Shown here one piece after another: positions 1-64,000 of a stretch of DNA of 64,000 nucleotides. A program made the position numbers and the translations under genes. Below the pieces are notes generated by a model. That model was not told the DNA's origin. It did no database searches and saw only the letters and a list, made by a program, of their open reading frames with translations. Source of the stretch: a candidate division FCPU426 bacterium (GTDB lineage Bacteria; Oederibacteriota; JAAXVQ01; JAUVAV01); contig DAOWGI010000002.1 of the NCBI GenBank assembly GCA_030637655.1, positions 40,355-104,354 of the forward strand. Direction: 5' to 3'. Positions within the stretch are counted from its first letter, which is position 1, and every line of letters starts with the position of its first letter.

Positions 1-3000
1 CATTCGCACGAGCCGGAACTTACCGCAGATGAGGTGGAAGCTGGAAAAACGTTTTGGCAGGAGACCTGGCTGGCCCAGGGTGATAGTGATCACCAGCTCG
101 CTGCCTGGCGGACCTTGACCGCGAGCTTTGGCTCGCAACGCTCGGCCTGGATAGCCAAGCTTCTAAAACCCAAGCAGCTGACTCTGCCCCCTGAGAGGGA
201 GAACCCCTTTAGAGTGCAGGACACAGTTCTAGAGGCACTAACGCAGGCCAACCAGGGTGTTGCTGAATATCTGCAGGCTGACCCTGCGGACGTAGAAGCA
301 GGGGTGAATACCCTTGGCAAGGTATCTGATGCTTTTAAAGCCATGGAGGATGTATTTGCAGTGGGAGAGAGATGGCCTATCAGCATTTATCAGAAAATGG
401 CCGGACAGCAGAAGCGCCTGCATGGCAAAATGATCGGTTTGAATAAACATCTCCAGCGGGCAGCTATTCCAGATTCGGATCTTCGTGAACGGGCGGCACA
501 AACATTAGGGAAGATAGGTGCGCAATACCATAAACTACAGAAACAATTTGCTGCAGCTCAACCCATTTCCAATCAGGCTTGGTTTAATGAATACGCTCGG
601 GAGGTTCTGCTTTTTCCTGAGGTGGCTGTTAAAGCGGAGACCTGGGCCCATGCGCCCCACACCAAAGTCCTGCCCGATCGGTTTGCTGTGCTTGCCTTGC
701 AAGACGGAAATTTCCAGCACATTCAAGTAGGCCGGCTGATACCGAATCCCCTCAACGTGGGTTTGAATCCGGAGAAGTTCAATCTGGATCTTTTTGCGTA
801 TGATGCAGAGGGTAACTTGAGCCTGGATGAGGATATTCAATGGATGACGGATTTCGACCAGGCAGTACAAAAAGGTATGGGACTGATTCTCACCTTGAAT
901 ACCGCGCAAGCAAATCAGGGGTTTGATAAGCTGCTGGTTCTGGGTGTGAAGGACAGCAGTGCCGCAGACGGTCAAGCTCGTTTGGAGGAGCTTCTTCAAA
1001 ATCATCATTATGCTGACGAGGGTATGGCGTTTCTGCCGATTGGGACACCTACCAATAACACAGCCGAGGGAAAGGCCGGGTATTCCAGTTCTGACAGAAC
1101 GGATGAGGAATCTTTTGCAGTGGAACGAAGAGGGGATTTGTTTTCTGTGCAAGAATCCGACCCCTGGCGCCAATCCGACGGCTTGCGTATGGCTGAGGCA
1201 CTGGGTATCACGGCCGATGTTTTCCAGAATATTGAGAACAGCCAGAGAACTGAGATCAGTCAGGCCTTGGTTATGAATCACGCTTTGTGGCATGGGACAC
1301 TCGGTTATTATATGGAGGATATTTTAGACACTTTTTTTGACCTGGATACGATTCGCAGAATGCGAAGCTTCACCACTCAGTATGTGTGCGGCCGAGGCCG
1401 GCTGCCTTCTCTGCGAATCGGGAGTCAACCTTATGGAATACTGCCTGTCACAGCGTTTTCCAAAATAGCCATCACCCCGGGAAATGTTCTGCCGGAAATC
1501 ACAGCAGCGGATGAGAACAATCCAACTCTGCACGAAGAGAAAAAAGCCCAGCGGTTTGCTATTCAATATTTCAAGCTGCTCGGGCTCATGCAAAATGAAT
1601 GGATGCAGCAGGCCAAGACCCAGGTGAAGTGTTCTGACAACACTGATCCTCAGGATCCCCAGCTGCATTTTATGACTATGCTGGGTTTGCACGCTTCTTC
1701 GGTAGAGACCTATCAGCGGTATAACCTGAACGTAGCTGACCGCCGGACTAATCCGACATCCCAAGAGAGCTCGGTCAATTTTAATGAGGGAGATTATTTT
1801 GGGCCGTTCGCGTTCTGGGCGAAATTCAAGGATGTCTTGAACACTTCACCTGAAGCTGAAAGGGACTGGCATAATAAGATCAGGCAAGCACGATTGTACC
1901 GGTCACGTTACTTGCAGACCCATTCCTGGTTAAAAGGTCCGCGGGTAGATGATAAGACTCTCTCAGAGAAAGCAAGCCTGCAGCCTGTTGAATATGACGG
2001 CAAGAACCAAACCTATATCGATTGGCTTTTGGGATCACACCTCTATGCTCTCTGGAATGATAATAATCTGGAGACATTACCCTCCAGGTCTTTGCTTTTC
2101 CTGCTGCTGCGTCAGTCCCTCTTGCTGGAGTACCGCGACGCGGCACTCAATGTATTTCAGAAAGAAAAATTGATCGATGAGAATATTCGGAGTCTGATAG
2201 GAGATCCGGGCTACTATTTTACATACTCGCCTTTTAAAAAAGGGCCTACCTTCATTACCAAATGGTCCTGGCTCTTCCACGGCATACAGAAACTGGACGG
2301 ATTGTATCGCAATGTATTTCCCGATAACGCTCCCTTAAAACTTCATCTCGGCGAACACTCGTTAGCGGAATTTCTCTATGATTCAGAGCACAATTCACTT
2401 TTTAATTCATACGCGCATATGGGCCAACATCAGCCGGCTATTGAGAGCATCAACAAAATGCGTCGCGCGGTTTCCGTGTTGAATGGCGTGCCTACCGCTC
2501 AATTGGACCGGCTTTTTTCTGAGCAGCTGGACATATGCTCTTATCGTTTGGATGCTTGGATATTGAGTCTGGCAAACGAACGGCTTGGTCAATGTCGCGC
2601 TCAGCAGCCGCAGGGAATTTATCTGGGCGCTTTTGGATGGCTGGAGAATCTCCGGCCCGGTGGGGAACGGGAAGTAGCGCCTCGTGTCCCGGATTCCCTC
2701 CAACGCCCCGGTGAACCACTGGTTTATACAGATGCAGACAACCAGGGTTTTATTCATGCGCCCTCTCTAAGCCATGCTGTGACAGCCGCCATTTTAAGAA
2801 GCGGATATAAGAGCAATCAAGCCACGGATGATGTTGAGAACCAGTTGGCAGTCAACCTGTCTTCGCGGCGGGTACGCGCAGCCTTGTATCTGCTGGAAGG
2901 TGTTCGTCAAGGTCATGAAATCGCGGCTCTGTTAGGTTATCAGTTTGAGCGCGGACTGCATGAACGTTATACTTCCGCCGGCTTGGAATTGGATGCCTAT

Positions 3001-5175
3001 ATTTTTCCTTTGCGCCGCAGATTTCCGTCAGTCGGAACAGTGGATGAAAACTTAGCCCGGACTGACGCGCAGACCCAGGTTGTCGATGGGCAGGCCTTGT
3101 TACAGGCGGTGCGCCAGAGTATTGAAGATTTGGATTCCGGACAGGATACACTCTTAAACATATTGGAATCACATCCGGAACGTTATCCCTTTGGAGTAGA
3201 AGAGTCCGGTACGAGCCTGCTGCCTCCGAATGGCACTCTGGAATTGCGAGCCATCTTTAAAGAGATAAACCGCATTGCCGACGCGTTTGACGCGTTGGGA
3301 GATCTGCTGCTCTCTGAGAGTGTCTATCAAGTCGCGCGCGGAAATCATACCCGGGCCGCGGCAGTGGTAACCGCTCTCTCTGAAGGGCGTTATCCGCCGG
3401 ATGTGCAAATCATGAAAACCCCGCGGGGTGGGATTGCGGTGACACAACGTGTGGGCTTGTGTCTGGCACCGGTTGACGGCCAAACGCTCTCGATAGCTTC
3501 CGGACTGCCTGAAAGTACGGTTGCGGGAAACATAGAAAACGCAAAACCTGCAGGCTGGGAAGAGGTGACATATAGCGTCAGGGCTTTAGCAGAACCTAGT
3601 TTAAATAAATGGCTGGGTGAAATGATAGGTGATCCGGACAAGGTCCGTTGTGTGGTTGAATATTCGGGTGAAGAGGGGACAGAGAGTATTCCGGTGACTC
3701 TGAAAGCTTTGGATATTCAACCCTTGGATTTGGTCCAGATGATGGGCGCCGGACTGGCTGAAGGGGGAAGCGAGCTGAATAACCGGATAGCTTACTGGGT
3801 CCGACAGCACAGGCAATTAACCGTAGCACAAGAGTTGAAAATATTTGTCCAGGAACGAAGTCAACGGCTCCTTCTGCCTGAGAGCAACGAATTACTGACT
3901 ACCGGTATAAAGACTTTTTATGAGATCGCACCGCTCGTGACAAATCTCTGGGAAGTAACCCAAGGAAGTCGGCCTCTAGCTGCCGATGACGTGATGATCC
4001 CCGAAGAAGAGCCGGATGCGCCGGCTGATCCCACGCGGCAGAATTTGTCAGAATATGCTTTCCGCCTTAGGCAAGCCAAGGCGGCCATGGAGAAGACAGG
4101 GATAGATATCCTTAAATTTTTTAGACAGACAGAGGCTGTCCCGGAGTCCCTGGCGGAAATTGATATCAAGGCTGAAATCTATTCCGATGAAACCATTGAC
4201 CAGGAATCCGAATACATTCAGACCCGGATAGACACTTTGCGGACCCTGCTTTTCCAAGCCTCTGCTTTTGGTATTCCGCAGGCAGTGCCTGAAAGCGCGT
4301 TTGAGTCCACCCCTGAGATCGGCAAAGCCTTGACACAGCAGGTCGGCAGAGTCTTGCCCATCCTGGTGAAGCGCTTAAAAGAGTATGCTCAAGCCATGCT
4401 GCACCAGACAGCGTCTGCTTGCGATGAAGCTTTCCGGAAAATATTTGGACGCGCCTTTAGAACTTTACCGCTGTTTGAATTGCGCAATAGCCAGGAGTTG
4501 CAGACAGTTTATGCAGCTCGGGATGATCTTCTGCGGCATGTGCGCAGGCAGGTGTCTGCTTTTTCCCTGGACTTGTGGTTCCAAAGTGCAGCCAAGACCC
4601 GCAAACGTTTAGGCCCGCTAGAGAGCGTTGCTCTACTAGCGGACACCTTTGGTCAGACCGCTCCCAGCCTGACAGCTTTGCAATTACCTTATCAAGCAGA
4701 TGATTATTGGTTGGGATTGGAGTTCCCCGGAGACTGGGAGATAGACAGTGACAAATTGTCTCTGGTCCTGGGAAACGCAGACCTGCTCTCTCAAAATAGC
4801 ACGCATTACGCGGGTTTAATATTTGATGAGTGGGTGGAGATTATTCCCCACAAGCAAGAGGTGACCGGAATTACTTTTAACTATGATCAACCCGGTTCCA
4901 TGCCGCCGCAGAGCGCCTTGCTGGCTGTGGCTCCCAATCAGACCGGGAATTGGTCTTGGGATAATCTGGTTTATACGCTCCTGGAGACTCTGGAATTGGC
5001 AAAACTCCGTGCGGTTGAGCCGGATCACCTGGATCAGACCTTGTTTTCCCAGATTGTTCCGGCAGTCATGAGTGAGGTTGTGCCTCAGCAAATGCAAGAG
5101 GGAGACGAGAATCCCATGGGAGTACAGATTGTTCTGGATTTTAAGGTCAACAATCCGCCTTCGGAAGAATCGTAA
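1..5175 (+). CDS. Large uncharacterised protein (>1724 aa), 5'-truncated by the window edge
   Basis: Frame is open from base 1 (HSHEPELTADEVEAGK...), so the true start is upstream. Stop TAA at 5173-5175. Conserved-looking blocks: GTPTNNT, LRIGSQPYGILP, SYRLDAW, GFIHAPSL, LLGYQFERGLH, DEWVEIIP, YDQPGSMPPQ. No recognised domain. Confidence 0.9.
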   Translation, partial: HSHEPELTADEVEAGKTFWQETWLAQGDSDHQLAAWRTLTASFGSQRSAWIAKLLKPKQLTLPPERENPFRVQDTVLEALTQANQGVAEYLQADPADVEAGVNTLGKVSDAFKAMEDVFAVGERWPISIYQKMAGQQKRLHGKMIGLNKHLQRAAIPDSDLRERAAQTLGKIGAQYHKLQKQFAAAQPISNQAWFNEYAREVLLFPEVAVKAETWAHAPHTKVLPDRFAVLALQDGNFQHIQVGRLIPNPLNVGLNPEKFNLDLFAYDAEGNLSLDEDIQWMTDFDQAVQKGMGLILTLNTAQANQGFDKLLVLGVKDSSAADGQARLEELLQNHHYADEGMAFLPIGTPTNNTAEGKAGYSSSDRTDEESFAVERRGDLFSVQESDPWRQSDGLRMAEALGITADVFQNIENSQRTEISQALVMNHALWHGTLGYYMEDILDTFFDLDTIRRMRSFTTQYVCGRGRLPSLRIGSQPYGILPVTAFSKIAITPGNVLPEITAADENNPTLHEEKKAQRFAIQYFKLLGLMQNEWMQQAKTQVKCSDNTDPQDPQLHFMTMLGLHASSVETYQRYNLNVADRRTNPTSQESSVNFNEGDYFGPFAFWAKFKDVLNTSPEAERDWHNKIRQARLYRSRYLQTHSWLKGPRVDDKTLSEKASLQPVEYDGKNQTYIDWLLGSHLYALWNDNNLETLPSRSLLFLLLRQSLLLEYRDAALNVFQKEKLIDENIRSLIGDPGYYFTYSPFKKGPTFITKWSWLFHGIQKLDGLYRNVFPDNAPLKLHLGEHSLAEFLYDSEHNSLFNSYAHMGQHQPAIESINKMRRAVSVLNGVPTAQLDRLFSEQLDICSYRLDAWILSLANERLGQCRAQQPQGIYLGAFGWLENLRPGGEREVAPRVPDSLQRPGEPLVYTDADNQGFIHAPSLSHAVTAAILRSGYKSNQATDDVENQLAVNLSSRRVRAALYLLEGVRQGHEIAALLGYQFERGLHERYTSAGLELDAYIFPLRRRFPSVGTVDENLARTDAQTQVVDGQALLQAVRQSIEDLDSGQDTLLNILESHPERYPFGVEESGTSLLPPNGTLELRAIFKEINRIADAFDALGDLLLSESVYQVARGNHTRAAAVVTALSEGRYPPDVQIMKTPRGGIAVTQRVGLCLAPVDGQTLSIASGLPESTVAGNIENAKPAGWEEVTYSVRALAEPSLNKWLGEMIGDPDKVRCVVEYSGEEGTESIPVTLKALDIQPLDLVQMMGAGLAEGGSELNNRIAYWVRQHRQLTVAQELKIFVQERSQRLLLPESNELLTTGIKTFYEIAPLVTNLWEVTQGSRPLAADDVMIPEEEPDAPADPTRQNLSEYAFRLRQAKAAMEKTGIDILKFFRQTEAVPESLAEIDIKAEIYSDETIDQESEYIQTRIDTLRTLLFQASAFGIPQAVPESAFESTPEIGKALTQQVGRVLPILVKRLKEYAQAMLHQTASACDEAFRKIFGRAFRTLPLFELRNSQELQTVYAARDDLLRHVRRQVSAFSLDLWFQSAAKTRKRLGPLESVALLADTFGQTAPSLTALQLPYQADDYWLGLEFPGDWEIDSDKLSLVLGNADLLSQNSTHYAGLIFDEWVEIIPHKQEVTGITFNYDQPGSMPPQSALLAVAPNQTGNWSWDNLVYTLLETLELAKLRAVEPDHLDQTLFSQIVPAVMSEVVPQQMQEGDENPMGVQIVLDFKVNNPPSEES

Positions 5176-5201
5176 TAGGATATTTTGATAAGGAGTTTGT
5201 T

Positions 5202-7103
5202 ATGGCACGTTATAATGATTCAACTTGTGAGCCTTTCCGGTCGTGGAACCGGTTAGAACCACGCTGCCGGAAAGAGGACTTTGACCGGGTCTTAAAGGCA
5301 GAGATTCACGATCCTCTCTGGCTCTTGACCCGTCAGTGGCAATTTGGCGAGTTTAAAGGGGAAGACACAGGTTCAGCCATATTCGCTAAACTGGAGATGG
5401 ATATTGTTAAATTATCCAAGTTTAAAGACCGGGTCAGTCCGGCCCAAGCCTATTCGGATAGTCTGCCTTTGGAAACGCGAATTGAACGCGAACCGATTCC
5501 TTTTGATTTTAAAACCCGGGTACAAATCGGGAGACAATGGTTCAAACTGTTGGAACTGCAGGGGGAACAGTTTAATCAGACGTCACCCGGTGAACCCTAT
5601 GTCTCGCATAGTTATAATAACCTCTTTTTTGAGAACTTTCCGCTTACTCTACCGGAGATATTGGAAAACGAGACCCAGGAAGCTGTGGAAAAAAGTAAAA
5701 TTCTAAGTGATCCGGCGCTGCATCAATTCCTCTCTGCTGTGACCGGGCGAGGTATAGATGGTGTTATTTTCTTCCAAAGCATTACTCAACCGGATTCTGA
5801 CGTCATTGGTTTACCCGCCTTTCTGAACAACAGTATTTCTCCAGCCCATCGTAATTTTATCTTACAGGCGGCAACCGCTTTTGCCGAGTGGTTTAGAGGA
5901 CTCTATTCACTGCCTGCAAGCGCAGGCGATGAGACCTGGTCTGAAGATCATTTGGAGTATCAATGTGCTTGCGCGCTGACAAACAAAGATGGGACGAATA
6001 CCGTATTAACAGCGGATGAGTTTTATCACAGTCATCTGGATTGGTATGCGTTTGATGTTGATCCAAAGCCGGATCCGGGATCCGGCTTAACTATACCTGA
6101 TACCCAGGTACAGGTGGAGACGAGGACGATTACGGTTATACCTACGGAGGCCCGATTTGGCGGTATGCCGAATCCGAGATGGTGGGAATTTGAGGACAGT
6201 TATATGGATCTGGGAAACATCCAGGCAGATACCACAGATGTGGCAAAAATACTCTTGTCAGAATTTGCTCTGGTTTTTAGCAATGATTGGTTTGTGATTC
6301 CTTGCGACCTGCCGGTAGGCAGTCTCTCACAGGTTAAGGGGATTGTGGTGACCGATGTTTTTGGACAGCGCACACTGGTGGAACCTGCCGGACAGGGTGC
6401 GGAGGACGCATGGTCGCGTTGGAGTATGTACAACCTGACAAGCAAAGAAACGTTGGAAGATGCAGTGCCAGCTGTGGACAGCCGGCTTTTTATTCCTCCG
6501 GCTATTGGTCAAAAGCAAGAGAGCGAGGCTGTCGAGGCAGTCCGCCTGGTTCGCGATGAGACGACAAATATGGTCTGGGCTGTGGAAACGCGCGTTCCGA
6601 ACATGCTGGGGACCGGACGTGACGGTTTGGATGCAGCGCGTGAATTAAAAGAGTATATGCAGAAGTTAGCAACCGCTTCGGAAACCAATATTCCAGAAAC
6701 GGAAAACCAGGCTCTGCTCAAGTATACTTTGAGCAACACGTTGCCGGAAAATTGGATTCCTTTTATACCGATACACAAACCTGGGCAGAATCGTTCTGTT
6801 GTTTTACAGCGTGGATCCATGCCCAGGATGTTTAGAGAAACGGTGATGCCGGTGCGTCCCCGCAATCAACTATTGCGCCCCGGTTTGCGTGCCAACAACA
6901 CGCAAGCTGAACCGTATTACATCTTTGAAGAAGAGGTCCCCAGAGCCGGGGTGGAAATCAAGAGCGCGTTCCAACGTACCCGCTGGTATAACGGCAAATT
7001 GTTTACCTGGTATGGACGTCAGAAGAAAACCGGGCGGGGAGAGGGCAGTAGTGGATTGCGTTTCGATATTTTGACAGATATTAAACACAGTCGGGAAAAA
7101 TAA
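5202..7103 (+). CDS. Uncharacterised protein (633 aa), probably co-transcribed with the upstream large gene
   Basis: AAGGAG RBS, 26 bp after the previous stop. Motifs WNRLEPR, DPLWLLTRQWQFGEFKGED, GMPNPRWWEFED, NDWFVIP, RDETTNMVWAVE, GRGEGSSGLRFD. Confidence 0.9.
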   Translation: MARYNDSTCEPFRSWNRLEPRCRKEDFDRVLKAEIHDPLWLLTRQWQFGEFKGEDTGSAIFAKLEMDIVKLSKFKDRVSPAQAYSDSLPLETRIEREPIPFDFKTRVQIGRQWFKLLELQGEQFNQTSPGEPYVSHSYNNLFFENFPLTLPEILENETQEAVEKSKILSDPALHQFLSAVTGRGIDGVIFFQSITQPDSDVIGLPAFLNNSISPAHRNFILQAATAFAEWFRGLYSLPASAGDETWSEDHLEYQCACALTNKDGTNTVLTADEFYHSHLDWYAFDVDPKPDPGSGLTIPDTQVQVETRTITVIPTEARFGGMPNPRWWEFEDSYMDLGNIQADTTDVAKILLSEFALVFSNDWFVIPCDLPVGSLSQVKGIVVTDVFGQRTLVEPAGQGAEDAWSRWSMYNLTSKETLEDAVPAVDSRLFIPPAIGQKQESEAVEAVRLVRDETTNMVWAVETRVPNMLGTGRDGLDAARELKEYMQKLATASETNIPETENQALLKYTLSNTLPENWIPFIPIHKPGQNRSVVLQRGSMPRMFRETVMPVRPRNQLLRPGLRANNTQAEPYYIFEEEVPRAGVEIKSAFQRTRWYNGKLFTWYGRQKKTGRGEGSSGLRFDILTDIKHSREK

Positions 7104-7143
7104 GGAAAGAAGACGATACTACGTATTTTACTAATCGTGCCAA

Positions 7144-7179
7144 CTAAAACACCACAGGCGTGAGCCTGTGGTGTTTTAG
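7144..7179. terminator. Perfect 16-bp stem hairpin; probable terminator or palindromic repeat
   Basis: ctaaaacaccacaggc-gtga-gcctgtggtgttttag, 40 bp after the 7103 stop. Confidence 0.6.
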
Positions 7180-7228
7180 ACAAAAACGTTTGTAATATTG
7201 AATGCGTGGTTTAGAAAAGGAGAACAAC

Positions 7229-7750
7229 ATGCCAAAACGTTTCGGGTACATACACATTTATACCGGCAATGGCAAAGGCAAGACCACGGCGGCCATGGGG
7301 TTGACCTTGCGGGCAGCCGGTGCGGGCCTGAAGGTCTATTTTATCCAGTTCTTAAAAGGCGGGAATTATTCGGAGCATAAAATGCTCAAAAAAATACCGG
7401 GTGTAACTTTAAAACAGTTCGGGCGTGATTGTTTGGTTAAGAAAAAACCGTCAGCCCGGGATATTCAAGAGGCGCAGCACGGTTGGACGGCTTTAATTAA
7501 AGTTCTTACTGCAGGCCGGCACGATATTGTGGTGGCAGATGAAATCTGTGTGGCACAAAGCTTAGGTCTTTTACGGGAAGCCGATGTGCTGGAAGCTATA
7601 CAGGCCAGGCCGGCACACGTGGAACTGGTATTAACCGGACGCCAGGCTACAGCGGCAGTGCAACGCTGCGCTGATTTGGTCACAGTCATGCAAGAGAAAA
7701 AGCATTATTATAAGCAGGGTGTTATTGCCCGGCGAGGGATTGAATTTTAG
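7229..7750 (+). CDS. cobO: Cob(I)alamin/corrinoid adenosyltransferase (CobO/BtuR family)
   Basis: IHIYTGNGKGKTTAAMG, IQFLKG, ELVLTGR, ADLVT, RRGIEF; AGGAG RBS before ATG 7229. Confidence 0.93.
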   Translation: MPKRFGYIHIYTGNGKGKTTAAMGLTLRAAGAGLKVYFIQFLKGGNYSEHKMLKKIPGVTLKQFGRDCLVKKKPSARDIQEAQHGWTALIKVLTAGRHDIVVADEICVAQSLGLLREADVLEAIQARPAHVELVLTGRQATAAVQRCADLVTVMQEKKHYYKQGVIARRGIEF

Positions 7751-7751
7751 T

Positions 7752-7821
7752 GTAGGGAACGGTCCCCCGACCTGAAGAATATAGAGGAAAGGGATTTCCT
7801 TCGGTCGCGACCGTTCCCTAC
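7752..7821. repeat. GTAG REP-like palindrome with an expanded or inserted centre
   Basis: Arms gtagggaacggtc (7752-7764) and gaccgttccctac (7809-7821), between convergent genes. Confidence 0.75.
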
Positions 7822-7828
7822 GCAGATT

Positions 7829-8137
7829 TTATGTGTCGAAAATACCGTAAATAGGCGGGCCGATCATAAATTCCTGGAAAGGAAGTTTGCGCAAGTTAAA
7901 ATGTTTTTGCATGGCATGTGTGCATTCTGCCAGACATTTTAAGTTATCATATTCCGCGTAGATTAGAATGGATTGGTTGTCCAGATAGGGTAATGAGGGA
8001 TCTTTGACCATGGAATTGACAACAGCAGTACGGCAGCCGGGCCTGGTTCTTTTGAAGGCGGAGTAGTGTTCGAACAATTGGATAGCCTCGTTTCGGACCT
8101 CGGATTTTAGCTTGAGAATAGTAATTTCTCTGACCAT
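7829..8137 (-). CDS. Small hypothetical protein, possibly ABM/dimeric alpha-beta barrel-like
   Basis: AGGAG RBS before ATG 8137; MVREITILKLK...PGC...ILIYAEYD pattern. Confidence 0.6.
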   Translation of the reverse strand: MVREITILKLKSEVRNEAIQLFEHYSAFKRTRPGCRTAVVNSMVKDPSLPYLDNQSILIYAEYDNLKCLAECTHAMQKHFNLRKLPFQEFMIGPPIYGIFDT

Positions 8138-8227
8138 GGGGCACACTCCTCTTGGCAATAAAAACAATGCTATCATATATAAGGCATGAGTTGTGGTCAA
8201 TGCTTTTCGCTATGGAATAAAATTAAA

Positions 8228-8490
8228 GGCAGATTGTAACTCATATTGCAACATTACCTGATTGCTACACAAATAGGCAAATAGTTACTTTATCCTTAAA
8301 AAACTCACCACAAAGGCACTAAGGCTACAAAGGTTCACTAAGCAGCATAATGATTAATAATTAAGGTCTATCTTAGGCTTTACTTTGTGTATCTTAGTGT
8401 CCTTTGTGCTTTTGTGGTGGATCTTTTTCTTTAAGTCTTTATAGTTCAATAATAAATGATAAAATGTTGCACTTGTGATTACAATTCACC
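8228..8490. mobile_element. Non-autonomous MITE, family A copy 1
   Basis: Near-identical to 40847-41108. Imperfect TIRs (ggcagattgtaactcatattgcaacatt / aatgttgcacttgtgattacaattcacc). Flanked by a 16-bp direct repeat atggaataaaattaaa (8212-8227, 8491-8506). Confidence 0.88.
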
Positions 8491-8637
8491 ATGGAATAAA
8501 ATTAAATAATTAGCAAAAATATATTTATACTCAAACCGAATCATCTTATAATACAAATCACTGTCTTGGGTATCGAAGTACGAGAGCGGAAATGAAGACA
8601 TAGCTGATAGTATTGGCAATTGTGATACAGAAGGAAA

Positions 8638-9198
8638 ATGTGGATGGAAATAATCATTAATCAGACCAAGCTTAGCCTGGAAAAAGGGGATATTACCAAA
8701 TACCCGGTGGACGCTATTGTGAATGCAGCCAATCCCTCTTTGCTGGGAGGAGGAGGAGTGGACGGAGCGATTCATCGGGTAGGTGGACGAGCAATTTTGC
8801 ATGAATGCAAACAGTTAACTACCAGGATAGGGAAACTCGCAACCGGAAAAGCAGTGATTACCACAGCAGGTAATTTGCCGGCCAGGAATGTGATACATAC
8901 TGTAGGACCGATATGGCAAAGAAATACGGCTGTGGCCCCTCGACTGCTGGCAGCAGCGTATCGGAATTCTTTGAGTCTGGCCGATGACATGACGTTGCGA
9001 ACCATAGCCTTTCCTTCGATTTCCACTGGAGCGTACGGTTATCCTATTCAGGCAGCGGCACACACGGCACTATCGACAGTAAAAGCGTATCTGGAAAAAA
9101 GGACTTTTTTACAGCAAGTCATTTTTGTGTTGTTTTCTGACGGTGATTTGGAAGTATATAGCCAAGAATTGTCAAAGTTAAATACTACACCTGTGTAA
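8638..9198 (+). CDS. Macrodomain protein (O-acetyl-ADP-ribose deacetylase, YmdB-like)
   Basis: GDIT, DAIVNAAN..LLGGGGVDGAIH, VIHTVGP, AFPSISTGAYGYP; start may be ATG 8644. Confidence 0.93.
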   Translation: MWMEIIINQTKLSLEKGDITKYPVDAIVNAANPSLLGGGGVDGAIHRVGGRAILHECKQLTTRIGKLATGKAVITTAGNLPARNVIHTVGPIWQRNTAVAPRLLAAAYRNSLSLADDMTLRTIAFPSISTGAYGYPIQAAAHTALSTVKAYLEKRTFLQQVIFVLFSDGDLEVYSQELSKLNTTPV

Positions 9199-9246
9199 CA
9201 TATCGGCGAAGTGCTGTGCTTTGTCAAATAACCCGGAAACGTAAGC

Positions 9247-9276
9247 TGTAGAGACGCGATTAATCGCGTCTCTACA
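9247..9276. repeat. GTAG REP-like perfect palindrome
   Basis: tgtagagacgcgattaatcgcgtctctaca; identical to 54474-54503. Confidence 0.9.
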
Positions 9277-9295
9277 TAGAACCAGGAGGTACGTC

Positions 9296-9973
9296 ATGGT
9301 TAAAAAGTTGGGTTTAGGAGTTCTAGTTCTGATGTTTTGTTGTTACTCATCGCTGTTGGCAAAGACAACAGCGAAAAAACAGGAAATAGATCCGAAGAAA
9401 CCACGCCTGGTGATGGTGCAAGTTCCTTCATGGAAAACCACTTTTTTTGGGTTGCCACAGGAACTGCCCTTGTTGATAAAACCGGGTGAAAAATTTACCG
9501 GGAAGTCAAAGCATTATGATTTTACAGAAGGCATATCCGCCATGGAAGTCTTTATTGCCCTGCGTCCGAAAGAGCAGCAGAGTCAGGCCTACCGGTTGTT
9601 CATTAAAAAATGGCCGTTGTATCAAAATTTTTTTAAAGCCGTGGAGCAGGAAAAGTATGCTGAGGCAGCGCAGTGGTTGGATACCATTATAGGTATTGAT
9701 CCGAAAGAACCGGCTGTGCACTTTTATTGGGGAAGTTTGAACACCCAAACAAAAAAATACGCGGCCGCCGAAAAGAGTTACCAGGCTTGTATTGAAGCCT
9801 ATCCGGGATACGGACCTGCCTATATTAATTTAGCGCGTTTGGTGAAATCCAGAGGAGATGATACCCAGGCACGCGTACTTTTGAAAAAAGCGTTGGAACA
9901 ATTACAGGACGGTGATCAGGACGATGCCAGACGCATAGCACAGAAAATGTTGGGAAGTCTTTCGGGAAAATAA
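9296..9973 (+). CDS. Exported tetratricopeptide-repeat protein
   Basis: N-terminal signal peptide; C-terminal TPR-like helices (AVHFYWG, YPGYGPAYINLA); AGGAGG RBS. Confidence 0.8.
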   Translation: MVKKLGLGVLVLMFCCYSSLLAKTTAKKQEIDPKKPRLVMVQVPSWKTTFFGLPQELPLLIKPGEKFTGKSKHYDFTEGISAMEVFIALRPKEQQSQAYRLFIKKWPLYQNFFKAVEQEKYAEAAQWLDTIIGIDPKEPAVHFYWGSLNTQTKKYAAAEKSYQACIEAYPGYGPAYINLARLVKSRGDDTQARVLLKKALEQLQDGDQDDARRIAQKMLGSLSGK

Positions 9974-10032
9974 CGAGTAAAATATTCAGTTGCCAAGGAG
10001 TTGGCAATCCATTTTAAGGAAGGAGATTGTCC

Positions 10033-10509
10033 ATGGTGGAATTAAAGCAAATCGAGTCAGGTAAGTTGTTGTGCCTTGAGGCCAAAAGTTCATTATTGGA
10101 TGTCAGTGCGCTATTTCAGCAGATCAAGGACTATACCGGAGAACGTAAGGTGCCATTGAAAGGGGATCATCTGGTAATTGTGTACGATCCGCCCGAGGCG
10201 ATCAATCGGGAACAAGCGCACTATGCAGCAGCCGTGGAATTGGCCGGGGATTGTACCGGGGACGGTGAGTTAACAGTAGTTGTGCAGAGCAATATGACGG
10301 TGGCGTATGAATGTTTTCAGGGCCCGTATGAGGGCTTGGCGGACGTATATCAAAGGATTATATCCTGGATTCACGACAAAGGCTATCAGGTGGCCGGACC
10401 TGCGCGCGAATTTTATCTGGTTGGACCGCCGGCGGATCCCGCCTCGTTTATAACAGAAGTGCAGATTCCGATCCGGCGTTTTAGAGCAGGAAACAGCAGT
10501 GAAACTTAG
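10033..10509 (+). CDS. GyrI-like small-molecule-binding domain protein
   Basis: FQGPYEGL...WIHDKGYQVAGPAREFYL...TEVQIP. Confidence 0.85.
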   Translation: MVELKQIESGKLLCLEAKSSLLDVSALFQQIKDYTGERKVPLKGDHLVIVYDPPEAINREQAHYAAAVELAGDCTGDGELTVVVQSNMTVAYECFQGPYEGLADVYQRIISWIHDKGYQVAGPAREFYLVGPPADPASFITEVQIPIRRFRAGNSSET

Positions 10510-11305
10510 GCCGATCCCTCGGGACCGTCTGGAAGTCTGGCGCAAAAAGTATTATGCCTATTTGGGTATTCCGGTGATTCCGGATTTTCATGAGGCCTTA
10601 TGTCAAACCGGGGAAGCTTTCATGGTGGAAGATGCCGGTCATGCGTTGGGATATGTTATTATTACGCGCGAGTTTTTTTTGCCGAATGTCGCACCGGTGA
10701 TTCCTGAATTTTACTTGGAAGTCGAACAAACACGCTATGCCAGGCAATTGGTGGAGGCGCTGATTCGCGAGTTGGAACCTCTGACTATTTTGGGCCGGAC
10801 CGATGATACGCATGGATTTCCATTGCTGATGGATTTGAGAATTCCTAACAGTGTGGCTTATTCTGTTTATCTGTTAAAAAATGAGCCGCAGTGGGCGGAA
10901 AATGACGAATTACGCATAGAAGAAAGTTCTATGGATGAAGCATTGGATCTGTTGCCATTCTATGCTTCTGTACCGCTGGAGGATGGTGGGATTCCGGACG
11001 AAATGTCTCTGACCAAGAGTTTGGCCTTGTGGCAACATTACCGCTTACGGGTGCAAGGAAACATCGCTGCCGTATGCTATATTATTCCGCTGGTCCGGCG
11101 TTATATTACTGCTGCTACCATTGTGTTGGCCGTGGCACGTAGCAATGGCTACGGACGTTATTTAACAGCCTACGCAGTTGCTCGTGAGATAAGAGCTGGA
11201 AATGTTTTTGTTGCAGCCGGCGATCCGGAAAATGAGGCGGCCCGGGGGTTGATTGAGTCTTTGGGCGCGTGCCTGACTGCTCATTATATTTATTTTCGTC
11301 CGTAG
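10499..11305 (+). CDS. GNAT-family acetyltransferase-like protein
   Basis: C-terminal acetyl-CoA motif ARSNGYGRYL and NEAARGLIESLG; overlaps the upstream gene. Confidence 0.7.
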   Translation: MKLRPIPRDRLEVWRKKYYAYLGIPVIPDFHEALCQTGEAFMVEDAGHALGYVIITREFFLPNVAPVIPEFYLEVEQTRYARQLVEALIRELEPLTILGRTDDTHGFPLLMDLRIPNSVAYSVYLLKNEPQWAENDELRIEESSMDEALDLLPFYASVPLEDGGIPDEMSLTKSLALWQHYRLRVQGNIAAVCYIIPLVRRYITAATIVLAVARSNGYGRYLTAYAVAREIRAGNVFVAAGDPENEAARGLIESLGACLTAHYIYFRP

Positions 11306-11355
11306 TCATAAGGGCGTAAGAGATTTTTCGCTATGTCTGGAATGACATGTAAACC

Positions 11356-11434
11356 GTAGGGGCGCACTGAGTGCGCCCTGAACAGAGCGTAGGGGCGAAC
11401 CTTGCCTGTGCCCGTCTTTTGGGTATGTTCGCCC
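11356..11434. repeat. Two GTAG REP-like units
   Basis: gtaggggcgcactgagtgcgccc (11356-11378, identical to 38580-38602). Then gtaggggcgaac...gttcgccc with an internal gtgcccgtcttttgggtat hairpin that recurs near 34237. Confidence 0.8.
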
Positions 11435-11585
11435 GCCAACGATGTATTTACCGCAGGGATGATCTTTATGATCGCTGTGGGGCTCCATGCGGAAAAATGG
11501 CGTTCTGTCAAATTCAGGGTTGAAGAATATGTGATCTGTGGTTAGAATTAAGAGCAGGTGTTCCTAAATGCGGAGGGTTAACCCA

Positions 11586-12293
11586 GTGAAAAAATTCTAT
11601 GTTTTACAGCATATTGATTGTGAGCCGTTAGGTATTTGGGAAGAAGAACTTAAACGTTGGTATGCCCGGTACGAGTATATTAAAGTCTGGGAAGGAGCAC
11701 CCCTGCCGGAACCGGAAAACACCTTAGCGGCGATAGTGTTGGGTGGTCCTATGAGCGTGAATGACACTGAAAATTTTCCTTTTGTGACAAAAGAGATTGA
11801 GTATTTGCGGAAATTAGTTGATGCCAAAGTGCACGTGTTGGGAGTATGTCTGGGAGCGCAATTGCTGGCTGCGGCCTTAGGCGCTGAAATTTCCAATGGT
11901 TCCAAAGCGGAAATTGGCTATTCGACCATTACTCTGACACATGAAGGAACCGAGGATCGTCTGATGCTGGGGTTTCCTATGGAATTTCCAGTATTCCAGT
12001 GGCATGAACAAGGATTTGAATTACCCAGGGGTGCTAAAAGACTGGCTGGGACAGAAGACTATCCCAACCAAGCATTTCGCTATGAAAATGTCTGGGGTCT
12101 GCAATTTCATTTGGAAGTCACACCGGAAATGGCGGAAAATTTCAGCCAAGCGTATGCCGATATGTTGGAACAGGTACCCAATCTCACACCGCGAAAATTA
12201 AAAGAACAAGCGGCAGTTAATGGCCATATGGTAACCTTGTATGGCCGGCAAGTGATTAGGCGTTTTTGGGATTCTGTAACGACCGGCGATTAA
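11586..12293 (+). CDS. Type 1 glutamine amidotransferase-like protein
   Basis: LGGPMSV, LGVCLGAQL (catalytic Cys), FQWH, GLQFHLE; candidate promoter TTGAAG-17-TAGAAT at 11520-11548; start uncertain (11568/11586). Confidence 0.9.
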   Translation: MKKFYVLQHIDCEPLGIWEEELKRWYARYEYIKVWEGAPLPEPENTLAAIVLGGPMSVNDTENFPFVTKEIEYLRKLVDAKVHVLGVCLGAQLLAAALGAEISNGSKAEIGYSTITLTHEGTEDRLMLGFPMEFPVFQWHEQGFELPRGAKRLAGTEDYPNQAFRYENVWGLQFHLEVTPEMAENFSQAYADMLEQVPNLTPRKLKEQAAVNGHMVTLYGRQVIRRFWDSVTTGD

Positions 12294-12357
12294 TGATGAA
12301 TATTAATTTCCCAGGAACACAACCCCTAGGTAAAGGTTTGTCGACGACAGGGTATTA

Positions 12358-12738
12358 TTGAATAGTGAGAGTATGGCAATGATAAAAACGACTAAGCAGC
12401 ATCCCTGGCAGCTCTTGCTGCTCTTGGCTATTGGAATATTTATTGGTAGCTTTTGGTTTCTTTTTGGTTTTTTGACCGTAGTGGGAGCTTCAGCAGCCTG
12501 GTGGTACTATCCGCTTTCTTTGGCGCCAGGCAGCGCGATAATTTTTCTAGTAGTCATGGCTCGGCGAGCGCCTGTGCCTTATGGTACTGGTTTAATGGTC
12601 CTGGGATTGTCTTTGATTATTTTGTCAGCGGTGCGGGGAAGCTCGGTAGTGACCGGGATCGCCGTTGGAACACCGGTTTTTATCGTAGGTTTATGTTTTG
12701 CGTGGTTGAACAAGATTCTGTCTAAAGTTTCTGCTTAG
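12358..12738 (+). CDS. Hypothetical membrane protein (~4 TM)
   Basis: Four hydrophobic segments; start uncertain. Confidence 0.65.
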   Translation: MNSESMAMIKTTKQHPWQLLLLLAIGIFIGSFWFLFGFLTVVGASAAWWYYPLSLAPGSAIIFLVVMARRAPVPYGTGLMVLGLSLIILSAVRGSSVVTGIAVGTPVFIVGLCFAWLNKILSKVSA

Positions 12739-12800
12739 CCATTTGTCCTGGAGTCCTGTTTTTATACCGAATGGTGTATTCTGAGTTGCCTCGCTGATTA

Positions 12801-12829
12801 TTGACTTTGCGAATCAAACAGTATACGAT
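12801..12829 (+). promoter_or_regulatory. Putative sigma70 promoter
   Basis: TTGACT-17bp-TACGAT upstream of the zinc-ribbon/ClC genes. Confidence 0.5.
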
Positions 12830-12864
12830 CATGATATATTATTTTTAAAAAAGAGGTGTTGAAA

Positions 12865-13107
12865 ATGGCACGATATGTGTATTTGTGTGATACCTGTAAG
12901 CAAAAATTCGAAGTGGATAAACCCATGGCGCAGTCCGGTCAGGTTGAGTCTTGTCCGCAATGTAAAACTGCGGGGGAAAGAGTTTTTACCAGACCTGGAA
13001 TTACCATTAAAGGAGCGCCGATAAAATTTAAAGATGGTGATCAGAGCGCAGAAGCGGGTGGTTGTGATGGATGTTGTCATGACAGCTGTGATATGAAACA
13101 GCATTGA
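12865..13107 (+). CDS. FmdB-family zinc-ribbon protein
   Basis: MARYVYLCDTC...FE...CPQC, plus Cys-rich tail GGCDGCC. Confidence 0.85.
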   Translation: MARYVYLCDTCKQKFEVDKPMAQSGQVESCPQCKTAGERVFTRPGITIKGAPIKFKDGDQSAEAGGCDGCCHDSCDMKQH

Positions 13108-13171
13108 GTACCGCGTGTCAAGGCTGTTTTGGGAAAACGGGTTGGGTCGTGACGGCAAGGAAGGTTAGCTC

Positions 13172-15010
13172 ATGAAAATTTTGCCTTCATCTACGCTTAA
13201 ACGATTATCACATCATTTTGAATTAAATATTATTGGAAAATGGATTTTTATTGGCATCCTGATCGGTGTGGTGGGTGGATTGGGAGCCTGGATTTTTATG
13301 CTCCTACTCAACCTGGTCCGGGCTGTATTTACAACCGGGTTGCTTCATCACTTGGCTCCCCAGAGTGCTGATTTGCCTGGTTATTTTTCCACTTTGTTTC
13401 AATCCAAATGGTGGTGGGTTATTCCCTTGATTCCTGTGGTTGGTGGTCTGATTTCCGGACTTTTGGTTTATCTCTGGGCCCCGGAAGCTGAGGGTCATGG
13501 AACCGATGGTGTAATTCACAGTTTTCATCGGGGTCGTGGATTGATTCGTGCCCGGGTTCCGCTAATTAAAACCCTGGCTTCGGCAGCAGTGATTGGCACT
13601 GGCGGAAGCGCGGGGCGGGAAGGGCCCATTGCACAGATTGGCGCGGGTTTTGGATCTGTGCTGGGACGGTTTCTGAAAGTATCTGTGAAAGATCGGCGTT
13701 TGATGATATTGGCCGGAGCGGCAGCCGGTATATCCGCGATTTTTCAAGCACCCCTGGGTGGCGCTATTTTCACCACTGAAGTGTTGTATCGTAATCATGA
13801 ATTGGAAACCGAAGCTTTAATACCCGGCATTATTTCTTCGCTGACAGCCTATTCTTTGTATACTCGTTTGGTGGGTCGCGAGCAGTTATTCATGATACCG
13901 ACCTTACGTTTTGAACGGGCCGAAGAACTGGTGATTTATACAATTCTTGGTTTGCTCTGTGCCGTGGTAGGTATCGTGTACGTAAAAGTGTTTTATGGTT
14001 TCCGGGATCATTTTTTTAGGCCGTTGAAGATACCGAAGTGGCTAAAACCGGCTTTTGGTGGATTGTTGTTAGGATTGCTGGCTGTTTTTTTACCGCAAGT
14101 ATGGGGTGGTGGATATGACGTCATGCAACAAGCCATGACACATCAATTGACAGCGACCTTAATGTTGCTTTTGGTGTTTGGAAAAATACTCGCAACCTCG
14201 TTTTCGATCAGTTCCGGCGGTTCGGGCGGTGTTTTCGCGCCCTCGTTATTCATTGGAGCCATGTTGGGAGGGTGCGTGGGAGTGACACTGACTGGTTGGT
14301 TGCCAAGTAATTTTGTGCCTGATCCTACAGCCTTGGTGGTAGTGGGTATGGGTGGTTTTTTTGCCGGGATTGCCAAAGTGCCGATTGCCAGCATTATTAT
14401 GGTGTCCGAAATGACAGGTGGCTATGGCCTGCTGGTGCCCATGATGTTGGTATCTACCATTACCGTACTCTTTACGCGTCATCACACCTTGTATGAAAGA
14501 CAGGTACTCTCCACCATCGATTCTCCGGCCCATAAAGGGGATTTTATTACGGATCTGTTGGCCGGCTTATCTACCCGGGATACCAAGGCGTTACAGCAAA
14601 AGCCGGTTACAGTACGTGCAGTGACCTCCCTCAGCGACATGCTGAAAAAATTAAGCGGCAGTGATCAAAATTTGATACCAGTGGTGGATCAACAAGACAT
14701 AGTGGTGGGCATGATTAATTTTCAGGATTTGCGGGATGTTTTGTTTGAGGGGGAGTTGGATTTGAACCTGGTCATTGCTGCGGATGTAGCCAAGACCACC
14801 TTTCCCTTTATCACGCCGGACACAAATCTTCATGAAGTGATTACCAAATTTGCCCAGTACAGCATGAACGAATTTCCGGTGATTGATGCTGAGAATCGTC
14901 ATTTACAGGGCGTTCTAACCAAACATGAAGTCATTTATTCATATAACAAGGAATTGCAGGGTTTTAAGGCCAAAGAGGCCAAGCTGACCAAGCGTGGAGG
15001 ATTTTTATAG
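13172..15010 (+). CDS. ClC-family chloride channel/H+ antiporter with C-terminal CBS pair
   Basis: GHGTD, GGSAGREGP, GGSGGVFAP, multiple TM helices, CBS domains. Confidence 0.95.
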   Translation: MKILPSSTLKRLSHHFELNIIGKWIFIGILIGVVGGLGAWIFMLLLNLVRAVFTTGLLHHLAPQSADLPGYFSTLFQSKWWWVIPLIPVVGGLISGLLVYLWAPEAEGHGTDGVIHSFHRGRGLIRARVPLIKTLASAAVIGTGGSAGREGPIAQIGAGFGSVLGRFLKVSVKDRRLMILAGAAAGISAIFQAPLGGAIFTTEVLYRNHELETEALIPGIISSLTAYSLYTRLVGREQLFMIPTLRFERAEELVIYTILGLLCAVVGIVYVKVFYGFRDHFFRPLKIPKWLKPAFGGLLLGLLAVFLPQVWGGGYDVMQQAMTHQLTATLMLLLVFGKILATSFSISSGGSGGVFAPSLFIGAMLGGCVGVTLTGWLPSNFVPDPTALVVVGMGGFFAGIAKVPIASIIMVSEMTGGYGLLVPMMLVSTITVLFTRHHTLYERQVLSTIDSPAHKGDFITDLLAGLSTRDTKALQQKPVTVRAVTSLSDMLKKLSGSDQNLIPVVDQQDIVVGMINFQDLRDVLFEGELDLNLVIAADVAKTTFPFITPDTNLHEVITKFAQYSMNEFPVIDAENRHLQGVLTKHEVIYSYNKELQGFKAKEAKLTKRGGFL

Positions 15011-15294
15011 CCGGCACCGCGTCGCCGGTCAAATTGAACATTATATATGATTTAAGCGGATAGTTTTGAGACCGAGAATATTAGTACAGCTGGTTTAGAA
15101 AGTGGAAAACGCGATCATTGAACAATAATGACTTTTTTGCAGATTCGGTTTTTGCCTGATCGAGTAAAAAAATTTGGAAAAACAATGATATTCACGTGTG
15201 GATATTCATTGTCAGCAAATCCCAGGCAGGCTATAATGCGGCCTAACCCGGGGTCTAATGATTGAGTTGTTGAGGATTACTGGAGTGGTACAAT

Positions 15295-16230
15295 ATGTTG
15301 ATAAAAAAAATAACTGTGCGGACATTTTTACACCCCAAGCGTGTATTCCTGTATATGCTGATGGTTTTATTTTCGATTGTACCGGCATCAGTTTGGGCTG
15401 AAAAAATCGTAGTCGTTCTCAGCCGGGCATTGCTGCCTTATGAACAAGCTTGGGAAGGGTTTAAACTCAACACCAGCATGAAAGTGGAAAAACTGGACAT
15501 GCAAGGGGATGCGGCAAAGGGTGAAAAAATTATGAGTGGCATCTCAGGAGATTCTGTTGCGCTGGTTGTAACCATTGGTTCAGAGGCTACCATGATGGCG
15601 GGTAAATACTTGGGCGCCATACCAATGGTATATACCATGGTACTGGAACAGCCGAAGATTACCGGGAAAATCAACCGAGGTGTATTAATGCGAGTAAAAT
15701 TAAAAAAGCAACTGGAGACCTTGAACAAACTTTTTCCGGATAACAAGGGTATAGGTGTAATTTATAATCTGCATTATTCAGGAGCGACCATCAATGAAGC
15801 CAGAAAAATTACCAAGGCCTTGAACGCTTATTTGCTTCCGATTGCAGTGGAAAATGTTTCCGATATTCCAAGTGCTTTGAAAAAAATAACCCGAAAAGAA
15901 ATCGGTGTTTTGTGGTCCATTGTCGATGCTACTGTGGCTAAACCAGAGGCCGTTAAAATGTTGATTCAACACGCGCTAAAGGAGAAATTGCCTTTTTTGG
16001 CCTTGTCGCGTTATCATGTGAAAGCAGGCGCTTTAGCCGCTTTGTCTGTGGATTACCAGGACATAGGCGCTCAAACCGCCCACTTGTCAAAAAAAATGTT
16101 GGCCGACGGGACTTCGCAACCAGCCGAGGAACCGCGAAAATTGATTCTGTTCATTAATAAAGAAACCCAAAAAAAAATGGATATTGGTAATTTGCCGGAA
16201 TTAAAAGGCATACAGGTTATCGCAAAATAG
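15295..16230 (+). CDS. ABC-type substrate-binding-like periplasmic protein (ABC_sub_bind family)
   Basis: Signal peptide; VTIGSEA, IGVIYN, VKAGALAAL.VDY.DIG.Q, LFINKET. Confidence 0.8.
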   Translation: MLIKKITVRTFLHPKRVFLYMLMVLFSIVPASVWAEKIVVVLSRALLPYEQAWEGFKLNTSMKVEKLDMQGDAAKGEKIMSGISGDSVALVVTIGSEATMMAGKYLGAIPMVYTMVLEQPKITGKINRGVLMRVKLKKQLETLNKLFPDNKGIGVIYNLHYSGATINEARKITKALNAYLLPIAVENVSDIPSALKKITRKEIGVLWSIVDATVAKPEAVKMLIQHALKEKLPFLALSRYHVKAGALAALSVDYQDIGAQTAHLSKKMLADGTSQPAEEPRKLILFINKETQKKMDIGNLPELKGIQVIAK

Positions 16231-16245
16231 CGAAGGGACAACTGC

Positions 16246-17985
16246 ATGAAGAAAAGAAAGAGTATTAAAAAGTTTATTTTTGTTTTTATTTATTCCTTTG
16301 TTTTCAGTCTATGCGTGGCGTTCTTTATTCCCAGTTTAATCCAGACGCAGCGGCATATAAAAAGTGAGTTTCTAGAGCGGGGCAAGTCATTGACTCGCAA
16401 TATTGCCTTGAATTGTCAAAATGTCATGGGTGGTGCTATGGACCGACAGGCGCTTTTTACTTTGGCGGACAGCTTAATGCGTGAGACGGATATTCTATGG
16501 GTTGTCGTTTTGGATAAAAAAGGCGAAGTGTTGGCTGAGACCGGGACAGTGGATTTTACCTACTTGGTTGAAGAAGTATCAGAACTCGGACATAAAGAGA
16601 AAATCGATCTGCGCGAATTACGCCTTCCGGATGGGAAAAAGGCCATTAATTATTATATCGGCATCCGTAAGAGCGCGTCAGACACTGCGGCCATGGTCAA
16701 TAAGGAATTGTCATTGCTGGAAGGTTTTGGGGGAGAAATGGCGATTCCGGAGCAATCATCCGGCGTGTCTTTTTTGGGGGACGTACACGTAGGCATGTCC
16801 TTGCAAAGATTAAACGCATCCTTTCGGAAGCTCGGTTTGCAACTGCTGATTATTTGTTTGCTGGCCTTGTGTGCCGGCACGGTGGCAGGATCCTATTTTG
16901 CCAAATTCCTGTTGGTCCCCATTAATCAATTTATCGCCCGCATGAAGGATATCGCTTCGCGCAAGGGTGATTTAACCCAGCGTCTTGCCTTGGACCGTGA
17001 TGATGAGTTCGGTGAAATGGCTGATTATTTCAATGATTTTATTCAAAATGTTGCTCTGATTGTGAAAGAAACCGTTCAACTCATCGACAAAATGAATGTT
17101 TCTTTGGAGGAAATATCCGCCACCTCCGAAGAATTGAGCGCGAATGCCGACAATGTAAATGTCACGGTGCAAGGCGTTACCAATGATCTGGAAACGCAAG
17201 AGGGGGAATCCACCACCACGCACAATACCATTGAGCAAGTGCTTACCACCATTTTACAGATTACCCGGAAATCCCAAGATGCCTATCAGGTCTCGGCTGA
17301 GACCAAAAATGTCTCGCGTGAAAGCGGCAAAACCGTCCAAGCGTCAGTAAAAATGATCGACGGAATTTCAGATAGGATGAATTTGATCGAGGAACGGATG
17401 AAGCGTCTTGATCAGTCGTTAGGCGGTATTGGGGAATTTGTGGAGGCGATTCGTAAAGTTGTCTCCCAAACCAACCTTTTATCTCTGAATGCCGCCATTG
17501 AAGCTGCGCGTGCCGGCGAGGCCGGACGCGGGTTTTCTGTGGTGGCGGAGGAAGTGCGCAAGCTCGCGGAAGATGCCAGTTCTGCTTCAGAAAAGATTCA
17601 GAATTTGATTGAAAAAATTCAAGCCGAAGTCAAAGGCACGGGCGAGGCCACACGGCAGGGTACTGAAGCGGTGTCGCAGGGCACTCGCATGGTAAACGAG
17701 GCAGGTGTTTCGCTTGGAAAAATCATGCAGAGCGCCGAGCATTCGGCCGGTGTTTCCGAGGACATCTCCAACAGTCTGACACAACAATCCGATTCCCTGA
17801 AGGGTATGATAGGGCAGGTGGAGAAGGTGAAAATATTGGTGAAGAATAATTTTGTGGCTGCGCAATCGCTAACTGCTTCCGTGGAAGAGCAAACTGTTTC
17901 ATTTGAACAAATCACTACCTCGATTCAGAAATTAAGTGAGGATGCGCAAAATATTCGAAAATTAGTAGTGGAATTTAAAATTTAA
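16246..17985 (+). CDS. Methyl-accepting chemotaxis protein
   Basis: Two TM segments, HAMP domain, signalling tip [35 protein letters not shown]. Confidence 0.96.
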
Positions 17986-18075
17986 TAACCCTTTTTTTCT
18001 TGATTTTACCAGCAGCAATACATATCATACTACGACCATCTGAATTTCAAAAAACATCTAAGGAGTGATGATGCG

Positions 18076-18648
18076 ATGCATAAGGTGAAGGAATTGTGGA
18101 ATCGTGTGGTATTTCGTGAAGCTGTTGAACCGGATAGTGTTTATGAAAACAGACTGTCAACCACCGAGGTGAACGACGGATACTTAAATCTGTCCAATAT
18201 GGATATTCCTCCGCGTTGTTATATTGATAATGAGCTTCTGCATGTGGTCATGATTAATGTAAACGGTAAAAATGAGGAACCGGTTACGTTTCGTTGTCTG
18301 CAACGCCGGGCCACAGGAAAAAAGGGCAAGGTGTTTAAACGCCAGCGTTTTTGGCCGATTGGCTTTGGGCTGAAGGAGTGGTTCCATAAACAAGGTGTTG
18401 AGACCGGGGATTTGATCCTCATGGCCGTGGCTACGAAGTGCAATTACCTGATTTTTCGGGCGATTCGTCCGAAAACCTTTATTATTCTACATGATCGCAG
18501 AAACGATGAACGGCGTGATTTGGAACGCCGTTTTGATGATCGCCGTAATACTATTGTGCATGTTAGTAATGACCGCCGGGCTAAAGAAAGACGTCGTTTG
18601 GATCGTCGGACTCTGGAACGCCGGGAAGAAAGCGATCTGAAAAAGTAA
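18076..18648 (+). CDS. Hypothetical protein with C-terminal [D/E]RR repeats
   Basis: AAGGAG RBS; tail DRRNDERRDLERRFDDRR...DRRAKERRRLDRRTLERR. Confidence 0.75.
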   Translation: MHKVKELWNRVVFREAVEPDSVYENRLSTTEVNDGYLNLSNMDIPPRCYIDNELLHVVMINVNGKNEEPVTFRCLQRRATGKKGKVFKRQRFWPIGFGLKEWFHKQGVETGDLILMAVATKCNYLIFRAIRPKTFIILHDRRNDERRDLERRFDDRRNTIVHVSNDRRAKERRRLDRRTLERREESDLKK

Positions 18649-18837
18649 CCAAGTTTATTTAGTTAACCATATTATCGTGTTGACGCGAATAATTATTCGT
18701 ATGGCCTCTAAAACCGAAATGGAAATTTCATAAAATAGAAACCAGCGATTTTAAAATACGCCTTAAATCATGGAATCGGTCCAAATCAAAATCAACCTTT
18801 TGGATTATTTTATTTTCGTCATTGCCGGCAACGCGGA

Positions 18838-18867
18838 TGTAGGGGCGTTTAATTAAACGCCCCTACA
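18838..18867. repeat. GTAG REP-like perfect palindrome
   Basis: tgtaggggcgtttaattaaacgcccctaca. Confidence 0.88.
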
Positions 18868-18941
18868 CAAACGATATACTTGCCCCTCTGCTTGTGGTCG
18901 CTGGAGTTTATTGTTGTGAGAATATTAAACGAGGTGAGAAC

Positions 18942-19304
18942 ATGTTGTATGCACTGGGAATGATTGTGATTGGACTGGCGGCGGGAACAGCCAGCGGAGC
19001 GTTTGGGATAGGTGGCGCGATATTAATTATTCCTGTTTTGGTATATTTGGTTGGAATGGAACAAAAAATAGCTCAGGGAACAACACTTTTACTTATGTTG
19101 CCGCCTATAGGCCTGTTGGCCGCTCTGGAATACCTACGCCGCGGTCAGGCGGATTGGCAGGCTGCAGTATGGATCTGTGTTGGATTTTTGGTTGGCGGAT
19201 ATATTGGCGCTAAGTTAATCGCAGGATTGTCTCCCATCCTGCTGAAACGTACTTTTGGGGTATTACTGTTTTTGGTGGGATTGAAAATGATATTACGTCC
19301 CTGA
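18942..19304 (+). CDS. Half-size TauE/SafE (TSUP) family membrane protein
   Basis: GLAAGTASGAFGIGGAILIIP, AQGTTL..MLPP; GAGGTG RBS before ATG 18942. Confidence 0.88.
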   Translation: MLYALGMIVIGLAAGTASGAFGIGGAILIIPVLVYLVGMEQKIAQGTTLLLMLPPIGLLAALEYLRRGQADWQAAVWICVGFLVGGYIGAKLIAGLSPILLKRTFGVLLFLVGLKMILRP

Positions 19305-19432
19305 GATTATGAATTGGATATGGAGGTAAATACGCGGGATAATTTTTACGAACTTCGGAATAGGTATACGTAATAAAATAAAATATGTTAGAATAAATAA
19401 TAAGGTTACGAATGTTGAAGGAGGAAAGTGCA

Positions 19433-20248
19433 ATGGAAAAATATCGGGAGTCGAGAAAAGAAATACTGCTGGTGCCGGTTGGAAAAGTCTTGGTTGACAT
19501 TTTAGGCGAAATTGCAGTCGCCTTGCGGAAAACATATAAATTTCATGTCCATATTGGCAGGTCGGAAGAACCCGGCATGGATGAGTATTCGGATGAACGT
19601 CGGCAATACGATGCTAAAAAACTATTGGCTTTACCGACGGCGCGAAAACGCGATAGTCTGGTGGCTGTGCTGGGTGTGGTTGACGCGGATATGTTTGCCG
19701 GGGAAAAAAGTTTTGTTTTTGGTTTGAATAAACCGGAAAAAGGAATCGGTATTATTGCTTTGTCCCGGCTGCGTGAGGAATTTTATAAAAAACCATCCAA
19801 TTCGGAATTGTTTTTACGTCGGGCTGTGACAGAAGCCATTTATCAAGTTGGTATGGCAATGCAATTATCTCCCTGCGTTATGAAAAAATGCGTCTTGCTG
19901 CCCACAACCACATTATGGCGCTTAGACAGTAAAGCGCAGACCTTTTGCGATGCCTGTCAAAACCGAATGGAGCAAAAGTTACATCCCACGGCTGAACCAG
20001 CGGATAAAAAAAAGGAACCGGAAGATAACCTTGAAGACACTATCAGCGAAGGTCCGGCTGGTGAAGAAGTTTTAGCAGATCCAACAGAGTTACAAATCGA
20101 GGAGAAACGTCCGGAGGACGAATCCGAAATATCCGCCGAACTGGTAGAACCGGAAGGTCCGATTGCCGCCGAGGCTGCTGCCATACATACTGAAACCGCC
20201 GGTCCTGAGGAACCATTGGTCGCAGATGCTCAAGAGAATGAAAAATAG
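19433..20248 (+). CDS. Archaemetzincin (M54)-like protein, apparently lacking HExxH, with an acidic C-terminal tail
   Basis: RRQYDA, VVDADMF...FVFG, IALSRLR, C..C-VL, FCDAC; YQVGM at the HELGH position. Confidence 0.8.
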   Translation: MEKYRESRKEILLVPVGKVLVDILGEIAVALRKTYKFHVHIGRSEEPGMDEYSDERRQYDAKKLLALPTARKRDSLVAVLGVVDADMFAGEKSFVFGLNKPEKGIGIIALSRLREEFYKKPSNSELFLRRAVTEAIYQVGMAMQLSPCVMKKCVLLPTTTLWRLDSKAQTFCDACQNRMEQKLHPTAEPADKKKEPEDNLEDTISEGPAGEEVLADPTELQIEEKRPEDESEISAELVEPEGPIAAEAAAIHTETAGPEEPLVADAQENEK

Positions 20249-20274
20249 GGACCACTTGGTAAGCGTATCCCTCT

Positions 20275-21417
20275 ATGATCTCAGAATCCATTCGCAATTT
20301 ACAAATAATTTCTTCACCCGGTGTCGGAGGACGGGAAATTGATGTTCCGGTTTTAGCGCGAAAACTTATAGCGCAAGGACATCCGACTTGGGTGATGTGC
20401 CGCCCGAATACGCTGGTGGATCGTCTTTCAGCAGAGTGGGATTTGCCTTGCGAGCCAACCGGAATGCACTGGTATTTTGATCCCAAAGATGTTCTGGGGT
20501 TAGCCCGTTTTCTAAAAGCAAACAAGATTCAAATAATCCACTCTCATTGGTCGCGGGATCTGTCCAATCTCATTTTAGCCGCCGGTTTGGCTGGTCGGAT
20601 ACCGGTGGTCTTAACCAAACACGTGTATTCCACAGAGATAAAACGTGATATTTTCCATGATTGGGTATACCGGCACACAGATCGGGTTATTGCCATATCG
20701 GATTTAGTGGCGGATAACATCGCAGCTACGGTCTGTGTAGCGCGTGAGCGGGTTGTTACTATTTATAACGGTATTGAATTGGCAAACCAATGGAATCCGG
20801 AGTTGACACAGCAAGTGGATCTACGTCCGGAATTTGGTGTTCCTCCCGGCAAACCGGTTTTAGGGTATGTCGGGCGCTTGAATCGCGGAAAAGGACCGCA
20901 TATGATTCTGGCTGCCTTTGCTCGTGTGGCCGCGGCTTTCCCGGAGTGGCACTTAGTCTTGGTAGGCAAAGCGGTAGGGGAGAGCGAAACCAAATACGCG
21001 AAAAAACTCAAAACCGAGGTATTCACGCAGGGCTTGGAATCGCGCGTTCATTTTCCGGGATATCGCACGGACATGCCCGCTGTGATGCACACCTTTGATC
21101 TTTTGGCCAATGCCTCAGAGTTTGAATCTCTAGGTATGGTGATGGTAGAAGCCATGGCCATGGAACGGCCGGTTATCGGTCCGAACACAGGTGGTGTGCC
21201 GGAAATAATAGAGCCGGGAGTTTGTGGGGAGCTTTTTAATTACACTGATCCCCAAGATCTATCTGACAAGTTAAAAAAGCTCATGGGAGATACTGCTTTG
21301 CGGACAGCCATGGGGAAAAAAGGCCGCGAAATTGTATTGCGTAAATTTAATTTGGATCTTATGGCAGAGCAAGTAGTAACTGTTTTTCGTGATGTGTTGC
21401 AAAAGCAGAAGAGATAG
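20275..21417 (+). CDS. Glycosyltransferase family 4
   Basis: GYVGRLNRGKG, FPGYRTD, ESLGMVMVEAMA, TGGVPEII. Confidence 0.93.
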   Translation: MISESIRNLQIISSPGVGGREIDVPVLARKLIAQGHPTWVMCRPNTLVDRLSAEWDLPCEPTGMHWYFDPKDVLGLARFLKANKIQIIHSHWSRDLSNLILAAGLAGRIPVVLTKHVYSTEIKRDIFHDWVYRHTDRVIAISDLVADNIAATVCVARERVVTIYNGIELANQWNPELTQQVDLRPEFGVPPGKPVLGYVGRLNRGKGPHMILAAFARVAAAFPEWHLVLVGKAVGESETKYAKKLKTEVFTQGLESRVHFPGYRTDMPAVMHTFDLLANASEFESLGMVMVEAMAMERPVIGPNTGGVPEIIEPGVCGELFNYTDPQDLSDKLKKLMGDTALRTAMGKKGREIVLRKFNLDLMAEQVVTVFRDVLQKQKR

Positions 21418-21571
21418 ACACGCGCGCTTTTGCGCATCTTAGCAAGCGCGAAAATCCACACGTTATAACGCTTCGAAATGAAACACACCTTTTAAAACAA
21501 TTGAATTTCTTTTTTATTATAACCCTTGCTTTCTTCATTTTCTGTGCTATATTTAAAATATATGGATATTA

Positions 21572-21785
21572 GTAACTACTCAGGTCTGCAAGGAGCAGGG
21601 CGGTTTGGTCTTTTTTCAAGCGTGGCAGCGGTAACTGCGGAAATGTGGTTTAGAAAAGCATATCCCCCTATTGCCTGTTACCAGCTTAGACCTTGGTTTT
21701 CCGCTTTGCAATGCTTGAAAAAAAACCAAAGTGACCTGCCGGGCGTGAAGATTTGAATACTTTTTTTACCCACCTGAGTAGTTAC
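21572..21785. mobile_element. GTAA-ended MITE immediately upstream of giant gene 1
   Basis: Perfect 14-bp TIR gtaactactcaggt/acctgagtagttac; flanks ggatatta/gaatatta (7/8 match); long internal inverted repeat. Confidence 0.82.
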
Positions 21786-21808
21786 GAATATTAGGGAGAA
21801 AAATCTCA

Positions 21809-24800
21809 ATGAATAAAATCCCATCTATTGCTGCTTTTCGCCATCCCCGGCTTAGCATTTGGCTGAAAGCTTGCGCCATTTTGATGACCGTGAGTTTTGT
21901 GCTGCCCTACGTGACCTGGGCCTTTGATGCCGGGAATTATGCTATATCCCAACCTCATTTTCTGCGAATTGCTCACCTGGGAAAAGCGCTGAACGTTCCG
22001 GATAAAATCGGCGTCATTAAACAGGGTTTTCAGGGTAATGGCAAAACCGTGGTCTGTATCCAGGATTTGCATTGCAATTATGAGGTACAGAAGAATATTG
22101 CCAATATTATCCAGCACCTGGTAAAAAAGCACGGCTTGAAGCTAGTGGGCGAGGAAGGGGCATTTCATACGGTCGATACCTCGCCAATCAGCGCTTTCCC
22201 TATAAAAAAAGTCCGGGAAGAAGTAAGCGATTATTTTGTCAAGCAGGGCAAGATCACAGGCGCGGAGCATTATGCCGCCATCAGCGGCGGCGTTATTCAA
22301 CTGGAAGGCATTGAAACTCCCAAACTGTATGCAGCCGGCCAAAAAGCAGTGCGTAGCTTTTTGAATGCCGAGAGCCAGGGCTATTGCTATGATCTGCGCG
22401 ATATGCTGGAAGAATTGAAAGCTGATATTTATAATTCCCAACTCTTGAAATTCGATGGCAAGCGCGTGGCTTATCGCGAAGGCGATATAGACATTCTGAA
22501 ATACAGCGCATATCTGCATCGTATAGCCCGCAAGCTGCAAGTGGATTTGAGCGTGTATCCCAATTTGGCCCGCTTTCTCAGTCTGAAGCAGAATATTTTC
22601 TCCGCAAAAGTTGACCCGGACCAGCTTTTCCAGGAACTGGACAAACTGGATGCCCAAATCCGGCAACAGCTCTATACGGATAAAAAGCAACAGGAGTTGG
22701 ATGAATTATATACCCGCCTGGATATTGTCGAAAGACTTCTCAATATTTCCGTTTCCCAGGAAGAATTGCAAGCCTTTCGCACAGAGCGGGAAAAATATAC
22801 AACCCAGGCATTTATAAATTTCGTAGGGGCGATTCGTGAATCGCCCACCAATGAAGTGGATTATATTGAAAGTGATATGTATATCCTGGATGAATATTTA
22901 AAACAAGTGGAAGAGTTCTATCGCCTGGCAGATGAGCGGAGCATCCACTTTGTGGACAACCTGGTCCGCAAAATGGACCGCCTGGACGAGAACCTGGCAG
23001 TCATGATCAACGGCGGTTTTCATACTGACAAAGTCCTGGCTGAACTCAAGCGCCGGGATATCACCTATGTTTCCATCAAGCCACGCGTGACCCAACAGGA
23101 TGTGGTGAATCCGTATTTTTCCCTGCTTCAGGGTCGTAAAACCCCGTTGGAAAAGCTGCTGGCCAAGAATCAGACGATAATGGCGATAATGAATGGGTGG
23201 GAGAAGGATCCATCATTGACTCAACAAGTTGTATTATCTGTAAAAACATTTCGCGAACTTATGAGACACGGCGAGATAAAGATAATCCTAAAAGATTATC
23301 AGAAGAAATCTTTAGCTGCCTATATGGAACAATTTTCCAGCATTAAATTACTTAAAATAGAAGGCGAAGGCCTTCCGGACGGAGTTTATGCTTATTATTT
23401 ATCAATTAACGGGAAGAAATCAGATAACGTTTCGCTGGTTATGCGTAAAGGTCTTGTGCCGGAGATATGGCTGAACCAGCTTAATTTCGTTAGTTTTCAA
23501 AAATATTCGCGATGGATTTTATTGGTTGTTAGGTCCGTGAAAAAGGTTGGTCAAGTGCGGCAGGCGGTTCGGAAAAGTCCGAAGGCCTGGCCTGAAATGT
23601 TTTTCAAGGCGTGTGTGCTAGCAGTACCGGCATGGATAAAAGCAATAAAAAAAGAAGCATTAGCAGGCGTGGCAGTTGGAATCGCGCTGGCAGTATTTAT
23701 AGTCAGCGTCAATGTACCGGGCATTGTAATAACAGTACTGTTGAGTTTAACTATACTAACACAAATGAGAATGGATTTAAGGTATATGCAATTAGCCGGA
23801 GTGCCGCGAGTGGCAGGACAATGGATGTCCAAGGTTAGACAAAAAACCAAACTTGCTTTATTGAACGAAGGGTTGCCGGCGAAAACAGTGCCAGGCACCG
23901 AAGCCGAAAAAAAGATACCTCAACATAAAGAGTTGAATACCAAAAATAACGAGACAAGTAAAACCTTGAAGGATCGCTTCGCGAACTTGCTGCTGCACTC
24001 GGATAACATTCCGCGGGGCGCGTCGCTTACTCACGAATTATTCCGTTCATTGTTGGCTATTGATGAAAATACTGCCCTTGAGGGATGGCTGAAATATTTT
24101 GTGCCGGTTTATAGTGGTGTTACAGAAGAGGTGTGTAGGTTTAATTCGGAAATGCCCCAGACGCGCATGCCGGAAATACTGATTTTGGTAGGTTTGAAAT
24201 TAGCTGACCGGGAGCTGGAATACCAAGCGCAATTAGCTCGCTTGATAAGAGGGCAAAAGGTGGACTTGAAGGCAGTGGGCCCGGTTTTTGATACTAGTAT
24301 GAATAATTATTATAATATTTTAGGAGTTTCACGCGATGCTTCTAGCCATGAGATTAAAAAAGCTTATAGAAAATTGGCTTTAAAATATCATCCGGACCAA
24401 ACTCGCGGAAATAAAGAGGCTGAGGAGAAGTTTAAGAAAATAGAAGGGGCTTATTCGGTCCTAAGTGATCCAGATAAGAGAAAAACGTATAATTTGATGG
24501 GCCATGCTGCTTATACAAAAAGGCAGAGGTTTGGCGGCGGTATTATGTTGTGGCTGCGGAGTATTTGGGTCGGGATAGGCAATTTTTTAGATAGTCTGGG
24601 AGTAGAGGCAGCTTGGGTTAAGAAGGTATTTAGCGAAAAGACTTATGACTACGCGGTGGCCTCGATCGCGGAAAATGCCATTGTCAAGTATGCCGGACCA
24701 TTACTGGCTCCGGCTCTCATAATTTTGTTTCCCGAAATCACTCAGAATCAGGCAGCCTGGGCGCTTTTCCTCGGACTGCATATTCCTCAGATGTTTTGGA

Positions 24801-27800
24801 AAAAAGGCCGGCAGCTGCGCTATACTCTGCCCACTTTTGCACTAACAGCCATTGGCTTGTATTCTGACCTTTCGCCCCTGGGCGATGGTTTGATTGTGCA
24901 TTTAGCCGTGAATTTGGTTCTATACGGGATCGCACCGTGGATTATGAGCCGTATGGGCAGGGCTAAACTAAAGGAAAAAGCACAGAAATTAATTAAGCAG
25001 TTAGCTGGAATGTTGAAAAAGGAGCCAGGTGCCGAAAAAAAATCTAAAACAATGCAATATTCGCCGCTCTCTATAGCAGAAAGCGCTTTAGAGGAAACTC
25101 ATCCAGGATTTGCTGAAAATCATCCTGACCTATACTATGAAATCACTACGGAAATAGTGCCTAAATATGAATCATTACTATTTATTTGGGGCAAGAGGGA
25201 GGTGGCATTTAAGAAATTAAGAACAGAAGTAAATGAGCTTCTTGAGAAAGAAGGGCTGCAAGAAATAGAATTGAAGATGGAAGAAGTATATATACTTCCT
25301 TATGAAAAGCTGACCAAACATTTTATAGTAGGGAGTTTGTCGGTTTTCCTAATGTTTCAATATCCCGGGATAGCGTATCTTATAGCGGCAACAATACCGT
25401 CGTTGATTTATACACTGGTTCGAACCAATATTTATCAATTAATGTACAAAGGGAGAGAAAAAGAAAAACGGTTATGGTGGGTCGGCTTTGTTTTGGCAGT
25501 TACGATGAATTTCAGGATGCTGATTTTGCCTATGTTGATTTATGTGATATCAGTAATATTTAAAATAACAGGGATATTATTTGGGATTTGGATTTTTACT
25601 CTCGCTTGTTACGGAGTGTGGTACGGCATAAAACTAACACAGGAGGATGATAAAGCGCGACGATTAACTATCCGAATTATTGCCTGGTATAATAAAAAAG
25701 TTCTGGAGTGGAGAAAAAAGGGGAAGGGCTTAAGAGCCAGGAGTAAGGGGCTCTCAACAGCAGACAAAAAAGCGGAGCAAAGCTTTGATGAAGCATTAAA
25801 AGCAGCGGAGATAAAAATAAATAAATATTTAACAATTCTGAATATACCTGATATCCCTTTGGATGAAATTAATTATGATGTGATCGTGGAATATGCCGAG
25901 AAAAAAACCTATGGATATGGGTCATTTAAAGAAACAGATGAACAGCATAAAGCATGTTCGGTATTACGGGAACTATATGAAATAATGGGCAAGATGATTC
26001 TGAGGCAATTATATGAAGATGTCAAAATAGTCAATGAAAAAATGATTTCTGCTCAGAAAATTATACAACTGCGTGATCTGTTGAAAAAAATTGATGAAAG
26101 TACTGATAAAAGTGTTTGGGAGTCGACCTTAAACGGGATTGTTGAGAAAAGCAAAGAGTTCCAATTGAGTTTTAATATAAATATTGTACAACCAACGTCA
26201 GCCGGTTATCCTTCAGAAAAAGAATATCGCGAAAATGTGTCGGAGATGATTGAACTTGTTCGGAAGTTCACTGAGTTGGAAAAACAAATATCTCCGGCAG
26301 CTGCGGGCGAGTTTCGCGCAAGTGAAAGCAAACATGATGGCATTCTGGCGGTAGAACCGCCTATCGGAAAGATGATTTCAATAATTGAGCTAGAGTATCT
26401 TGTGCGTAAGGAGAAGTATGAGGATTCAAAATCCAGTCATAATGTCGAAAAGCTAATTGAGGATGTGAAAATAAATACCCCGGGCACACTGATAGAAGAA
26501 TTTCTTCGCGTATTTTTAGTGCTAAAAGAGAATTATGAAATAAAGCGAAAAGATATACAGTCAGGCATTACTACACCCCTTGGCGGGAAATCCAGTCTGC
26601 TAAAGAAATGGACGCTTATGCTGTTTCCGGATTGGGCAGGGCGTAAGTATACCAAGCTTCGTCTGGTTTTCATTGAAACCGGCTGGGTGCTGTTTTTGGG
26701 CGGGGTAGTGATGACCGGGCTGTGGGTTTTGAGCATGCTGGGAATGCCAATGCTCGCGGATTGGTTTCCGATTGACACCATAATAGGGCAAATGCAGAGC
26801 ATGTTTGAGATAGCCTTGATTTTCTTCCCAATTTTGCATTTGGATAAGGTATTTAATTGGATATTGGATAGAGCGCCCCCTGATCTTGATCGTTTATTAA
26901 GCCCGGTTTTACGCACTAAAGAACCAACCCCCTTGCCCAATGCCGCGATCGCTGCCGGTATATCCGCGCTGGCCTATATTTCCCTGCTGCAGGCCTGGGG
27001 TATTGTGATTGGCCTGCTGGTCTTTATTCTTTCCCACGCGGCAGTTAATCTGTATTTAGATATAGTACCCACCATTGCCCAAACTGTTAAAGCCGACCCA
27101 GTGCCTTTGACTTCCGGTTCAGTGCGGCCTCAAGGGGTTGGCGATTTGTTCGGCGCTAGTGGCGAAAACATGGTTAAGCGCCACTGGTTTTTTAAAATTC
27201 CAGGCACGAAATTGCTGGTGCTGCCGCTTATAGCACTTTTGTTTTTCCTGATCCCGTCTAAAGTTGTGGGTAATATGACAATTACGAATAAGGAGATTCT
27301 GCAAGCGCAATTGGCCTGCCGGCAGGCATTGCATGGACAAACTGTTAAAAATTCAAAGCAGCTGGCAGCGGGCAAGACGATCTATGAATTAATATTCGGC
27401 AAATTTTCAAGCGCCAATGACTTTCCAATGTACTTGAAATACATGACCGATTCGGTCGAACTGCGGGTGGTGGAACCGGCTGATGATAATGCCTCCTTTT
27501 TTGAAAAATTCAAAACCACTATACATGCAATCACAGCAGCTTTTTTTGGAACTCATACTGATACCCATCAAACGAATATATACGTATCAAAAAGCATGCT
27601 GGCATTGGCACTGGCAGAATCGAAAAATCAGCCTCAAACCTGGAAAGAGCAGCTGCTTACCCGGCTGGCAAAATTGCATTTGGGCCTGGTAATATGGTTT
27701 CAGAGCAATCTTTGCAAGACAATAATAAAGATTAGTTTAATCCCATCTGAGCTGGGCCTGGACGCAGCTGTTAATGTTTTGAAGCATCTTGGTTTTGGCC

Positions 27801-29533
27801 AAAAGTCCGGCGAAAAATTTCCTGCCGGCCATATGGACGTAACTGATTATACTGCCAAGATCCAGGCAGCCGGGAGCATGACCTGCGACAGCTCGCTCTT
27901 GCTGAACTTGATAGGACAGTACAGTCTGGATGTACAGAAAGTGCTTCAAAATCCCATGATCATGCCTTTGCTAAAGATTCTCATGCTGAAAGCATATCTC
28001 CTGGGTGATGTCAGGATGAATGCGGATACCTTAATCAGGGCAGCGCAAATGCCCATTGACGATTTGTTGCTCAGGGATGAGAAAGGGAATCCAGTAATTG
28101 ATTTTACGGCCTTGAATGAGTTGACCGTCCAATACGGCCTGGCTGAGTTTGAATTTTTGCCGGAAAACATTGAGGCCATCATTTTCGAGGCCAAGGAAAA
28201 TCCGGTCATGGAAACCATGCTGGTCCAGGTGTTGTCCGCGAATCCTGAAGCCAGGGAAGTACCATTAGCAAATATTGGCACCATGCTCAACGCACTGCTG
28301 GCTGATCAAAAAAGCTATAGGCCGGATACATCACAGGCCGGTCGAGTGCCTGAGACGATGGCAATTCAGGATATGCAAATATTACTGCCCCGGGAGACAG
28401 CTAAAGCAATGTTGCGCCAGGTCAATAAACTGCTGGCAGATCTTGGCAGGCATTCTGCGCCCGGCTTAGTTAAACGTCTCACAGTTTTGCAGAGTATCCT
28501 GCAAACTGCCGGGGATAATACTGCTTCCGGGCTGATTATAAAACTAACCGCTGAAGACCGCCCCTTCATTCAGGAACTGGCCGGCGAAATAATGCGTATT
28601 CAGCGCAGTAGTTCGGCGGTGGCATTCGTACCCCAGTTAGACCAATATGGCGCGCTGGTTGCATCTGATACGGGCGAGATAAAGCAAGTGCGGGTTGAAA
28701 CCACCCCAGGGCAATTTGAAGTTTTAGAAATTTTTAAGCGGGATTTATTCGACCTCGCAGCCACATCGGTTGAGGCCTTACAAGCAGGTGTCAAAGCGAT
28801 TTATAAGCGCCAAACCCCGGCTCAGGCTGAGATGAGGTTGTTTAGCGGTAAATACAAAGCCTGGGTGACAAATAAGCCCATAACCGGTTTATCTGCGGCT
28901 GATCAATTCTGGCTGCTGATGGCCAAAATCATACCTTTGCGGGTATTTAAAATCGCAGTTCACAAGCGTATTCAATATAGGAAGCCCTATGGATACATAA
29001 AAGCCCGGATATGGGATACCCTGCCAATGGAACTCAGAAATGCGCCTCTGGCCCGGGAATTTTTCCGAAAAGTGAAAAATGAAGCCAATGAAATATCACT
29101 GGCGCCCGGCAAACGCGCGGTTTTCAATACTTGCTGGAATTTTACGAGCGCTGATTGGAAGAATAAAGAAGCCTCGGCTAAGGCAGAATTGGAATTTGCC
29201 CTGAGCATGGTACTTTTCCTGGAAAAGCATAAAGGGCCCAGGCATTATCAAAACCTGGCTCTGTTTTTCCATGTGGTCAGACAGATGCAATCCATAACCC
29301 CGCTGCACTTTGCCAAAATGGATAAAACCTGGCAGTCTCAATATCCTTATCTTATTCATTCCGAATATCATATTCCGGCTGCTTTGAGGAAAGTATCCAG
29401 AGGATTTTTCGGCAAAGTAAAAGAACTGGTCGAATACAGCACTTCTCAGGAGTATTCGCCGTTTGTGGTTATTGATAAGTGGCTCGATCTGTTTGAGCGT
29501 AAAATTCAGCGTTGTTTTGGTGGGTCAGCGTAA
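21809..29533 (+). CDS. Giant modular membrane protein 1 (2574 aa) containing a DnaJ J-domain
   Basis: AGGGAG RBS; signal/TM segment; N-domain motifs QDLH, GEEGA, GGFH shared with the 55622 paralog; J-domain YYNILGV...KYHPD at ~24305-24515; several TM clusters. Confidence 0.92.
22823..22846. repeat. GTAG REP-like unit inside the giant CDS (reads VGAIRESP)
   Basis: gtaggggcgattcgtgaatcgccc, same architecture as the intergenic units. Confidence 0.8.
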
Positions 29534-29676
29534 AATTTTGTGAAACTTTGGGCAGGTTGGTTCTTACAGGGCATTATGCCTGACAGGAGGACTGATTTTC
29601 TATAGAAACGCCTCCCTGCCACGGCAGGCAATGCGCGGGACCGCGGGTATTCTGGCTTTTCTGTGGACTGCCGGAG

Positions 29677-30396
29677 TTAGCGGAAGATTATAGTTGCAGG
29701 TTTTTTAAAGGGTAAATGAATTTCAACACTCTCACCAGCCGGTGAGCGCAATTCGGTGAGGGTTACAGCGTTAGGTTTGATAAGGAATTCATAGTCGGAT
29801 ACTTGAAATTTTGAAAAAGAGGTTTGTCCCAGACTTCCCAGAAAAACATCGGATTTGCGTCCTGTTGGGAGCACTACTTTTTTAGGAAACAATTGGTTGT
29901 TTTTAATTATCCAAGCGTTACGATAAGCGCGGACCGGTCCGGGCCAGCGTTTGGCATGAATGTAGCATTTAAGACGATCGAGTGTTTCGGAGGGTTCGCC
30001 TGTTTCCGCATCCCTAGTATGACCACTGCTGGTATCAACAAAGAAAAGATGGTCACCGAATTTTAGCTTGCCAAAACCGATGGTTTTATAGGTTTTGGGC
30101 GCTATCCGGTATTTTATCTTAGGATTTGCCCGGGTTACGATAAGGGGTACTTCAGAAAGATTTAATACGTGTAAAATAACTTCAGCGCCGCCAGGCGAAT
30201 AAAATTTTGCCGGATACAATGTAGCCTGGTGATAGACCATGCCGAATTCCCAAGGCTGGGACGCCTGGTCGGATAAACGGGTGTTTTCGGTAATCGGAGC
30301 GTGTTCCCAGACCGCTTGCGTACTTGCCGGCAGAAATATAATTCCTGTCAAAAAAATAATGCCATACATTGTGGTGTGAAGTTGGAAAATTGACAT
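29677..30396 (-). CDS. Hypothetical exported protein, possibly beta-sandwich/cupredoxin-like
   Basis: 239-aa ORF with a signal-peptide-like N-terminus; start uncertain. Confidence 0.65.
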   Translation of the reverse strand: MSIFQLHTTMYGIIFLTGIIFLPASTQAVWEHAPITENTRLSDQASQPWEFGMVYHQATLYPAKFYSPGGAEVILHVLNLSEVPLIVTRANPKIKYRIAPKTYKTIGFGKLKFGDHLFFVDTSSGHTRDAETGEPSETLDRLKCYIHAKRWPGPVRAYRNAWIIKNNQLFPKKVVLPTGRKSDVFLGSLGQTSFSKFQVSDYEFLIKPNAVTLTELRSPAGESVEIHLPFKKPATIIFR

Positions 30397-30451
30397 GGGG
30401 CTATTTTATAAGAAAGCACCGGGTTTGTCATGCTGAAATTCCGATCGGAAG

Positions 30452-30628
30452 GTAACATGTCAGTGAACTAATAGAAAGAAAATTAACCGCCGATGAACGC
30501 CGATAAATACAGATTTAATTTTTTTATCTCTTAAGTTCTAAATATCTGCGTCTATCTGCGTTCATCGGCGGCTAATTTTGGTTTCGGTTTATCCGAATTA
30601 GGTTTTTTTCGCTTCACTGACATGTTAC
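30452..30628. mobile_element. GTAA-ended MITE, family B copy 1
   Basis: Perfect 16-bp TIR gtaacatgtcagtgaa/ttcactgacatgttac; body highly similar to 50502-50697; internal palindrome aaccgccgatgaacgc...gcgttcatcggcgg. Confidence 0.88.
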
Positions 30629-30649
30629 GGATACGCAGTTAAAAAAAAA

Positions 30650-30679
30650 TTGACAGGCCAAGCTGCGGTTTGATAGCAT
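30650..30679 (+). promoter_or_regulatory. Putative sigma70 promoter for the hydrolase/folE2 genes
   Basis: TTGACA-18bp-TAGCAT with an upstream TG (extended -10). Confidence 0.5.
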
Positions 30680-30738
30680 AATGCGACTCGGAAATTAGGG
30701 CTGTGAATCCATTAGGAATGTGAGGTTGGAGAGATACG

Positions 30739-31671
30739 ATGAAGTGGAAACGGATTGTGTACTTGGGGCTGCTGCTGGTACTGGTGGGTACTGGTATACT
30801 CTATTTTCTGCGTTTTCACGCCGGAAAAGCAATTTTTCCAGTACGCGGTGAATTTATTCAGGTGGAAAACACAAAAATATATACCACCGTACGCGGTGAG
30901 GGGAAAACCGTGCTTTTTTTGCATGGTTTTCCGTATAATTCGGAATCTTTTTATTCTCTAGCTACTCGTCCTTTTCCAGGATATCGTTTTATTACTGTTG
31001 ATTTTCCGGGTTTGGGCTTGTCTGAGAAAAACATCAATAAAAATTTAACCCCGGAGGATATGGCGCTCTTGGTAAAGCTTTTTCTTGATCGTATTGGAGT
31101 ACAGGAAGTGGATCTGGTAGGACACGACCTGGGGGGCGGTGTTGCTATTGTGTGTGCTGCGAATTTTCCGCAAATTGTGAATAAAGTAGTTTTGCTGGCC
31201 CCGGACTCCTCAGGCGGAAGCGCAACCTCGATAATGAACGGATTGTGGCAGATTCCAGTGCTGGGAGAATTATGGGCTACTTTTCGTTTGGATCGTAGAT
31301 TTGTCAGGGATTTCTTGCAACGGTCTTGGGCGCCGGCGGCTTCAGAATGGAGCCAAATGGTTGAACGCTATACACGCGTGCTTAACACCCGAAACGGCAG
31401 AAAAGGTTTTTTGGAATTACACCGGGGACGTCAGGGGTTTGACTACCTAAAGCACGAGGAGCGTATGCAGGTCGAAACTTTGATTCTGTGGGGAGAGGAA
31501 GATCGCGTTGTTGAGCTCGGTGCGTCAGAGCGATTGCTGCAAAGTTTGGAACATTCGACACTTAAGACCATTCCCAAGGTTGGCCATCTACTTCACGAAG
31601 AAGCGCCGGAGCAAGTCTATCAACTGATTAAAGGTTTTTTGCTTACTCCTGAAAAGAAAGACGAAGAATAA
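30739..31671 (+). CDS. Alpha/beta hydrolase with N-terminal membrane anchor
   Basis: LFLHGFP, DFPGLGLS, GHDLGG (Asp nucleophile), LWGEED, GHLLHEE. Confidence 0.92.
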   Translation: MKWKRIVYLGLLLVLVGTGILYFLRFHAGKAIFPVRGEFIQVENTKIYTTVRGEGKTVLFLHGFPYNSESFYSLATRPFPGYRFITVDFPGLGLSEKNINKNLTPEDMALLVKLFLDRIGVQEVDLVGHDLGGGVAIVCAANFPQIVNKVVLLAPDSSGGSATSIMNGLWQIPVLGELWATFRLDRRFVRDFLQRSWAPAASEWSQMVERYTRVLNTRNGRKGFLELHRGRQGFDYLKHEERMQVETLILWGEEDRVVELGASERLLQSLEHSTLKTIPKVGHLLHEEAPEQVYQLIKGFLLTPEKKDEE

Positions 31672-31731
31672 CTTAACTGCGATGGTACGAAAAAAACACC
31701 AGCGACGATCGCAAATAGCCGGGAGGAAGTA

Positions 31732-32514
31732 ATGCAGGATGTGCAGAATCAAATGGATGATCGCAACATTGCGATTGATAAAGTCGGTATTCGGAATATT
31801 AAATATCCCATATCTGTTTTGGATAAAGCGCATAAAGTACAGCATACGGTAGCGGACATCAATTTATACGTGCACCTGCCTAAACATTTTCGCGGAACGC
31901 ATATGAGCCGTTTTGTGGAAGTGCTGAATGAACATAAGCGTGAAATTAATGTCGAAAACATCGACGCGATTTTAGATAATATTCGTCAAACCTTGAAATC
32001 CGAGGCAGCCTACTTAGAACTTTCATTCCCGTATTTTATAGAAAAAACCGCCCCAATATCCAAAGCGTCCAGCCTGATGGAATACACCTGCTCCATGATG
32101 GCCAGTCATCATCGCGATGGGGAAAAGGACTTTGTGTTAACCGTTCACGTGCCGGTGACAACACTTTGTCCCTGTTCCAAAGAAATCAGTGACCGTGGCG
32201 CGCATAATCAGCGTTCCCTGGTAACACTTTCTGTTCGGATAAACACCTTGGTTTGGATTGAAGAATTAATTACCTTGGTCGAAAACTGCGCGGTTTGTGA
32301 TTTGTACGCTTTGCTGAAGCGTGAAGACGAAAAGCACGTGACGGAACGTGCGTATGACAATCCGGCTTTTGTGGAAGATATTGTGCGGGAAATAGCCGGC
32401 AAACTCAAATTGGATGAACGCCTCACCTGGTTTACAGTGGAGTGTGAGAATATGGAAAGTATTCATAACCACAATGCGTATGCCTTGGTAGAGAGCGGAA
32501 ACGCCCAAAAATAA
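31732..32514 (+). CDS. folE2: GTP cyclohydrolase IB (FolE2)
   Basis: DKVGI, RGTHMSRF, TTLCPCSKEISDRGAHNQR, LLKREDEK, ESIHNHNAYA. Confidence 0.97.
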   Translation: MQDVQNQMDDRNIAIDKVGIRNIKYPISVLDKAHKVQHTVADINLYVHLPKHFRGTHMSRFVEVLNEHKREINVENIDAILDNIRQTLKSEAAYLELSFPYFIEKTAPISKASSLMEYTCSMMASHHRDGEKDFVLTVHVPVTTLCPCSKEISDRGAHNQRSLVTLSVRINTLVWIEELITLVENCAVCDLYALLKREDEKHVTERAYDNPAFVEDIVREIAGKLKLDERLTWFTVECENMESIHNHNAYALVESGNAQK

Positions 32515-32639
32515 ATCAAGGCAGGGGTTCGAAAATAAAAGCCGGGAATGAAAAAGCCTTTTTACGTTGCAGCAAACTATTGCTTAAGTTATAATTTATA
32601 AGAAGCGCGGGCGATTCGTCGCAAAAGGAGGGATATGAT

Positions 32640-33260
32640 ATGAGTTGGACCGGTGGCGATAAAATAAAAGAAATGAAATTTTTGGTGGATTTACAAAATC
32701 ATACCTACATCAGCGAGAAGAGCCATCAAGAAATTATTGATTTAGCACGATTGGCACCAGCCGGCTATGACAATTATCTCAAGGGCTGGGTCAAAGCTGA
32801 TGGAACCATCAAAGTGTGGGTTGAGAGTATTGAAGACATTGTGTTTCGGTATTGGGATCAGATCAAATTGGGGTTTAGTCTGTTGGTAAAAGAAAAAATC
32901 ACAAAAAAACAGGCCAAGACCTATGCCATCGTAAACCGCATTGAACGTTATGCCGGCGTGGTGAATAATTTTCTGGCCACGCGCAGCAAAAATAAATATT
33001 TTGAAGATCAACTGGGGTATGCCATTCAGTTTTATGGTCAACCCAAAATAGCGAAAAACAGTTCGGTTATGTTGTTAGTTAATTATAAGGCGGATAAAAA
33101 CCGCTATATTTTTGCCGGCACACGTGGGAAAGTGGTTGCCACGGCAGGATCACAAGCCAAGAAATTGAGGGTAAAATGGAGCGTTAGTCACAGCGGAATC
33201 ATGAAAAAACGCGGTGGGATTGAACTGCTGACGGATCGCCGGATATTGTCGTTGGTCTGA
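32640..33260 (+). CDS. Hypothetical basic protein
   Basis: AAGGAGG RBS, 206-aa ORF, no recognised motif. Confidence 0.7.
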   Translation: MSWTGGDKIKEMKFLVDLQNHTYISEKSHQEIIDLARLAPAGYDNYLKGWVKADGTIKVWVESIEDIVFRYWDQIKLGFSLLVKEKITKKQAKTYAIVNRIERYAGVVNNFLATRSKNKYFEDQLGYAIQFYGQPKIAKNSSVMLLVNYKADKNRYIFAGTRGKVVATAGSQAKKLRVKWSVSHSGIMKKRGGIELLTDRRILSLV

Positions 33261-33278
33261 TTATAGTGGAGGCGGTTC

Positions 33279-34040
33279 ATGCAGATTCTTCTTTGTTCTG
33301 ATCTAAGAGGAGAAATTGACAAATTGGAATCCCTGATTGAGCAGAGTAGAAATTTTGCTCTCAACGCGGTTTGCTTTTGTGGCAACATTGTGCGAGGTAG
33401 ATTGCGCTTGGATGAGTGGGCATCTGCCATTCATTCCGGTCGTGTGCCGAATAGGAACAAGCGCGACATTATGGAAGAAGCTTTGGAAGACCTGAAGCTG
33501 TATAAAAAATTTTGCCGGCTGCTGGATTCCCTGGGTATTCCGGTGTTGGTGATTCCCGGTAAATTGGATGCTCCGGAAGAACGTTATTTCATGTTTATGC
33601 AGCAAGTTGCCTTTCTCTCGGACAATATTATTTTATTACATGAAAATACGGTCAAAATGGAATCGTACCTTGTGACCGGATTTGGCGGTGAATTGACTGA
33701 GCATGAAAAAGAGGATTATTTTGTTCTGCAATATCCCCGGAACGAAACACTTTTTGGCACTCGTCGTATGCGCTATATCAATCCGCCGCGAATTTTATTG
33801 TTTCACACGCCGCCGATTATTCAGATGGATGAACTAGCCGGCGTTCAGAAGGGAAGCAGGCTGGTAAATGAAATAATCAATGCAGTTGCTCCTTCTTTTC
33901 TTTTTTGCGGACCTTCTTTTTCTGTGTCGCAAACTTATAAAATTGGCAGTACGGTTGTGATTAATCCGGGGTCCTTAGCTGACGGGCACTTTGCTGTAGT
34001 CAAAACCAAGAACCGGGAGGCGGAATTCCACACCATCTGA
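33279..34040 (+). CDS. Calcineurin-like (Icc-related) metallophosphoesterase-fold protein with degenerate metal ligands
   Basis: SDLRG, FCGNIV, IPGKLDAP, LFHTPP, VINPGSL..G.FAVV. Confidence 0.8.
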   Translation: MQILLCSDLRGEIDKLESLIEQSRNFALNAVCFCGNIVRGRLRLDEWASAIHSGRVPNRNKRDIMEEALEDLKLYKKFCRLLDSLGIPVLVIPGKLDAPEERYFMFMQQVAFLSDNIILLHENTVKMESYLVTGFGGELTEHEKEDYFVLQYPRNETLFGTRRMRYINPPRILLFHTPPIIQMDELAGVQKGSRLVNEIINAVAPSFLFCGPSFSVSQTYKIGSTVVINPGSLADGHFAVVKTKNREAEFHTI

Positions 34041-34070
34041 TTTTCGGGAAAGGTTGAATACATTACAACA

Positions 34071-34098
34071 GCAGGGGCACAGCGCGCTGTGCCCCTGC
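34071..34098. repeat. REP-like perfect palindrome (GCAG variant)
   Basis: gcaggggcacagcgcgctgtgcccctgc. Confidence 0.8.
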
Positions 34099-34108
34099 AA
34101 TTTAACTT

Positions 34109-34267
34109 GTAATTCACTAACCCGGACAAAGCCGGAACCAAAAAATCTTTGACAGGATTAACAGGATGCACAGGATTTTATAAAAAAATCATGCCAATCC
34201 TGTTATCCTGTTAAAAGAATTTCTTTGCGTCTTCTTGTGCCCGTTTTTTGGGTATGCGGTGAATAAT
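34109..34267. repeat. Composite miniature repeat
   Basis: ctaacccggacaaagccggaaccaaaa (its reverse complement occurs inside the family B MITEs), followed by the palindrome gacaggattaacaggat...atcctgttatcctgtt. Confidence 0.6.
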
Positions 34268-34365
34268 TTTCTTGCCAAAAAAGCAAGAATTTAAGACGTA
34301 AGTTACTACAGCTTGCTGAAGGTTTTTTTAAAAATAATTCAAAATTAATTGAGGTTGTCTGGCGC

Positions 34366-35685
34366 ATGAAATATATTCATTTATTAGGTTTACTTGGTTT
34401 TCTGGTTACAGGTTGTGCCTCAACGCCGCCCATACTAAAATTACAGGCTGGGGATGGTGTGCCGTTGACCCAGGAGTTATTGGACAGTGCCCAGGAAGAG
34501 ATTATCCTTGCCACCCAGAGCTATGCTGCCGGGGATCTGGCCGGCGCAGAGCAAGCTGTGGTAAGAGCTGCCCGCATCTTGTATGCGGCTGAATCACCGA
34601 GTAACGGGATGGGTAAACGGTATGCGGATCTAACCTCGACGCTGAGTTTGCTGACCGTACGCCTAAATCGCATGTTGCACGAGAGAGCGCCGGAATTGGA
34701 ACCGGAAAAATTCACTATGCCGATTCCGCACAATCCGCGTATTGAGCGCTGGATTGATTATTATCTCTCGCGCGGCCGGGTAGGGTTCGCGCGCTGGCTG
34801 CGGCGTTCCGGCCGCTATGTTCCGATCCTGGAGGAATTATTTGTTCAGGAAGGATTGCCTGGTGATCTGGTGTATCTGGCATTGGTGGAATCCGGTTTTA
34901 ATCCACGGAACCGGTCTTCCAAGCATGCTGTTGGTCTTTTTCAGTTTATAAAAGGGACCGCGGAATTGGTTGGTTTAAAGGAAAATTTTTGGATGGATGA
35001 ACGGCGTCATCCGGAAAAAGCAGCTTTAGCTGCAATTCGTCATTTGAAATCATTGTACCGGGAATTTGATAAGGATTGGGATTTGGCTTTGGCTGCCTAC
35101 AATGCCGGTTCGGGCAGAGTTGGCAGAGCCATTCGCGCGCAAAAAGTGAAGGATTATTGGAAGTTGGCTTTGCCGCCGGAAACCGAGGCCTATGTCCCGA
35201 AATTTTACGCCACCTTGATTATTGCCCGTGAGCCGGATCTGTATGGTTTTAATTTAAACTATGAAGAGGAAGAGAATGTCGAAGTGGTGGAGATTCCCGG
35301 TGGAGTGGATTTTCAAGTTATTGCCGATGCTGTTGGAGTGACACTTACGGTAGTCAAAGATTTGAATACCGAATTAACCAAAGGGTGCACTCCTCCCGGC
35401 GAGGAACCCTATGGTGTACGCTTGCCCAAGGGATCCGGGGAGAAATTCAATACTGCGTTTGCTTTACTGCCAAAGGAAGCGAAACTTTTAAGTGAAGAAG
35501 AATTGGGCAGGCGTAAATACAAGGGTGTGTATGTGGTCTATAAGATAAAACCCGGAGATTCCTTGTATACCATTGCCAAGAAACACCATACCACAGTGGC
35601 AAAAATACGTCGCTGGAATTCAAGTGTGCGTAATAGTAAATATATCCACTCAGGTAAAAAGCTGCGTATTTATCGTACCCGATGA
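34366..35685 (+). CDS. MltD-like lytic transglycosylase lipoprotein with LysM
   Basis: Lipobox VTGC; LVESGFN, AVGLFQF, ALAAYNAG, ETEAYVPKF; C-terminal LysM IKPGDSLYTIAKKH. Confidence 0.93.
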   Translation: MKYIHLLGLLGFLVTGCASTPPILKLQAGDGVPLTQELLDSAQEEIILATQSYAAGDLAGAEQAVVRAARILYAAESPSNGMGKRYADLTSTLSLLTVRLNRMLHERAPELEPEKFTMPIPHNPRIERWIDYYLSRGRVGFARWLRRSGRYVPILEELFVQEGLPGDLVYLALVESGFNPRNRSSKHAVGLFQFIKGTAELVGLKENFWMDERRHPEKAALAAIRHLKSLYREFDKDWDLALAAYNAGSGRVGRAIRAQKVKDYWKLALPPETEAYVPKFYATLIIAREPDLYGFNLNYEEEENVEVVEIPGGVDFQVIADAVGVTLTVVKDLNTELTKGCTPPGEEPYGVRLPKGSGEKFNTAFALLPKEAKLLSEEELGRRKYKGVYVVYKIKPGDSLYTIAKKHHTTVAKIRRWNSSVRNSKYIHSGKKLRIYRTR

Positions 35686-35703
35686 TCTGAATATCTGAAT
35701 AAT

Positions 35704-35755
35704 GGTAGAGACGCACTATAGTGCGTCTCTACCTGAAAGTGCGTCTCTACCTGAA
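35704..35755. repeat. GTAG REP-like palindrome plus an 18-bp tandem duplication of its right arm
   Basis: ggtagagacgcactatagtgcgtctctacc; agtgcgtctctacctgaa at 35720-35737 and 35738-35755. Confidence 0.85.
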
Positions 35756-35768
35756 GGAAATTAGGGAA

Positions 35769-37472
35769 ATGAAAACCATTAGAATTGCTTTGGCACAAAT
35801 CAATCCGGTGATGGGGGATTTCCAGGGAAATATCCGAAAAGTAATAGCTCAAGTGGAGGCTGTTAAAGCCGCCGGGCTGGATTTTGTGGTTTTTCCGGAA
35901 ATGGTGCTTTGCGGTTATCCGCCGGAAGATCTATTGCATCGTCAGGGGTTTGTCGCGGAAACCGAAGCTGCGCTGGATCAAGTGGCATACTCAACCAAAC
36001 ACATGACTGCTGTGGTGGGGTATGCGTATCAGCAGGAAGATAAGGTCTACAACGCAGCAGCGCTGCTGCATGATGCTGAAAATGTTGCTGTGTATAACAA
36101 AATAGAGCTCCCTAATTATGGGGTGTTCGATGAGAAACGCTATTTTTCTCCGGGGACAAAACCGCTGATTTTTGTATATGCGGGAGTGCGGATGGCTGTA
36201 ACCATTTGTGAGGACATCTGGATTGAAGAGGGACAGGTACAATATTTTCTCAGGGAACAACAGGTGGATGTTATTCTCAATTTGTCGGCTTCGCCGTTTC
36301 ATGCCGGGAAAATCGAGCAACGTATTCAACGTTTAACTCAAACGGCCAAAAAAACCAAGGCCTATGTCTGCTATGTAAATTTGGTAGGTGGACAGGATGA
36401 ATTGGTCTTTGATGGCGGCAGTATGGCGCTTACGCCAACCGGAGAAATTCTGGCCGCTGGCGCGCGTTTTCAAGAAACCTTACTGGTGACTGAGATTCAA
36501 CTGGCAGCACCCAAGACCCATTCGCAGTTTCCGGCTGCTGTGGTGATTTCCTCCGAATCTAAATCAGAACTTCCGGAAAAGATCGTCTGTAATCCGAAGT
36601 TGCCGCAACTTTCCCGGCTGGAAGAAGTATATGCCGCGCTGATCATGGGAACCCGTGATTATGTGCATAAAAATGGGTTCTCAAAAGTGGTGCTTGGTTT
36701 AAGCGGTGGGATTGATTCCGCCCTGGTAGCAGCTCTGGCAGTAACAGCCCTGGGCGCGGAGAATGTGATTGCAGTCACCATGCCTTCGGAAATAAGCTCT
36801 GCGGAAACGCGAGCAGATGCCGAGTTGCAAGCAAAGCAGCTGGGTATTCGTTTTATGACTATACCGATCAACCCCATGCTCGCGGCCTTTGTAGAAAGTT
36901 TGCAAGACGCCTTTGGTCCGGGCGAGCCGGGTATTGAACATGAAAATTTGCAAGCTCGGATACGTGGGAATATTCTAATGGCGCTTTCCAATCGATTTGG
37001 CTGGTTGGTGCTTACTACCGGGAACAAAAGTGAAACAGCGGTAGGGTACTGTACACTATATGGGGATATGGCCGGAGGGTTTGCGGTTATTAAAGATGTA
37101 CCCAAGACCCTGGTTTACGCACTGGCGGATTTCATAAATGCAAAAGCGCCGGGTAAGCGCATTGTGCAAAGTATTATTGACCGGCCGCCGACAGCGGAAT
37201 TGAGACCCAACCAAAAAGACCAAGATAGTCTGCCGCCGTACGCGCAATTGGATGAGATTATCAAAGCCTATGTGGAAGAGGATCGAGATCCGAGCGAGAT
37301 AAAGAAAATGGGTTTTGCTCTTGAGATAATCTCCCAGAGCGTCCGGCTGGTGGATCGGAGTGAATATAAACGCCGGCAAGCGCCTCCGGGTGTGAAGATT
37401 ACACCCAAGGCATTTGGGCGTGACCGGCGTCTTCCATTGACCAACCGCTATCAATCCGGGTTTTCAAAATAA
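35769..37472 (+). CDS. nadE: Glutamine-dependent NAD+ synthetase
   Basis: Nitrilase domain (FPE..LCGYPPEDL, LPNYGVFDEKRYF, ICEDIW) plus LGLSGGIDSA, ENLQARIRG, TGNKSE, EYKRRQAPPG. Confidence 0.97.
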   Translation: MKTIRIALAQINPVMGDFQGNIRKVIAQVEAVKAAGLDFVVFPEMVLCGYPPEDLLHRQGFVAETEAALDQVAYSTKHMTAVVGYAYQQEDKVYNAAALLHDAENVAVYNKIELPNYGVFDEKRYFSPGTKPLIFVYAGVRMAVTICEDIWIEEGQVQYFLREQQVDVILNLSASPFHAGKIEQRIQRLTQTAKKTKAYVCYVNLVGGQDELVFDGGSMALTPTGEILAAGARFQETLLVTEIQLAAPKTHSQFPAAVVISSESKSELPEKIVCNPKLPQLSRLEEVYAALIMGTRDYVHKNGFSKVVLGLSGGIDSALVAALAVTALGAENVIAVTMPSEISSAETRADAELQAKQLGIRFMTIPINPMLAAFVESLQDAFGPGEPGIEHENLQARIRGNILMALSNRFGWLVLTTGNKSETAVGYCTLYGDMAGGFAVIKDVPKTLVYALADFINAKAPGKRIVQSIIDRPPTAELRPNQKDQDSLPPYAQLDEIIKAYVEEDRDPSEIKKMGFALEIISQSVRLVDRSEYKRRQAPPGVKITPKAFGRDRRLPLTNRYQSGFSK

Positions 37473-37475
37473 CCC

Positions 37476-37504
37476 GTAGAGACGTTGCATTGCAACGTCT
37501 CTAC
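37476..37504. repeat. GTAG REP-like palindrome
   Basis: gtagagacgttgcattgcaacgtctctac right after the nadE stop. Confidence 0.88.
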
Positions 37505-37531
37505 AATAAATAATCAACGAAAACAAAAGGA

Positions 37532-38497
37532 ATGTTCGTGCTGACTATTGGTGCCCAAAAAATAACTCCCCCTTTGCTACTGGCCCCCATGATGGACATT
37601 ACCGGATTTGCGTTTCGTAACCTGATTCGTCAATACGGCGGTTGCGGCCTGTTATATTCTGAAATGCTTAGCAGTCGGCGTGTTCCCAAAGAGACGGATC
37701 ATTCACCTATTTTCAAGGGTTTTGCAACAGAAGATCATTTGATGCTGCAGCTTTTGGGAAATGATCCGAAATGTTTAAGTGAATCCATAAAACGTCTGGA
37801 AGCCTTTAATCCCTTTGGTTTTGATTTGAACATGGGTTGTTCACGCGTGCCCATCATGCGGCAGGGGTGGGGAGCAGCCCTGCTTTCTGATGTCAAGCGC
37901 GCCGCCCAGGTAGTAGCAGCCATGCGCAAGACGACGGAAAAACCCCTGACAGTAAAATTACGCATAGCCTGGCAGGAGCAAACAGAGTCTGAAACATTTT
38001 TGCGCATGTTGGAAAATGAAGGAGTGGATGCAGTGATTGTGCATGCCCGCACACCGGAAAAAATATTTACCCGTCCTGCCAAGTGGGGATGGATTAGCGA
38101 GGTAAAAGCCAAGCTGAATATTCCTGTGATTGGAAATGGAGATGTGTTTACCGCCCAACAAGGCCTGGAAATGCTTGAACAAACACAGTGCGATGCGATT
38201 ATGCTCGGCCGGGGAGCAATTGCCCGCCCCACACTCTTTCGGGAGATCATGGCTCTGCTGGAAAAAAAGCCTTTGCCGCCTGCACCCGGCAAACTGGAAA
38301 TATTTAATACATTTGTGAAAGAACTTGGAGAATCCATACATAGCAGAAAACGTACAGCAGAACTGAAGACCTTTTGCGAGTATTTTGCCCAAGGCTTGCC
38401 GGTACCGCACTGGTTTTGGGGTCCTATACAAGGAAAACAGGACGCTGGGGAAATTGTCGAGCAGGGAAGAAGTTTTTTGGAACGCAATCAATTATGA
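37532..38497 (+). CDS. tRNA-dihydrouridine synthase family protein
   Basis: LLAPM, DLNMGC, TVKLR, VHART, PVIGNGDV, MLGRG. Confidence 0.92.
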   Translation: MFVLTIGAQKITPPLLLAPMMDITGFAFRNLIRQYGGCGLLYSEMLSSRRVPKETDHSPIFKGFATEDHLMLQLLGNDPKCLSESIKRLEAFNPFGFDLNMGCSRVPIMRQGWGAALLSDVKRAAQVVAAMRKTTEKPLTVKLRIAWQEQTESETFLRMLENEGVDAVIVHARTPEKIFTRPAKWGWISEVKAKLNIPVIGNGDVFTAQQGLEMLEQTQCDAIMLGRGAIARPTLFREIMALLEKKPLPPAPGKLEIFNTFVKELGESIHSRKRTAELKTFCEYFAQGLPVPHWFWGPIQGKQDAGEIVEQGRSFLERNQL

Positions 38498-38579
38498 GGA
38501 GTCAAAGCTTTGACTCCTTTATGGCCCACAACCATCCCACAGGTGACGTATTACCGCGCCAAGGCGTTTTTTTAGGAAT

Positions 38580-38702
38580 GTAGGGGCGCACTGAGTGCGC
38601 CCTTTAATATCGTAGGGGCAGGTTCCAAACCTGCCCTTTACGGTAATTGATAGGAGAAAGGCGATAGGAGATTATGTGTAGGGGCGACCCTTGCGGTCGC
38701 CC
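38580..38702. repeat. Cluster of three GTAG REP-like units between convergent genes
   Basis: gtaggggcgcactgagtgcgccc (38580), gtaggggcaggttccaaacctgccc (38612), gtaggggcgacccttgcggtcgccc (38678). Confidence 0.88.
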
Positions 38703-38706
38703 GAAA

Positions 38707-39732
38707 TTATTTTCCGTTTTTATTTTGGTGGTTATACCCGAGCAGCAGAATGCGCTGCATGAGTTGGGAATACGGAATTTTACCTTTGATGGCAGATTGG
38801 GCCAGTTCATCTTCCCGGTTCAAAGCCGGATTAGGATTTACTTCAATCACATAAATTTCATTCTCCGGTGTGATCCGCAAATCCAAACGACCATAACCTT
38901 TTAAATTTAAAGCCCGAAACGCCGTGCGGCTGATATGAGAGATTTTTTTCTCCAGGCCATTGGGCAGGGGAGCGGCAAAAGTATTTTGAATACCCCACTT
39001 TTTACGGAAGCCTTCATCCCACTTGGCTTTGAAGGAGGCAAATTTGGGTTTCTCTTCCGGGAATTCGGTCCAGATCATCTCGCGTAGAGGCAGAACACGC
39101 AAACGCTGATTTCCAATCACACTGGCATACAGCTCCCGGCCTTCTATATATTCTTCCACCAGAGCATCGGTACGCATGTTTTCATGCAAAAACTTAACTC
39201 GCTCCAGGCAGGCGTTGGTATTTTCCGCGAAAGAATGCTCGGCAATGCCTTCGGATCCTTCCTGGCCGAGAGGCTTTACGAAAACCGGAAATTTCAAGTT
39301 TTTCAGACTGCGATTTAATTTGCCTGGTGGAAATACCACAGAACGAGGAACCTTGATACGGTGGGGCGCTAAAATCCGCTTGGCGAACAATTTGTTGCGG
39401 CAAATGCTCAAAGTCGCGGCATCCGAACCAGTATAGCGTACATTCAACATTTCCAGCAAACCGGCCACATTACTCTCGTGTTTGCGGTCATTATTAAAAA
39501 CTTCCAATAGATTAAAAACAATATCCGGCGGATGCCGGCGGATTTCTGTGATTAATGGCCGGATGCGGTCGTGGATACCAAGCAAGCGGACCTCATGGCC
39601 GGCTTTTTTTACGGCCTTGATTATTTCCTGATCATTCTTCCAATCTTCCGGCCGGAAATGTTCGGCCCAATCCGAACTGGTAGGGCGTTCCGGTACATCG
39701 AAAATTATGAGAACCTTGAGTTTTTGTTTCAT
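38707..39732 (-). CDS. D-Ala-D-Ala ligase-like ATP-grasp protein
   Basis: VFNLLE, YTGSD, FVKP..EGSEGI, VEEYIEGRE, YGRLDLR, IEVNPNP. Confidence 0.9.
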   Translation of the reverse strand: MKQKLKVLIIFDVPERPTSSDWAEHFRPEDWKNDQEIIKAVKKAGHEVRLLGIHDRIRPLITEIRRHPPDIVFNLLEVFNNDRKHESNVAGLLEMLNVRYTGSDAATLSICRNKLFAKRILAPHRIKVPRSVVFPPGKLNRSLKNLKFPVFVKPLGQEGSEGIAEHSFAENTNACLERVKFLHENMRTDALVEEYIEGRELYASVIGNQRLRVLPLREMIWTEFPEEKPKFASFKAKWDEGFRKKWGIQNTFAAPLPNGLEKKISHISRTAFRALNLKGYGRLDLRITPENEIYVIEVNPNPALNREDELAQSAIKGKIPYSQLMQRILLLGYNHQNKNGK

Positions 39733-40763
39733 GCATGTACCTTGAATTTGCCGGTGAATAGATAATTGGAGACCAGTGCAGTTAAATACGCGGTAATCTC
39801 TATCCCGGTTTTTATCTCATCCGGATCCACAAACAATTTGAGTTCATCACAACGTATGGCCAATTTTTTTATCAGACGATTTACTGTGAATTTGCGCCCG
39901 CGCGTCCAGAAGGGGATGACTCCCAAATACAAGGTGCGGTGCTGCCGTAAAAAGCGCGAAGCTTTCAGGCCTTGATGTCCGGTGGCATCTGCCGGGATGA
40001 AGATGCGGCGTAAATCCGAATCAAATAGGGCAGGATCATCTTCAGAATAAAATTTGCGCCGTTGTTCGTAGTGGGTCTTCAAACGCCGTTTTAAGCGGTT
40101 AACAGCACAGGGTTTGTCAATACTAGTTTGGTTGGGAGATTTGTTTTTTAAGTCCTGGATAAGTTTATCAACATACTTCAATTTTTTTAGGGCCGGCCAA
40201 CCCTGATATTGTTTCTTCCAATCCAGGTCCGGTGTGAGACGGACCGCGAAGGTCTCGGCAAAATCTTCTTCCGGATGACTCTGGGCATACCAGTTTTCCA
40301 GATGCCGGACATAACTGCGGCTGTATGGTTGATAGTGGTAATAATCATCAAACTCTTCGGATGGAGAACCAAAGACCGCCTGCCAGAGCCGGCGGCGCGG
40401 CAGACGGAAGGCATGACAGAGCGCGTGTCCAGCCTCGTGGCGTAAGAGTTTCATACACTCTTCTTCTGAATCGCCTTCTACTTCCAGCATGATTTTTTTT
40501 TCCAAATGTTTTAATTTCGGATGGGCCAAATAAAAGGGAATAGAGATAGCCGGACTTTTGTCCGGGGAAAACCATTCGTCTCCCAGATAACAAGGAGGTT
40601 TAAATTGGAGACCGCAGGTTTCGAGCTCTGTATAGAGTTGAGAAACGCATTTTTCCAGATAGGTGTTGGAAATGGAGAGCTTGAGATCGCACATGCGATA
40701 GTTCAGCAGTTCATCGTCCGGAAGATCTGCCCATTTTTCCTGCATATTTTGGGCCTGACTCAT
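39729..40763 (-). CDS. Putative zinc-binding metallopeptidase
   Basis: DEWFSPD, IPFYLAHP, RHEAGHA (HExxH), WYAQSHPEEDFAETF; 4-bp overlap with the ATP-grasp gene. Confidence 0.85.
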   Translation of the reverse strand: MSQAQNMQEKWADLPDDELLNYRMCDLKLSISNTYLEKCVSQLYTELETCGLQFKPPCYLGDEWFSPDKSPAISIPFYLAHPKLKHLEKKIMLEVEGDSEEECMKLLRHEAGHALCHAFRLPRRRLWQAVFGSPSEEFDDYYHYQPYSRSYVRHLENWYAQSHPEEDFAETFAVRLTPDLDWKKQYQGWPALKKLKYVDKLIQDLKNKSPNQTSIDKPCAVNRLKRRLKTHYEQRRKFYSEDDPALFDSDLRRIFIPADATGHQGLKASRFLRQHRTLYLGVIPFWTRGRKFTVNRLIKKLAIRCDELKLFVDPDEIKTGIEITAYLTALVSNYLFTGKFKVHA

Positions 40764-40846
40764 TGTCACCCCCAATGGGTTGTATACCTGGCCTTGGTAT
40801 TAAAATACCGGAAAATAGGGTGAATTACCAGATAAATCTTATTAAA

Positions 40847-41108
40847 GGCAGATTGTAACTCATATTGCAACATTACCTGATTGCTACACAAACAGGCAAA
40901 TAGTTACTTTATCCCTAAAAGATCCACCACCAAGGCACAAAGGCACAAAGGTTCACTAAGCAGCATAATGATTAATAATTAAGGTCTATCTTAGGCTTTC
41001 CTTTGTGTATCTTAGTGTCCTTTGTGCCTTGGTGGTGGATCTTTTTCTTTAAGTCTTTATAGTTCAATAATAAATGATAAAATGTTGCACTTGTGATTAC
41101 AATTCACC
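40847..41108. mobile_element. Non-autonomous MITE, family A copy 2
   Basis: Near-identical to 8228-8490; flanked by a 14-bp direct repeat taaatcttattaaa (40833-40846, 41111-41124). Confidence 0.88.
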
Positions 41109-41212
41109 TTTAAATCTTATTAAATCAAAAAATAGCACACCCCCCTTCGGGGCACAAGCAATGATTTTTTAGCGGGTTTTGCAGCGGAAGCACAAGCTAA
41201 GACCGTCTCTGT

Positions 41213-42046
41213 TTATAAATCCATATTTGCCCTTACCCAAATTGTAAAAAAGTCCGGGTCTTGTAGAAAGATTTGTTCGGCATGCACCCCGTTTACGATT
41301 TTTAACCATGATTTGGAGACTTTGACGGCATTATAGACTTTTTTACTTAAGGATTCATAAACCAGAGTATCCTGGCCGCCTACCAGAAAATGACAAGGGA
41401 TTTGGATATTCCCGGCCAGTTCTGCGCCGCTAGGTTTGGCGGCCAAAATCGGACCCCAGCGAAAAAATATGTCGTCTTCAGGCTTGATCTGGAAACTGGT
41501 CTGCCGGAAGGCCACGGCCAGAGGATTCAAAAAGGCTGCGCCACTCAAGATGATGTCTTCCACCTGGGTGGGGCAGGAAACCAGCAAAAGACGGTCAGCC
41601 AGGCCTGGAAATTCAACACAAGCTCGCAGGCTGCTGTAGGCGCCCAGAGAAAAACCTAAAAGCGTAATATCGCTATATTGCGGCCTGGCCCAATTTAAGA
41701 CCGGTTCAAGATCCAGGTGTTCCTTGGCGCCAAACCAATAATATCCATAACTTTCTCCGGTACCGCGAAAATCAATAATCAGAACGTCGGCCGTGGAAGT
41801 CAACCCGGAGGTCAAGGCTTGCATGGAGCGGGTTGCGTGGTGTTGGGCAAACCCGGGAGCTACGATTATAAGCCTTTGACAGGACGGTTTTGGCCCCGAT
41901 TTGAACTCGGCGAATAGCTTGACTTCATCAGAGGTAGTAAAGGTAAAATATTTACAGTCCGCCGCCAAAAGTGGAACCAAAAGGAAAAGCCACAGAAATA
42001 TAACAACCCAAAGGCAATATCTCATCTTAAAATCCATAACTGCCAA
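41213..42046 (-). CDS. Exported alpha/beta hydrolase
   Basis: Signal peptide; APGF, DFRGTGES, GFSLG (Ser nucleophile), GGQD, H; start may be 42025-42037. Confidence 0.88.
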   Translation of the reverse strand: MAVMDFKMRYCLWVVIFLWLFLLVPLLAADCKYFTFTTSDEVKLFAEFKSGPKPSCQRLIIVAPGFAQHHATRSMQALTSGLTSTADVLIIDFRGTGESYGYYWFGAKEHLDLEPVLNWARPQYSDITLLGFSLGAYSSLRACVEFPGLADRLLLVSCPTQVEDIILSGAAFLNPLAVAFRQTSFQIKPEDDIFFRWGPILAAKPSGAELAGNIQIPCHFLVGGQDTLVYESLSKKVYNAVKVSKSWLKIVNGVHAEQIFLQDPDFFTIWVRANMDL

Positions 42047-42212
42047 AAGTCCGGAACTGCTTTAGTGATACCCGCAGGTCAATCCGACCGGCATATAGTT
42101 GGTTTAACTTGAACTTATTTTATTGATGTGCCGGTATTTTATCAAGTCTAATTTTAGAGATCATTGGGAATAGGATGTCTCTTTCTATTCCCAATAGCCC
42201 GGATTTTTGTCA

Positions 42213-42242
42213 TTGACGTACTATTCCAGCTTTTGTTATACT
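42213..42242 (+). promoter_or_regulatory. Putative sigma70 promoter, preceded by an 11-bp inverted repeat
   Basis: TTGACG-18bp-TATACT with TG; attgggaatag/ctattcccaat at 42163-42195. Confidence 0.45.
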
Positions 42243-42286
42243 AATTTTCTAAAGCAATTTCTTATCAACTGATTACAGGTATATCC

Positions 42287-42838
42287 GTGAAAATCACTAT
42301 TTTTAATGGAAATCCCGATTCATCGAATCGGATATTTGATCACTACCTTTCAACCTTAGCCGCTAGGTTAAAAACCTCCCAACATCGTACCGAAATATTA
42401 ATTTGCAGGGACATGGTTTTAAAATCCTGTGTTGGTTGCTGGGATTGCTGGGTACGAACACCGGGCCGATGCTCCCATTCTGACGACACCACACATGCAC
42501 GTCATGCCATACTCCATTCCGATTTAGCTATTTGGGCATCACCTTTGATTATGGGATTTACCAGTGCTTTATTAAAAACAGTACAGGATAAAATGGTTCC
42601 GATTATCAGCCCTTATTTTCGGATGGTCCAGGGCGAAATACATCATCGGCCCCGTTACCGTCATTACCCTAAATTCGGCTTGCTCCTGGGACCGGAAGCA
42701 GATACAGATGAGGAAGATATTGCTATTACCAAAGAGCTTTATGAACGTTTGGCACTGAATTTAATAAGCAAACTAAGCTTTACAGCTACCAGCAATCAAC
42801 CGGTTGAAGAGGTGTGCTATGCGATTAATATGCTTTAA
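42287..42838 (+). CDS. Flavodoxin-family (iron-sulfur flavoprotein-like) protein
   Basis: FNGNP, CVGCWDCWVRTPGRC...DD, ASPL. Confidence 0.88.
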   Translation: MKITIFNGNPDSSNRIFDHYLSTLAARLKTSQHRTEILICRDMVLKSCVGCWDCWVRTPGRCSHSDDTTHARHAILHSDLAIWASPLIMGFTSALLKTVQDKMVPIISPYFRMVQGEIHHRPRYRHYPKFGLLLGPEADTDEEDIAITKELYERLALNLISKLSFTATSNQPVEEVCYAINML

Positions 42839-43496
42839 TGGATCACCTCGAGGCATCCACAGCAACACCCGCTTGATTTTAAATTATTTTAATGCCGGCC
42901 TTCGCAAAGGCGGATATGCAGAAGCTGAGTTTTACTACCTCAATCGGGAAAATTGTCGTGATAAAAATATCAAATTGCTTCAGGCAGGAACTCATATCAT
43001 TATTGCTCTTCCTTTATATGTCGATTCCATGCCTTCGAAAGTCAAGCGCTTTTTTGAAGATATGGCCCCCTTACGAGGAAAACTAAAGGATAAGCACATT
43101 GGGTTTATCGTCCAATCCGGTTTTCCCGAACCCCTTCACTCTCGTTATATAGAAAAATATCTTAAACGTTTAGCTGGACGGTTGGGCTGCCATTACATTG
43201 GTACAGCCGTACGAGGTGGTGTGGAATCGGTCCGTGGTATTCCGCAACCGTTGATAAAAGTTCAGCTTTATTACGAATTTATGCGATTGGGACGGGCTTT
43301 GGCAAAAGACAGCACACAATTTTCACCGAAAGCCTTAAAGCGATTAGCTGTTTTTGAAAAAATGTCAGGTCTGCGCAAATGGGCAATGGTTCCTTTCTGG
43401 ATTTGGGTGACTCGCTATTTCCACTGGGGATTATTCCTGATTAAGAACAAGGCCTGGAAAAAAAGACATGCCCAACCGGAGTTGATCCTGGAATAA
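42819..43496 (+). CDS. Flavodoxin-like NAD(P)H-dependent oxidoreductase
   Basis: FNGSPRG..SNT, PLYVDSMP, QSGFPE; overlaps the upstream gene. Confidence 0.85.
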   Translation: MRLICFNGSPRGIHSNTRLILNYFNAGLRKGGYAEAEFYYLNRENCRDKNIKLLQAGTHIIIALPLYVDSMPSKVKRFFEDMAPLRGKLKDKHIGFIVQSGFPEPLHSRYIEKYLKRLAGRLGCHYIGTAVRGGVESVRGIPQPLIKVQLYYEFMRLGRALAKDSTQFSPKALKRLAVFEKMSGLRKWAMVPFWIWVTRYFHWGLFLIKNKAWKKRHAQPELILE

Positions 43497-43497
43497 T

Positions 43498-43640
43498 GTG
43501 ACTTTGCTTCTCCGTCTGCTGTCAAAAAAAGAATGGTCCTCCTTTTCCATTCGCTTAATTTATCACAGTCGCAAGATTTGCGAAGCCAAAAAGCCCAAAT
43601 GTCCGGAATGTCCGTTGAAAAAAATATATCCCTACGCCGT
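43498..43640 (+). pseudogene. nth: 3'-terminal remnant of an endonuclease III (Nth) gene
   Basis: LLSKKEW...LIYHSRKICEAKKPKCPECPLKKIYPY matches the Nth C-terminus (HGR..C-x6-C-x2-C-x5-C) with G>S and last C>Y; no N-terminal part. Confidence 0.75.
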
Positions 43641-44531
43641 ATGCTCGGATTTAAAAAGACCTGCTATCCATCCCAGCGAAATGAAAACAGCGAGTACTAT
43701 GATTCCGATGATTCCTTGAAGATGCGCCCAGTGCGGATCATTGAGTCTGGTGAAGGTTAGTGGAATAAGGGCGCTGCCAAACAGCGTGGCGTGAGCAAGG
43801 GCGGGAACAAACACATTTCCTGACAACCTGCGTAACCATGTCAGTACGATTCCGGTTTCCAGGGCAAAACAGAGGCTGATCCCAAGTGCCAGAGTGGTTT
43901 TATCGATATAGATATATCCGTGAAGATAAAGCGGCAGCCGCCAAAGCCACCAGACTAAGCCGGTAAGTATTCCGGTAAGCCAAAAACCTGTTTTTTTCAG
44001 CCACTGATACAAATACCCGCGCCAGGCGATTTCTTCAGCCCAAGCAGGCAGAAACCATACCACCGGTCCAAATAGAAGATACCCGGAAATGAGTGCGAAC
44101 GGATTGGGAGAATGTTGGGTGGGTAAAATAAAATTATGAGACACACTAAAATAGAGATTCTGAGACGCAGTGCCCATATGCCAATCCCACTCGGCGAATC
44201 CCGCAAAAACACTTATGGCTGCTGCCAGAGCAGCGAGTAAAGGAAATAAGAACCAGGCAGGGATAAGATAAAAGAATTTTCCCTGAGTCAAGCCCAATTC
44301 CGAAGCCCTGCTGCTGTGGCCAAAGAAAAAGGCGGCCAGAACAGCCAAGCCAGGTCCAAAACTGAGTAACATGATACCCAAGGTCAGTTGCCCGGCCCGG
44401 TCCCAGGTAAACTCCCAGCCCCATTCCAGGAATTTGACCACCGGAAGCCAGCCGGCAGCTAAAACCAGCAAGATAAAAAGGATGTGAGCTAAAATACTCC
44501 GATGTTGGTGGAAAAAAGAAAAAAGTTGCAT
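43632..44531 (-). CDS. CPBP/Abi (CAAX protease) family membrane protein
   Basis: AEEIAWRGYL, multiple TM helices, ALAH; motif-2 His appears replaced (WWLWRLP). Confidence 0.82.
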   Translation of the reverse strand: MQLFSFFHQHRSILAHILFILLVLAAGWLPVVKFLEWGWEFTWDRAGQLTLGIMLLSFGPGLAVLAAFFFGHSSRASELGLTQGKFFYLIPAWFLFPLLAALAAAISVFAGFAEWDWHMGTASQNLYFSVSHNFILPTQHSPNPFALISGYLLFGPVVWFLPAWAEEIAWRGYLYQWLKKTGFWLTGILTGLVWWLWRLPLYLHGYIYIDKTTLALGISLCFALETGIVLTWLRRLSGNVFVPALAHATLFGSALIPLTFTRLNDPHWAHLQGIIGIIVLAVFISLGWIAGLFKSEHTA

Positions 44532-44671
44532 AGGGGTATTATAGGAGGCTAAAGGGGAAACCGGCAATATGAAAAACACAAAAGCAGGAGTCGGAATTCA
44601 GCTAATCCTAGGGCACAGGGGTTTTGCTCCTACTATTTGTCTCCTGTATTCTGTTTTTAGTATGAAGAGAC

Positions 44672-44700
44672 TTGACATGACCCCCAAGTAAGGGTAACGT
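44672..44700 (+). promoter_or_regulatory. Putative promoter, possibly giving a leaderless mRNA
   Basis: TTGACA-17bp-TAACGT ending 6 bp before ATG 44707; no RBS. Confidence 0.5.
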
Positions 44701-44706
44701 ATTGCC

Positions 44707-45108
44707 ATGAGTGAAAAAAGCTATCTGCATCATATCTGTTTGTGTGTCTCAAATCTAAGGCAATCAGAGGTATTTTACGAAGGCTTTTTAGGTCTTCGGA
44801 AACAGTATGAATTCATTGTTACCGAAGAACAAGCCCAAATCCTGTTCAATATTCCTGCGGAATGCCAATTTATCTCTTTTGAATGTCCGGATGGTGGTGG
44901 TTTGGAGATTTTTACGGCAGTAGATGCCATGCCTACATCCTCTCCCGGCTCTCATTTTTGTCTGGCTGTCACAAACCGGGAAGCCTTGTTGGAAAGGTTG
45001 AGGATGGCCAATGTCGAGATTCGGGAACTTGCCCGTGAAGATAAAAAAGTTGTCTTTATTGCTGATCCGGATGATAATTTGATTGAATTAAAGGAAATGG
45101 AAACTTAA
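44707..45108 (+). CDS. VOC/glyoxalase family protein
   Basis: LHHICLCVSNL..SE.FY..FLG, HFCLAV, FIADPDDNLIEL. Confidence 0.92.
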   Translation: MSEKSYLHHICLCVSNLRQSEVFYEGFLGLRKQYEFIVTEEQAQILFNIPAECQFISFECPDGGGLEIFTAVDAMPTSSPGSHFCLAVTNREALLERLRMANVEIRELAREDKKVVFIADPDDNLIELKEMET

Positions 45109-45244
45109 GGTTTTTTTGCTGCGGAATATCAGAACATTTTTTGGTCACTACTCACGATAAAATCCAACACAAATAAATATGAGAAATGGCATATTTTATA
45201 AAAATGGATAATTAAAGGTAAAGATATCAAACAAGGAGTTGCTC

Positions 45245-45592
45245 ATGCCGTATTGCCCAAAATGTGGTTATGAATACCAGCCTGACATTAATACCTGTCC
45301 GGATTGTAATGAACAGTTGGTAGCCTTTTTGCCGCCGGATCCCAATCAGGGAGAATTGTTCGAAACCGTTCAATTATGTAAAGTGCCGGATGAAATTACC
45401 GGCATGGCATTGCAATCTTTATTACGGGATGCGGGAATTGATGCTAATCTCAGAGACATGCGAGCCAGTTTTTATGGCAGCGTGTTGTCCAACATGCAGG
45501 GTTTCTGGGGAACCATTATTGTGTATAAAAAAGATGAGAAAAAAGCCCAAAAACTCTATGCCACATTTCAGAAAGATTTTCAAGGAAAGTAA
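45245..45592 (+). CDS. Zinc-ribbon plus DUF2007-like (PII-like) protein
   Basis: MPYCPKCGYEY...CPDC; SLLRDAGI. Confidence 0.8.
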   Translation: MPYCPKCGYEYQPDINTCPDCNEQLVAFLPPDPNQGELFETVQLCKVPDEITGMALQSLLRDAGIDANLRDMRASFYGSVLSNMQGFWGTIIVYKKDEKKAQKLYATFQKDFQGK

Positions 45593-45661
45593 ATAAATAG
45601 AGTTGTACAATTGAAAGAAACCCGGAAATCTTTGTTGTGGATTGATGAAAAGGAGCTTCAT

Positions 45662-46417
45662 ATGAGCCAAGAATCTGAAAATTTGGAACAAAAGCAGGAA
45701 AAAGATAAGGAAAGTATAGAATCCTTTTACGTTAAAATGCCGGATATGCCGCAGGTCGGGAGCGCAGAAGCAACTCAGGCAGAACAGCAGTTGCTGGCAC
45801 ATCTCAAATCCCGCGGTCCTCGCGCGGAAACTTTAAAACCATTGGTTGTTTTTTACAGCCGGGTAGGGCAACAGGAGCGAGCTTATCAATATTTAAAAAT
45901 GTGGATGAAGTACACCAAGAACAGAGATGAATTGGCGGAATCTCTGATGATGTCCGGACAATTGGCGGAACAAGTAGGACAACCGGAACCAGCCATCTCT
46001 TTTTATCGCGAGGCATTATTACAGCACTCAGAAGATTATAAGATTAATTATTATATTCATAATAATCTGGCGTATTGTCTTAATACTCAGGGTGAGCCGG
46101 AGAAGGCCATAAAGCATTGCGATGCTGCGATTAAATTGGATCCCTCACGCGCGAATGCTTTTAAAAATTTGGGTGTAAGTCTTTCCGGATTGGGTAAATA
46201 TGCGGAAGCTGCCAACATGTGGTTGAAAGCCACGCATGTGGATGTGTCGGATAGTCGAGCTTTAGATCAGTTGGAGAAACTAGTTGCAAAACAGCGTGAG
46301 GCTATTGTACCGGATATTCCGGATATTGATGACAAATTAAAAGCCTGCCGGCGTGCGGTGGAATCCGCCAAAACCGGGCGCTTTGCCGATTGGGCCAGAG
46401 GTCTTACTTTGAATTAA
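45662..46417 (+). CDS. Tetratricopeptide-repeat protein
   Basis: HNNLAYCLN, AIKLDPSRANAFKNLG; AAGGAG RBS before ATG 45662. Confidence 0.88.
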   Translation: MSQESENLEQKQEKDKESIESFYVKMPDMPQVGSAEATQAEQQLLAHLKSRGPRAETLKPLVVFYSRVGQQERAYQYLKMWMKYTKNRDELAESLMMSGQLAEQVGQPEPAISFYREALLQHSEDYKINYYIHNNLAYCLNTQGEPEKAIKHCDAAIKLDPSRANAFKNLGVSLSGLGKYAEAANMWLKATHVDVSDSRALDQLEKLVAKQREAIVPDIPDIDDKLKACRRAVESAKTGRFADWARGLTLN

Positions 46418-46566
46418 TTATTTTTCAAGGGTGAGGGTTACCTGAAGACTCCGTGCTTCAGTGCGGGGATGATTTATTGTTATTAATTCATTGGAAAACG
46501 AAAAACCCTATGGTATCATGAAAATTCATTTAATTATGTAATTAATGTGACGGAGGCGTAACCTAC

Positions 46567-47214
46567 ATGCCAACGACAATTAAGCCCAGAAAAGACCATT
46601 CGAAACGCTCCCCAGCGGCGCGCAGAAAAATGAAAGGCGCAGCCAGAAAAGCATGGGCTCAAGAACCTCGGTTGACGGTTACTTCTGAAGTGGAAAATGA
46701 GGAACCTATGGCAAGCGCGAATTCTTATCCTGATCAAGTTTCTGAAATGCCGCTGAATTTCGCAACTCCGGAAGCAGAGGATGAAAATCAGGAAGCTTTG
46801 GCCGTAATGGTGAAAAAATTTCGTGAGGGAATTATCATTGAACAATCAGTGGAATATGTAGCCGGCAAGGGAAAGCCGGTAATTTACGCCAAAATACGTT
46901 TAACCACAGCCTTGCGCGGGAAGCGTAAGACCGATGGTCTGATTGAAGGTGCATATATATTACGGTTGGAAGTGTTGGCCGGCAGCCGGGCTGTGAAAGT
47001 GGAAGGTTTGCGTTTGGGACCTTGGCAAATAGATGATATGCAATTGGAGACCGGTTCGGTGTACTTGGCAGAACCAATTTGGGCAGGATTTCAGTCAGTG
47101 AGTGGATCTTGTAACGGAAGGATTCATATAGGCGATGTTGCTCTCAAACGTTTACTGGATCTGCCGCTGAATACTGAGGCAGTACTGCCAGGACCTGAAA
47201 CATTTAGTGGATGA
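46567..47214 (+). CDS. Hypothetical protein, translationally coupled to hydG
   Basis: GGAGG RBS; ATGA overlap with the next gene. Confidence 0.65.
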   Translation: MPTTIKPRKDHSKRSPAARRKMKGAARKAWAQEPRLTVTSEVENEEPMASANSYPDQVSEMPLNFATPEAEDENQEALAVMVKKFREGIIIEQSVEYVAGKGKPVIYAKIRLTTALRGKRKTDGLIEGAYILRLEVLAGSRAVKVEGLRLGPWQIDDMQLETGSVYLAEPIWAGFQSVSGSCNGRIHIGDVALKRLLDLPLNTEAVLPGPETFSG

Positions 47215-48614
47215 GGGTGGCCATTACTAATATCATTTCAGATGAACGGATTTGCTGGGCCATGCAGGCCGCTCAACACGCGTCAGAGCAAACTGTGTGG
47301 GATATTTTGAAAAAAGCGCGCTTGAGAAAGGGGCTGACTCCCGAAGAGACTGCTGTGTTGTTGTATCAGGACCGGCATTCTGAAATTTTACCTGAAATTA
47401 TGGCTGCCGCGCGTCAGGTCAAAGAGGAGATCTACGGAAAACGCCTGGTTTTATTTGCTCCTTTGTATATTACCAATCAATGTTCCAATAACTGTATGTA
47501 TTGTGCCTATCGTAAGGATAACACTTCTTTAGAACGAAAAACCTTAACATCACAAGAGCTTGTCCAACAGGTAGAGATACTGGAAGACCAGGGACACAAG
47601 CGTTTGCTTTTGGTTGCCGGTGAAACCCAGCGCTTCCAGGAAATACCGGATGCTTTGGAAACCATCTATGCCACCCGAAAAAATCAAGGTGAAATCCGGC
47701 GCGTGAATGTCAACATTGCGCCTTTGACCATTGAACAATTTAAAGCTCTTAAAAAAGTGGGGATCGGTACTTATCAGTGCTTTCAGGAAACGTATCATCT
47801 GCCTACATATCAGAAAATGCATCCGTCCGGACCCAAAGCAGATTATGCTTGGCGCCTTACGGTCATGGACCGGGCCTTACAAGCCGGGGTGGATGATCTT
47901 TCAACCGGTGTGTTACTTGGGTTGTATGATTATCATTATGATGTAACCGCGTTGATTATGCATGGTCAGTATCTGGATGATCAATACCGGGTAGGACCGC
48001 ACGCGGTTTCTGTTCCGCGTTTACGAGTAGCGCGGGGCACACCATTATGCCATGATGTGTTGCCGGCATCTAACCGGTATTTACTCTCAGATGAGCAATT
48101 CAAATTGGTGGTGGCTGTCATTCGTTTGGCTCTGCCGTATACCGGATTGATCCTGACCACACGTGAGACTCCGGAAATGCGTCATACCCTGCTCAATGCG
48201 GGTGTTTCCCAGATTTCCGCCGGAAGTCAAACGGATGTTGGGGGATATTCAGAGGCTAGAGAGCAAAATGGGAAACAATTTGAGATAGAGGACACCCGTT
48301 CTTTAGAGGAAGTTTTACTGGATGTTATTGAAAGCGGCAATATCGCTTCCTTTTGTACTGCCTGCTATCGAACCGGCCGAACCGGGGAAAAAATTATGGA
48401 TTTATTGAAACCCGGCACCATTAAGAACTTTTGTCTGCCCAATGCCATTCTCACCTTCAAAGAATATCTGATTGACTATGCCGGTCCTGAGACCTATAAA
48501 AAAGGGGAAGCCTGTATAGAACAGGCGCTCACTGGCTTGGAGGAAGCAGTTAGAACTGAAACCCAAGCTTGTTTGAAACGCTTGGCTGCGGGTGAACGCG
48601 ACCTCTATTTTTAA
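47211..48614 (+). CDS. hydG: [FeFe]-hydrogenase maturase HydG (radical SAM, ThiH-like)
   Basis: LFAPLY.TN.CSNNCMYC, GHKRL, RRVNVN, FQETYH, C-terminal SFCTACYR..RTG...FCLPNA, GERDLYF. Confidence 0.9.
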   Translation: MRVAITNIISDERICWAMQAAQHASEQTVWDILKKARLRKGLTPEETAVLLYQDRHSEILPEIMAAARQVKEEIYGKRLVLFAPLYITNQCSNNCMYCAYRKDNTSLERKTLTSQELVQQVEILEDQGHKRLLLVAGETQRFQEIPDALETIYATRKNQGEIRRVNVNIAPLTIEQFKALKKVGIGTYQCFQETYHLPTYQKMHPSGPKADYAWRLTVMDRALQAGVDDLSTGVLLGLYDYHYDVTALIMHGQYLDDQYRVGPHAVSVPRLRVARGTPLCHDVLPASNRYLLSDEQFKLVVAVIRLALPYTGLILTTRETPEMRHTLLNAGVSQISAGSQTDVGGYSEAREQNGKQFEIEDTRSLEEVLLDVIESGNIASFCTACYRTGRTGEKIMDLLKPGTIKNFCLPNAILTFKEYLIDYAGPETYKKGEACIEQALTGLEEAVRTETQACLKRLAAGERDLYF

Positions 48615-48640
48615 ATCCTGCATAGGGACCGGATGGAAAA

Positions 48641-49465
48641 ATGTCCAAAAAGTTTTTTCTGTATTTGGAATACAAAAATCAAAAATATCCTTGCGAACTT
48701 ATCCCTAAAAAGCGTAATCGCAATATTCGCATCCGTATTGCCAAAACCTCGGAGTATTCGGCGGAATTTAAGCAAGCAGGATTTCCTTTTGATCCAGAGG
48801 GGAATAATCAACTGGATTTGTTTTTGCCGCTTGCTTCACCAGCGTATATCGTAAAAGTATCCTATCCTCCCGGACTTTCGCGCTGGCAAGTAAAAGCAAG
48901 CTTGACGGAATCTGCCGCCTGGATTGCTGCACATTTCAAAAAAATATCCAAAGAACAAAAACAGCAGGCAAATCCGATATTGAAAACCGGAACGCGGATT
49001 ATGTTTCAAGGCAGGAAACTGACCTTGGTATTCCTGCCCACAACGCGGCGCAAACAGAAAGTGAAACTGGCCGGCACCCGGCTGCTCTGCGCCATGTTCA
49101 GTACGCAGCAACAGAAGCTTAAAAAGGTCTTGGAACAATGGTATCGGGAGCAGGCAGCGCGTTATATTGAAAACCGGACAACTTTTTTGGCAGCGGGAAT
49201 AACCCGGAAACCGTATCGCATACGGATTGCCGGCCAGAAAACCCAATGGGGAAGTTGTTCTGCCGCGGGTGTATTGAGCTTTAATTGGAAATTGATGATG
49301 GCGCCAAAGTATATTCTGGATTATATTATTGTTCATGAATTGGCCCATTTGGAAGAGATGAATCATTCTCAACGTTTTTGGCAGGTGGTGCGCGCCCACT
49401 CTCGGACAGTGGACAGAGCAAAACAGTGGCTGAAAAAGCATGGCGCGTGTTTGGACAGTATTTGA
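48641..49465 (+). CDS. YgjP/DUF45-like (SprT/M48-type) zinc metalloprotein
   Basis: KTQWGSCS, FNWKL, DYIIVHELAHL.EMNHS..FW. Confidence 0.9.
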   Translation: MSKKFFLYLEYKNQKYPCELIPKKRNRNIRIRIAKTSEYSAEFKQAGFPFDPEGNNQLDLFLPLASPAYIVKVSYPPGLSRWQVKASLTESAAWIAAHFKKISKEQKQQANPILKTGTRIMFQGRKLTLVFLPTTRRKQKVKLAGTRLLCAMFSTQQQKLKKVLEQWYREQAARYIENRTTFLAAGITRKPYRIRIAGQKTQWGSCSAAGVLSFNWKLMMAPKYILDYIIVHELAHLEEMNHSQRFWQVVRAHSRTVDRAKQWLKKHGACLDSI

Positions 49466-49482
49466 ATCCGGAGGAGGAACCT

Positions 49483-49776
49483 ATGCAACAAGAAATTTGG
49501 ACACTGGTGGGTATTTGTGCGGCGGCCTTAACAGCCACCTCGTTTGTTCCGCAATTGATTATCCGGCTGAGAAATCCGCAAGCAGCACGGGTTTCCTATA
49601 TAACCTTAACCTGCTTTTTAACGGGTGTTTCCCTATGGGCTGCCTATGGTATCCATTTGCAGGATCTCATCATTATCGGAGCCAATATCTTCCTTTTTGT
49701 AAATTTGGCAGCCATTACATTAGTGCAGCTTTGGCAAGATAAATTGAGTCTGAAAAAAGATGAATCCAAGGAATAA
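49483..49776 (+). CDS. SemiSWEET/PQ-loop family transporter
   Basis: LTATSFVPQL, LWAAYG, IIGAN; GGAGG RBS. Confidence 0.88.
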   Translation: MQQEIWTLVGICAAALTATSFVPQLIIRLRNPQAARVSYITLTCFLTGVSLWAAYGIHLQDLIIIGANIFLFVNLAAITLVQLWQDKLSLKKDESKE

Positions 49777-49820
49777 AGCATAAACATCAGGATTCGATAC
49801 CAGCGTAGACCATTAATAAA

Positions 49821-50393
49821 TTAAAAATAAAACAATACGCCGCCGGACAAACTGCTGGCAGCGTGTTCCGTGATGCCGATATTGCCTTCAAATATAAATT
49901 CCATCTGACGCGCAATGGGAATTGCCACACCGAGGTCAAAGTATATGGGCAAAATAATTTCTGTTTCATTTCCCGTGTCTACAAACTCAATATCCGCATC
50001 CAAAGCACCGAAAAAGCTAAAAGTGCGAAAGTTATTTGAGAGCAATAATGTGGCATCCAATCCCAGGTTTGAAGAGCCATGGGCACCGGCGGCAAAAGAG
50101 AGGCCGGGCGTATTTTTAGTGTCCCGTATCAGACCAAACTCCAGGTCTGCGCCAAAAACCATATCAGCACCAAGTCCGAGTTGTACATCCAAATCAATGC
50201 TGCGGGTCAATCCCAATCCCCCATGAATCCAGAGTATGAAATGGGAAGGTGAAAACGCAATTTCAGGTTCTAAACCGAAAGTAAAATGACCTGGTTTTAA
50301 GAGGCCGGCAGTTCCGAAAACACCGGCCTGGGCAGGACGAAGCAGACTAAACATTAAGAGTAAACAACCCAGGAGAATCATTGGTTTTTTCAT
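49821..50393 (-). CDS. Putative outer-membrane beta-barrel protein
   Basis: Signal peptide (AQA), alternating amphipathic strands, C-terminal Phe (GGVLFYF). Confidence 0.75.
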   Translation of the reverse strand: MKKPMILLGCLLLMFSLLRPAQAGVFGTAGLLKPGHFTFGLEPEIAFSPSHFILWIHGGLGLTRSIDLDVQLGLGADMVFGADLEFGLIRDTKNTPGLSFAAGAHGSSNLGLDATLLLSNNFRTFSFFGALDADIEFVDTGNETEIILPIYFDLGVAIPIARQMEFIFEGNIGITEHAASSLSGGVLFYF

Positions 50394-50501
50394 TTTTTCA
50401 CCCCATGCTTCTAAAGAATATTTTGTTTGTCGCTTGATTGTTGAATTGACCGCTATTATAGCATGCTCAGAAGGGAAGACAAGTCAGAAAACCAGGAGAA
50501 A

Positions 50502-50697
50502 GTATCATGTCAGTGAACTAATGGAAAGAAAATTAACCGCCGATGAACGCCGATAAATACAGATTGATTTTTTTTATCTCTTAAACTATAAATATCTGCG
50601 TTTATTTGCGTTCATCGGCGGTTAATTTTGGTTCCGGTTTATCCGGAATAGGTTCCCGGGTTATTTGACAAAACACAGCACTTCACTGACATATTAC
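50502..50697. mobile_element. GTAA-ended MITE, family B copy 2
   Basis: TIRs gtatcatgtcagtgaa/ttcactgacatattac; perfect 8-bp TSD aggagaaa (50494-50501, 50698-50705). Confidence 0.88.
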
Positions 50698-50707
50698 AGG
50701 AGAAAAA

Positions 50708-51634
50708 TTATTTGCTTAAAGAGAACCAGCGTTTCCACCAGGGCTGTCTGGCACGCAAGGCTTTTTGTATAACCGGGAGAGCCTGTTCAGCAGCTTGTTC
50801 ACCGGCTGCGATGATTTCCTGAGCAGCATCAAAGGCGTACCACTCGTAGGTCATATTATCTACGGAAATGACAGCCTGAGTTTCTTTTAAATACTGGTCG
50901 CGCAGTGTTTTTCCGGTGATTTGATCAGCCCTAAGCCAGATTTCAATACCGGTTCGGTATAATTTGGTGGTGGAGATAAAAGGAGAAACATCAATAGCAA
51001 TAACGAAATTGGCTCCCATGCCAAATGTTTCCTGGACAGGAACCAGAGATACAATAGCGCCATCCACCAGCTGCATGTTTTTGAATTCCACCGGTGGAAA
51101 TACTCCGGGAATGGCTGCTGAAGCCTGGGTAGCTTGTTGGATGGATCCTTCCCGGAAAAGATGGGGTTTTCCTTGTAAAAGATCAGCAGCCACAGCGCCA
51201 AAGGGTAAGGCTAAGTCTTCGATATTTCCTTTTGGCAACAGCAGGGAAAGGAGTGTTTTTACTTTTTCCTCCGCAATAATATGATCTTTGGTGAGCACGG
51301 AAGTCAACATATAGATGCGTGAGAGATGTTCCAGGGTTTTTTGCAGGTTGCGTTTGATGAGTTCTTTGGATTTTTCTTGTTGGAATTTGCCTAAACCCAG
51401 ATCAGCCATTTTGGGACTTTTTAATTGCTGGATGACCTTTTCAGCGGTAACTTGAGCATTACGATAGTGACAGTACAAAGCGCCGATGATAGACCCCATG
51501 GAGGTGCCAACCACCACATCGGGGATAATATTAGCCTGCTCCATAACCTTGAGCACACCCACATGAGCCAAGCCGCGGGCTCCGCCTCCGCCTAAAGCCA
51601 AGCCAATGCGGAGTTTTTTATTTCTGTTGGCCAT
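50708..51634 (-). CDS. Patatin-like phospholipase
   Basis: LGGGGARG.AH.G, GTSMG, SAAIPGVFPP, VDGA. Confidence 0.93.
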   Translation of the reverse strand: MANRNKKLRIGLALGGGGARGLAHVGVLKVMEQANIIPDVVVGTSMGSIIGALYCHYRNAQVTAEKVIQQLKSPKMADLGLGKFQQEKSKELIKRNLQKTLEHLSRIYMLTSVLTKDHIIAEEKVKTLLSLLLPKGNIEDLALPFGAVAADLLQGKPHLFREGSIQQATQASAAIPGVFPPVEFKNMQLVDGAIVSLVPVQETFGMGANFVIAIDVSPFISTTKLYRTGIEIWLRADQITGKTLRDQYLKETQAVISVDNMTYEWYAFDAAQEIIAAGEQAAEQALPVIQKALRARQPWWKRWFSLSK

Positions 51635-51672
51635 CGTCACTGCGTGCTCCTTCCTTGGGTATGCCAAATTAT

Positions 51673-51698
51673 GTAATATGTCAGTGAAGCGCGAAAAA
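51673..51698. repeat. Solo family B MITE end
   Basis: gtaatatgtcagtgaagcgcgaaaaa matches the reverse complement of 30603-30628. Confidence 0.7.
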
Positions 51699-51699
51699 T

Positions 51700-52980
51700 T
51701 TATATACTTACCCGGTTGCGCCCTTTATTTTTGGCTTTATATAGGGCTTGATCGGATTTTTCCAGCAGCGTATCCGTGGAGACGATGTTTTTGGAAGGAT
51801 AGGCGGCAACCCCCATACTGACTGTGAGATCCTTGCCGGGCTGTTTTTCTTCCATGGGGAAAATATGGTTTTTTATGCGTAAACGAAGACTTTCCGCCAA
51901 TTTAACCGCTTCTTCCCGTGTGGTTTCAGGGAGCATAATTATGAATTCCTCACCGCCAAAGCGCGCCACCATATCCGTTTCGCGGATGGATTCCTTGAGA
52001 ATGTTGGAGAGTTCTTTTAATAATAAATCTCCCATAGGATGACCATTCGTATCGTTATAATGCTTGAAGTGGTCAATGTCAATCATTACCAAGGATAGGT
52101 GGCGATGGTAGCGTTCCGCACGTTTCATTTCTTCGTTAATCGCATGCTTGAAATGGCGGAAATTGAATAGCTGGGTTTTCTCATCCATAATGGTCAGGGC
52201 AGTGAGTTTTTGGCGATCATGTTTGATATTTTTGGCCATTTCATTGAAGGCGCCGGACAATTCGCCGATTTCATCCTGGGAAACTACTGGTACTTGGGCA
52301 GCGAAATTTCCTCCGGAAAATTTACGCACTCCGTCCATCAGACGCTTGATGGGCATAATAATATTTTGGTTTAAGATGAAAACCAGCAAAGCTGAGGTAA
52401 AGGTGACCAGTAGGATAACACCCACGCTCAAACGTTGATTAAAACGTTTGAGGTTTTTGGCCTGTTCCAAACGTTCTTCCAAACGCCCGACATTCAGCAC
52501 AATAAGCTGGTCCAAATTTTTAACAATGTCTTCTACCACGCTTTCCTGAGACCGTAGGTGTTGTTGTAGTTCAATATCAATCAGGCCTTGTTCAAAGCGT
52601 TTGATCTGATTTTTGATTTGCCGGGTATAAGTTCGATGCAGTTTTTGAATGGCAAGAATTAATTTTTTTTCCAGTTCGCGAACTAAATTTCGCTTGATTT
52701 CTATAAAAACACCTTTAAATTCACGCTGCGCCCGGTAAATGGTATTTCTCCAGGAGGGATTACGGGTCAGTTGGTATTTAGAAAGAGCCCAATCCGTATG
52801 CAGTAAATGCTGGAGCATTTTTTGGGCATTGAGTATATTTTTCATATCCTCATTAATAATCATATTGGTAAGTTTTGTAATGCGGGTACTGTTGCTGTAA
52901 ATCATAAAAATTGCGCTGCCGGAAACGAGAATAACCAAAAGGAAGGCCAAAAGAATTTTTTGGCGAATATTCAGACCCAT
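51700..52980 (-). CDS. Membrane diguanylate cyclase (four-helix sensor, HAMP, GGDEF domain)
   Basis: Two TM segments, DEIGEL..AFN, DIDHFK.YND..GH, RETD I-site, RFGGEEF. Confidence 0.95.
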   Translation of the reverse strand: MGLNIRQKILLAFLLVILVSGSAIFMIYSNSTRITKLTNMIINEDMKNILNAQKMLQHLLHTDWALSKYQLTRNPSWRNTIYRAQREFKGVFIEIKRNLVRELEKKLILAIQKLHRTYTRQIKNQIKRFEQGLIDIELQQHLRSQESVVEDIVKNLDQLIVLNVGRLEERLEQAKNLKRFNQRLSVGVILLVTFTSALLVFILNQNIIMPIKRLMDGVRKFSGGNFAAQVPVVSQDEIGELSGAFNEMAKNIKHDRQKLTALTIMDEKTQLFNFRHFKHAINEEMKRAERYHRHLSLVMIDIDHFKHYNDTNGHPMGDLLLKELSNILKESIRETDMVARFGGEEFIIMLPETTREEAVKLAESLRLRIKNHIFPMEEKQPGKDLTVSMGVAAYPSKNIVSTDTLLEKSDQALYKAKNKGRNRVSI

Positions 52981-53325
52981 ACAAAATCCTCCGTAAAAAG
53001 ATATTTTTCATTGTAAAAGAGCAGAGTCACAAGAGCAAGTGTTTTTACGAAGCAAAAACGCAGTGCAGGTGAACAATGGGCAGTGCAAAATAGGCCAGGG
53101 CATCCTTGGCCTAAAATACTACGGTTTTCGCCCTGAAAAGTCCACAATTGCATAATATTATGTTGCTTCTGTAAAAAAAAGGGCGGCAAAATTCCCATCA
53201 GTGCACAAAAAAATAAACGATTTCAAGTTTATTTCAAGTTATATTAGCCGATACTTAAACTATTAAAAGAAATAACGAGATATTGAAAACCTGATTTATT
53301 GAGTGAAGTAATATGAAAGGTTAGA

Positions 53326-54468
53326 ATGCGTAAAATTTTGGTTGTGGATGATGAATGCTTGCTTTTATCTATTGTGAGTCGCATGCTTTCCAAAGATGGC
53401 TATGAGGTGGACCAAGCGACTAATATGGCAGAAGCCAGGAATAAAATATCCGTCAATAATTATATCGTAATAATAACGGATATGAATATGCCGGATACTC
53501 AAGGCAGTCAGATTGTTAAAACCCTTAAACAGATCAAATCAAATATAGAGATTATTGTAATAACCGAATACGGGACACTGGACAAAGCAGTGGATTGCCT
53601 GCGGGCCGGCGCCGTTGATTTTATTGTTAAACCAATCAAACGAAAACAGCTTCAAGATGCGGTAGTCAAGACTATTCAAAAGAAAGAAATATCCCATGAA
53701 AATATATTGCTGCGCGGTTTGAATGAGATGAAGGATAAATTTTTAACCCTGGTTTCGCATGAACTACGTACACCGCTGACGCTTATTTTTGGATATTTAA
53801 CGATTCTCCAGCGGCAGAGTTTTAATTTTTCCGAAGAACAAATGAGTCTGCTCAATATAATTATGAAGTCCAGTAAAAAACTCATTGATTTGGTGAACAA
53901 CATACAAACCATAACGCAAGCGGGTTCCGGAGAAATTAACCTGCATCTACAGTCCATTCACCCGAATAAATTGATCTCGGATGTTTTGTCGGAAATTAAA
54001 ACTTCGCTTCTTGACCGGAAACTAAACATTCATCTGGATAAAGAAGTGGAGCTTGAATTATTTGACGGCGATCGGATACGTTTGTATCAATGTATCTCTG
54101 AATTGGTGCAAAATGCGGTTCGCAATACCAAGGACGGGGGAGAGATCATCCTGGGTGCGCGAAAAGAAGGAGAGTATATCGTTTTTTATGTAAAGGACAA
54201 TGGTATTGGCATTCCGGAAGAAGAACAGGGGAAAATATTTGAACCGTTTTATGAGATTGCGGATGTTGAGTTGCATACCACCAGCCGTTCTAGATTTGGC
54301 GGAGGCGGAATGGGTATCGGCCTGCCGCTGGTCAAACGGGTGGCGGAAGCGCATAGCGGCACGATATGTTTTGATTCGAAATCCGGGGAAGGTACCTGTG
54401 TCGAGATTTTGTTGCCTGTTGGCCGGAAATCGGTTGCAAACGGATTTGAAGATAAACTGGGAGATTAA
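53326..54468 (+). CDS. Hybrid response-regulator/sensor histidine kinase
   Basis: REC domain (VVDD, TDMNMP, KP), SHELRTPL, DNGIGI, GGMGIGL. Confidence 0.95.
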   Translation: MRKILVVDDECLLLSIVSRMLSKDGYEVDQATNMAEARNKISVNNYIVIITDMNMPDTQGSQIVKTLKQIKSNIEIIVITEYGTLDKAVDCLRAGAVDFIVKPIKRKQLQDAVVKTIQKKEISHENILLRGLNEMKDKFLTLVSHELRTPLTLIFGYLTILQRQSFNFSEEQMSLLNIIMKSSKKLIDLVNNIQTITQAGSGEINLHLQSIHPNKLISDVLSEIKTSLLDRKLNIHLDKEVELELFDGDRIRLYQCISELVQNAVRNTKDGGEIILGARKEGEYIVFYVKDNGIGIPEEEQGKIFEPFYEIADVELHTTSRSRFGGGGMGIGLPLVKRVAEAHSGTICFDSKSGEGTCVEILLPVGRKSVANGFEDKLGD

Positions 54469-54473
54469 ATCGT

Positions 54474-54503
54474 TGTAGAGACGCGATTAATCGCGTCTCT
54501 ACA
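54474..54503. repeat. GTAG REP-like perfect palindrome
   Basis: Identical to 9247-9276. Confidence 0.9.
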
Positions 54504-54598
54504 ATACATAAGGTGAATTTCGGTAAACCATATCTATTTGTTTTTCGATTTCAGCCATGCTACAATCCTCGCAAATTGTATGTTTTGGAAAGGAAATT

Positions 54599-55273
54599 AT
54601 GGATGAAACCAGGCTGGAAAAAATTACTCTGAATACAATCGCTGCTGTTATTTTTGATATGGATGGCGTGATTATTAATGGCATGCCGTATCATGCGCAG
54701 GCCTGGAAAGAGACTTTTCAGGCTGTGGGATTGCACATTACATTGGAAGAGGTATATGAGCGGGAAGGTGAAGCCGGTACGGCGGCAGTGGCGCATTTTT
54801 TAAAAGAACGCGACGTTAATGCTTCGTTATCAGAAGTGGAAGCGCTTATTTGTAAAAAAGAGACCCGGTACAAAGAGATCGTGCAAGTAGAAGTGTTTGA
54901 GGGTGCGTCGGAATTACTGGTAGAACTCCAGACACGAGGGAAACGTTTGGCTTTGGTTACCGGGACCGCCCGACATGAGCTTGAAATCAGCTTGCCTCAA
55001 GAGATTAAAGCCAAGTTTGAGATTATTATTACCGGAGATGCGGTAGAAAAAGGGAAACCGGATCCGGAACCGTATCAACGCGCTTTGAGTGCCTTGCGGT
55101 TGACGCCGGAACAAGCCATAGTGATTGAGAACGCGCCTTTGGGTATACAATCTGCCAGGGCTGCCGGGCTTCGCTGTTTGGCAGTGGAAACCTCTTTGGC
55201 CTGCGAGCGCTTATCCGGCGCTGAGCTGTGTTTTCCTAATATTTCTGTTTTATCTGAGTATTTATTGTCCTAG
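54599..55273 (+). CDS. HAD-superfamily phosphatase (beta-PGM/YcjU-like)
   Basis: FDMDGV, VTG, GKPDPEPY, IENAPLGI.SA..AG. Confidence 0.93.
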   Translation: MDETRLEKITLNTIAAVIFDMDGVIINGMPYHAQAWKETFQAVGLHITLEEVYEREGEAGTAAVAHFLKERDVNASLSEVEALICKKETRYKEIVQVEVFEGASELLVELQTRGKRLALVTGTARHELEISLPQEIKAKFEIIITGDAVEKGKPDPEPYQRALSALRLTPEQAIVIENAPLGIQSARAAGLRCLAVETSLACERLSGAELCFPNISVLSEYLLS

Positions 55274-55552
55274 CATTTACGCATTCTAAGTGTTTGTAAT
55301 GAAGCTACCTCTATAACCCGCTTGTTGATCATAACCAGATCAAGGATGTTCTCTAAAATCTCTTTTTATAGGTAATCGATACTATATATTTTTGCTGTGC
55401 TTCCTTGGTAAAAAAAAGTACAAGCTATAAAGTTTGCATATTTATAGCTCTATTCTGAAGAAAAATTAATTTGCAAAAAATCAAAAGTGTTTCAAATTAA
55501 AACACAAATAATAATAAATAATAAAAACAAGAATAAAATATTAACCGAATAT

Positions 55553-55580
55553 TTGCGCTATCTGATTATTATGCTATAAT
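55553..55580 (+). promoter_or_regulatory. Putative promoter of giant gene 2 in an AT-rich leader
   Basis: TTGCGC...TGcTATAAT (extended -10). Confidence 0.45.
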
Positions 55581-55621
55581 ATATGTATATATTTAATTTA
55601 TATTTTTAATACGGGGATCAG

Positions 55622-58600
55622 ATGCGAATGCGGTTACCAATATCCATTTCATTTTGGCAGTGTCATTCACAGCGTTTTGGGTTAAAGGTGATGGCATTGC
55701 TAATCGCGTTCTCATTTATTTTTCCGTATCTCACCTGGGCCTTTGAACCACAAAGCTATACCATTCAAAAAACCGGCCAAATCTCAATTCATCATCTGGG
55801 CAAAACCCTGAGTTTGCCTGAAAAACTGGGGACCATACACAAAGGGTATCAAGGCGACAAACAATTGATCGTCCATATCCAGGATCTGCACTGTCACTAT
55901 GAAGTTCAAAAAAACATTGCCAATATCATTCACCATTTGGCCCAAGAGTACGAACTGCGTCTGGTAGGCGAAGAGGGCGCTTTTGCTTGTGTGAATACCA
56001 CCAAGCTCAGAACTTTTCCCATGCAGGAGGTGAAAGTACAAGTAGCTGATTACTTTGTCCGCCAGGGCAAACTCACTGGCGCGGAATTTTATGCCGGAAC
56101 CGGCGAGCACCCGGTGAATCTATGCGGTATTGAAACCCCGGACCTGTATCTGCGCAGCGAGAAAGCGGTGCGATCTTTTCTCAATCAAGAGACCCTGGGA
56201 TATTGCTATGATATCCGCGAACAATTGGAAGAATTAAAAAGCGAACTCTACTCGCCGGCTTTGAAACGCTTTGATCAAAAGCGAACCTTGTACCGGCAAA
56301 GTAAAATGGAATTATTGGCGTATTGTGCTTTTTTGAAAAAAACCGGTACTCGCCTGAAAGTCCCGTTTTCCGCCTATCCGGCCTTAAAGCGTTTTTTGCA
56401 AATACAGTCACCTGTGTTTACCCGAAAAATAGATTCAGATCAATTGTTCCAGGAAGCGGATGACCTGGATGCTTCCATCCGCCGCAGATTATATACCACA
56501 GAGGTGGAACGCGAACTGGATGACATGCTGTATCGTTTGGACATCATGGAAAAATTGCTGAATATTTCAGTGACCACTGCCGAGTTGCGCGAATTCCGCA
56601 GTTTACGTTCAGCTTTTTATATCCGGCAATTTGTTGCTTTCATTGAACGTAATGTGCCGGACAATGAGTACCTGCTGGATCACGGGGTGTATCAACTCGA
56701 TAATCATCTCAAGACTGTGGAAGATTTCTATCAAATGGCGGAAGAACGCAGCGTTCATTTTGTGGATAACCTGCAGCGCAAAATGGAGCGTGAAAACCAA
56801 AAGATCGCGGTCATGATTTCCGGCGGGTTTCATACCCGGGAAGTACTGGCTGAAATTGAACGCCAAGGAATATCCTATGTTTCCATCAAACCCCGCTTTA
56901 TTCGGCAGGATCTGGTAAATCCCTATTTTCAATTATTGCAGAACCGATACACACCTTTGGAAAAATTGCTGGTCAAAAATCAAAATATCCTGGCTTTGCG
57001 AACCTCTTGCAGTGATGGAAACTTTTCTCCGGAACAGATTGTGCGGTCTGCGCAGCTGACTGAGCCGCACCAAATTTTTTTTAACGACTCGACCGAATTG
57101 CTGTTGGAAAACGTGGCTGTGCTCACTTTGAAAACCCAAGGTCTGACCAATGAGCAAGTGGTGCCAGAACTAATTGCTGTGTTGGAGAGCTATGCCGCCA
57201 ATGAGCCGGATATTGGTGTGCAGCTGGCTCCGGCGTTTGTGGCGGAAAATGCCGAGCTCTTACCGGAAATTGGCAAGGATTTGGCAGTGGTAATTATTCC
57301 GACCAGCGCAACGGACAGCCGGGGCACTCAGATTAAGACCGTGGCAGTCTGGGATAAACACTTGAATGTGCCAATGGACTTGGCAGGCATTATTCCGCAA
57401 ATCGATATAGCCGGCAACCGGTTCCTGTTTTACCCGGCAGAGCGCGTTCCGGAGGTAGTGGCTGACTTAGTGAAAAGACAGTCTGCGCGTTTTAATCCCG
57501 GCCGCGTTGCGCGCCGGATGTTAAAGGATTGGCAGCAGTATGCGCAAGCCTTGGGTTTACTGGCTGTCAAGGCAGCGCGCTTCTGGGCATCCCATTGGCG
57601 TGTGCTGCGTGGCCGTATGGCTGCCTACTTTCAACCAGTGCCGCAACCTGTGCGCGCCGGTCTGATTGGTAAATATATAGTTCTCTCTGAACCGGAGTAT
57701 GACGCTAAACGCGGGGTGGTCTTTTTTAAAGGATATCATATTAAGAAAAAAGAAGTCAAAAACATAGAGATCAAAGCCCATTTGGTGTATGAAGATGTTG
57801 AGGAATTTCTAGCTGCTAAACTTTCTGTTTTTGCTGAATGGGAACAAAAACAGGAAAAATTATCCGGTCGGAAAGCGCATAAGATTTTACCTAAAGTACA
57901 GGAATGGATCAAGGATCGCGCTGCTATTGACCGGCTCTTGCTGCTGGATTCGAATAATCCGTATGGGATTCAAGGTTTGGGGACAAAAAACATGATTGCA
58001 GTGGGCACGAAGCTCCAGCATGAACCCATGGCCTGGCTGCATGAGACCCTGGAAGCCATGGGTATGGCCGGAGATATTACCGCTGAAGAGGTGCTGAGCT
58101 TTGTAGAAGATCACACCTGGTTTGATAAGAAAATGAAAGACCCAAATCGCCTGGGAATGAAATTGCATTACGCGATTATTGCTCTACAGCATGAGTTGAA
58201 TACAGCATACAATTATGATCTTTATTTCAATATCAAAGGACGGCTGTCCCGCAGAGAAATTTTTCAACAGATAAGGGAAACAGGAGTTTCTGAGAAGGCT
58301 GTTATTCAGGATTTTTATCAGCAACGCTCAACTGTAGAAACCATTGAACAAGAAAGAGAACTGCTGGCTGCTGTGATCAAAGCGCAAAAAGAGGCGGAAG
58401 CGCAAATAGACCGTCAAAAACAAAGAGCGCGCGAAACCCTGGAACTGGCCTGGGATTTTGTGAGTAATGATAAAAAACCATCATCCCATGAAACCCGGGA
58501 AAGCATGGTTCAGATGGTGTTCAATGCCCTGGATGTATTGGATCCCCAGGTTGCGGCTGATGTCTTGAGCGCGGAGATGCTGGACAATCTGTTTGCATCG

Positions 58601-61600
58601 CCTGGTAAATCCGGCTGGTCCCAAGCAATTCTGAAAAATGGAGTTTTGCAGCGCTCGCCAAAAGTTTCGGAGCGTGTACTGGTCAATGGATTTCAGAAAT
58701 TATTTGTGGATCGAACCGGAAGCCTCCAACAACGAAGAGCCTTGTGGCGCAATCTGCAAACGATTATGGATCACCGGGATACCTTGTCAAGCAGTACGCT
58801 GAAAGCTCTGAAGCATCTCTTGCGTGATGGATTGCAGGATATTTTTGCTTCTGAGGCAAGCAAGCCGGTTGATTTTTTTGAGCGTGAAACCATAATGGAT
58901 GCGTATCATTCTTTGCTGCTGCGGGATAATAACACTATCTTAAGTTTGGGTTTGGTCGGCACTTTGATAGGGAATCATGAGACCACGGATGCCAGTCTGG
59001 CTGTATTGGACATACTGCAGGAGTACTGTGAAGCGATCTCACCAGACCGGGCCAATATTATAGTTGGTAAACCCCGCTGGTTTACCAACTTACTGCTGAA
59101 AATGTATGCGGCAGCGGACAGTCCGGAAAAAAAGTGCCTCATACTTAGGCGCATCCGGAAATTTTATCCGCTTATGTCATCACCTGAAATCGAAACCATA
59201 TTATTTGATTATTTTGTCCCGCATTTGCAATTGGCTGCTGCAGAAGTACCCCGCCTGGCGCCCAAGGCCGAAGCGTTGCGTGATGAAATTGATGAGAGCA
59301 TGGAGCAGATTGAAGCTTTGGTCTTGTTACTGAGGACCTTGGCAAAGTTTTCTCAAGATGATGCAGTCTTGCAGTATTTAGTTAAGATGGCACGTTCTAA
59401 TATCTGGCACTCGCATGTTACCTCAGAGGTGGCCTCTGTTTTGGCCCGGTTTTTAGAGGATGAACATCCGGAAGTGATCCGCTTATTTACTGATCATTTG
59501 ACACCAGGTTGGCGCACTATAGAAAAGAAGCGCTTGGATGATATGCTGGCCAAAGATGTGACAGATGAAAAAATATTGCGCTGGCTGCGAACCAAACGCG
59601 GAAAAACGCGGGCCGGATTCATGGTGCTTTTACGTCATAGAAAGCGGGCAGGATTATTACAGGCCATTGTCCTGAATCAATTTAATCGCAGAACTCTAAC
59701 CTTTCCACTACTCCTGCGTTTATACGCGATAGTATTGCATGCTTCGGAGAATATTACCAAAAAGGACAAAAACACCAAAAAAGAATTTATTGAGATGTGG
59801 AGCAGTCTGGAAATGGAAGCAGGAGTGAGCCTGAGAGCTACGATTGTGGAAATGTTGAAAGATGATGCTGCTGCGCGCGATATGGTGGATAACATCTGGC
59901 TGCAGGACGAGGTTTTGAAAATTTATGTGGCAACAGACATGCTGGATACAGTCGTGGAATATCCGAGGCTGAAAAATTCGGATGATGGTTTGCGTCATCA
60001 GGTGGCCAGTTCTGATTATGCGCGCATGGCGCCGTACTTTCGAAATGCGCGTACTTCCTTTAAAATCGGGGGCCGGCTGATAAAAGCCGCGCCTGAGCCG
60101 GCGCTGTTTTTGCTGCAGGTCATTAAGCATGAATTGGGTCATGTGCTTGGGGATGCTTATATTGGCTATCATGGAAAAAATCGCGACAGCATTGATCCGA
60201 GTTTGCAAGAACATTTTGCCGATTTATTTCCGGATGAGTTCTCGCGCCGTTTTGAGCAAGATGTCACGTATTTTCGTAAACGTTTTCACTATGAGGAGCA
60301 TTTTAAGACGGTCGCAGAACACGACAATCGGGCAGATGACGAGTATATGGGCGGCCGGGCTGTTACCCAGATCATTGAAAAAGCGTTTGAGGAATCGAAC
60401 ATACCAATAACTTCGGGTGATCTGATTGAAGCGGAATTGTATGTGTTTGCCAATCTGCCGCCTAATTTATCTGTGCGTAGGTTTGTGCATTTGGTTGTGG
60501 ACCGCTATACCAAGGCCTATCATGATGAGTTGGCTGAGGATAAGGGTGTGAGATCGCTCTTGAAAAAAGCGAAGGCCGCTGATATTGAAAACCCGCTGAA
60601 AACCTTTTCCAAAAAAGGGATAAAGCTGCCGACTGTGGAGGAATTGGTGGCTCGAATTAAAGAAGCCAGTCTGGGCGGGATTATGTCATGGTTGAAAGCG
60701 CCGATAGTACGGATTTTAAAAATCCAACCCCAAACCTATGACCTCGGGGTGGCCTGGCTGGCGGAGAACAGCCTCTCGCTGACCATAGGTGGTGTGGTAT
60801 CAGTGGTTGCTGGTGTGGCTATCGGGCTGGATGTTTCGCAAATGCTCAATCTCGGGTATGTGCTGGCCTGGCCAATATTCTTTGGTCTGCATTATATCAA
60901 GGCCAACGGCGAACGCGCGCCGCCTGCTAACCGGATTTTAGCCGGTATGATCGCTATTTTCAATCTTGCACTGATGTTTACCTCCTTGCCCCTGCCCATA
61001 ATGTTTGCCGCTTCATTCATTATTCATTGGTATGTGAACCAGGTTATGTCCAGAACAGAAATATCCTTCAAACAATACTTGCGCGGTGTATTTATGCGTC
61101 CCTGGCAGGAGTTCACCATTGAAAACTTTTTTAGTCCGGGCAAATGGCTGCGTGCACATAAGAATAAAAAACCTGATGGAAAAACAGATTACTTTGAACT
61201 GATTCCGCGCCTTATCGGCATTGTCAATATGTACACCAGCATATTTACTGTGCCAATGCTGGCAGTCTATGCCATTCCAGGCCTGGGCGCGGCCCTGGGA
61301 GCCATGGGATGGGCAGCGGTTTTGGTGCCAATAACTTCTGCGGTGCCGGCCTTCCTGGGCATGCATGGTGTTTATAATGTGTTTGTCCCCTGGGCGCAGT
61401 TGTCATTGGAGCAACAACCGGATGAACCTGACGCAGAAGCGCGGAACCTGGAAGGGGAAATCAATCGCTTTAAGCGTTTGCCGGAATTCAAGCGTTTGAA
61501 CGGTGTTGTCGGATTTTCAGGTATGGGAGTGAACTTAGGACCTGAGTTTTCCGCTGCGCGACACAATTTGCTGGCCGGTCGTGTTGTTCGGAAAGTGGCG

Positions 61601-64000
61601 AAATTTTATGGTTGGGAAGCCAGTAGACCGGAATTCCTTTGTTTGGTAAAAGATTTTGTTGTCCTGCCGTTTAATCAATATGCTAAAGCCGGTAGAATAG
61701 GCAAATTGCTGAAAGAAGCCGAATATCAGGAAAGAGAATTGGTGGTTGGCAAATTAGAACAAGTAGGCTTTAAATTAACACCTGAGCTTAAGAAAGACCT
61801 GCTGAATTTCAGCGCCAAGACGCGTGCCAATCTGTCTGCTGCCGGTAAACGCGCCCTGGCTTGTGAAAGTGTTGTCCAGGTAGTGGAAGCCACGATCAGA
61901 GGGATAAAAAAAGGACGTTTTACCTGGGCGGACATTCCTGATATGTTGCCGCAAAAGCAGTGTTTTGCTGCTGTGACTACGGCAGAAGGAAAAAAAACAA
62001 ACACAGATGATATTGTGGCCAATATTGCTGCTAGTATGCTGTGTGAATCCGGCACAACTCCGGACCAACTGCTGACGCGTGCCTTGGAAATAAATGAGGC
62101 ATGGCGCAAAGAGTTTCTGGACGCGTATTTTAAAGTGGATCGTGATCCGAAAAAAATATTAAGTGTACAAAACATCTTGCTGGGATTGTACCGGGCATAT
62201 GTGGCTGAATATGAGGTGAGTGTGGAAGAAGGAAATCCCAAAGCAGCGGCTGCGTTTGCCGCTGAAAAACTTTCGCGTTTTAATGAAACGGATGTCATGC
62301 AAGCCAGTGCTTATGTGGCACGGGGTGTTAAACCAAAAGCAATCCAACTGACGCGTGAACAGCAGCGGATTCTTGTCCGGGTCATTTGCACGAATATGAC
62401 CAGGTCCAATGAAGCGGAGTTGTTGGAAGGCAGACCGGTTACTGCCAATTTAATAGGGTGCGCCGGTGTTGTGGCTGTTGGGCCTGTTGAGCAAGGAGTC
62501 GGACATGTGGGTTACTTAAGTTATGCTCCTGACCACATCAGCATAGCAAACTTACGTAAAATTCTGGAACCCATCAAATCTGTGGTTGGTCAGGATGAGG
62601 TTCTGGTTATTTCCTCCACCGGGCGCACCAGCCGGCAAAATATCAAATACTTGGAGAATTTTATCAGGGAACGCTTTGAGGTGGAATTAACCAGGCCGGT
62701 TTACGTGCTGCGCAGCCAGGAGTGGTTTGGAGCCCATGTTTCGGATATGTATATTGTCACCAATGTGCTGGCCCTGCCGGACGGGGGCGTGTATATATTG
62801 TACACCTCGCAGGATACAAAAAAATATTACGGTATGGCTGAATATCAGGGTCAGGGCCGCTGGTATTTTTGGGATACTAAATGTTTTGATATGGTGGAAA
62901 AATTGGCGGTCCGGGTGGAGGCGTTGGAAGAGCAGCAGCTGACCGGCATACCCGATGGCAATGAGATATCCCTGAATTTGGCGGAATTGATTTCTGAGCA
63001 GGATATTATACAAGTGCAGCCGGCAGATGATAAAGTAAAAACTCCTGTGTTTAAAGACGGGATGATACAGGTGCCGGCACTCAATCGCGCTTTGGCGCAG
63101 ATCAGTGAAAAAATAAATCAAGCGGGTTTGGGAGCAGAGGTCTTGATTAGTCTGGGCGGAAGTATTAGGGTTATGAGTCATGCCCAGACTCAAATACCCT
63201 TGTCAAAATTTCATGATTTTGATATTGAAGTAAACCTGTCACGCGCGGTGGATCAAGAAAAATTGGCTGCAGCGCTGCGTATTGCCGGCAACCGTGTCTT
63301 GACTGAGTACGGACTTTCCTTTTCTGAACTCTATGTAAATACCAAGCCGGGGACACCGATGACCGTGCGCGGTAAAATACAAGACTCGAAAACTAAACAC
63401 ACGTATTCGATAGACTTTTTAAATAAAGTACTGGATGGACCTATTACTGAAGAGCGAATGATGGAATGGTATCGGAATTTTCTGTCATCCCAATATGAAA
63501 AAACAGGAAGTATAGCCTGGCATAAATTGGAGGCTTTTGATCCGCTATCAGATCCTCGGAAATTCATAGTTCGCTATTTGGCCTATGAATGGTTATTTGG
63601 AAAGGAGGCGTTGTATGCCGGTTATGTTCAACAATTCCTAAACACCGAAGAGAAAGCCTATCCGGCACTGGTGCGGGAAATCATAGGGAAAAAGCGTGTG
63701 ACTGTTTTAACAAAGGCAGTAACCCGTCACCTCGATCGTTTGGGACAAACACCGGATCAAAAAATTCAGTCAACCTCTCCCATTGGCGGTATCTGGCCCT
63801 GGTTAAAAGCCTGGATTGATCCGTTTTTGGTGCGCTTAGGATTGGCGCCTGGCACCTACGACCGCTGGGTGGCGTGGCTGGCGGAAAATGGAATATCCCT
63901 GCTTGCAGGATCGATTGCGTCTATGGCCTTAATCTCAGTGGGTGCGGTAAGTCCTGAGCTGTTCTGGCAAGCAGGTTATTTGGCTGCCTGGCCGATTTTC
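55622..64000 (+). CDS. Giant modular membrane protein 2 (>2793 aa, 3'-truncated), paralog of 21809-29533
   Basis: Manual translation: MRMRLP...FPYLTWAF...[18 protein letters not shown]...GEEGAF...SGGFH...LEKLL. Spot-checked segments stay in frame to the window end, and the ORF track lists no terminated ORF in this frame. Confidence 0.92.
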   Translation, partial: MRMRLPISISFWQCHSQRFGLKVMALLIAFSFIFPYLTWAFEPQSYTIQKTGQISIHHLGKTLSLPEKLGTIHKGYQGDKQLIVHIQDLHCHYEVQKNIANIIHHLAQEYELRLVGEEGAFACVNTTKLRTFPMQEVKVQVADYFVRQGKLTGAEFYAGTGEHPVNLCGIETPDLYLRSEKAVRSFLNQETLGYCYDIREQLEELKSELYSPALKRFDQKRTLYRQSKMELLAYCAFLKKTGTRLKVPFSAYPALKRFLQIQSPVFTRKIDSDQLFQEADDLDASIRRRLYTTEVERELDDMLYRLDIMEKLLNISVTTAELREFRSLRSAFYIRQFVAFIERNVPDNEYLLDHGVYQLDNHLKTVEDFYQMAEERSVHFVDNLQRKMERENQKIAVMISGGFHTREVLAEIERQGISYVSIKPRFIRQDLVNPYFQLLQNRYTPLEKLLVKNQNILALRTSCSDGNFSPEQIVRSAQLTEPHQIFFNDSTELLLENVAVLTLKTQGLTNEQVVPELIAVLESYAANEPDIGVQLAPAFVAENAELLPEIGKDLAVVIIPTSATDSRGTQIKTVAVWDKHLNVPMDLAGIIPQIDIAGNRFLFYPAERVPEVVADLVKRQSARFNPGRVARRMLKDWQQYAQALGLLAVKAARFWASHWRVLRGRMAAYFQPVPQPVRAGLIGKYIVLSEPEYDAKRGVVFFKGYHIKKKEVKNIEIKAHLVYEDVEEFLAAKLSVFAEWEQKQEKLSGRKAHKILPKVQEWIKDRAAIDRLLLLDSNNPYGIQGLGTKNMIAVGTKLQHEPMAWLHETLEAMGMAGDITAEEVLSFVEDHTWFDKKMKDPNRLGMKLHYAIIALQHELNTAYNYDLYFNIKGRLSRREIFQQIRETGVSEKAVIQDFYQQRSTVETIEQERELLAAVIKAQKEAEAQIDRQKQRARETLELAWDFVSNDKKPSSHETRESMVQMVFNALDVLDPQVAADVLSAEMLDNLFASPGKSGWSQAILKNGVLQRSPKVSERVLVNGFQKLFVDRTGSLQQRRALWRNLQTIMDHRDTLSSSTLKALKHLLRDGLQDIFASEASKPVDFFERETIMDAYHSLLLRDNNTILSLGLVGTLIGNHETTDASLAVLDILQEYCEAISPDRANIIVGKPRWFTNLLLKMYAAADSPEKKCLILRRIRKFYPLMSSPEIETILFDYFVPHLQLAAAEVPRLAPKAEALRDEIDESMEQIEALVLLLRTLAKFSQDDAVLQYLVKMARSNIWHSHVTSEVASVLARFLEDEHPEVIRLFTDHLTPGWRTIEKKRLDDMLAKDVTDEKILRWLRTKRGKTRAGFMVLLRHRKRAGLLQAIVLNQFNRRTLTFPLLLRLYAIVLHASENITKKDKNTKKEFIEMWSSLEMEAGVSLRATIVEMLKDDAAARDMVDNIWLQDEVLKIYVATDMLDTVVEYPRLKNSDDGLRHQVASSDYARMAPYFRNARTSFKIGGRLIKAAPEPALFLLQVIKHELGHVLGDAYIGYHGKNRDSIDPSLQEHFADLFPDEFSRRFEQDVTYFRKRFHYEEHFKTVAEHDNRADDEYMGGRAVTQIIEKAFEESNIPITSGDLIEAELYVFANLPPNLSVRRFVHLVVDRYTKAYHDELAEDKGVRSLLKKAKAADIENPLKTFSKKGIKLPTVEELVARIKEASLGGIMSWLKAPIVRILKIQPQTYDLGVAWLAENSLSLTIGGVVSVVAGVAIGLDVSQMLNLGYVLAWPIFFGLHYIKANGERAPPANRILAGMIAIFNLALMFTSLPLPIMFAASFIIHWYVNQVMSRTEISFKQYLRGVFMRPWQEFTIENFFSPGKWLRAHKNKKPDGKTDYFELIPRLIGIVNMYTSIFTVPMLAVYAIPGLGAALGAMGWAAVLVPITSAVPAFLGMHGVYNVFVPWAQLSLEQQPDEPDAEARNLEGEINRFKRLPEFKRLNGVVGFSGMGVNLGPEFSAARHNLLAGRVVRKVAKFYGWEASRPEFLCLVKDFVVLPFNQYAKAGRIGKLLKEAEYQERELVVGKLEQVGFKLTPELKKDLLNFSAKTRANLSAAGKRALACESVVQVVEATIRGIKKGRFTWADIPDMLPQKQCFAAVTTAEGKKTNTDDIVANIAASMLCESGTTPDQLLTRALEINEAWRKEFLDAYFKVDRDPKKILSVQNILLGLYRAYVAEYEVSVEEGNPKAAAAFAAEKLSRFNETDVMQASAYVARGVKPKAIQLTREQQRILVRVICTNMTRSNEAELLEGRPVTANLIGCAGVVAVGPVEQGVGHVGYLSYAPDHISIANLRKILEPIKSVVGQDEVLVISSTGRTSRQNIKYLENFIRERFEVELTRPVYVLRSQEWFGAHVSDMYIVTNVLALPDGGVYILYTSQDTKKYYGMAEYQGQGRWYFWDTKCFDMVEKLAVRVEALEEQQLTGIPDGNEISLNLAELISEQDIIQVQPADDKVKTPVFKDGMIQVPALNRALAQISEKINQAGLGAEVLISLGGSIRVMSHAQTQIPLSKFHDFDIEVNLSRAVDQEKLAAALRIAGNRVLTEYGLSFSELYVNTKPGTPMTVRGKIQDSKTKHTYSIDFLNKVLDGPITEERMMEWYRNFLSSQYEKTGSIAWHKLEAFDPLSDPRKFIVRYLAYEWLFGKEALYAGYVQQFLNTEEKAYPALVREIIGKKRVTVLTKAVTRHLDRLGQTPDQKIQSTSPIGGIWPWLKAWIDPFLVRLGLAPGTYDRWVAWLAENGISLLAGSIASMALISVGAVSPELFWQAGYLAAWPIF

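Follow-up and report, generated by a model that had tools for sequence, protein, structure and literature searches.

A repeated four-helix membrane domain with a candidate polar site and a RAPP motif in giant proteins of an uncultured bacterial lineage

The repeated unit found in two giant proteins encoded by a 64-kb stretch of bacterial DNA, referred to here as the window, represents a previously undescribed integral-membrane domain. Our overall reading, which is put forward tentatively and with the balance of judgement slightly on the side of doubt, is that this module is a new domain which staples its host protein to the membrane, has a catalytic or metal centre facing the cytoplasm and probably includes a translational pause. 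With its near-invariant set of Glu, His, His and Asn residues it offers a new candidate for an intramembrane enzyme or metal site without family assignment, and the host proteins bear on the question whether giant bacterial genes are made and used as one chain or are processed like viral polyproteins.

Four copies of the module (M1, M2, M3 and M5) and a second hydrophobic element (M4) are located in two giant open reading frames of the ORF list, G1 and G2 (Table 1). The DnaJ domain is the sole Pfam match in G1; the assignment follows from the profile match together with the HPD motif, found as YHPDQ in the translation, and the domain ends 14 residues upstream of the Gly-Gly of M1. The C-terminal 650 residues of G1 share 24% identity with the C-terminus of the relative P0004 (E 1.5e-25). 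In G2 the head domain is followed by a long stretch without predicted membrane helix but with an HExxH motif, by M3 and M4, by about 800 residues and finally by M5, within which the database copy of this protein, P0003 (2795 aa), likewise ends. A further candidate carrier of the module, the reading frame G0 (1-5175), was rejected, as it contains neither a module nor a predicted membrane helix and is without similarity to G1 or G2. Rfam and tRNA scans of the window returned nothing.

Table 1. Positions of the module copies, their host reading frames and neighbouring domains in the window.
Feature	Position	Strand	Extent in protein	Landmarks	Evidence and remarks
Giant ORF G1	21809-29533	+	2574 aa		N-terminal head, J-domain, M1, M2, C-terminal region; ORF list and translation
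G1 head	21809-23248	+			Hydrophobic segment, then domain of ~440 aa
J-domain (DnaJ, PF00226)	24305-24493	+	G1 aa 833-895		Pfam E 6.5e-28; NCBIfam DnaJ models also match
M1	24509-24949	+	G1 aa 901-1047	GG 24533; E in IAEN 24665-24682; FLGLH 24767-24781; HLAVN 24899-24913	Profile matches 6e-65 and 4.8e-24; residue table
M2	26558-27085	+	G1 aa 1584-1759	GG 26582; E in FIET 26669-26686; FPILH 26825-26839; RAPP 26870-26881; HAAVN 27035-27049	Divergent, loop insertions; iterated profile only, 4.4e-23
Giant ORF G2	55622-64000	+	at least 2793 aa		3' open, extends beyond window
G2 head	55622-57061	+			AlphaFold2 mean pLDDT 77.6
M3 (reference copy)	60650-61075	+	G2 aa 1677-1818	GG 60674; E in LAEN 60758-60775; FFGLH 60878-60892; RAPP 60914-60925; HWYVN 61025-61039	Profile match 2.7e-50
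M4	61067-61432	+	G2 aa 1816-1937		Conserved hydrophobic element, 7 instances
M5	63758-64000	+			Profile match 2.4e-25; window ends after start of helix 2, before FxxxH, RAPP and HxxxN

A sequence-only reading of the window had listed protein strings at five places, all of which translate exactly as given from their coordinate ranges, and had taken the five as one module. Profile searches unite the copies beginning at 24533, 26582, 60674 and 63785 as one domain of about 140 residues and separate the one at 61097, which belongs to a different conserved membrane element. By BLASTP against the small database built from the window, M3 and M5 match at 1.7e-13 with 43% identity and M1 and M5 at 3e-5. 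M2 was missed by BLASTP and by the first profile and became visible after three profile rounds on relatives. The bare pattern of a Glu followed by FxxxH and HxxxN occurs five times in six-frame ORFs of the window of at least 100 aa, two of these in probably spurious minus-strand ORFs; as the pattern is thus common, the significance of the module comes from the profile scores and the conservation in relatives. The proposal that the copies at 60674 and 63785 resemble each other at the DNA level and could act as recombination points fails, because their DNA identity is too low (77% over 48 nt) and no long direct repeat joins them.

The module family is rare. Among 1,835,955,588 cluster representatives 27 proteins matched at E ≤ 1e-3, nearly all of them giant proteins, and in the collected proteins an iterated profile detected 40 modules below an E-value of 1e-4; one candidate member, P0013, a repeat protein hit through 11 short stretches, was dropped as a likely false match. 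The module spans about 125-170 residues and is present in one to four or more copies per giant protein of about 2,500-7,800 aa. These proteins originate from an uncultured lineage that carries the public labels FCPU426, Firestonebacteria or Goldiibacteriota. In addition to the DnaJ domain of G1, the relatives contain radical SAM, PIG-L, HAD, FHA, methyltransferase, deaminase (MafB19-like), HATPase, GNAT, aldose epimerase, PPDK_N/PEP-utilising, protein kinase, HTH and SF1 helicase domains, several of these domains finishing 10-55 residues upstream of a module. In relatives the module thus lies between enzyme domains of very different kinds, and the earlier picture of an adjacent cargo holds: kinase, helicase, PEP-utilising, J-domains and others closely precede it. 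A word-based search with M3 among candidates of up to 2000 aa found none, and a genome scan with a six-copy alignment gave 17 pattern matches, none of which was confirmed as a module. Profile searches of PDB sequences with the module and with the head domain yielded chance matches or none, and in the ESM Atlas the best score for M3 was 0.85, to unnamed clusters and no named family. Literature searches at the level of titles and abstracts listed no paper that deals with the module, with giant proteins from the lineage or with RAPP occurring within large multi-pass proteins.

Both host proteins start with a shared head domain, which is 52% identical between G1 and G2, is present in at least 13 relatives and carries invariant His, Glu and Asp residues. 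A scan of related genomes detected 76 head-domain loci, 70 of them in nine assemblies. Of the head-domain ORF pieces having a stop codon in the DNA examined only three in 49 contain the module, indicating that the module is optional for this protein family. The head domain has no Pfam match and no match to PDB sequences. For the G2 head, Foldseek ranked the erythromycin esterase EreC (6xcs) best with a probability of 0.97 and an E-value of 1.7e-3, yet at a TM-score of 0.20 and an rmsd of 19 Å, followed by 6xcq and the Bacillus cereus homologues 3b55 and 2rad; the erythromycin esterase and related hydrolase fold thus supplies the top matches, but with TM-scores of about 0.2 and no similarity in sequence.

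What does the module look like? It starts with a Gly-Gly pair and a short amphipathic helix, which are followed by four membrane helices. AlphaFold2 modelled the M3 segment 60644-61063 with a pLDDT of 92.9 and a pTM of 0.86 as four long helices plus the short N-terminal one (residues 15-25, 29-60, 64-82, 94-112 and 117-135 of the segment). Lys and Arg are distributed very unevenly, with averages per copy of 4.69 in the N-terminal flank, 0.00 in the loop between helices 1 and 2, 2.73 between helices 2 and 3, 0.02 between helices 3 and 4 and 0.89 in the C-terminal flank. From this bias both module ends, the RAPP-containing loop and the helix ends bearing the Glu, the first His and HxxxN are predicted to face the cytoplasm. 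The positions of the helix ends in the model suggest that Glu, both His and Asn share one membrane face, from which a clustering in space could be expected.

Conservation was assessed in 45 distinct near-full copies (48 found, three duplicates removed), and the residues picked in the sequence-only reading, one Glu, FxxxH and HxxxN, turned out to be near-invariant: the Glu is kept in 44 of 45 copies, the Phe in all 45, the His at the end of helix 2 and the His of helix 4 in 44 each and the Asn in 43. In M3 this polar set corresponds to E41, H83, H128 and N132 in the numbering of segment 60644-61063. A Tyr before helix 1 (43/45) and an Asn on helix 3 are equally part of the near-invariant set, and the Gly-Gly pair is kept in 38-39 of the 41 copies that have those columns. 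All this is found among copies that are only 22-62% identical to the reference copy. Conversely, in one degenerate copy (P0010, residues 424-565) the Glu, both His, the Asn and the Gly-Gly pair are lost together. Judged from the alignment, such joint conservation and loss is what one sees in a catalytic or metal site and not in a plain anchor.

The second hallmark is the RAPP signature in the loop after helix 2, which as a motif is a match to the known bacterial ribosome-arrest core. According to excerpts of two reports, RAPP is a versatile core for arrest and is kept out of bacterial proteomes by strong selection against it, with arrest depending on the upstream context and being released by pulling force (PMC12992588, PMC10951233), and an excerpt of a third states that membrane helices exert force at a point of about 45 residues (PMC7886326). 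Exact RAPP is present in 28 of the 45 copies, including M2 and M3, and broken in the other 17, and the variants RGPP, RSPP and RDPP do not occur. The copies without RAPP still keep the polar set; among them is M1, in which KKGRQ occupies the position. In 27 giant proteins RAPP is found 25 times in 6,086 module residues vs 0 times in 70,198 non-module residues, where 1.1 occurrences would be expected. Related proteins have three divergent membrane segments with a weak match to the module, in which RAPP again comes after membrane helices, namely after helix 2 (L053) and, twice, after helix 4 (L056). In 321 other ORFs of related genomes (160,631 residues, partly from spurious ORFs) RAPP occurs four times vs 3.1 expected; with no depletion in this noisy background, the ribosome of the lineage may tolerate RAPP.

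From the end of helix 1 to the last Pro of RAPP there are 35 residues in the median (range 31-47, 28 copies) and from the Glu near the start of helix 1 there are 54.5, which means that the force point at about 45 residues falls within helix 1. As RAPP some 35 residues past helix 1 follows from any helix-hairpin geometry, the spacing is compatible with a pause and no proof of one. Copies with RAPP also follow longer stretches free of predicted membrane helices, with a median of 706 aa (n=24) vs 466 aa for copies without it (n=17; one-sided Mann-Whitney p=0.006). In this comparison the copies are related and hence not independent, the helices come from a crude hydropathy predictor, and for truncated proteins the distances are lower bounds. 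The arrangement resembles that in ApdA, ApdP and SecM (RAGP) as described in excerpts of the reports, where the core is likewise placed after a hydrophobic membrane-targeting segment at a force-transmitting distance (PMC10951233, PMC12992588, PMC7886326). Those are, however, small leader proteins of less than 300 aa with the motif near the C-terminus and a regulated downstream gene, whereas the RAPP of the module, for which stalling is putative, is internal (residue 1688 of 2574 in G1, residue 1765 of at least 2793 in G2, neither near the C-terminus), occurs several times along a single giant ORF and belongs to a folded membrane domain. RAPP jams the ribosome, which is the presumed reason for its avoidance by bacteria, and it is known to be used in small leader peptides for sensing the secretion machinery; if the pause were real, the module would show that arrest peptides serve not only gene regulation but also the assembly of very large membrane proteins. 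Alternatively, RAPP may be conserved because it forms a structural turn or belongs to the polar site, without any role in pausing.

How could such a module act? As the predicted helices and their orientation suggest, the copies would lie between soluble enzyme domains and fasten the long cytoplasmic chain to the membrane at each of these points. The polar set near the cytoplasmic face, consisting of the Glu of helix 1, the FxxxH with which helix 2 ends, HxxxN on helix 4, the Tyr and the Asn of helix 3, would form a putative hydrolytic or metal-binding centre, and a putative cut of the host protein near the conserved Gly-Gly, in cis or in trans, is possible. We propose that in most copies RAPP in the cytoplasmic loop after helix 2 would pause the ribosome, and that the pause would end when helix 1 is taken up by the insertion machinery and thereby exerts a pull on the chain; the motif and its placement suggest that this pause would come after a long cytoplasmic stretch. 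Taken further, each module would be a self-contained biogenesis checkpoint, at which the ribosome, having made hundreds to over a thousand residues of cytoplasmic chain, halts at RAPP and resumes only once helix 1 of that module has been pulled into the membrane, and in the boldest form Glu, His, His and Asn would in addition cut near the Gly-Gly; we offer this extended proposal as a long shot. The checkpoint, if true, would be the first arrest motif acting in cis and repeatedly in a giant ORF, re-targeting the translating ribosome to the membrane instead of regulating a downstream gene, and the boldest form would make the giant gene a bacterial polyprotein, with enzymes released or left tethered module by module. 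Omnitrophota giant proteins are similar in being encoded by very large ORFs of uncultured lineages, in having many membrane segments and in the idea of processing; in the portion of the report at hand the cleavage proposal builds on C39 and S8 peptidase domains, domain content and lineage differ from those described here, and that portion of the text mentions neither FCPU426 nor CPBP, CAAX or DnaJ (bioRxiv 10.1101/2023.11.21.568195).

The likeness of the module to a known protease family deserves separate consideration. CPBP/Rce1 glutamic intramembrane proteases have the motifs EExxxR, FxxxH and HxxxN in that order; their core has four helices, of which the first carries Glu, the second FxxxH and the fourth HxxxN. 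The sequence-only reading had placed the module close to this family, and it could indeed be a very divergent true CPBP/Rce1 (Abi) protease that cuts its own polyprotein and frees the neighbouring enzyme domains. Such an origin would explain why the module is membrane-embedded with Glu and the near-invariant FxxxH and HxxxN in the same order and near one membrane face, and why in its bundle of four helices FxxxH closes helix 2 and HxxxN sits on helix 4 as in the Rce1 core, and would fit the polyprotein-like architecture of the relatives and the conserved Gly-Gly at the N-terminal boundary. Membership is not supported by comparison with PF02517, which matched 0 of 29 copies at E ≤ 10 and none of the five window segments, whereas three true CPBPs of the same lineage matched at 2.3e-21, 4.7e-13 and 1.4e-9. 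Motif 2 (FxxxH) and motif 3 (HxxxN/D) are present but EExxxR is absent: as had been remarked earlier, only one Glu is evident (44/45), followed by Asn (35/45), and the position four residues further along has no conserved Arg. The motifs are also spaced 9-11 residues further apart: from Glu to His and from His to His M3 has 42 and 45 residues, whereas a canonical CPBP from a related genome has 33 and 34. Alignment by hhalign to CPBP profiles, which are shallow (4-6 sequences of one lineage), gave probabilities of 0.1-0.2%, and Foldseek, a weak method for all-helical membrane bundles, gave PDB matches to the M3 model of which none reached E ≤ 0.001 and the best had 0.48, with neither Rce1 nor gamma-secretase among the 50 matches listed. 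A tblastn search with a CPBP against plasmids gave no match. Moreover, CPBP/Rce1 proteases stand alone, whereas the module consists of just four helices, to which the Gly-Gly/amphipathic helix and the RAPP loop are added, and recurs along giant proteins. Thus, the motifs have the forms and order of the CPBP/Rce1 core, yet common descent cannot be shown from these sequences, and we consider a CPBP origin unlikely.

A simpler explanation would be a passive membrane anchor, in which the small bundle is held together by the polar residues through a network of hydrogen bonds or a metal ion and RAPP forms a tight turn into helix 3, with no catalysis, cleavage or stalling. This is in line with the lack of homology to any enzyme family in the Pfam, PDB profile, Foldseek, hhalign and ESM Atlas searches, with the optional nature of the module in the head-domain family, with the ability of RAPP to vanish while the rest of the module stays and with RAPP not being visibly depleted in the related background ORFs. 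However, near-invariance of Glu, His, His and Asn at such low overall identity and their joint loss in the degenerate copy exceed what is usual for packing residues, and a mere turn sits poorly with the all-or-nothing occurrence of RAPP, exact in 28 copies without conservative variants and absent from the non-module residues, and with its recurrence at another position in the weakly matching divergent segments. An anchor of this kind is possible but doubtful. Finally, the giant proteins could be exported polymorphic, toxin-like effectors, with the head directing export and the module serving as translocation or pore element for variable enzyme domains into another cell, as the signal-like hydrophobic segment at the start of the head, the massive multiplication of the head and the highly variable regions behind it, including a MafB19-like deaminase and kinases, might suggest. 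Against this stand the strong positive-inside pattern, which places the module flanks in the cytoplasm of the producer, the ordinary cytoplasmic nature of many attached domains that need ATP, SAM or chaperone partners (DnaJ, radical SAM, PPDK) and the absence of secretion-system genes adjoining G1 or G2 within the window, and this explanation appears very improbable to us.

M4, which had been taken as a variant of the module at 61097-61378, proved to be a separate element, as the module profile never matches it and hhalign assigns a probability of 1% to a relation between the two. Its invariant residues include PW.EF, IPR, F.G.H..Y and PWAQL. In four of the seven instances, those in G2, P0005, P0006 and P0009, M4 is found immediately after a module.

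The repeated segments in the giant open reading frames G1 and G2 are best read as a new four-helix membrane domain of about 140 residues (the module), which would staple giant multi-enzyme chains to the membrane; it would have a catalytic or metal centre facing the cytoplasm and, as a rule, a signal for translational pausing. The protein strings from which the sequence-only reading recognized this module at five places are exact translations of the respective ranges, and all of them lie within G1 and G2. By BLASTP, M3 (starting at 60674) and M5 (63785) are linked at 1e-13 and M1 (24533) and M5 at 3e-5, and neither M2 (26582) nor M4 (61097) is linked to any other copy. A first profile built from M3, M1 and M5 (alignment A2) and run against 1,835,955,588 cluster representatives matched 27 proteins at E≤1e-3, 13 at 1e-10 and 4 at 1e-30; the 27 are 407-7768 aa long, most of them longer than 1,500 aa. 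One of the matches, P0013, is a repeat protein hit through 11 short stretches and was dropped as a family member. In three profile rounds on the relatives, which yielded 40 module instances at E<1e-4, M2 was recovered at 4.4e-23 and M4 in no round, and the hhalign probability of M4 against the module was 1%. Thus M1, M2, M3 and M5 form one family, and M4, formerly regarded as a variant copy, is a separate neighbouring element, found directly after a module in four of its seven instances (G2, P0005, P0006, P0009) and elsewhere in the other three. Nor is the suggestion that M3 and M5 are recombination points supported, since their DNA identity of 77% spans just 48 nt and they share no long repeat. 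Four database proteins (P0003, P0005, P0006 and P0009) start or stop within a module, a pattern that would be consistent with assembly breaks at near-identical copies of it in some genomes; the genes would then be longer, and their modules more numerous, than recorded.

Positions of features (window nucleotides, or protein positions where a protein or aa is named)
Feature	Position	Strand	Remark
G0	1-5175	+	5' end open; at least 1724 aa
ORF after G0	5202-7103	+	633 aa; no Pfam/NCBIfam match
G1	21809-29533	+	2574 aa
G2	55622-64000	+	3' end open
Head domain	21809-23248 (G1); 55622-57061 (G2)		shared N-terminal region of about 460 aa
M4	61067-61432	+	conserved hydrophobic element; invariant PW.EF, IPR, F.G.H..Y, PWAQL; 7 instances
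CPBP/Rce1-like gene	43632-44576	-	PF02517 E 5.4e-13
HELGH (HExxH)	60128-60142	+	G2 aa 1503-1507
Intergenic element, ~270 bp	8223-8491; 40842-41110		identity 92-95%
Intergenic repeat, 157 nt	30448-30604; 50498-50654		identity 91%
Palindrome, 30 nt	9247-9276; 54474-54503; 35704-35733		two identical copies and one variant
P0019 kinase	152-314		module follows at 350
P0024 helicase	end at 1164		module follows at 1207
G1 J-domain	end at 895		Gly-Gly of M1 at 909
L056 ORF segments	aa ~2960-3075; ~3535-3650		RAPP directly past helix ending HWQWN, twice; outside loop 2-3
L053 ORF segment	aa ~2620-2740		RAPP past helix ending in His; last motif HxxxD (HVATD)

Conservation was counted over 45 distinct near-full copies (48 found minus 3 duplicates), with the numbering of segment 60644-61063 (M3). 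F79 is present in 45/45, E41, H83 and H128 in 44/45 each, Y32 and N132 in 43/45 each, A37 in 39/45, A100 in 38/45, W76 in 37/45, N42 in 35/45, R91 and A92 in 34/45 each, P93 in 33/45, D33 in 32/45, and P94 and N107 in 28/45 each; G11 and G12 occur in 38-39 of the 41 copies having these columns. In a single copy (P0010 424-565), Gly-Gly, E, both H and N are jointly lost. The AlphaFold2 model based on a 29-copy alignment (pLDDT 92.9, pTM 0.86) predicts a short helix (15-25) and four long ones (29-60, 64-82, 94-112, 117-135), placing E41 at the start of helix 1, H83 at the end of helix 2 and H128/N132 in the last third of helix 4. Per copy, the N-terminal flank has 4.69 Lys plus Arg and the C-terminal flank 0.89, loop 2-3 has 2.73, and loops 1-2 and 3-4 have next to none (0.00 and 0.02), indicating by the positive-inside rule that both module ends and loop 2-3 are cytoplasmic and, therefore, that E41, H83 and H128/N132 are directed toward the same cytoplasmic face. 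In the modelled fold these residues may come into spatial contact and could constitute a catalytic or metal-binding centre; enzymatic activity of the module, and any cleavage of its host protein, would be conceivable functions.

Is the module a glutamic intramembrane protease of the CPBP/Rce1 family (PF02517), as its motifs had suggested? The form and order of FxxxH and HxxxN are indeed the same, and in the Rce1 core these motifs reside on the second and fourth helices, as in the module. In place of EExxxR, however, the module has E-N, and its E-to-H and H-to-H spacings are 42 and 45 residues as compared to 33 and 34 in a canonical CPBP of a related genome. PF02517 matched none of the five window segments and none of 29 module copies at E≤10, while true CPBPs of the lineage were detected by the same search at 2.3e-21, 4.7e-13 and 1.4e-9. 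Profile comparison by hhalign with two CPBP alignments, both shallow (4-6 sequences), gave probabilities of 0.2% and 0.1%. A PDB sequence profile search found chance matches only, an Atlas search no named family, and Foldseek, a method weak on helical bundles, returned a best E-value of 0.48 against the PDB with no Rce1 or gamma-secretase chain among the best 50 matches. Every membership test run having come out negative, the module cannot be assigned to the CPBP/Rce1 family; a very distant kinship is possible, given the few sequences in the CPBP profiles and the limited power of Foldseek for such folds. The window also encodes a genuine CPBP/Rce1-like protein, 11 kb upstream of G2, that has an FCPU426 relative. 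Its four close relatives keep EExxxR but vary in the His of both motif 2 and motif 3, and in locus L005 an ortholog is located 2.7 kb away from a giant gene with the head domain.

The N-terminal head is common to G1, G2 and at least 12 relatives at 40-65% identity, with D..HC..E, EG and GG.H invariant. Pfam and PDB sequence searches gave no match for it, and the best fold match of its model (pLDDT 77.6) is the erythromycin esterase EreC, with a probability of 0.97 but a TM-score of only 0.2. When genomes were scanned with the head, 76 loci emerged. Nine assemblies labelled Firestonebacteria, Goldiibacteriota or 'uncultured bacterium' account for 70 of these, several assemblies having at least 8 copies each; the other six loci, which are weaker, come from Omnitrophota and Nitrospirota assemblies. 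The head thus defines a large paralogous family, in which the module is an optional insert, because it occurs in only 3 of the 49 head-domain ORF pieces having a stop codon within the retrieved DNA; across the 76 loci it is present in just 8 ORFs. Named relatives of G1 and G2 are labelled 'candidate division FCPU426' or plain 'bacterium'. A Pfam scan of 24 relatives (20 + 4; P0007 and P0015 were left out for length) found domains in 13 (12 without P0013) and none in 11: radical SAM, PIG-L, HAD, FHA, several methyltransferases, cytidine/MafB19-like deaminase, HATPase_c, GNAT, aldose epimerase, PPDK_N with PEP-utilisers, protein kinases, HTH and SF1 helicase. The module starts shortly after several of these enzyme domains, and its copies may hold the giant multi-enzyme chain at the membrane.

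The arrest peptides ApdA and ApdP have the motif RAPP as their core. According to PMC12992588, arrest works with RAPP as well as RGPP in several upstream contexts, and an upstream context is required; they are among the four-residue words most strongly excluded from bacterial proteomes, with one RAPP protein in E. coli MG1655, and usually lie in small proteins, secreted or membrane-bound, close to the C-terminus. Exact RAPP is found in 28 of the 45 module copies and is broken in 17, none of which has a permissive variant such as RGPP, RSPP or RDPP. The E/H/H/N centre does not depend on RAPP, since 16 of these 17 retain all four residues. Within 27 giant proteins, the 6,086 module residues contain 25 RAPP and the 70,198 others none (1.1 expected). 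A point against a pause function is that RAPP was not depleted in 321 other ORFs of the related loci, a noisy background (4 seen versus 3.1 expected). G1 and G2 contain exactly one RAPP each, in M2 and M3, respectively; it is lost in M1, and M5 ends at the window edge before the RAPP position. In most copies RAPP could serve as a translational pause signal at which the ribosome may stall. [quoted passage not shown] As the last Pro lies 31-47 residues (median 35) from the end of helix 1 and 50-68 (median 54.5) from the Glu near its start (28 RAPP copies), helix 1 would be mid-insertion at the stall point; this placement is compatible with a pause but no proof of it, because any motif in loop 2-3 would have that distance. 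The stretch without predicted membrane helices before a copy has a median of 706 aa with RAPP (n=24) versus 466 aa without (n=17; one-sided p=0.006, with non-independent copies, a crude helix predictor and some distances being lower bounds). RAPP again follows membrane helices in divergent segments of the related head-domain proteins L053 and L056, where module-profile matches are weak (1-10 bits).

Besides ordinary bacterial chromosomal genes (cobalamin adenosyltransferase, CLC channel, chemoreceptor, NAD synthase and others), the window has three giant ORFs without family assignment, G0, G1 and G2. G0 has no Pfam or NCBIfam match, no module, no predicted membrane helix and no similarity to the other giant ORFs. 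About 180 residues upstream of M3, G2 contains a zinc-peptidase-like HELGH, kept in relative P0004 as SHELGH, in a region without a Pfam match. The ~270-bp intergenic element has no match in Rfam; its two copies have different direct duplications at their borders (ATGGAATAAAATTAAA and AAATCTTATTAAA), resembling the target-site duplications of small, non-autonomous mobile elements. A second intergenic repeat is also present in two copies, and the perfect palindrome TGTAGAGACGCGATTAATCGCGTCTCTACA sits directly past a gene end in both of its identical copies, as does its variant.

Follow-up and report, generated by a model that had tools for sequence, protein, structure and literature searches.

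Two giant genes of a candidate division FCPU426 bacterium belong to a large family of mosaic membrane proteins with a TIKI-like head

Two giant genes and their surroundings

The window analysed here, a stretch of 64,000 nucleotides from a candidate division FCPU426 bacterium, carries two very long open reading frames, both lying where an earlier note, made from the letters of this DNA, had placed them. According to the ORF list and its translation, gene 1 (21809..29533, + strand; protein P0001) encodes a family member in full (2,574 aa), and gene 2 (55622..64000, + strand; P0002) the start of another, truncated at its 3′ end by the end of the contig after its first 2,793 aa. Gene 2, left open in the note, most likely continues on contig C12 through an overlap of 127 nt, which adds 1,817 aa for a total of about 4,568 aa, and this completion accords with a relative (G026:C32) in which the blocks have the same order. 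In BLASTP the two proteins share 238 of 461 residues (52%, E 4e-146; residues 19-479 of P0001 against 21-478 of P0002), and past about 460 aa the comparison returns short, weak matches only. The long shared beginning and abrupt divergence described in the note are thus borne out, down to the point of divergence after LEKLLxKNQxI, a stretch that ends near 23185 in gene 1 and near 56995 in gene 2.

The 26 kb that separate the giant genes (29534-55621) hold ordinary genes unrelated to both. Pfam assigned the 36 neighbouring ORFs scanned to ordinary metabolic, signalling and cell-wall families, among them chemotaxis, c-di-GMP and biosynthetic genes adjoining the giant loci, which we read as signs of a free-living lifestyle. 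No secretion-system Pfam family and no type I secretion family was found among these 36 ORFs, and no neighbour gene conserved across the paralogs was found. One cluster of nine ORFs, which includes the response-regulator/histidine-kinase ORF of the window at 53326-54468, adjoins five giant genes and is the sole cluster beside more than four different ones. Rfam returned no match on the leader of gene 1.

The N-terminal helix, the head and the junction motif

Every member of the family opens with a hydrophobic helix; that of gene 1 (21863..21925, + strand; aa 19-39) ends in a TWAFD motif and may be a signal peptide or a signal anchor. The AF2 model has a helix at residues 13-38 with basic residues in front, and in 21 paralogs F30 and P33 are invariant, with W37, A38 and F39 kept in at least 90%. 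The head that follows is about 420 aa long, including a helical insertion of about 230 aa, and occupies 21926..23101 (+ strand) in gene 1; in gene 2 the head and the junction motif together were placed at 55742..56998 (+ strand; aa 41-459) by BLASTP and the paralog alignment.

The AF2 model of the gene 1 head (pLDDT 78.7) was compared with 48,161 chains by VIA-align, and the five best rows were HopBA1 (Z 9.3, rmsd 4.0, 170 residues aligned), EreC (9.0), ChaN (8.7), 2qgm (8.6) and 2rad (8.1), with PMT at Z 6.4. In Foldseek the top match was EreC (E 1.5e-3, probability 0.99) and the top four were Ere/Bcr135 entries. The Z scores are moderate, yet the top rows all come from one superfamily, and as modelled the head has the TIKI-superfamily fold (Ere/ChaN/HopBA1-like); the consulted part of PMC6254334 lists 2EBF, 5T09, 3B55 and 2G5G as members. 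At the level of sequence no significant match to a TIKI family was obtained: among 21 heads scanned with Pfam only one matches ChaN (PF04187), at E 0.069, no other TIKI family (Erythro_esteras, TraB) stands in the best 25 of 34 families, and the head profile has 0 matches among PDB sequences. PF04187 (Cofac_haem_bdg) itself matched nothing in 99 genomes of the phylum or in the control genomes.

Four residues of catalytic type in the head, D86 (22064), H88 (22070), E116 (22154) and H405 (23021; all + strand), are invariant in 21/21 paralogs, the first two as D86-x-H88. RRSP and Bcr135 have a catalytic 2His/2Glu set with a His-to-Glu spacing of 28 (H85/E113 in Bcr135 and H3902/E3930 in RRSP; PMC6254334, in the part consulted), which equals the spacing from H88 to E116. 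The first acidic position is Asp in place of Glu, and the four residues are probably equivalent to that set, as judged by their pattern and not from structures aligned residue by residue.

A junction motif of about 25 aa closes the head, at 23099..23188 (+ strand; aa 431-460) in gene 1, directly before the paralogs diverge. It is among the best conserved stretches, P425, Y436, F437, L439, L440, L447, E448 and L451 of the junction region being invariant in the paralog alignment, and it has no confident AlphaFold placing (AF2 pLDDT below 50 over residues 432-473).

Membrane modules

A recurring hydrophobic module had been noticed in both genes, and profile searches resolve it into two types. The type A module, about 135 aa with four helices, has one copy in gene 1 (core copy, 24536..24922, + strand; aa 910-1038; BLASTP and module-profile searches) and two in gene 2, namely a long form with the four-helix core and an extension (60674..61426, + strand; aa 1685-1935) and the start of a second copy that runs off the contig (63782..64000, + strand; from aa 2721). 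Type B is found in gene 1 (26573..27064, + strand; aa ~1589-1752) and at differing positions in five other paralogs; the hhalign comparison of the two types (probability 62%, E 7.5e-5, 124 columns) suggests that type B is a second module type distantly related to type A. Modules were detected by HMM, a crude regular expression for FxxxH/HxxxN in a hydrophobic context being too insensitive, and the 12,659-aa ORF of genome G019 has at least five matches. Hydropathy scans count 14 hydrophobic segments in five clusters in gene 1 and 4 to 51 segments in family members of at least 1,000 aa.

Seven positions of type A are invariant in 24 copies (G1, G2, Y22, E31, W66, F69, H73) and two more, H118 and N122, are kept in at least 90%, so that the set E / FxxxH / HxxxN is nearly invariant. 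In the 30 module copies listed, conservation begins abruptly at the invariant GG after unconserved polar linkers. The core of the long-form copy of gene 2 gave a confident four-helix AF2 model (pLDDT 92.7, pTM 0.84).

Rce1/CPBP intramembrane proteases are defined by a Glu, an FxxxH and an HxxxN motif in this order, and the module shows the three at similar spacing, Glu on helix 1, FxxxH on helix 2 and HxxxN on helix 4. However, true CPBP domains have EExxxR, whereas the module offers one Glu only and lacks the Arg, and an Rce1/CPBP identity was rejected after tests that gave it no support: there was no match to PF02517 (Pfam) at E up to 10, hhalign against 29 true CPBP domains gave a probability of 1.1% over 12 columns, the global alignment scored no better than its reversed control, the best Foldseek E for the module model was 0.76, and the best VIA-align Z was 6.3, within helical-bundle noise, with no Rce1 among the best 50 listed. 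A four-helix core is so generic that its fold says little either way. The two ordinary CPBP genes of the genome are readily detected by the Pfam model. The sole related-looking VIA-align row for the module is APH-1 (Z 4.9, rank 36).

Cargo blocks

Recognisable blocks in the window genes include a J-domain, an HExxH block and, on the likely continuation of gene 2, a methyltransferase-like block. The J-domain in protein 1, proposed from its motif, is secure: at 24305..24493 (+ strand; aa 833-895) it matches Pfam DnaJ at E 6.5e-28, has the HPD motif at residue 861 and matches 70 J-domain chains in the PDB, and the NCBIfam DnaJ models match P0001 in the J-domain alone, below the model cut-offs. 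The HExxH segment of gene 2 is likewise real, as HELGH at residues 1503-1507 (60128-60142) of a putative zinc peptidase-like cassette (59741..60661, + strand; aa 1374-1680); H, E and H are invariant in 6/6 homologous cassettes from five genomes, as is a Glu 23 residues downstream of the motif. The HExxE segment reported alongside it occurs twice in P0002 (residues 807 and 956), as a bare motif only. HD-like and nucleotidyltransferase-like segments received no support: P0002, the HExxH cassette included, has 0 matches in Pfam, NCBIfam and PDB sequences, and a GS...DxD expression found nothing in it at a spacing of 8-14. PADLOC returned nothing for P0001 or P0002 and one methyltransferase-type match on the C12 continuation (mad2, E 5.6e-16), which we read as generic.

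The cargo of the paralogs includes a kinase, an AAA+LRR combination, a phosphoesterase and a glycosyltransferase. Pfam matches were obtained in 7/19 paralogs scanned, with no family common to any two. Some paralogs have eukaryote-like repeats (Arm/HEAT, LRR).

Family size and soundness of the assembly

The earlier note spoke of two paralogs, a count that proved far too low. The genome holds 27-29, both window genes included: tblastn gave 29 matches, the ORFs concerned reaching 12,216 aa, and an HMM counted 24 complete and five contig-edge copies. The shortest paralog not cut by a contig end has 1,834 aa and the longest more than 12,216 aa; all paralogs together come to 92,428 aa and take up 8.45% of the assembly of 3.28 Mb.

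In a family of this kind, chimeric joins of paralogous heads to unrelated DNA, or spurious long frames, have to be considered, and the note had named chimeric assembly as grounds for refutation. The assembly is of metagenome type with 120 contigs, its heads are up to 87% identical, gene 2 breaks at a repeat, and a stretch of 91 nt within the head (22266 to 22358) is missing from a contig of run X1. However, exact copies of parts of gene 1 elsewhere in the genome extend over 77-98 nt at most, less than the 127-nt overlap that we take as a mark of the assembler word size. Six runs were found, from three studies and all labelled as cold-seep metagenomes, with no RNA run listed among them; gene 1 is tiled by contigs of four of these runs, with depth in 30/30 bins for X1 and X3, 31 of the 32 tiling pieces listed have no differing letter, and a contig of run X4 spans the head/cargo junction (23050-23264) with zero mismatches. 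Each of the 14 other genomes of the order also shows the layout of a head followed by a giant ORF, including some with only 7-10 contigs yet ORFs of 10,000-12,551 aa, and the collinearity with G026:C32 over 1,832 aa crosses the junction. An artefact of assembly is thus largely refuted.

Exchange of blocks and distribution of the head

Shared blocks occupy differing positions in different paralogs. In two other genera, gene-2-like proteins terminate in the C-terminal cassette of gene 1 (27578..29530, + strand; aa 1924-2574), and a protein of 3,500 aa from another genus resembles gene 2 in its front (43% identity over 1,832 aa) and gene 1 in its C-terminal block. These comparisons show that duplication and exchange of blocks and modules have taken place, both within the set of paralogs and from species to species, and they bear out the cassette shuffling suggested in the note. 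Its picture of a constant N-domain, repeated membrane modules and variable cargo is supported, the cargo varying between paralogs and the modules recurring.

The head was found in 15 of 99 genomes of the phylum, comprising 15/15 of the order and 0/84 of the others, and giant ORFs of the relatives in the order reach 13,678 aa. Worldwide it is present in 9,363 protein clusters, at least 8,088 of them at E 1e-10 or better, and it starts within the first 42 residues in 149 of the best 150 of the 9,363 clusters. Some proteins labelled Omnitrophota also match the head profile (E 4e-90 to 2e-60). We found no description in the literature of a family defined by this head, which marks out lineage-specific giant mosaic membrane proteins that are common in metagenomes.

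How the proteins may work

The window genes are members of a large lineage-specific family, and we consider it probable that its products work as membrane-anchored multi-enzyme assemblies. The N-terminal helix would carry the head across the cytoplasmic membrane, where it could act as a hydrolase, an esterase or a peptidase, and the modules would thread the chain back and forth so that enzyme blocks come to lie on both membrane faces, a placing that rests on the hydropathy scan and the positive-inside rule. The J-domain would face the cytoplasm because it must meet DnaK there. A chain threaded in this way would therefore amount to a membrane-anchored multi-enzyme assembly, as in Omnitrophota, "multi-enzyme" being an extrapolation since 12/19 paralogs, and P0002, have no cargo recognisable by Pfam.

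The junction motif, the invariant GG at the module starts and the peptidase-type folds are equally compatible with processing of the chain into pieces. The proteins could be self-processing, membrane-threaded precursors that yield separate enzymes or free effectors, with the TIKI-type head cleaving at the junction motif, or with cleavage at the GG with which each module begins or by internal peptidase blocks; we regard this as a good deal less likely. In its favour, the junction motif is highly conserved while its predicted confidence stays below 50, conservation starts abruptly at the GG, and the conserved HExxH...E block of gene 2 lies about 175 aa upstream of a module. In its E / FxxxH / HxxxN set, whose two His helices are separated by a single further helix, the module reproduces the Rce1/CPBP motif order. 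The TIKI superfamily includes true endopeptidases, RRSP, a MARTX effector, being one that cuts Ras (PMC6254334, in the part consulted), and in the part of their preprint consulted West-Roberts et al. (2023) raise the same possibility for the C39 and S8 domains of Omnitrophota giants. However, no test related the module to CPBP, Pfam gives only DnaJ for the two proteins and reports no C39, C80 or S8, no secretion-apparatus Pfam family was found nearby, and the invariant GG may simply be a helix cap. The polyprotein/effector system proposed in the earlier note stands in its constant N-domain, its modules, its variable cargo and its shuffling, whereas release or delivery of effectors and autoprocessing are conjectural; MARTX-type features and secretion families were not found, and the identifiable cargo (J-domain, protein kinase, AAA, methyltransferase-like and glycosyltransferase) is of kinds typically cytoplasmic.

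A more far-reaching version, which we think improbable, would have the family consist of genome-scale polyproteins cut after the head and at the GG-led modules, with the modules themselves as new membrane-embedded E/H/H/N hydrolases; the cuts would set dozens of enzymes free, or put them in place, on either face of the membrane. If it were true, translation of about 9% of the genome would yield giant membrane-woven precursors, a proteome organisation that would be shared with the Omnitrophota giants. We know of no cellular life with a proteome organised as genome-scale membrane polyproteins.

The head could also be a trafficking or secretion domain of a polymorphic toxin or competition system, with toxins against other cells in the variable remainder. 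The constant N-terminus, the variable remainder, the many paralogs and the evidence of recombination would fit, as would the Arm/HEAT and LRR repeats and the fold relatives HopBA1, RRSP and PMT, which are parts of effectors or toxins according to the portion of the literature consulted. However, the variation covers thousands of residues with membrane modules in between rather than a C-terminal tip, no small conserved neighbour offers itself as an immunity gene, the window has no secretion-system family, PADLOC is silent except for the generic match on the C12 part, and the recognisable cargo is of housekeeping type among neighbours that we read as free-living, all of which makes such a system very unlikely. 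An artefact of assembly or gene calling, for the reasons given with the tiling contigs, is scarcely credible.

Significance

To our knowledge, the synthesis, the fate and the function of giant membrane proteins in uncultured bacteria are open problems, including whether the chains remain intact. The present family offers two points of entry, a head that is conserved and has a recognisable hydrolase fold with intact catalytic-type residues, and a compact module whose in silico fold is confident and in which four polar residues hardly vary. With 2-4 kaa, some members are of a size that can be expressed, and the block exchanges are natural experiments that reveal autonomous units. The head profile is also a simple tracker across phyla, with which genomes labelled Firestonebacteria or Goldbacteria could be linked to Omnitrophota. 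Since the family fills about 9% of the 3.3 Mb genome and is found in every member of the order searched, it must play a central part in how these organisms live.

Comparison with known systems

Polymorphic toxins, which Zhang and colleagues reportedly described in 2012, are said to combine a constant N-terminal part with a variable remainder diversified by recombination, and in these respects the family is alike. It differs in having no immunity-type conserved neighbour and in a variable part that spans membranes over several thousand residues, and no known toxin domain was found in the window proteins by Pfam, NCBIfam or PADLOC.

MARTX toxins, to which the earlier note had compared the two proteins, are alike in design, as large proteins with constant parts and exchangeable enzyme blocks, and their effector RRSP has the fold of the head (from the part of the source consulted). 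Here, however, what stays constant is an enzyme-like domain at the N-terminus, and transmembrane modules crowd the rest of the chain. Pfam (E up to 0.1) and NCBIfam found only DnaJ in P0001, and therefore no RTX-repeat or cysteine-protease family is reported for P0001 or P0002; no type I secretion family was found nearby either, and the comparison holds as an analogy of design only.

Among TIKI enzymes, Tiki and TraB/PrgY have membrane-anchored, outward-facing domains. The head is alike in fold to the superfamily, which also counts erythromycin esterases, ChaN, HopBA1, MARTX RRSP and PMT C1/C2, and is alike in its acid-x-His ... Glu ... His set with the 28-residue spacing from His to Glu, as far as the consulted part of the source describes it. 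It is unlike them in having no significant sequence similarity, an Asp for the first Glu and the insertion of about 230 aa, and in that a giant polytopic protein invariably begins with it.

The Omnitrophota giants, known as 'Archaeovorins' (West-Roberts et al. 2023, bioRxiv 10.1101/2023.11.21.568195) and 'multi-enzyme metabolic clusters' (Nielsen & Lui 2026, bioRxiv 10.64898/2026.06.07.730766), are compared here on the main parts of the two preprints, their supplements aside. Two differences concern the surroundings and the N-terminus. Type II secretion genes lie close to many of the giants (West-Roberts et al.) and secretion/pilus genes flank 13/14 (Nielsen & Lui), whereas no secretion-system Pfam family was found in the window, and the N-terminal regions of the giants are described there as having C39 or S8 as their only identifiable domains. 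These main parts make no mention of a TIKI-type head, of block exchange or of a four-helix module that recurs. The family also differs in host, its genomes having relatives labelled Firestonebacteria, Goldiibacteriota or FCPU426, in copy number (27-29 paralogs in one genome) and in length, its members of 1.8 to more than 12 kaa standing against thresholds of 10 kaa (Nielsen & Lui) and 30 kaa (West-Roberts et al.); the window genes (2,574 and ~4,568 aa) lie below 10,000 aa, and one paralog of the genome (>12,216 aa) lies above it. SecA_DEAD was absent by Pfam from P0001, P0002 and 19 scanned paralogs and is present in one distant homologue (P0046, precomputed Pfam). The likenesses are nevertheless many, and the comparison with Omnitrophota made in the earlier note was apt: both kinds have very long ORFs, an N-terminal signal, many transmembrane helices and enzyme domains scattered through mostly unannotated sequence, and HATPase_c, methyltransferase, GT1, radical SAM, PPDK_N, AAA_5, HEAT and SecA_DEAD are Pfam kinds common to the giants and to head-bearing proteins. 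The giant multi-enzyme membrane proteins of Omnitrophota are the closest known systems, and we regard the family described here as a variant of that kind.

A multi-copy family of giant genes

The two giant genes lie in the window, which is the final 64 kb of contig C57 (104,354 nt) in a 3.28 Mb assembly of 120 contigs. Gene 1 (21809-29533, + strand) is a complete ORF of 2,574 aa, and gene 2 (from 55622, + strand) has 2,793 aa up to the contig end, where it is still open. Their proteins share 52% identity across 461 aa (E 4e-146) and, past LEKLLxKNQxI, show short weak matches only, which bears out the common N-domain and abrupt divergence noticed previously. The earlier note had counted two paralogs, but the family is much larger. 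The first 470 aa, used as a tblastn query against the genome's own assembly, gave 29 matches including self; the longest ORF concerned has 12,216 aa and is still open at its contig end, and the shortest family ORF uncut by a contig end has 1,834 aa. The HMM of the N-terminal domain (hereafter the head) found 24 complete copies and five partial ones at contig edges, one of the five broken by an in-frame stop; the genome therefore holds 27-29 family genes. Family ORFs total 92,428 aa and make up 8.45% of the assembly, a share that counts neither the continuation of gene 2 on contig C12 nor the second half of the stop-interrupted copy. In the latter (C103:1-744 and the ORF from 745), the single stop falls in the head at profile position 330, ahead of a 3,038-aa open frame, and could be a pseudogene mutation, a sequencing error or read-through. 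Giant ORFs on C20, C8 and C56 (9,469, 8,540 and 4,634 aa) yielded no head by tblastn or HMM, and giant genes in this genome therefore outnumber the counted family.

The 26 kb separating gene 1 from gene 2 encode ordinary proteins unrelated to either (a chloride channel, a chemoreceptor, NAD synthase, a lytic transglycosylase, a GGDEF protein and an Rce1-like protease). A GT4 glycosyltransferase gene (20275-21417) precedes gene 1 and its homologue precedes the closest paralog, on C43, which suggests a segmental duplication including this neighbour. A MITE-like element of 226 bp (21566-21791) ends 17 nt before the gene 1 start codon; its terminal inverted repeats are 20 nt long and 95% complementary, and a further inverted repeat of 33 nt lies inside. 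The element occurs in at least 24 copies of 86-95% identity on about 19 contigs and both strands, and has no match in Rfam. The C43 paralog has the same leader as gene 1 minus this element. Another very long gene, at 1-5175 of the window (full ORF C57:38528-45529; 2,333 aa), matched nothing in Pfam or NCBIfam, lacks the family head and, as far as tested, is unrelated to the giant family.

The head as a candidate TIKI-type domain

The N-terminus is basic and is followed by a hydrophobic helix closing in a conserved TWAFD motif and suggestive of a signal peptide or signal anchor. The alignment of 21 paralogs, which are 29-82% identical to gene 1, has 39 invariant columns in its first 460 aa, and an AlphaFold model of the head made with this alignment reached pLDDT 78.7 and pTM 0.71. 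The best four Foldseek matches in the PDB were the erythromycin esterase EreC and Bcr135-type proteins (top E 1.5e-3, probability 0.99). An independent all-against-all structural aligner, run on 48,161 chains, placed HopBA1 (Z 9.3), EreC (9.0), ChaN (8.7), 2qgm (8.6) and 2rad (8.1) as its top five, with Pasteurella toxin C1/C2 at Z 6.4. The consulted part of a JBC 2018 paper (PMC6254334) counts 2EBF, 5T09, 3B55 and 2G5G as TIKI superfamily members and gives active members a common 2His/2Glu set, which is E3900, H3902, E3930 and H4030 in the MARTX effector RRSP and includes an H85/E113 pair in Bcr135. The head paralogs have D86-x-H88, E116 and H405 invariant (gene 1 numbering), and the H88-E116 spacing of 28 residues equals the His-to-Glu spacing of RRSP and Bcr135. 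At the sequence level the link to this superfamily is very faint; Pfam ChaN was matched by one of 21 head members (E 0.069), and the head gave no match among PDB sequences. We conclude that the head is a remote member of the TIKI superfamily whose catalytic-type site all the paralogs retain, and that it probably acts as a hydrolase, of either esterase or peptidase type. Its final 25-30 residues are among the most conserved stretches, the junction motif there has a pLDDT below 50, and paralog divergence starts directly behind it.

Recurring membrane modules

The recurring hydrophobic module proposed earlier was recovered by an iterated HMM as two types of membrane module, gene 1 carrying one of type A and one of type B, and gene 2 two of type A. 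Each type occurs in 8 stretches of 6 ORFs in the genome, and type A is present in 11 of the 15 genomes of the order (E <=1e-5), with five type A matches listed for a single 12,659-aa ORF. Comparison of A with B by hhalign gave a probability of 62% (E 7.5e-5, 124 columns) and an identical motif order. The type A core of about 135 aa reads GGxMPWLK ... YDRWxAWxxEN ... AWPxFFxLH ... RAPP ... HxxVN; across 24 copies G1, G2, Y22, E31, W66, F69 and H73 do not vary, with H118 and N122 kept in at least 90%. AlphaFold predicts an amphipathic helix and four long helices (pLDDT 92.7), whose order would turn the four polar residues towards the same membrane face as the RAPP loop and the GG-led helix. In 30 of 30 printed copies, conservation sets in abruptly at GG, behind unconserved polar linkers.

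The E, FxxxH and HxxxN of the module, on helices 1, 2 and 4, are reminiscent of Rce1/CPBP proteases. Four kinds of test of this assignment were all negative or uninformative, and the likeness is not demonstrably more than a resemblance of motifs. The genome has two ordinary Rce1-like (CPBP) protease genes, and the one at 43632-44579 (- strand; 315 aa, Pfam E 5.5e-13) provided a positive control for the negative result with the module.

Exchange of cargo blocks

The J-domain recognised in protein 1 was confirmed (residues 833-895, Pfam E 6.5e-28) and is the only Pfam family of gene 1, while the first 2,793 aa of gene 2 have none. At E <=1e-3, Pfam matched 7 of 19 complete paralogs and left 12 without a match, and none of the families was common to two paralogs (protein kinase, Arm/HEAT, AAA_5 with LRR, metallophosphoesterase, aldose epimerase, HATPase_c and GT1). 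Precomputed Pfam matches of 69 more distant homologues comprise SIS, class II aldolase, radical SAM, methyltransferases, PPDK_N, FBPase, amylase, M50 and SecA/SecY. Within the genome, common blocks occupy different positions in different paralogs; gene 1 residues 1601-1777 correspond to 3030-3204 of the C10 paralog at 67% identity (overlapping stretches match those on C43, C40, C93 and C88), and residues 1079-1353 to 1811-2085 of the C40 paralog. A 3,500-aa relative from another genus (G026:C32) is collinear with gene 2 residues 9-1807 at 43% identity, continues with a second module and a block also found on C12, and closes with the block that forms the C-terminus of gene 1 (24.5% identity across 665 aa). 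Genome G022 encodes a 2,707-aa protein with a comparable mixture. Thus the architecture of the family is not fixed, contrary to the outcome that the earlier note had set as a refutation, and in agreement with the cassette shuffling suggested there.

The end of C57, which carries gene 2, shares an overlap of exactly 127 nt with C12 in reverse complement, and the frame runs on there for 1,817 aa, to a total of about 4,568 aa. The block order across this inferred join is that of the 3,500-aa relative, so we take the join as real. Giant ORFs from four other genomes also contain the HExxH block noticed in protein 2, always with its H, E and H and a further E downstream unchanged; the block is plausibly a zinc peptidase-like unit but matches no family model. 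In the C12 continuation, residues 1197-1373 form a class-I methyltransferase-like block (NCBIfam matches weak and below cut-offs, best E 2.3e-6; PADLOC mad2 E 5.6e-16). A C-terminal block of about 180 aa, including one hydrophobic helix, is common to residues 1633-1817 there and 2671-2853 of the C3 paralog at 71% identity, and is weaker in a third paralog, a hint that the family may use a limited number of alternative C-terminal ends.

Proposed working and alternatives

We favour, with some reserve, the view that the giant proteins are membrane-anchored multi-enzyme assemblies, as proposed for the giants of Omnitrophota. The signal-like helix would bring the TIKI-type head outside the cytoplasmic membrane, and the modules and other hydrophobic clusters would weave the chain to and fro through it. 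The J-domain and similar blocks would lie on the cytoplasmic side, because a J-domain requires cytoplasmic DnaK. The constant N-domain, repeated modules and shuffled cargo of the earlier reading have stood, and its polyprotein processing is the less likely reading. Features that hint at a chain cut into separate products are the peptidase-capable fold of the head, its conserved and possibly unstructured junction, the GG boundaries of the modules and the internal HExxH block; we nonetheless consider such cutting unlikely. That the family serves as a toxin or competition system seems more improbable still.

An artefact of assembly or gene calling is hardly credible, since exact repeats of gene 1 sequence in the rest of the genome reach at most 77-98 nt and contigs from four runs labelled cold-seep metagenome tile the gene, one listed piece spanning its head/cargo junction. 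These runs may include the source sample and are not independent proof, and in two of them (X1 and X3) depth was found in 30 of 30 bins. Among the listed pieces over gene 1, 31 of 32 have no differing letter, and misassembly of gene 1 is unlikely. One X1 contig omits 91 nt within the head, which we read as a paralog effect; the MITE-like element explains a depth peak and loose ends in the metagenome contigs.

Distribution and comparison with known giants

The head profile (E <=1e-10) matched 15 of 99 genomes of the phylum, namely all 15 of the order, this one included, and none of the 84 outside it; head matches in each of the 15 number from 7 to at least 15, and the ORFs containing them reach 13,678 aa. 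Relatives in public records are labelled Candidatus Firestonebacteria, Candidatus Goldiibacteriota or uncultured bacterium, and source labels on homologue proteins add candidate division FCPU426, Omnitrophota, Elusimicrobiota and one Desulfobulbaceae. Among 1.84 billion representative proteins, the profile matched 9,363 clusters at E <=1e-3 (8,088 at 1e-10 and 5,462 at 1e-30), and in 149 of the best 150 of the 9,363 the match begins within the first 42 residues.

The consulted parts of West-Roberts et al. 2023 (bioRxiv 10.1101/2023.11.21.568195) and Nielsen & Lui 2026 (bioRxiv 10.64898/2026.06.07.730766), supplements excepted, mention neither a TIKI/esterase-type head nor a recurring four-helix module, a comparable multi-copy family or Firestonebacteria. 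The literature searched and the Goldbacteria genome paper, with supplements and subscription journals outside the scope, gave no description of this giant family. To that extent the head, the module and the multi-copy family are without an earlier description, and the kind of protein is one already known, given the giant transmembrane multi-enzyme proteins that these two studies describe from Omnitrophota.
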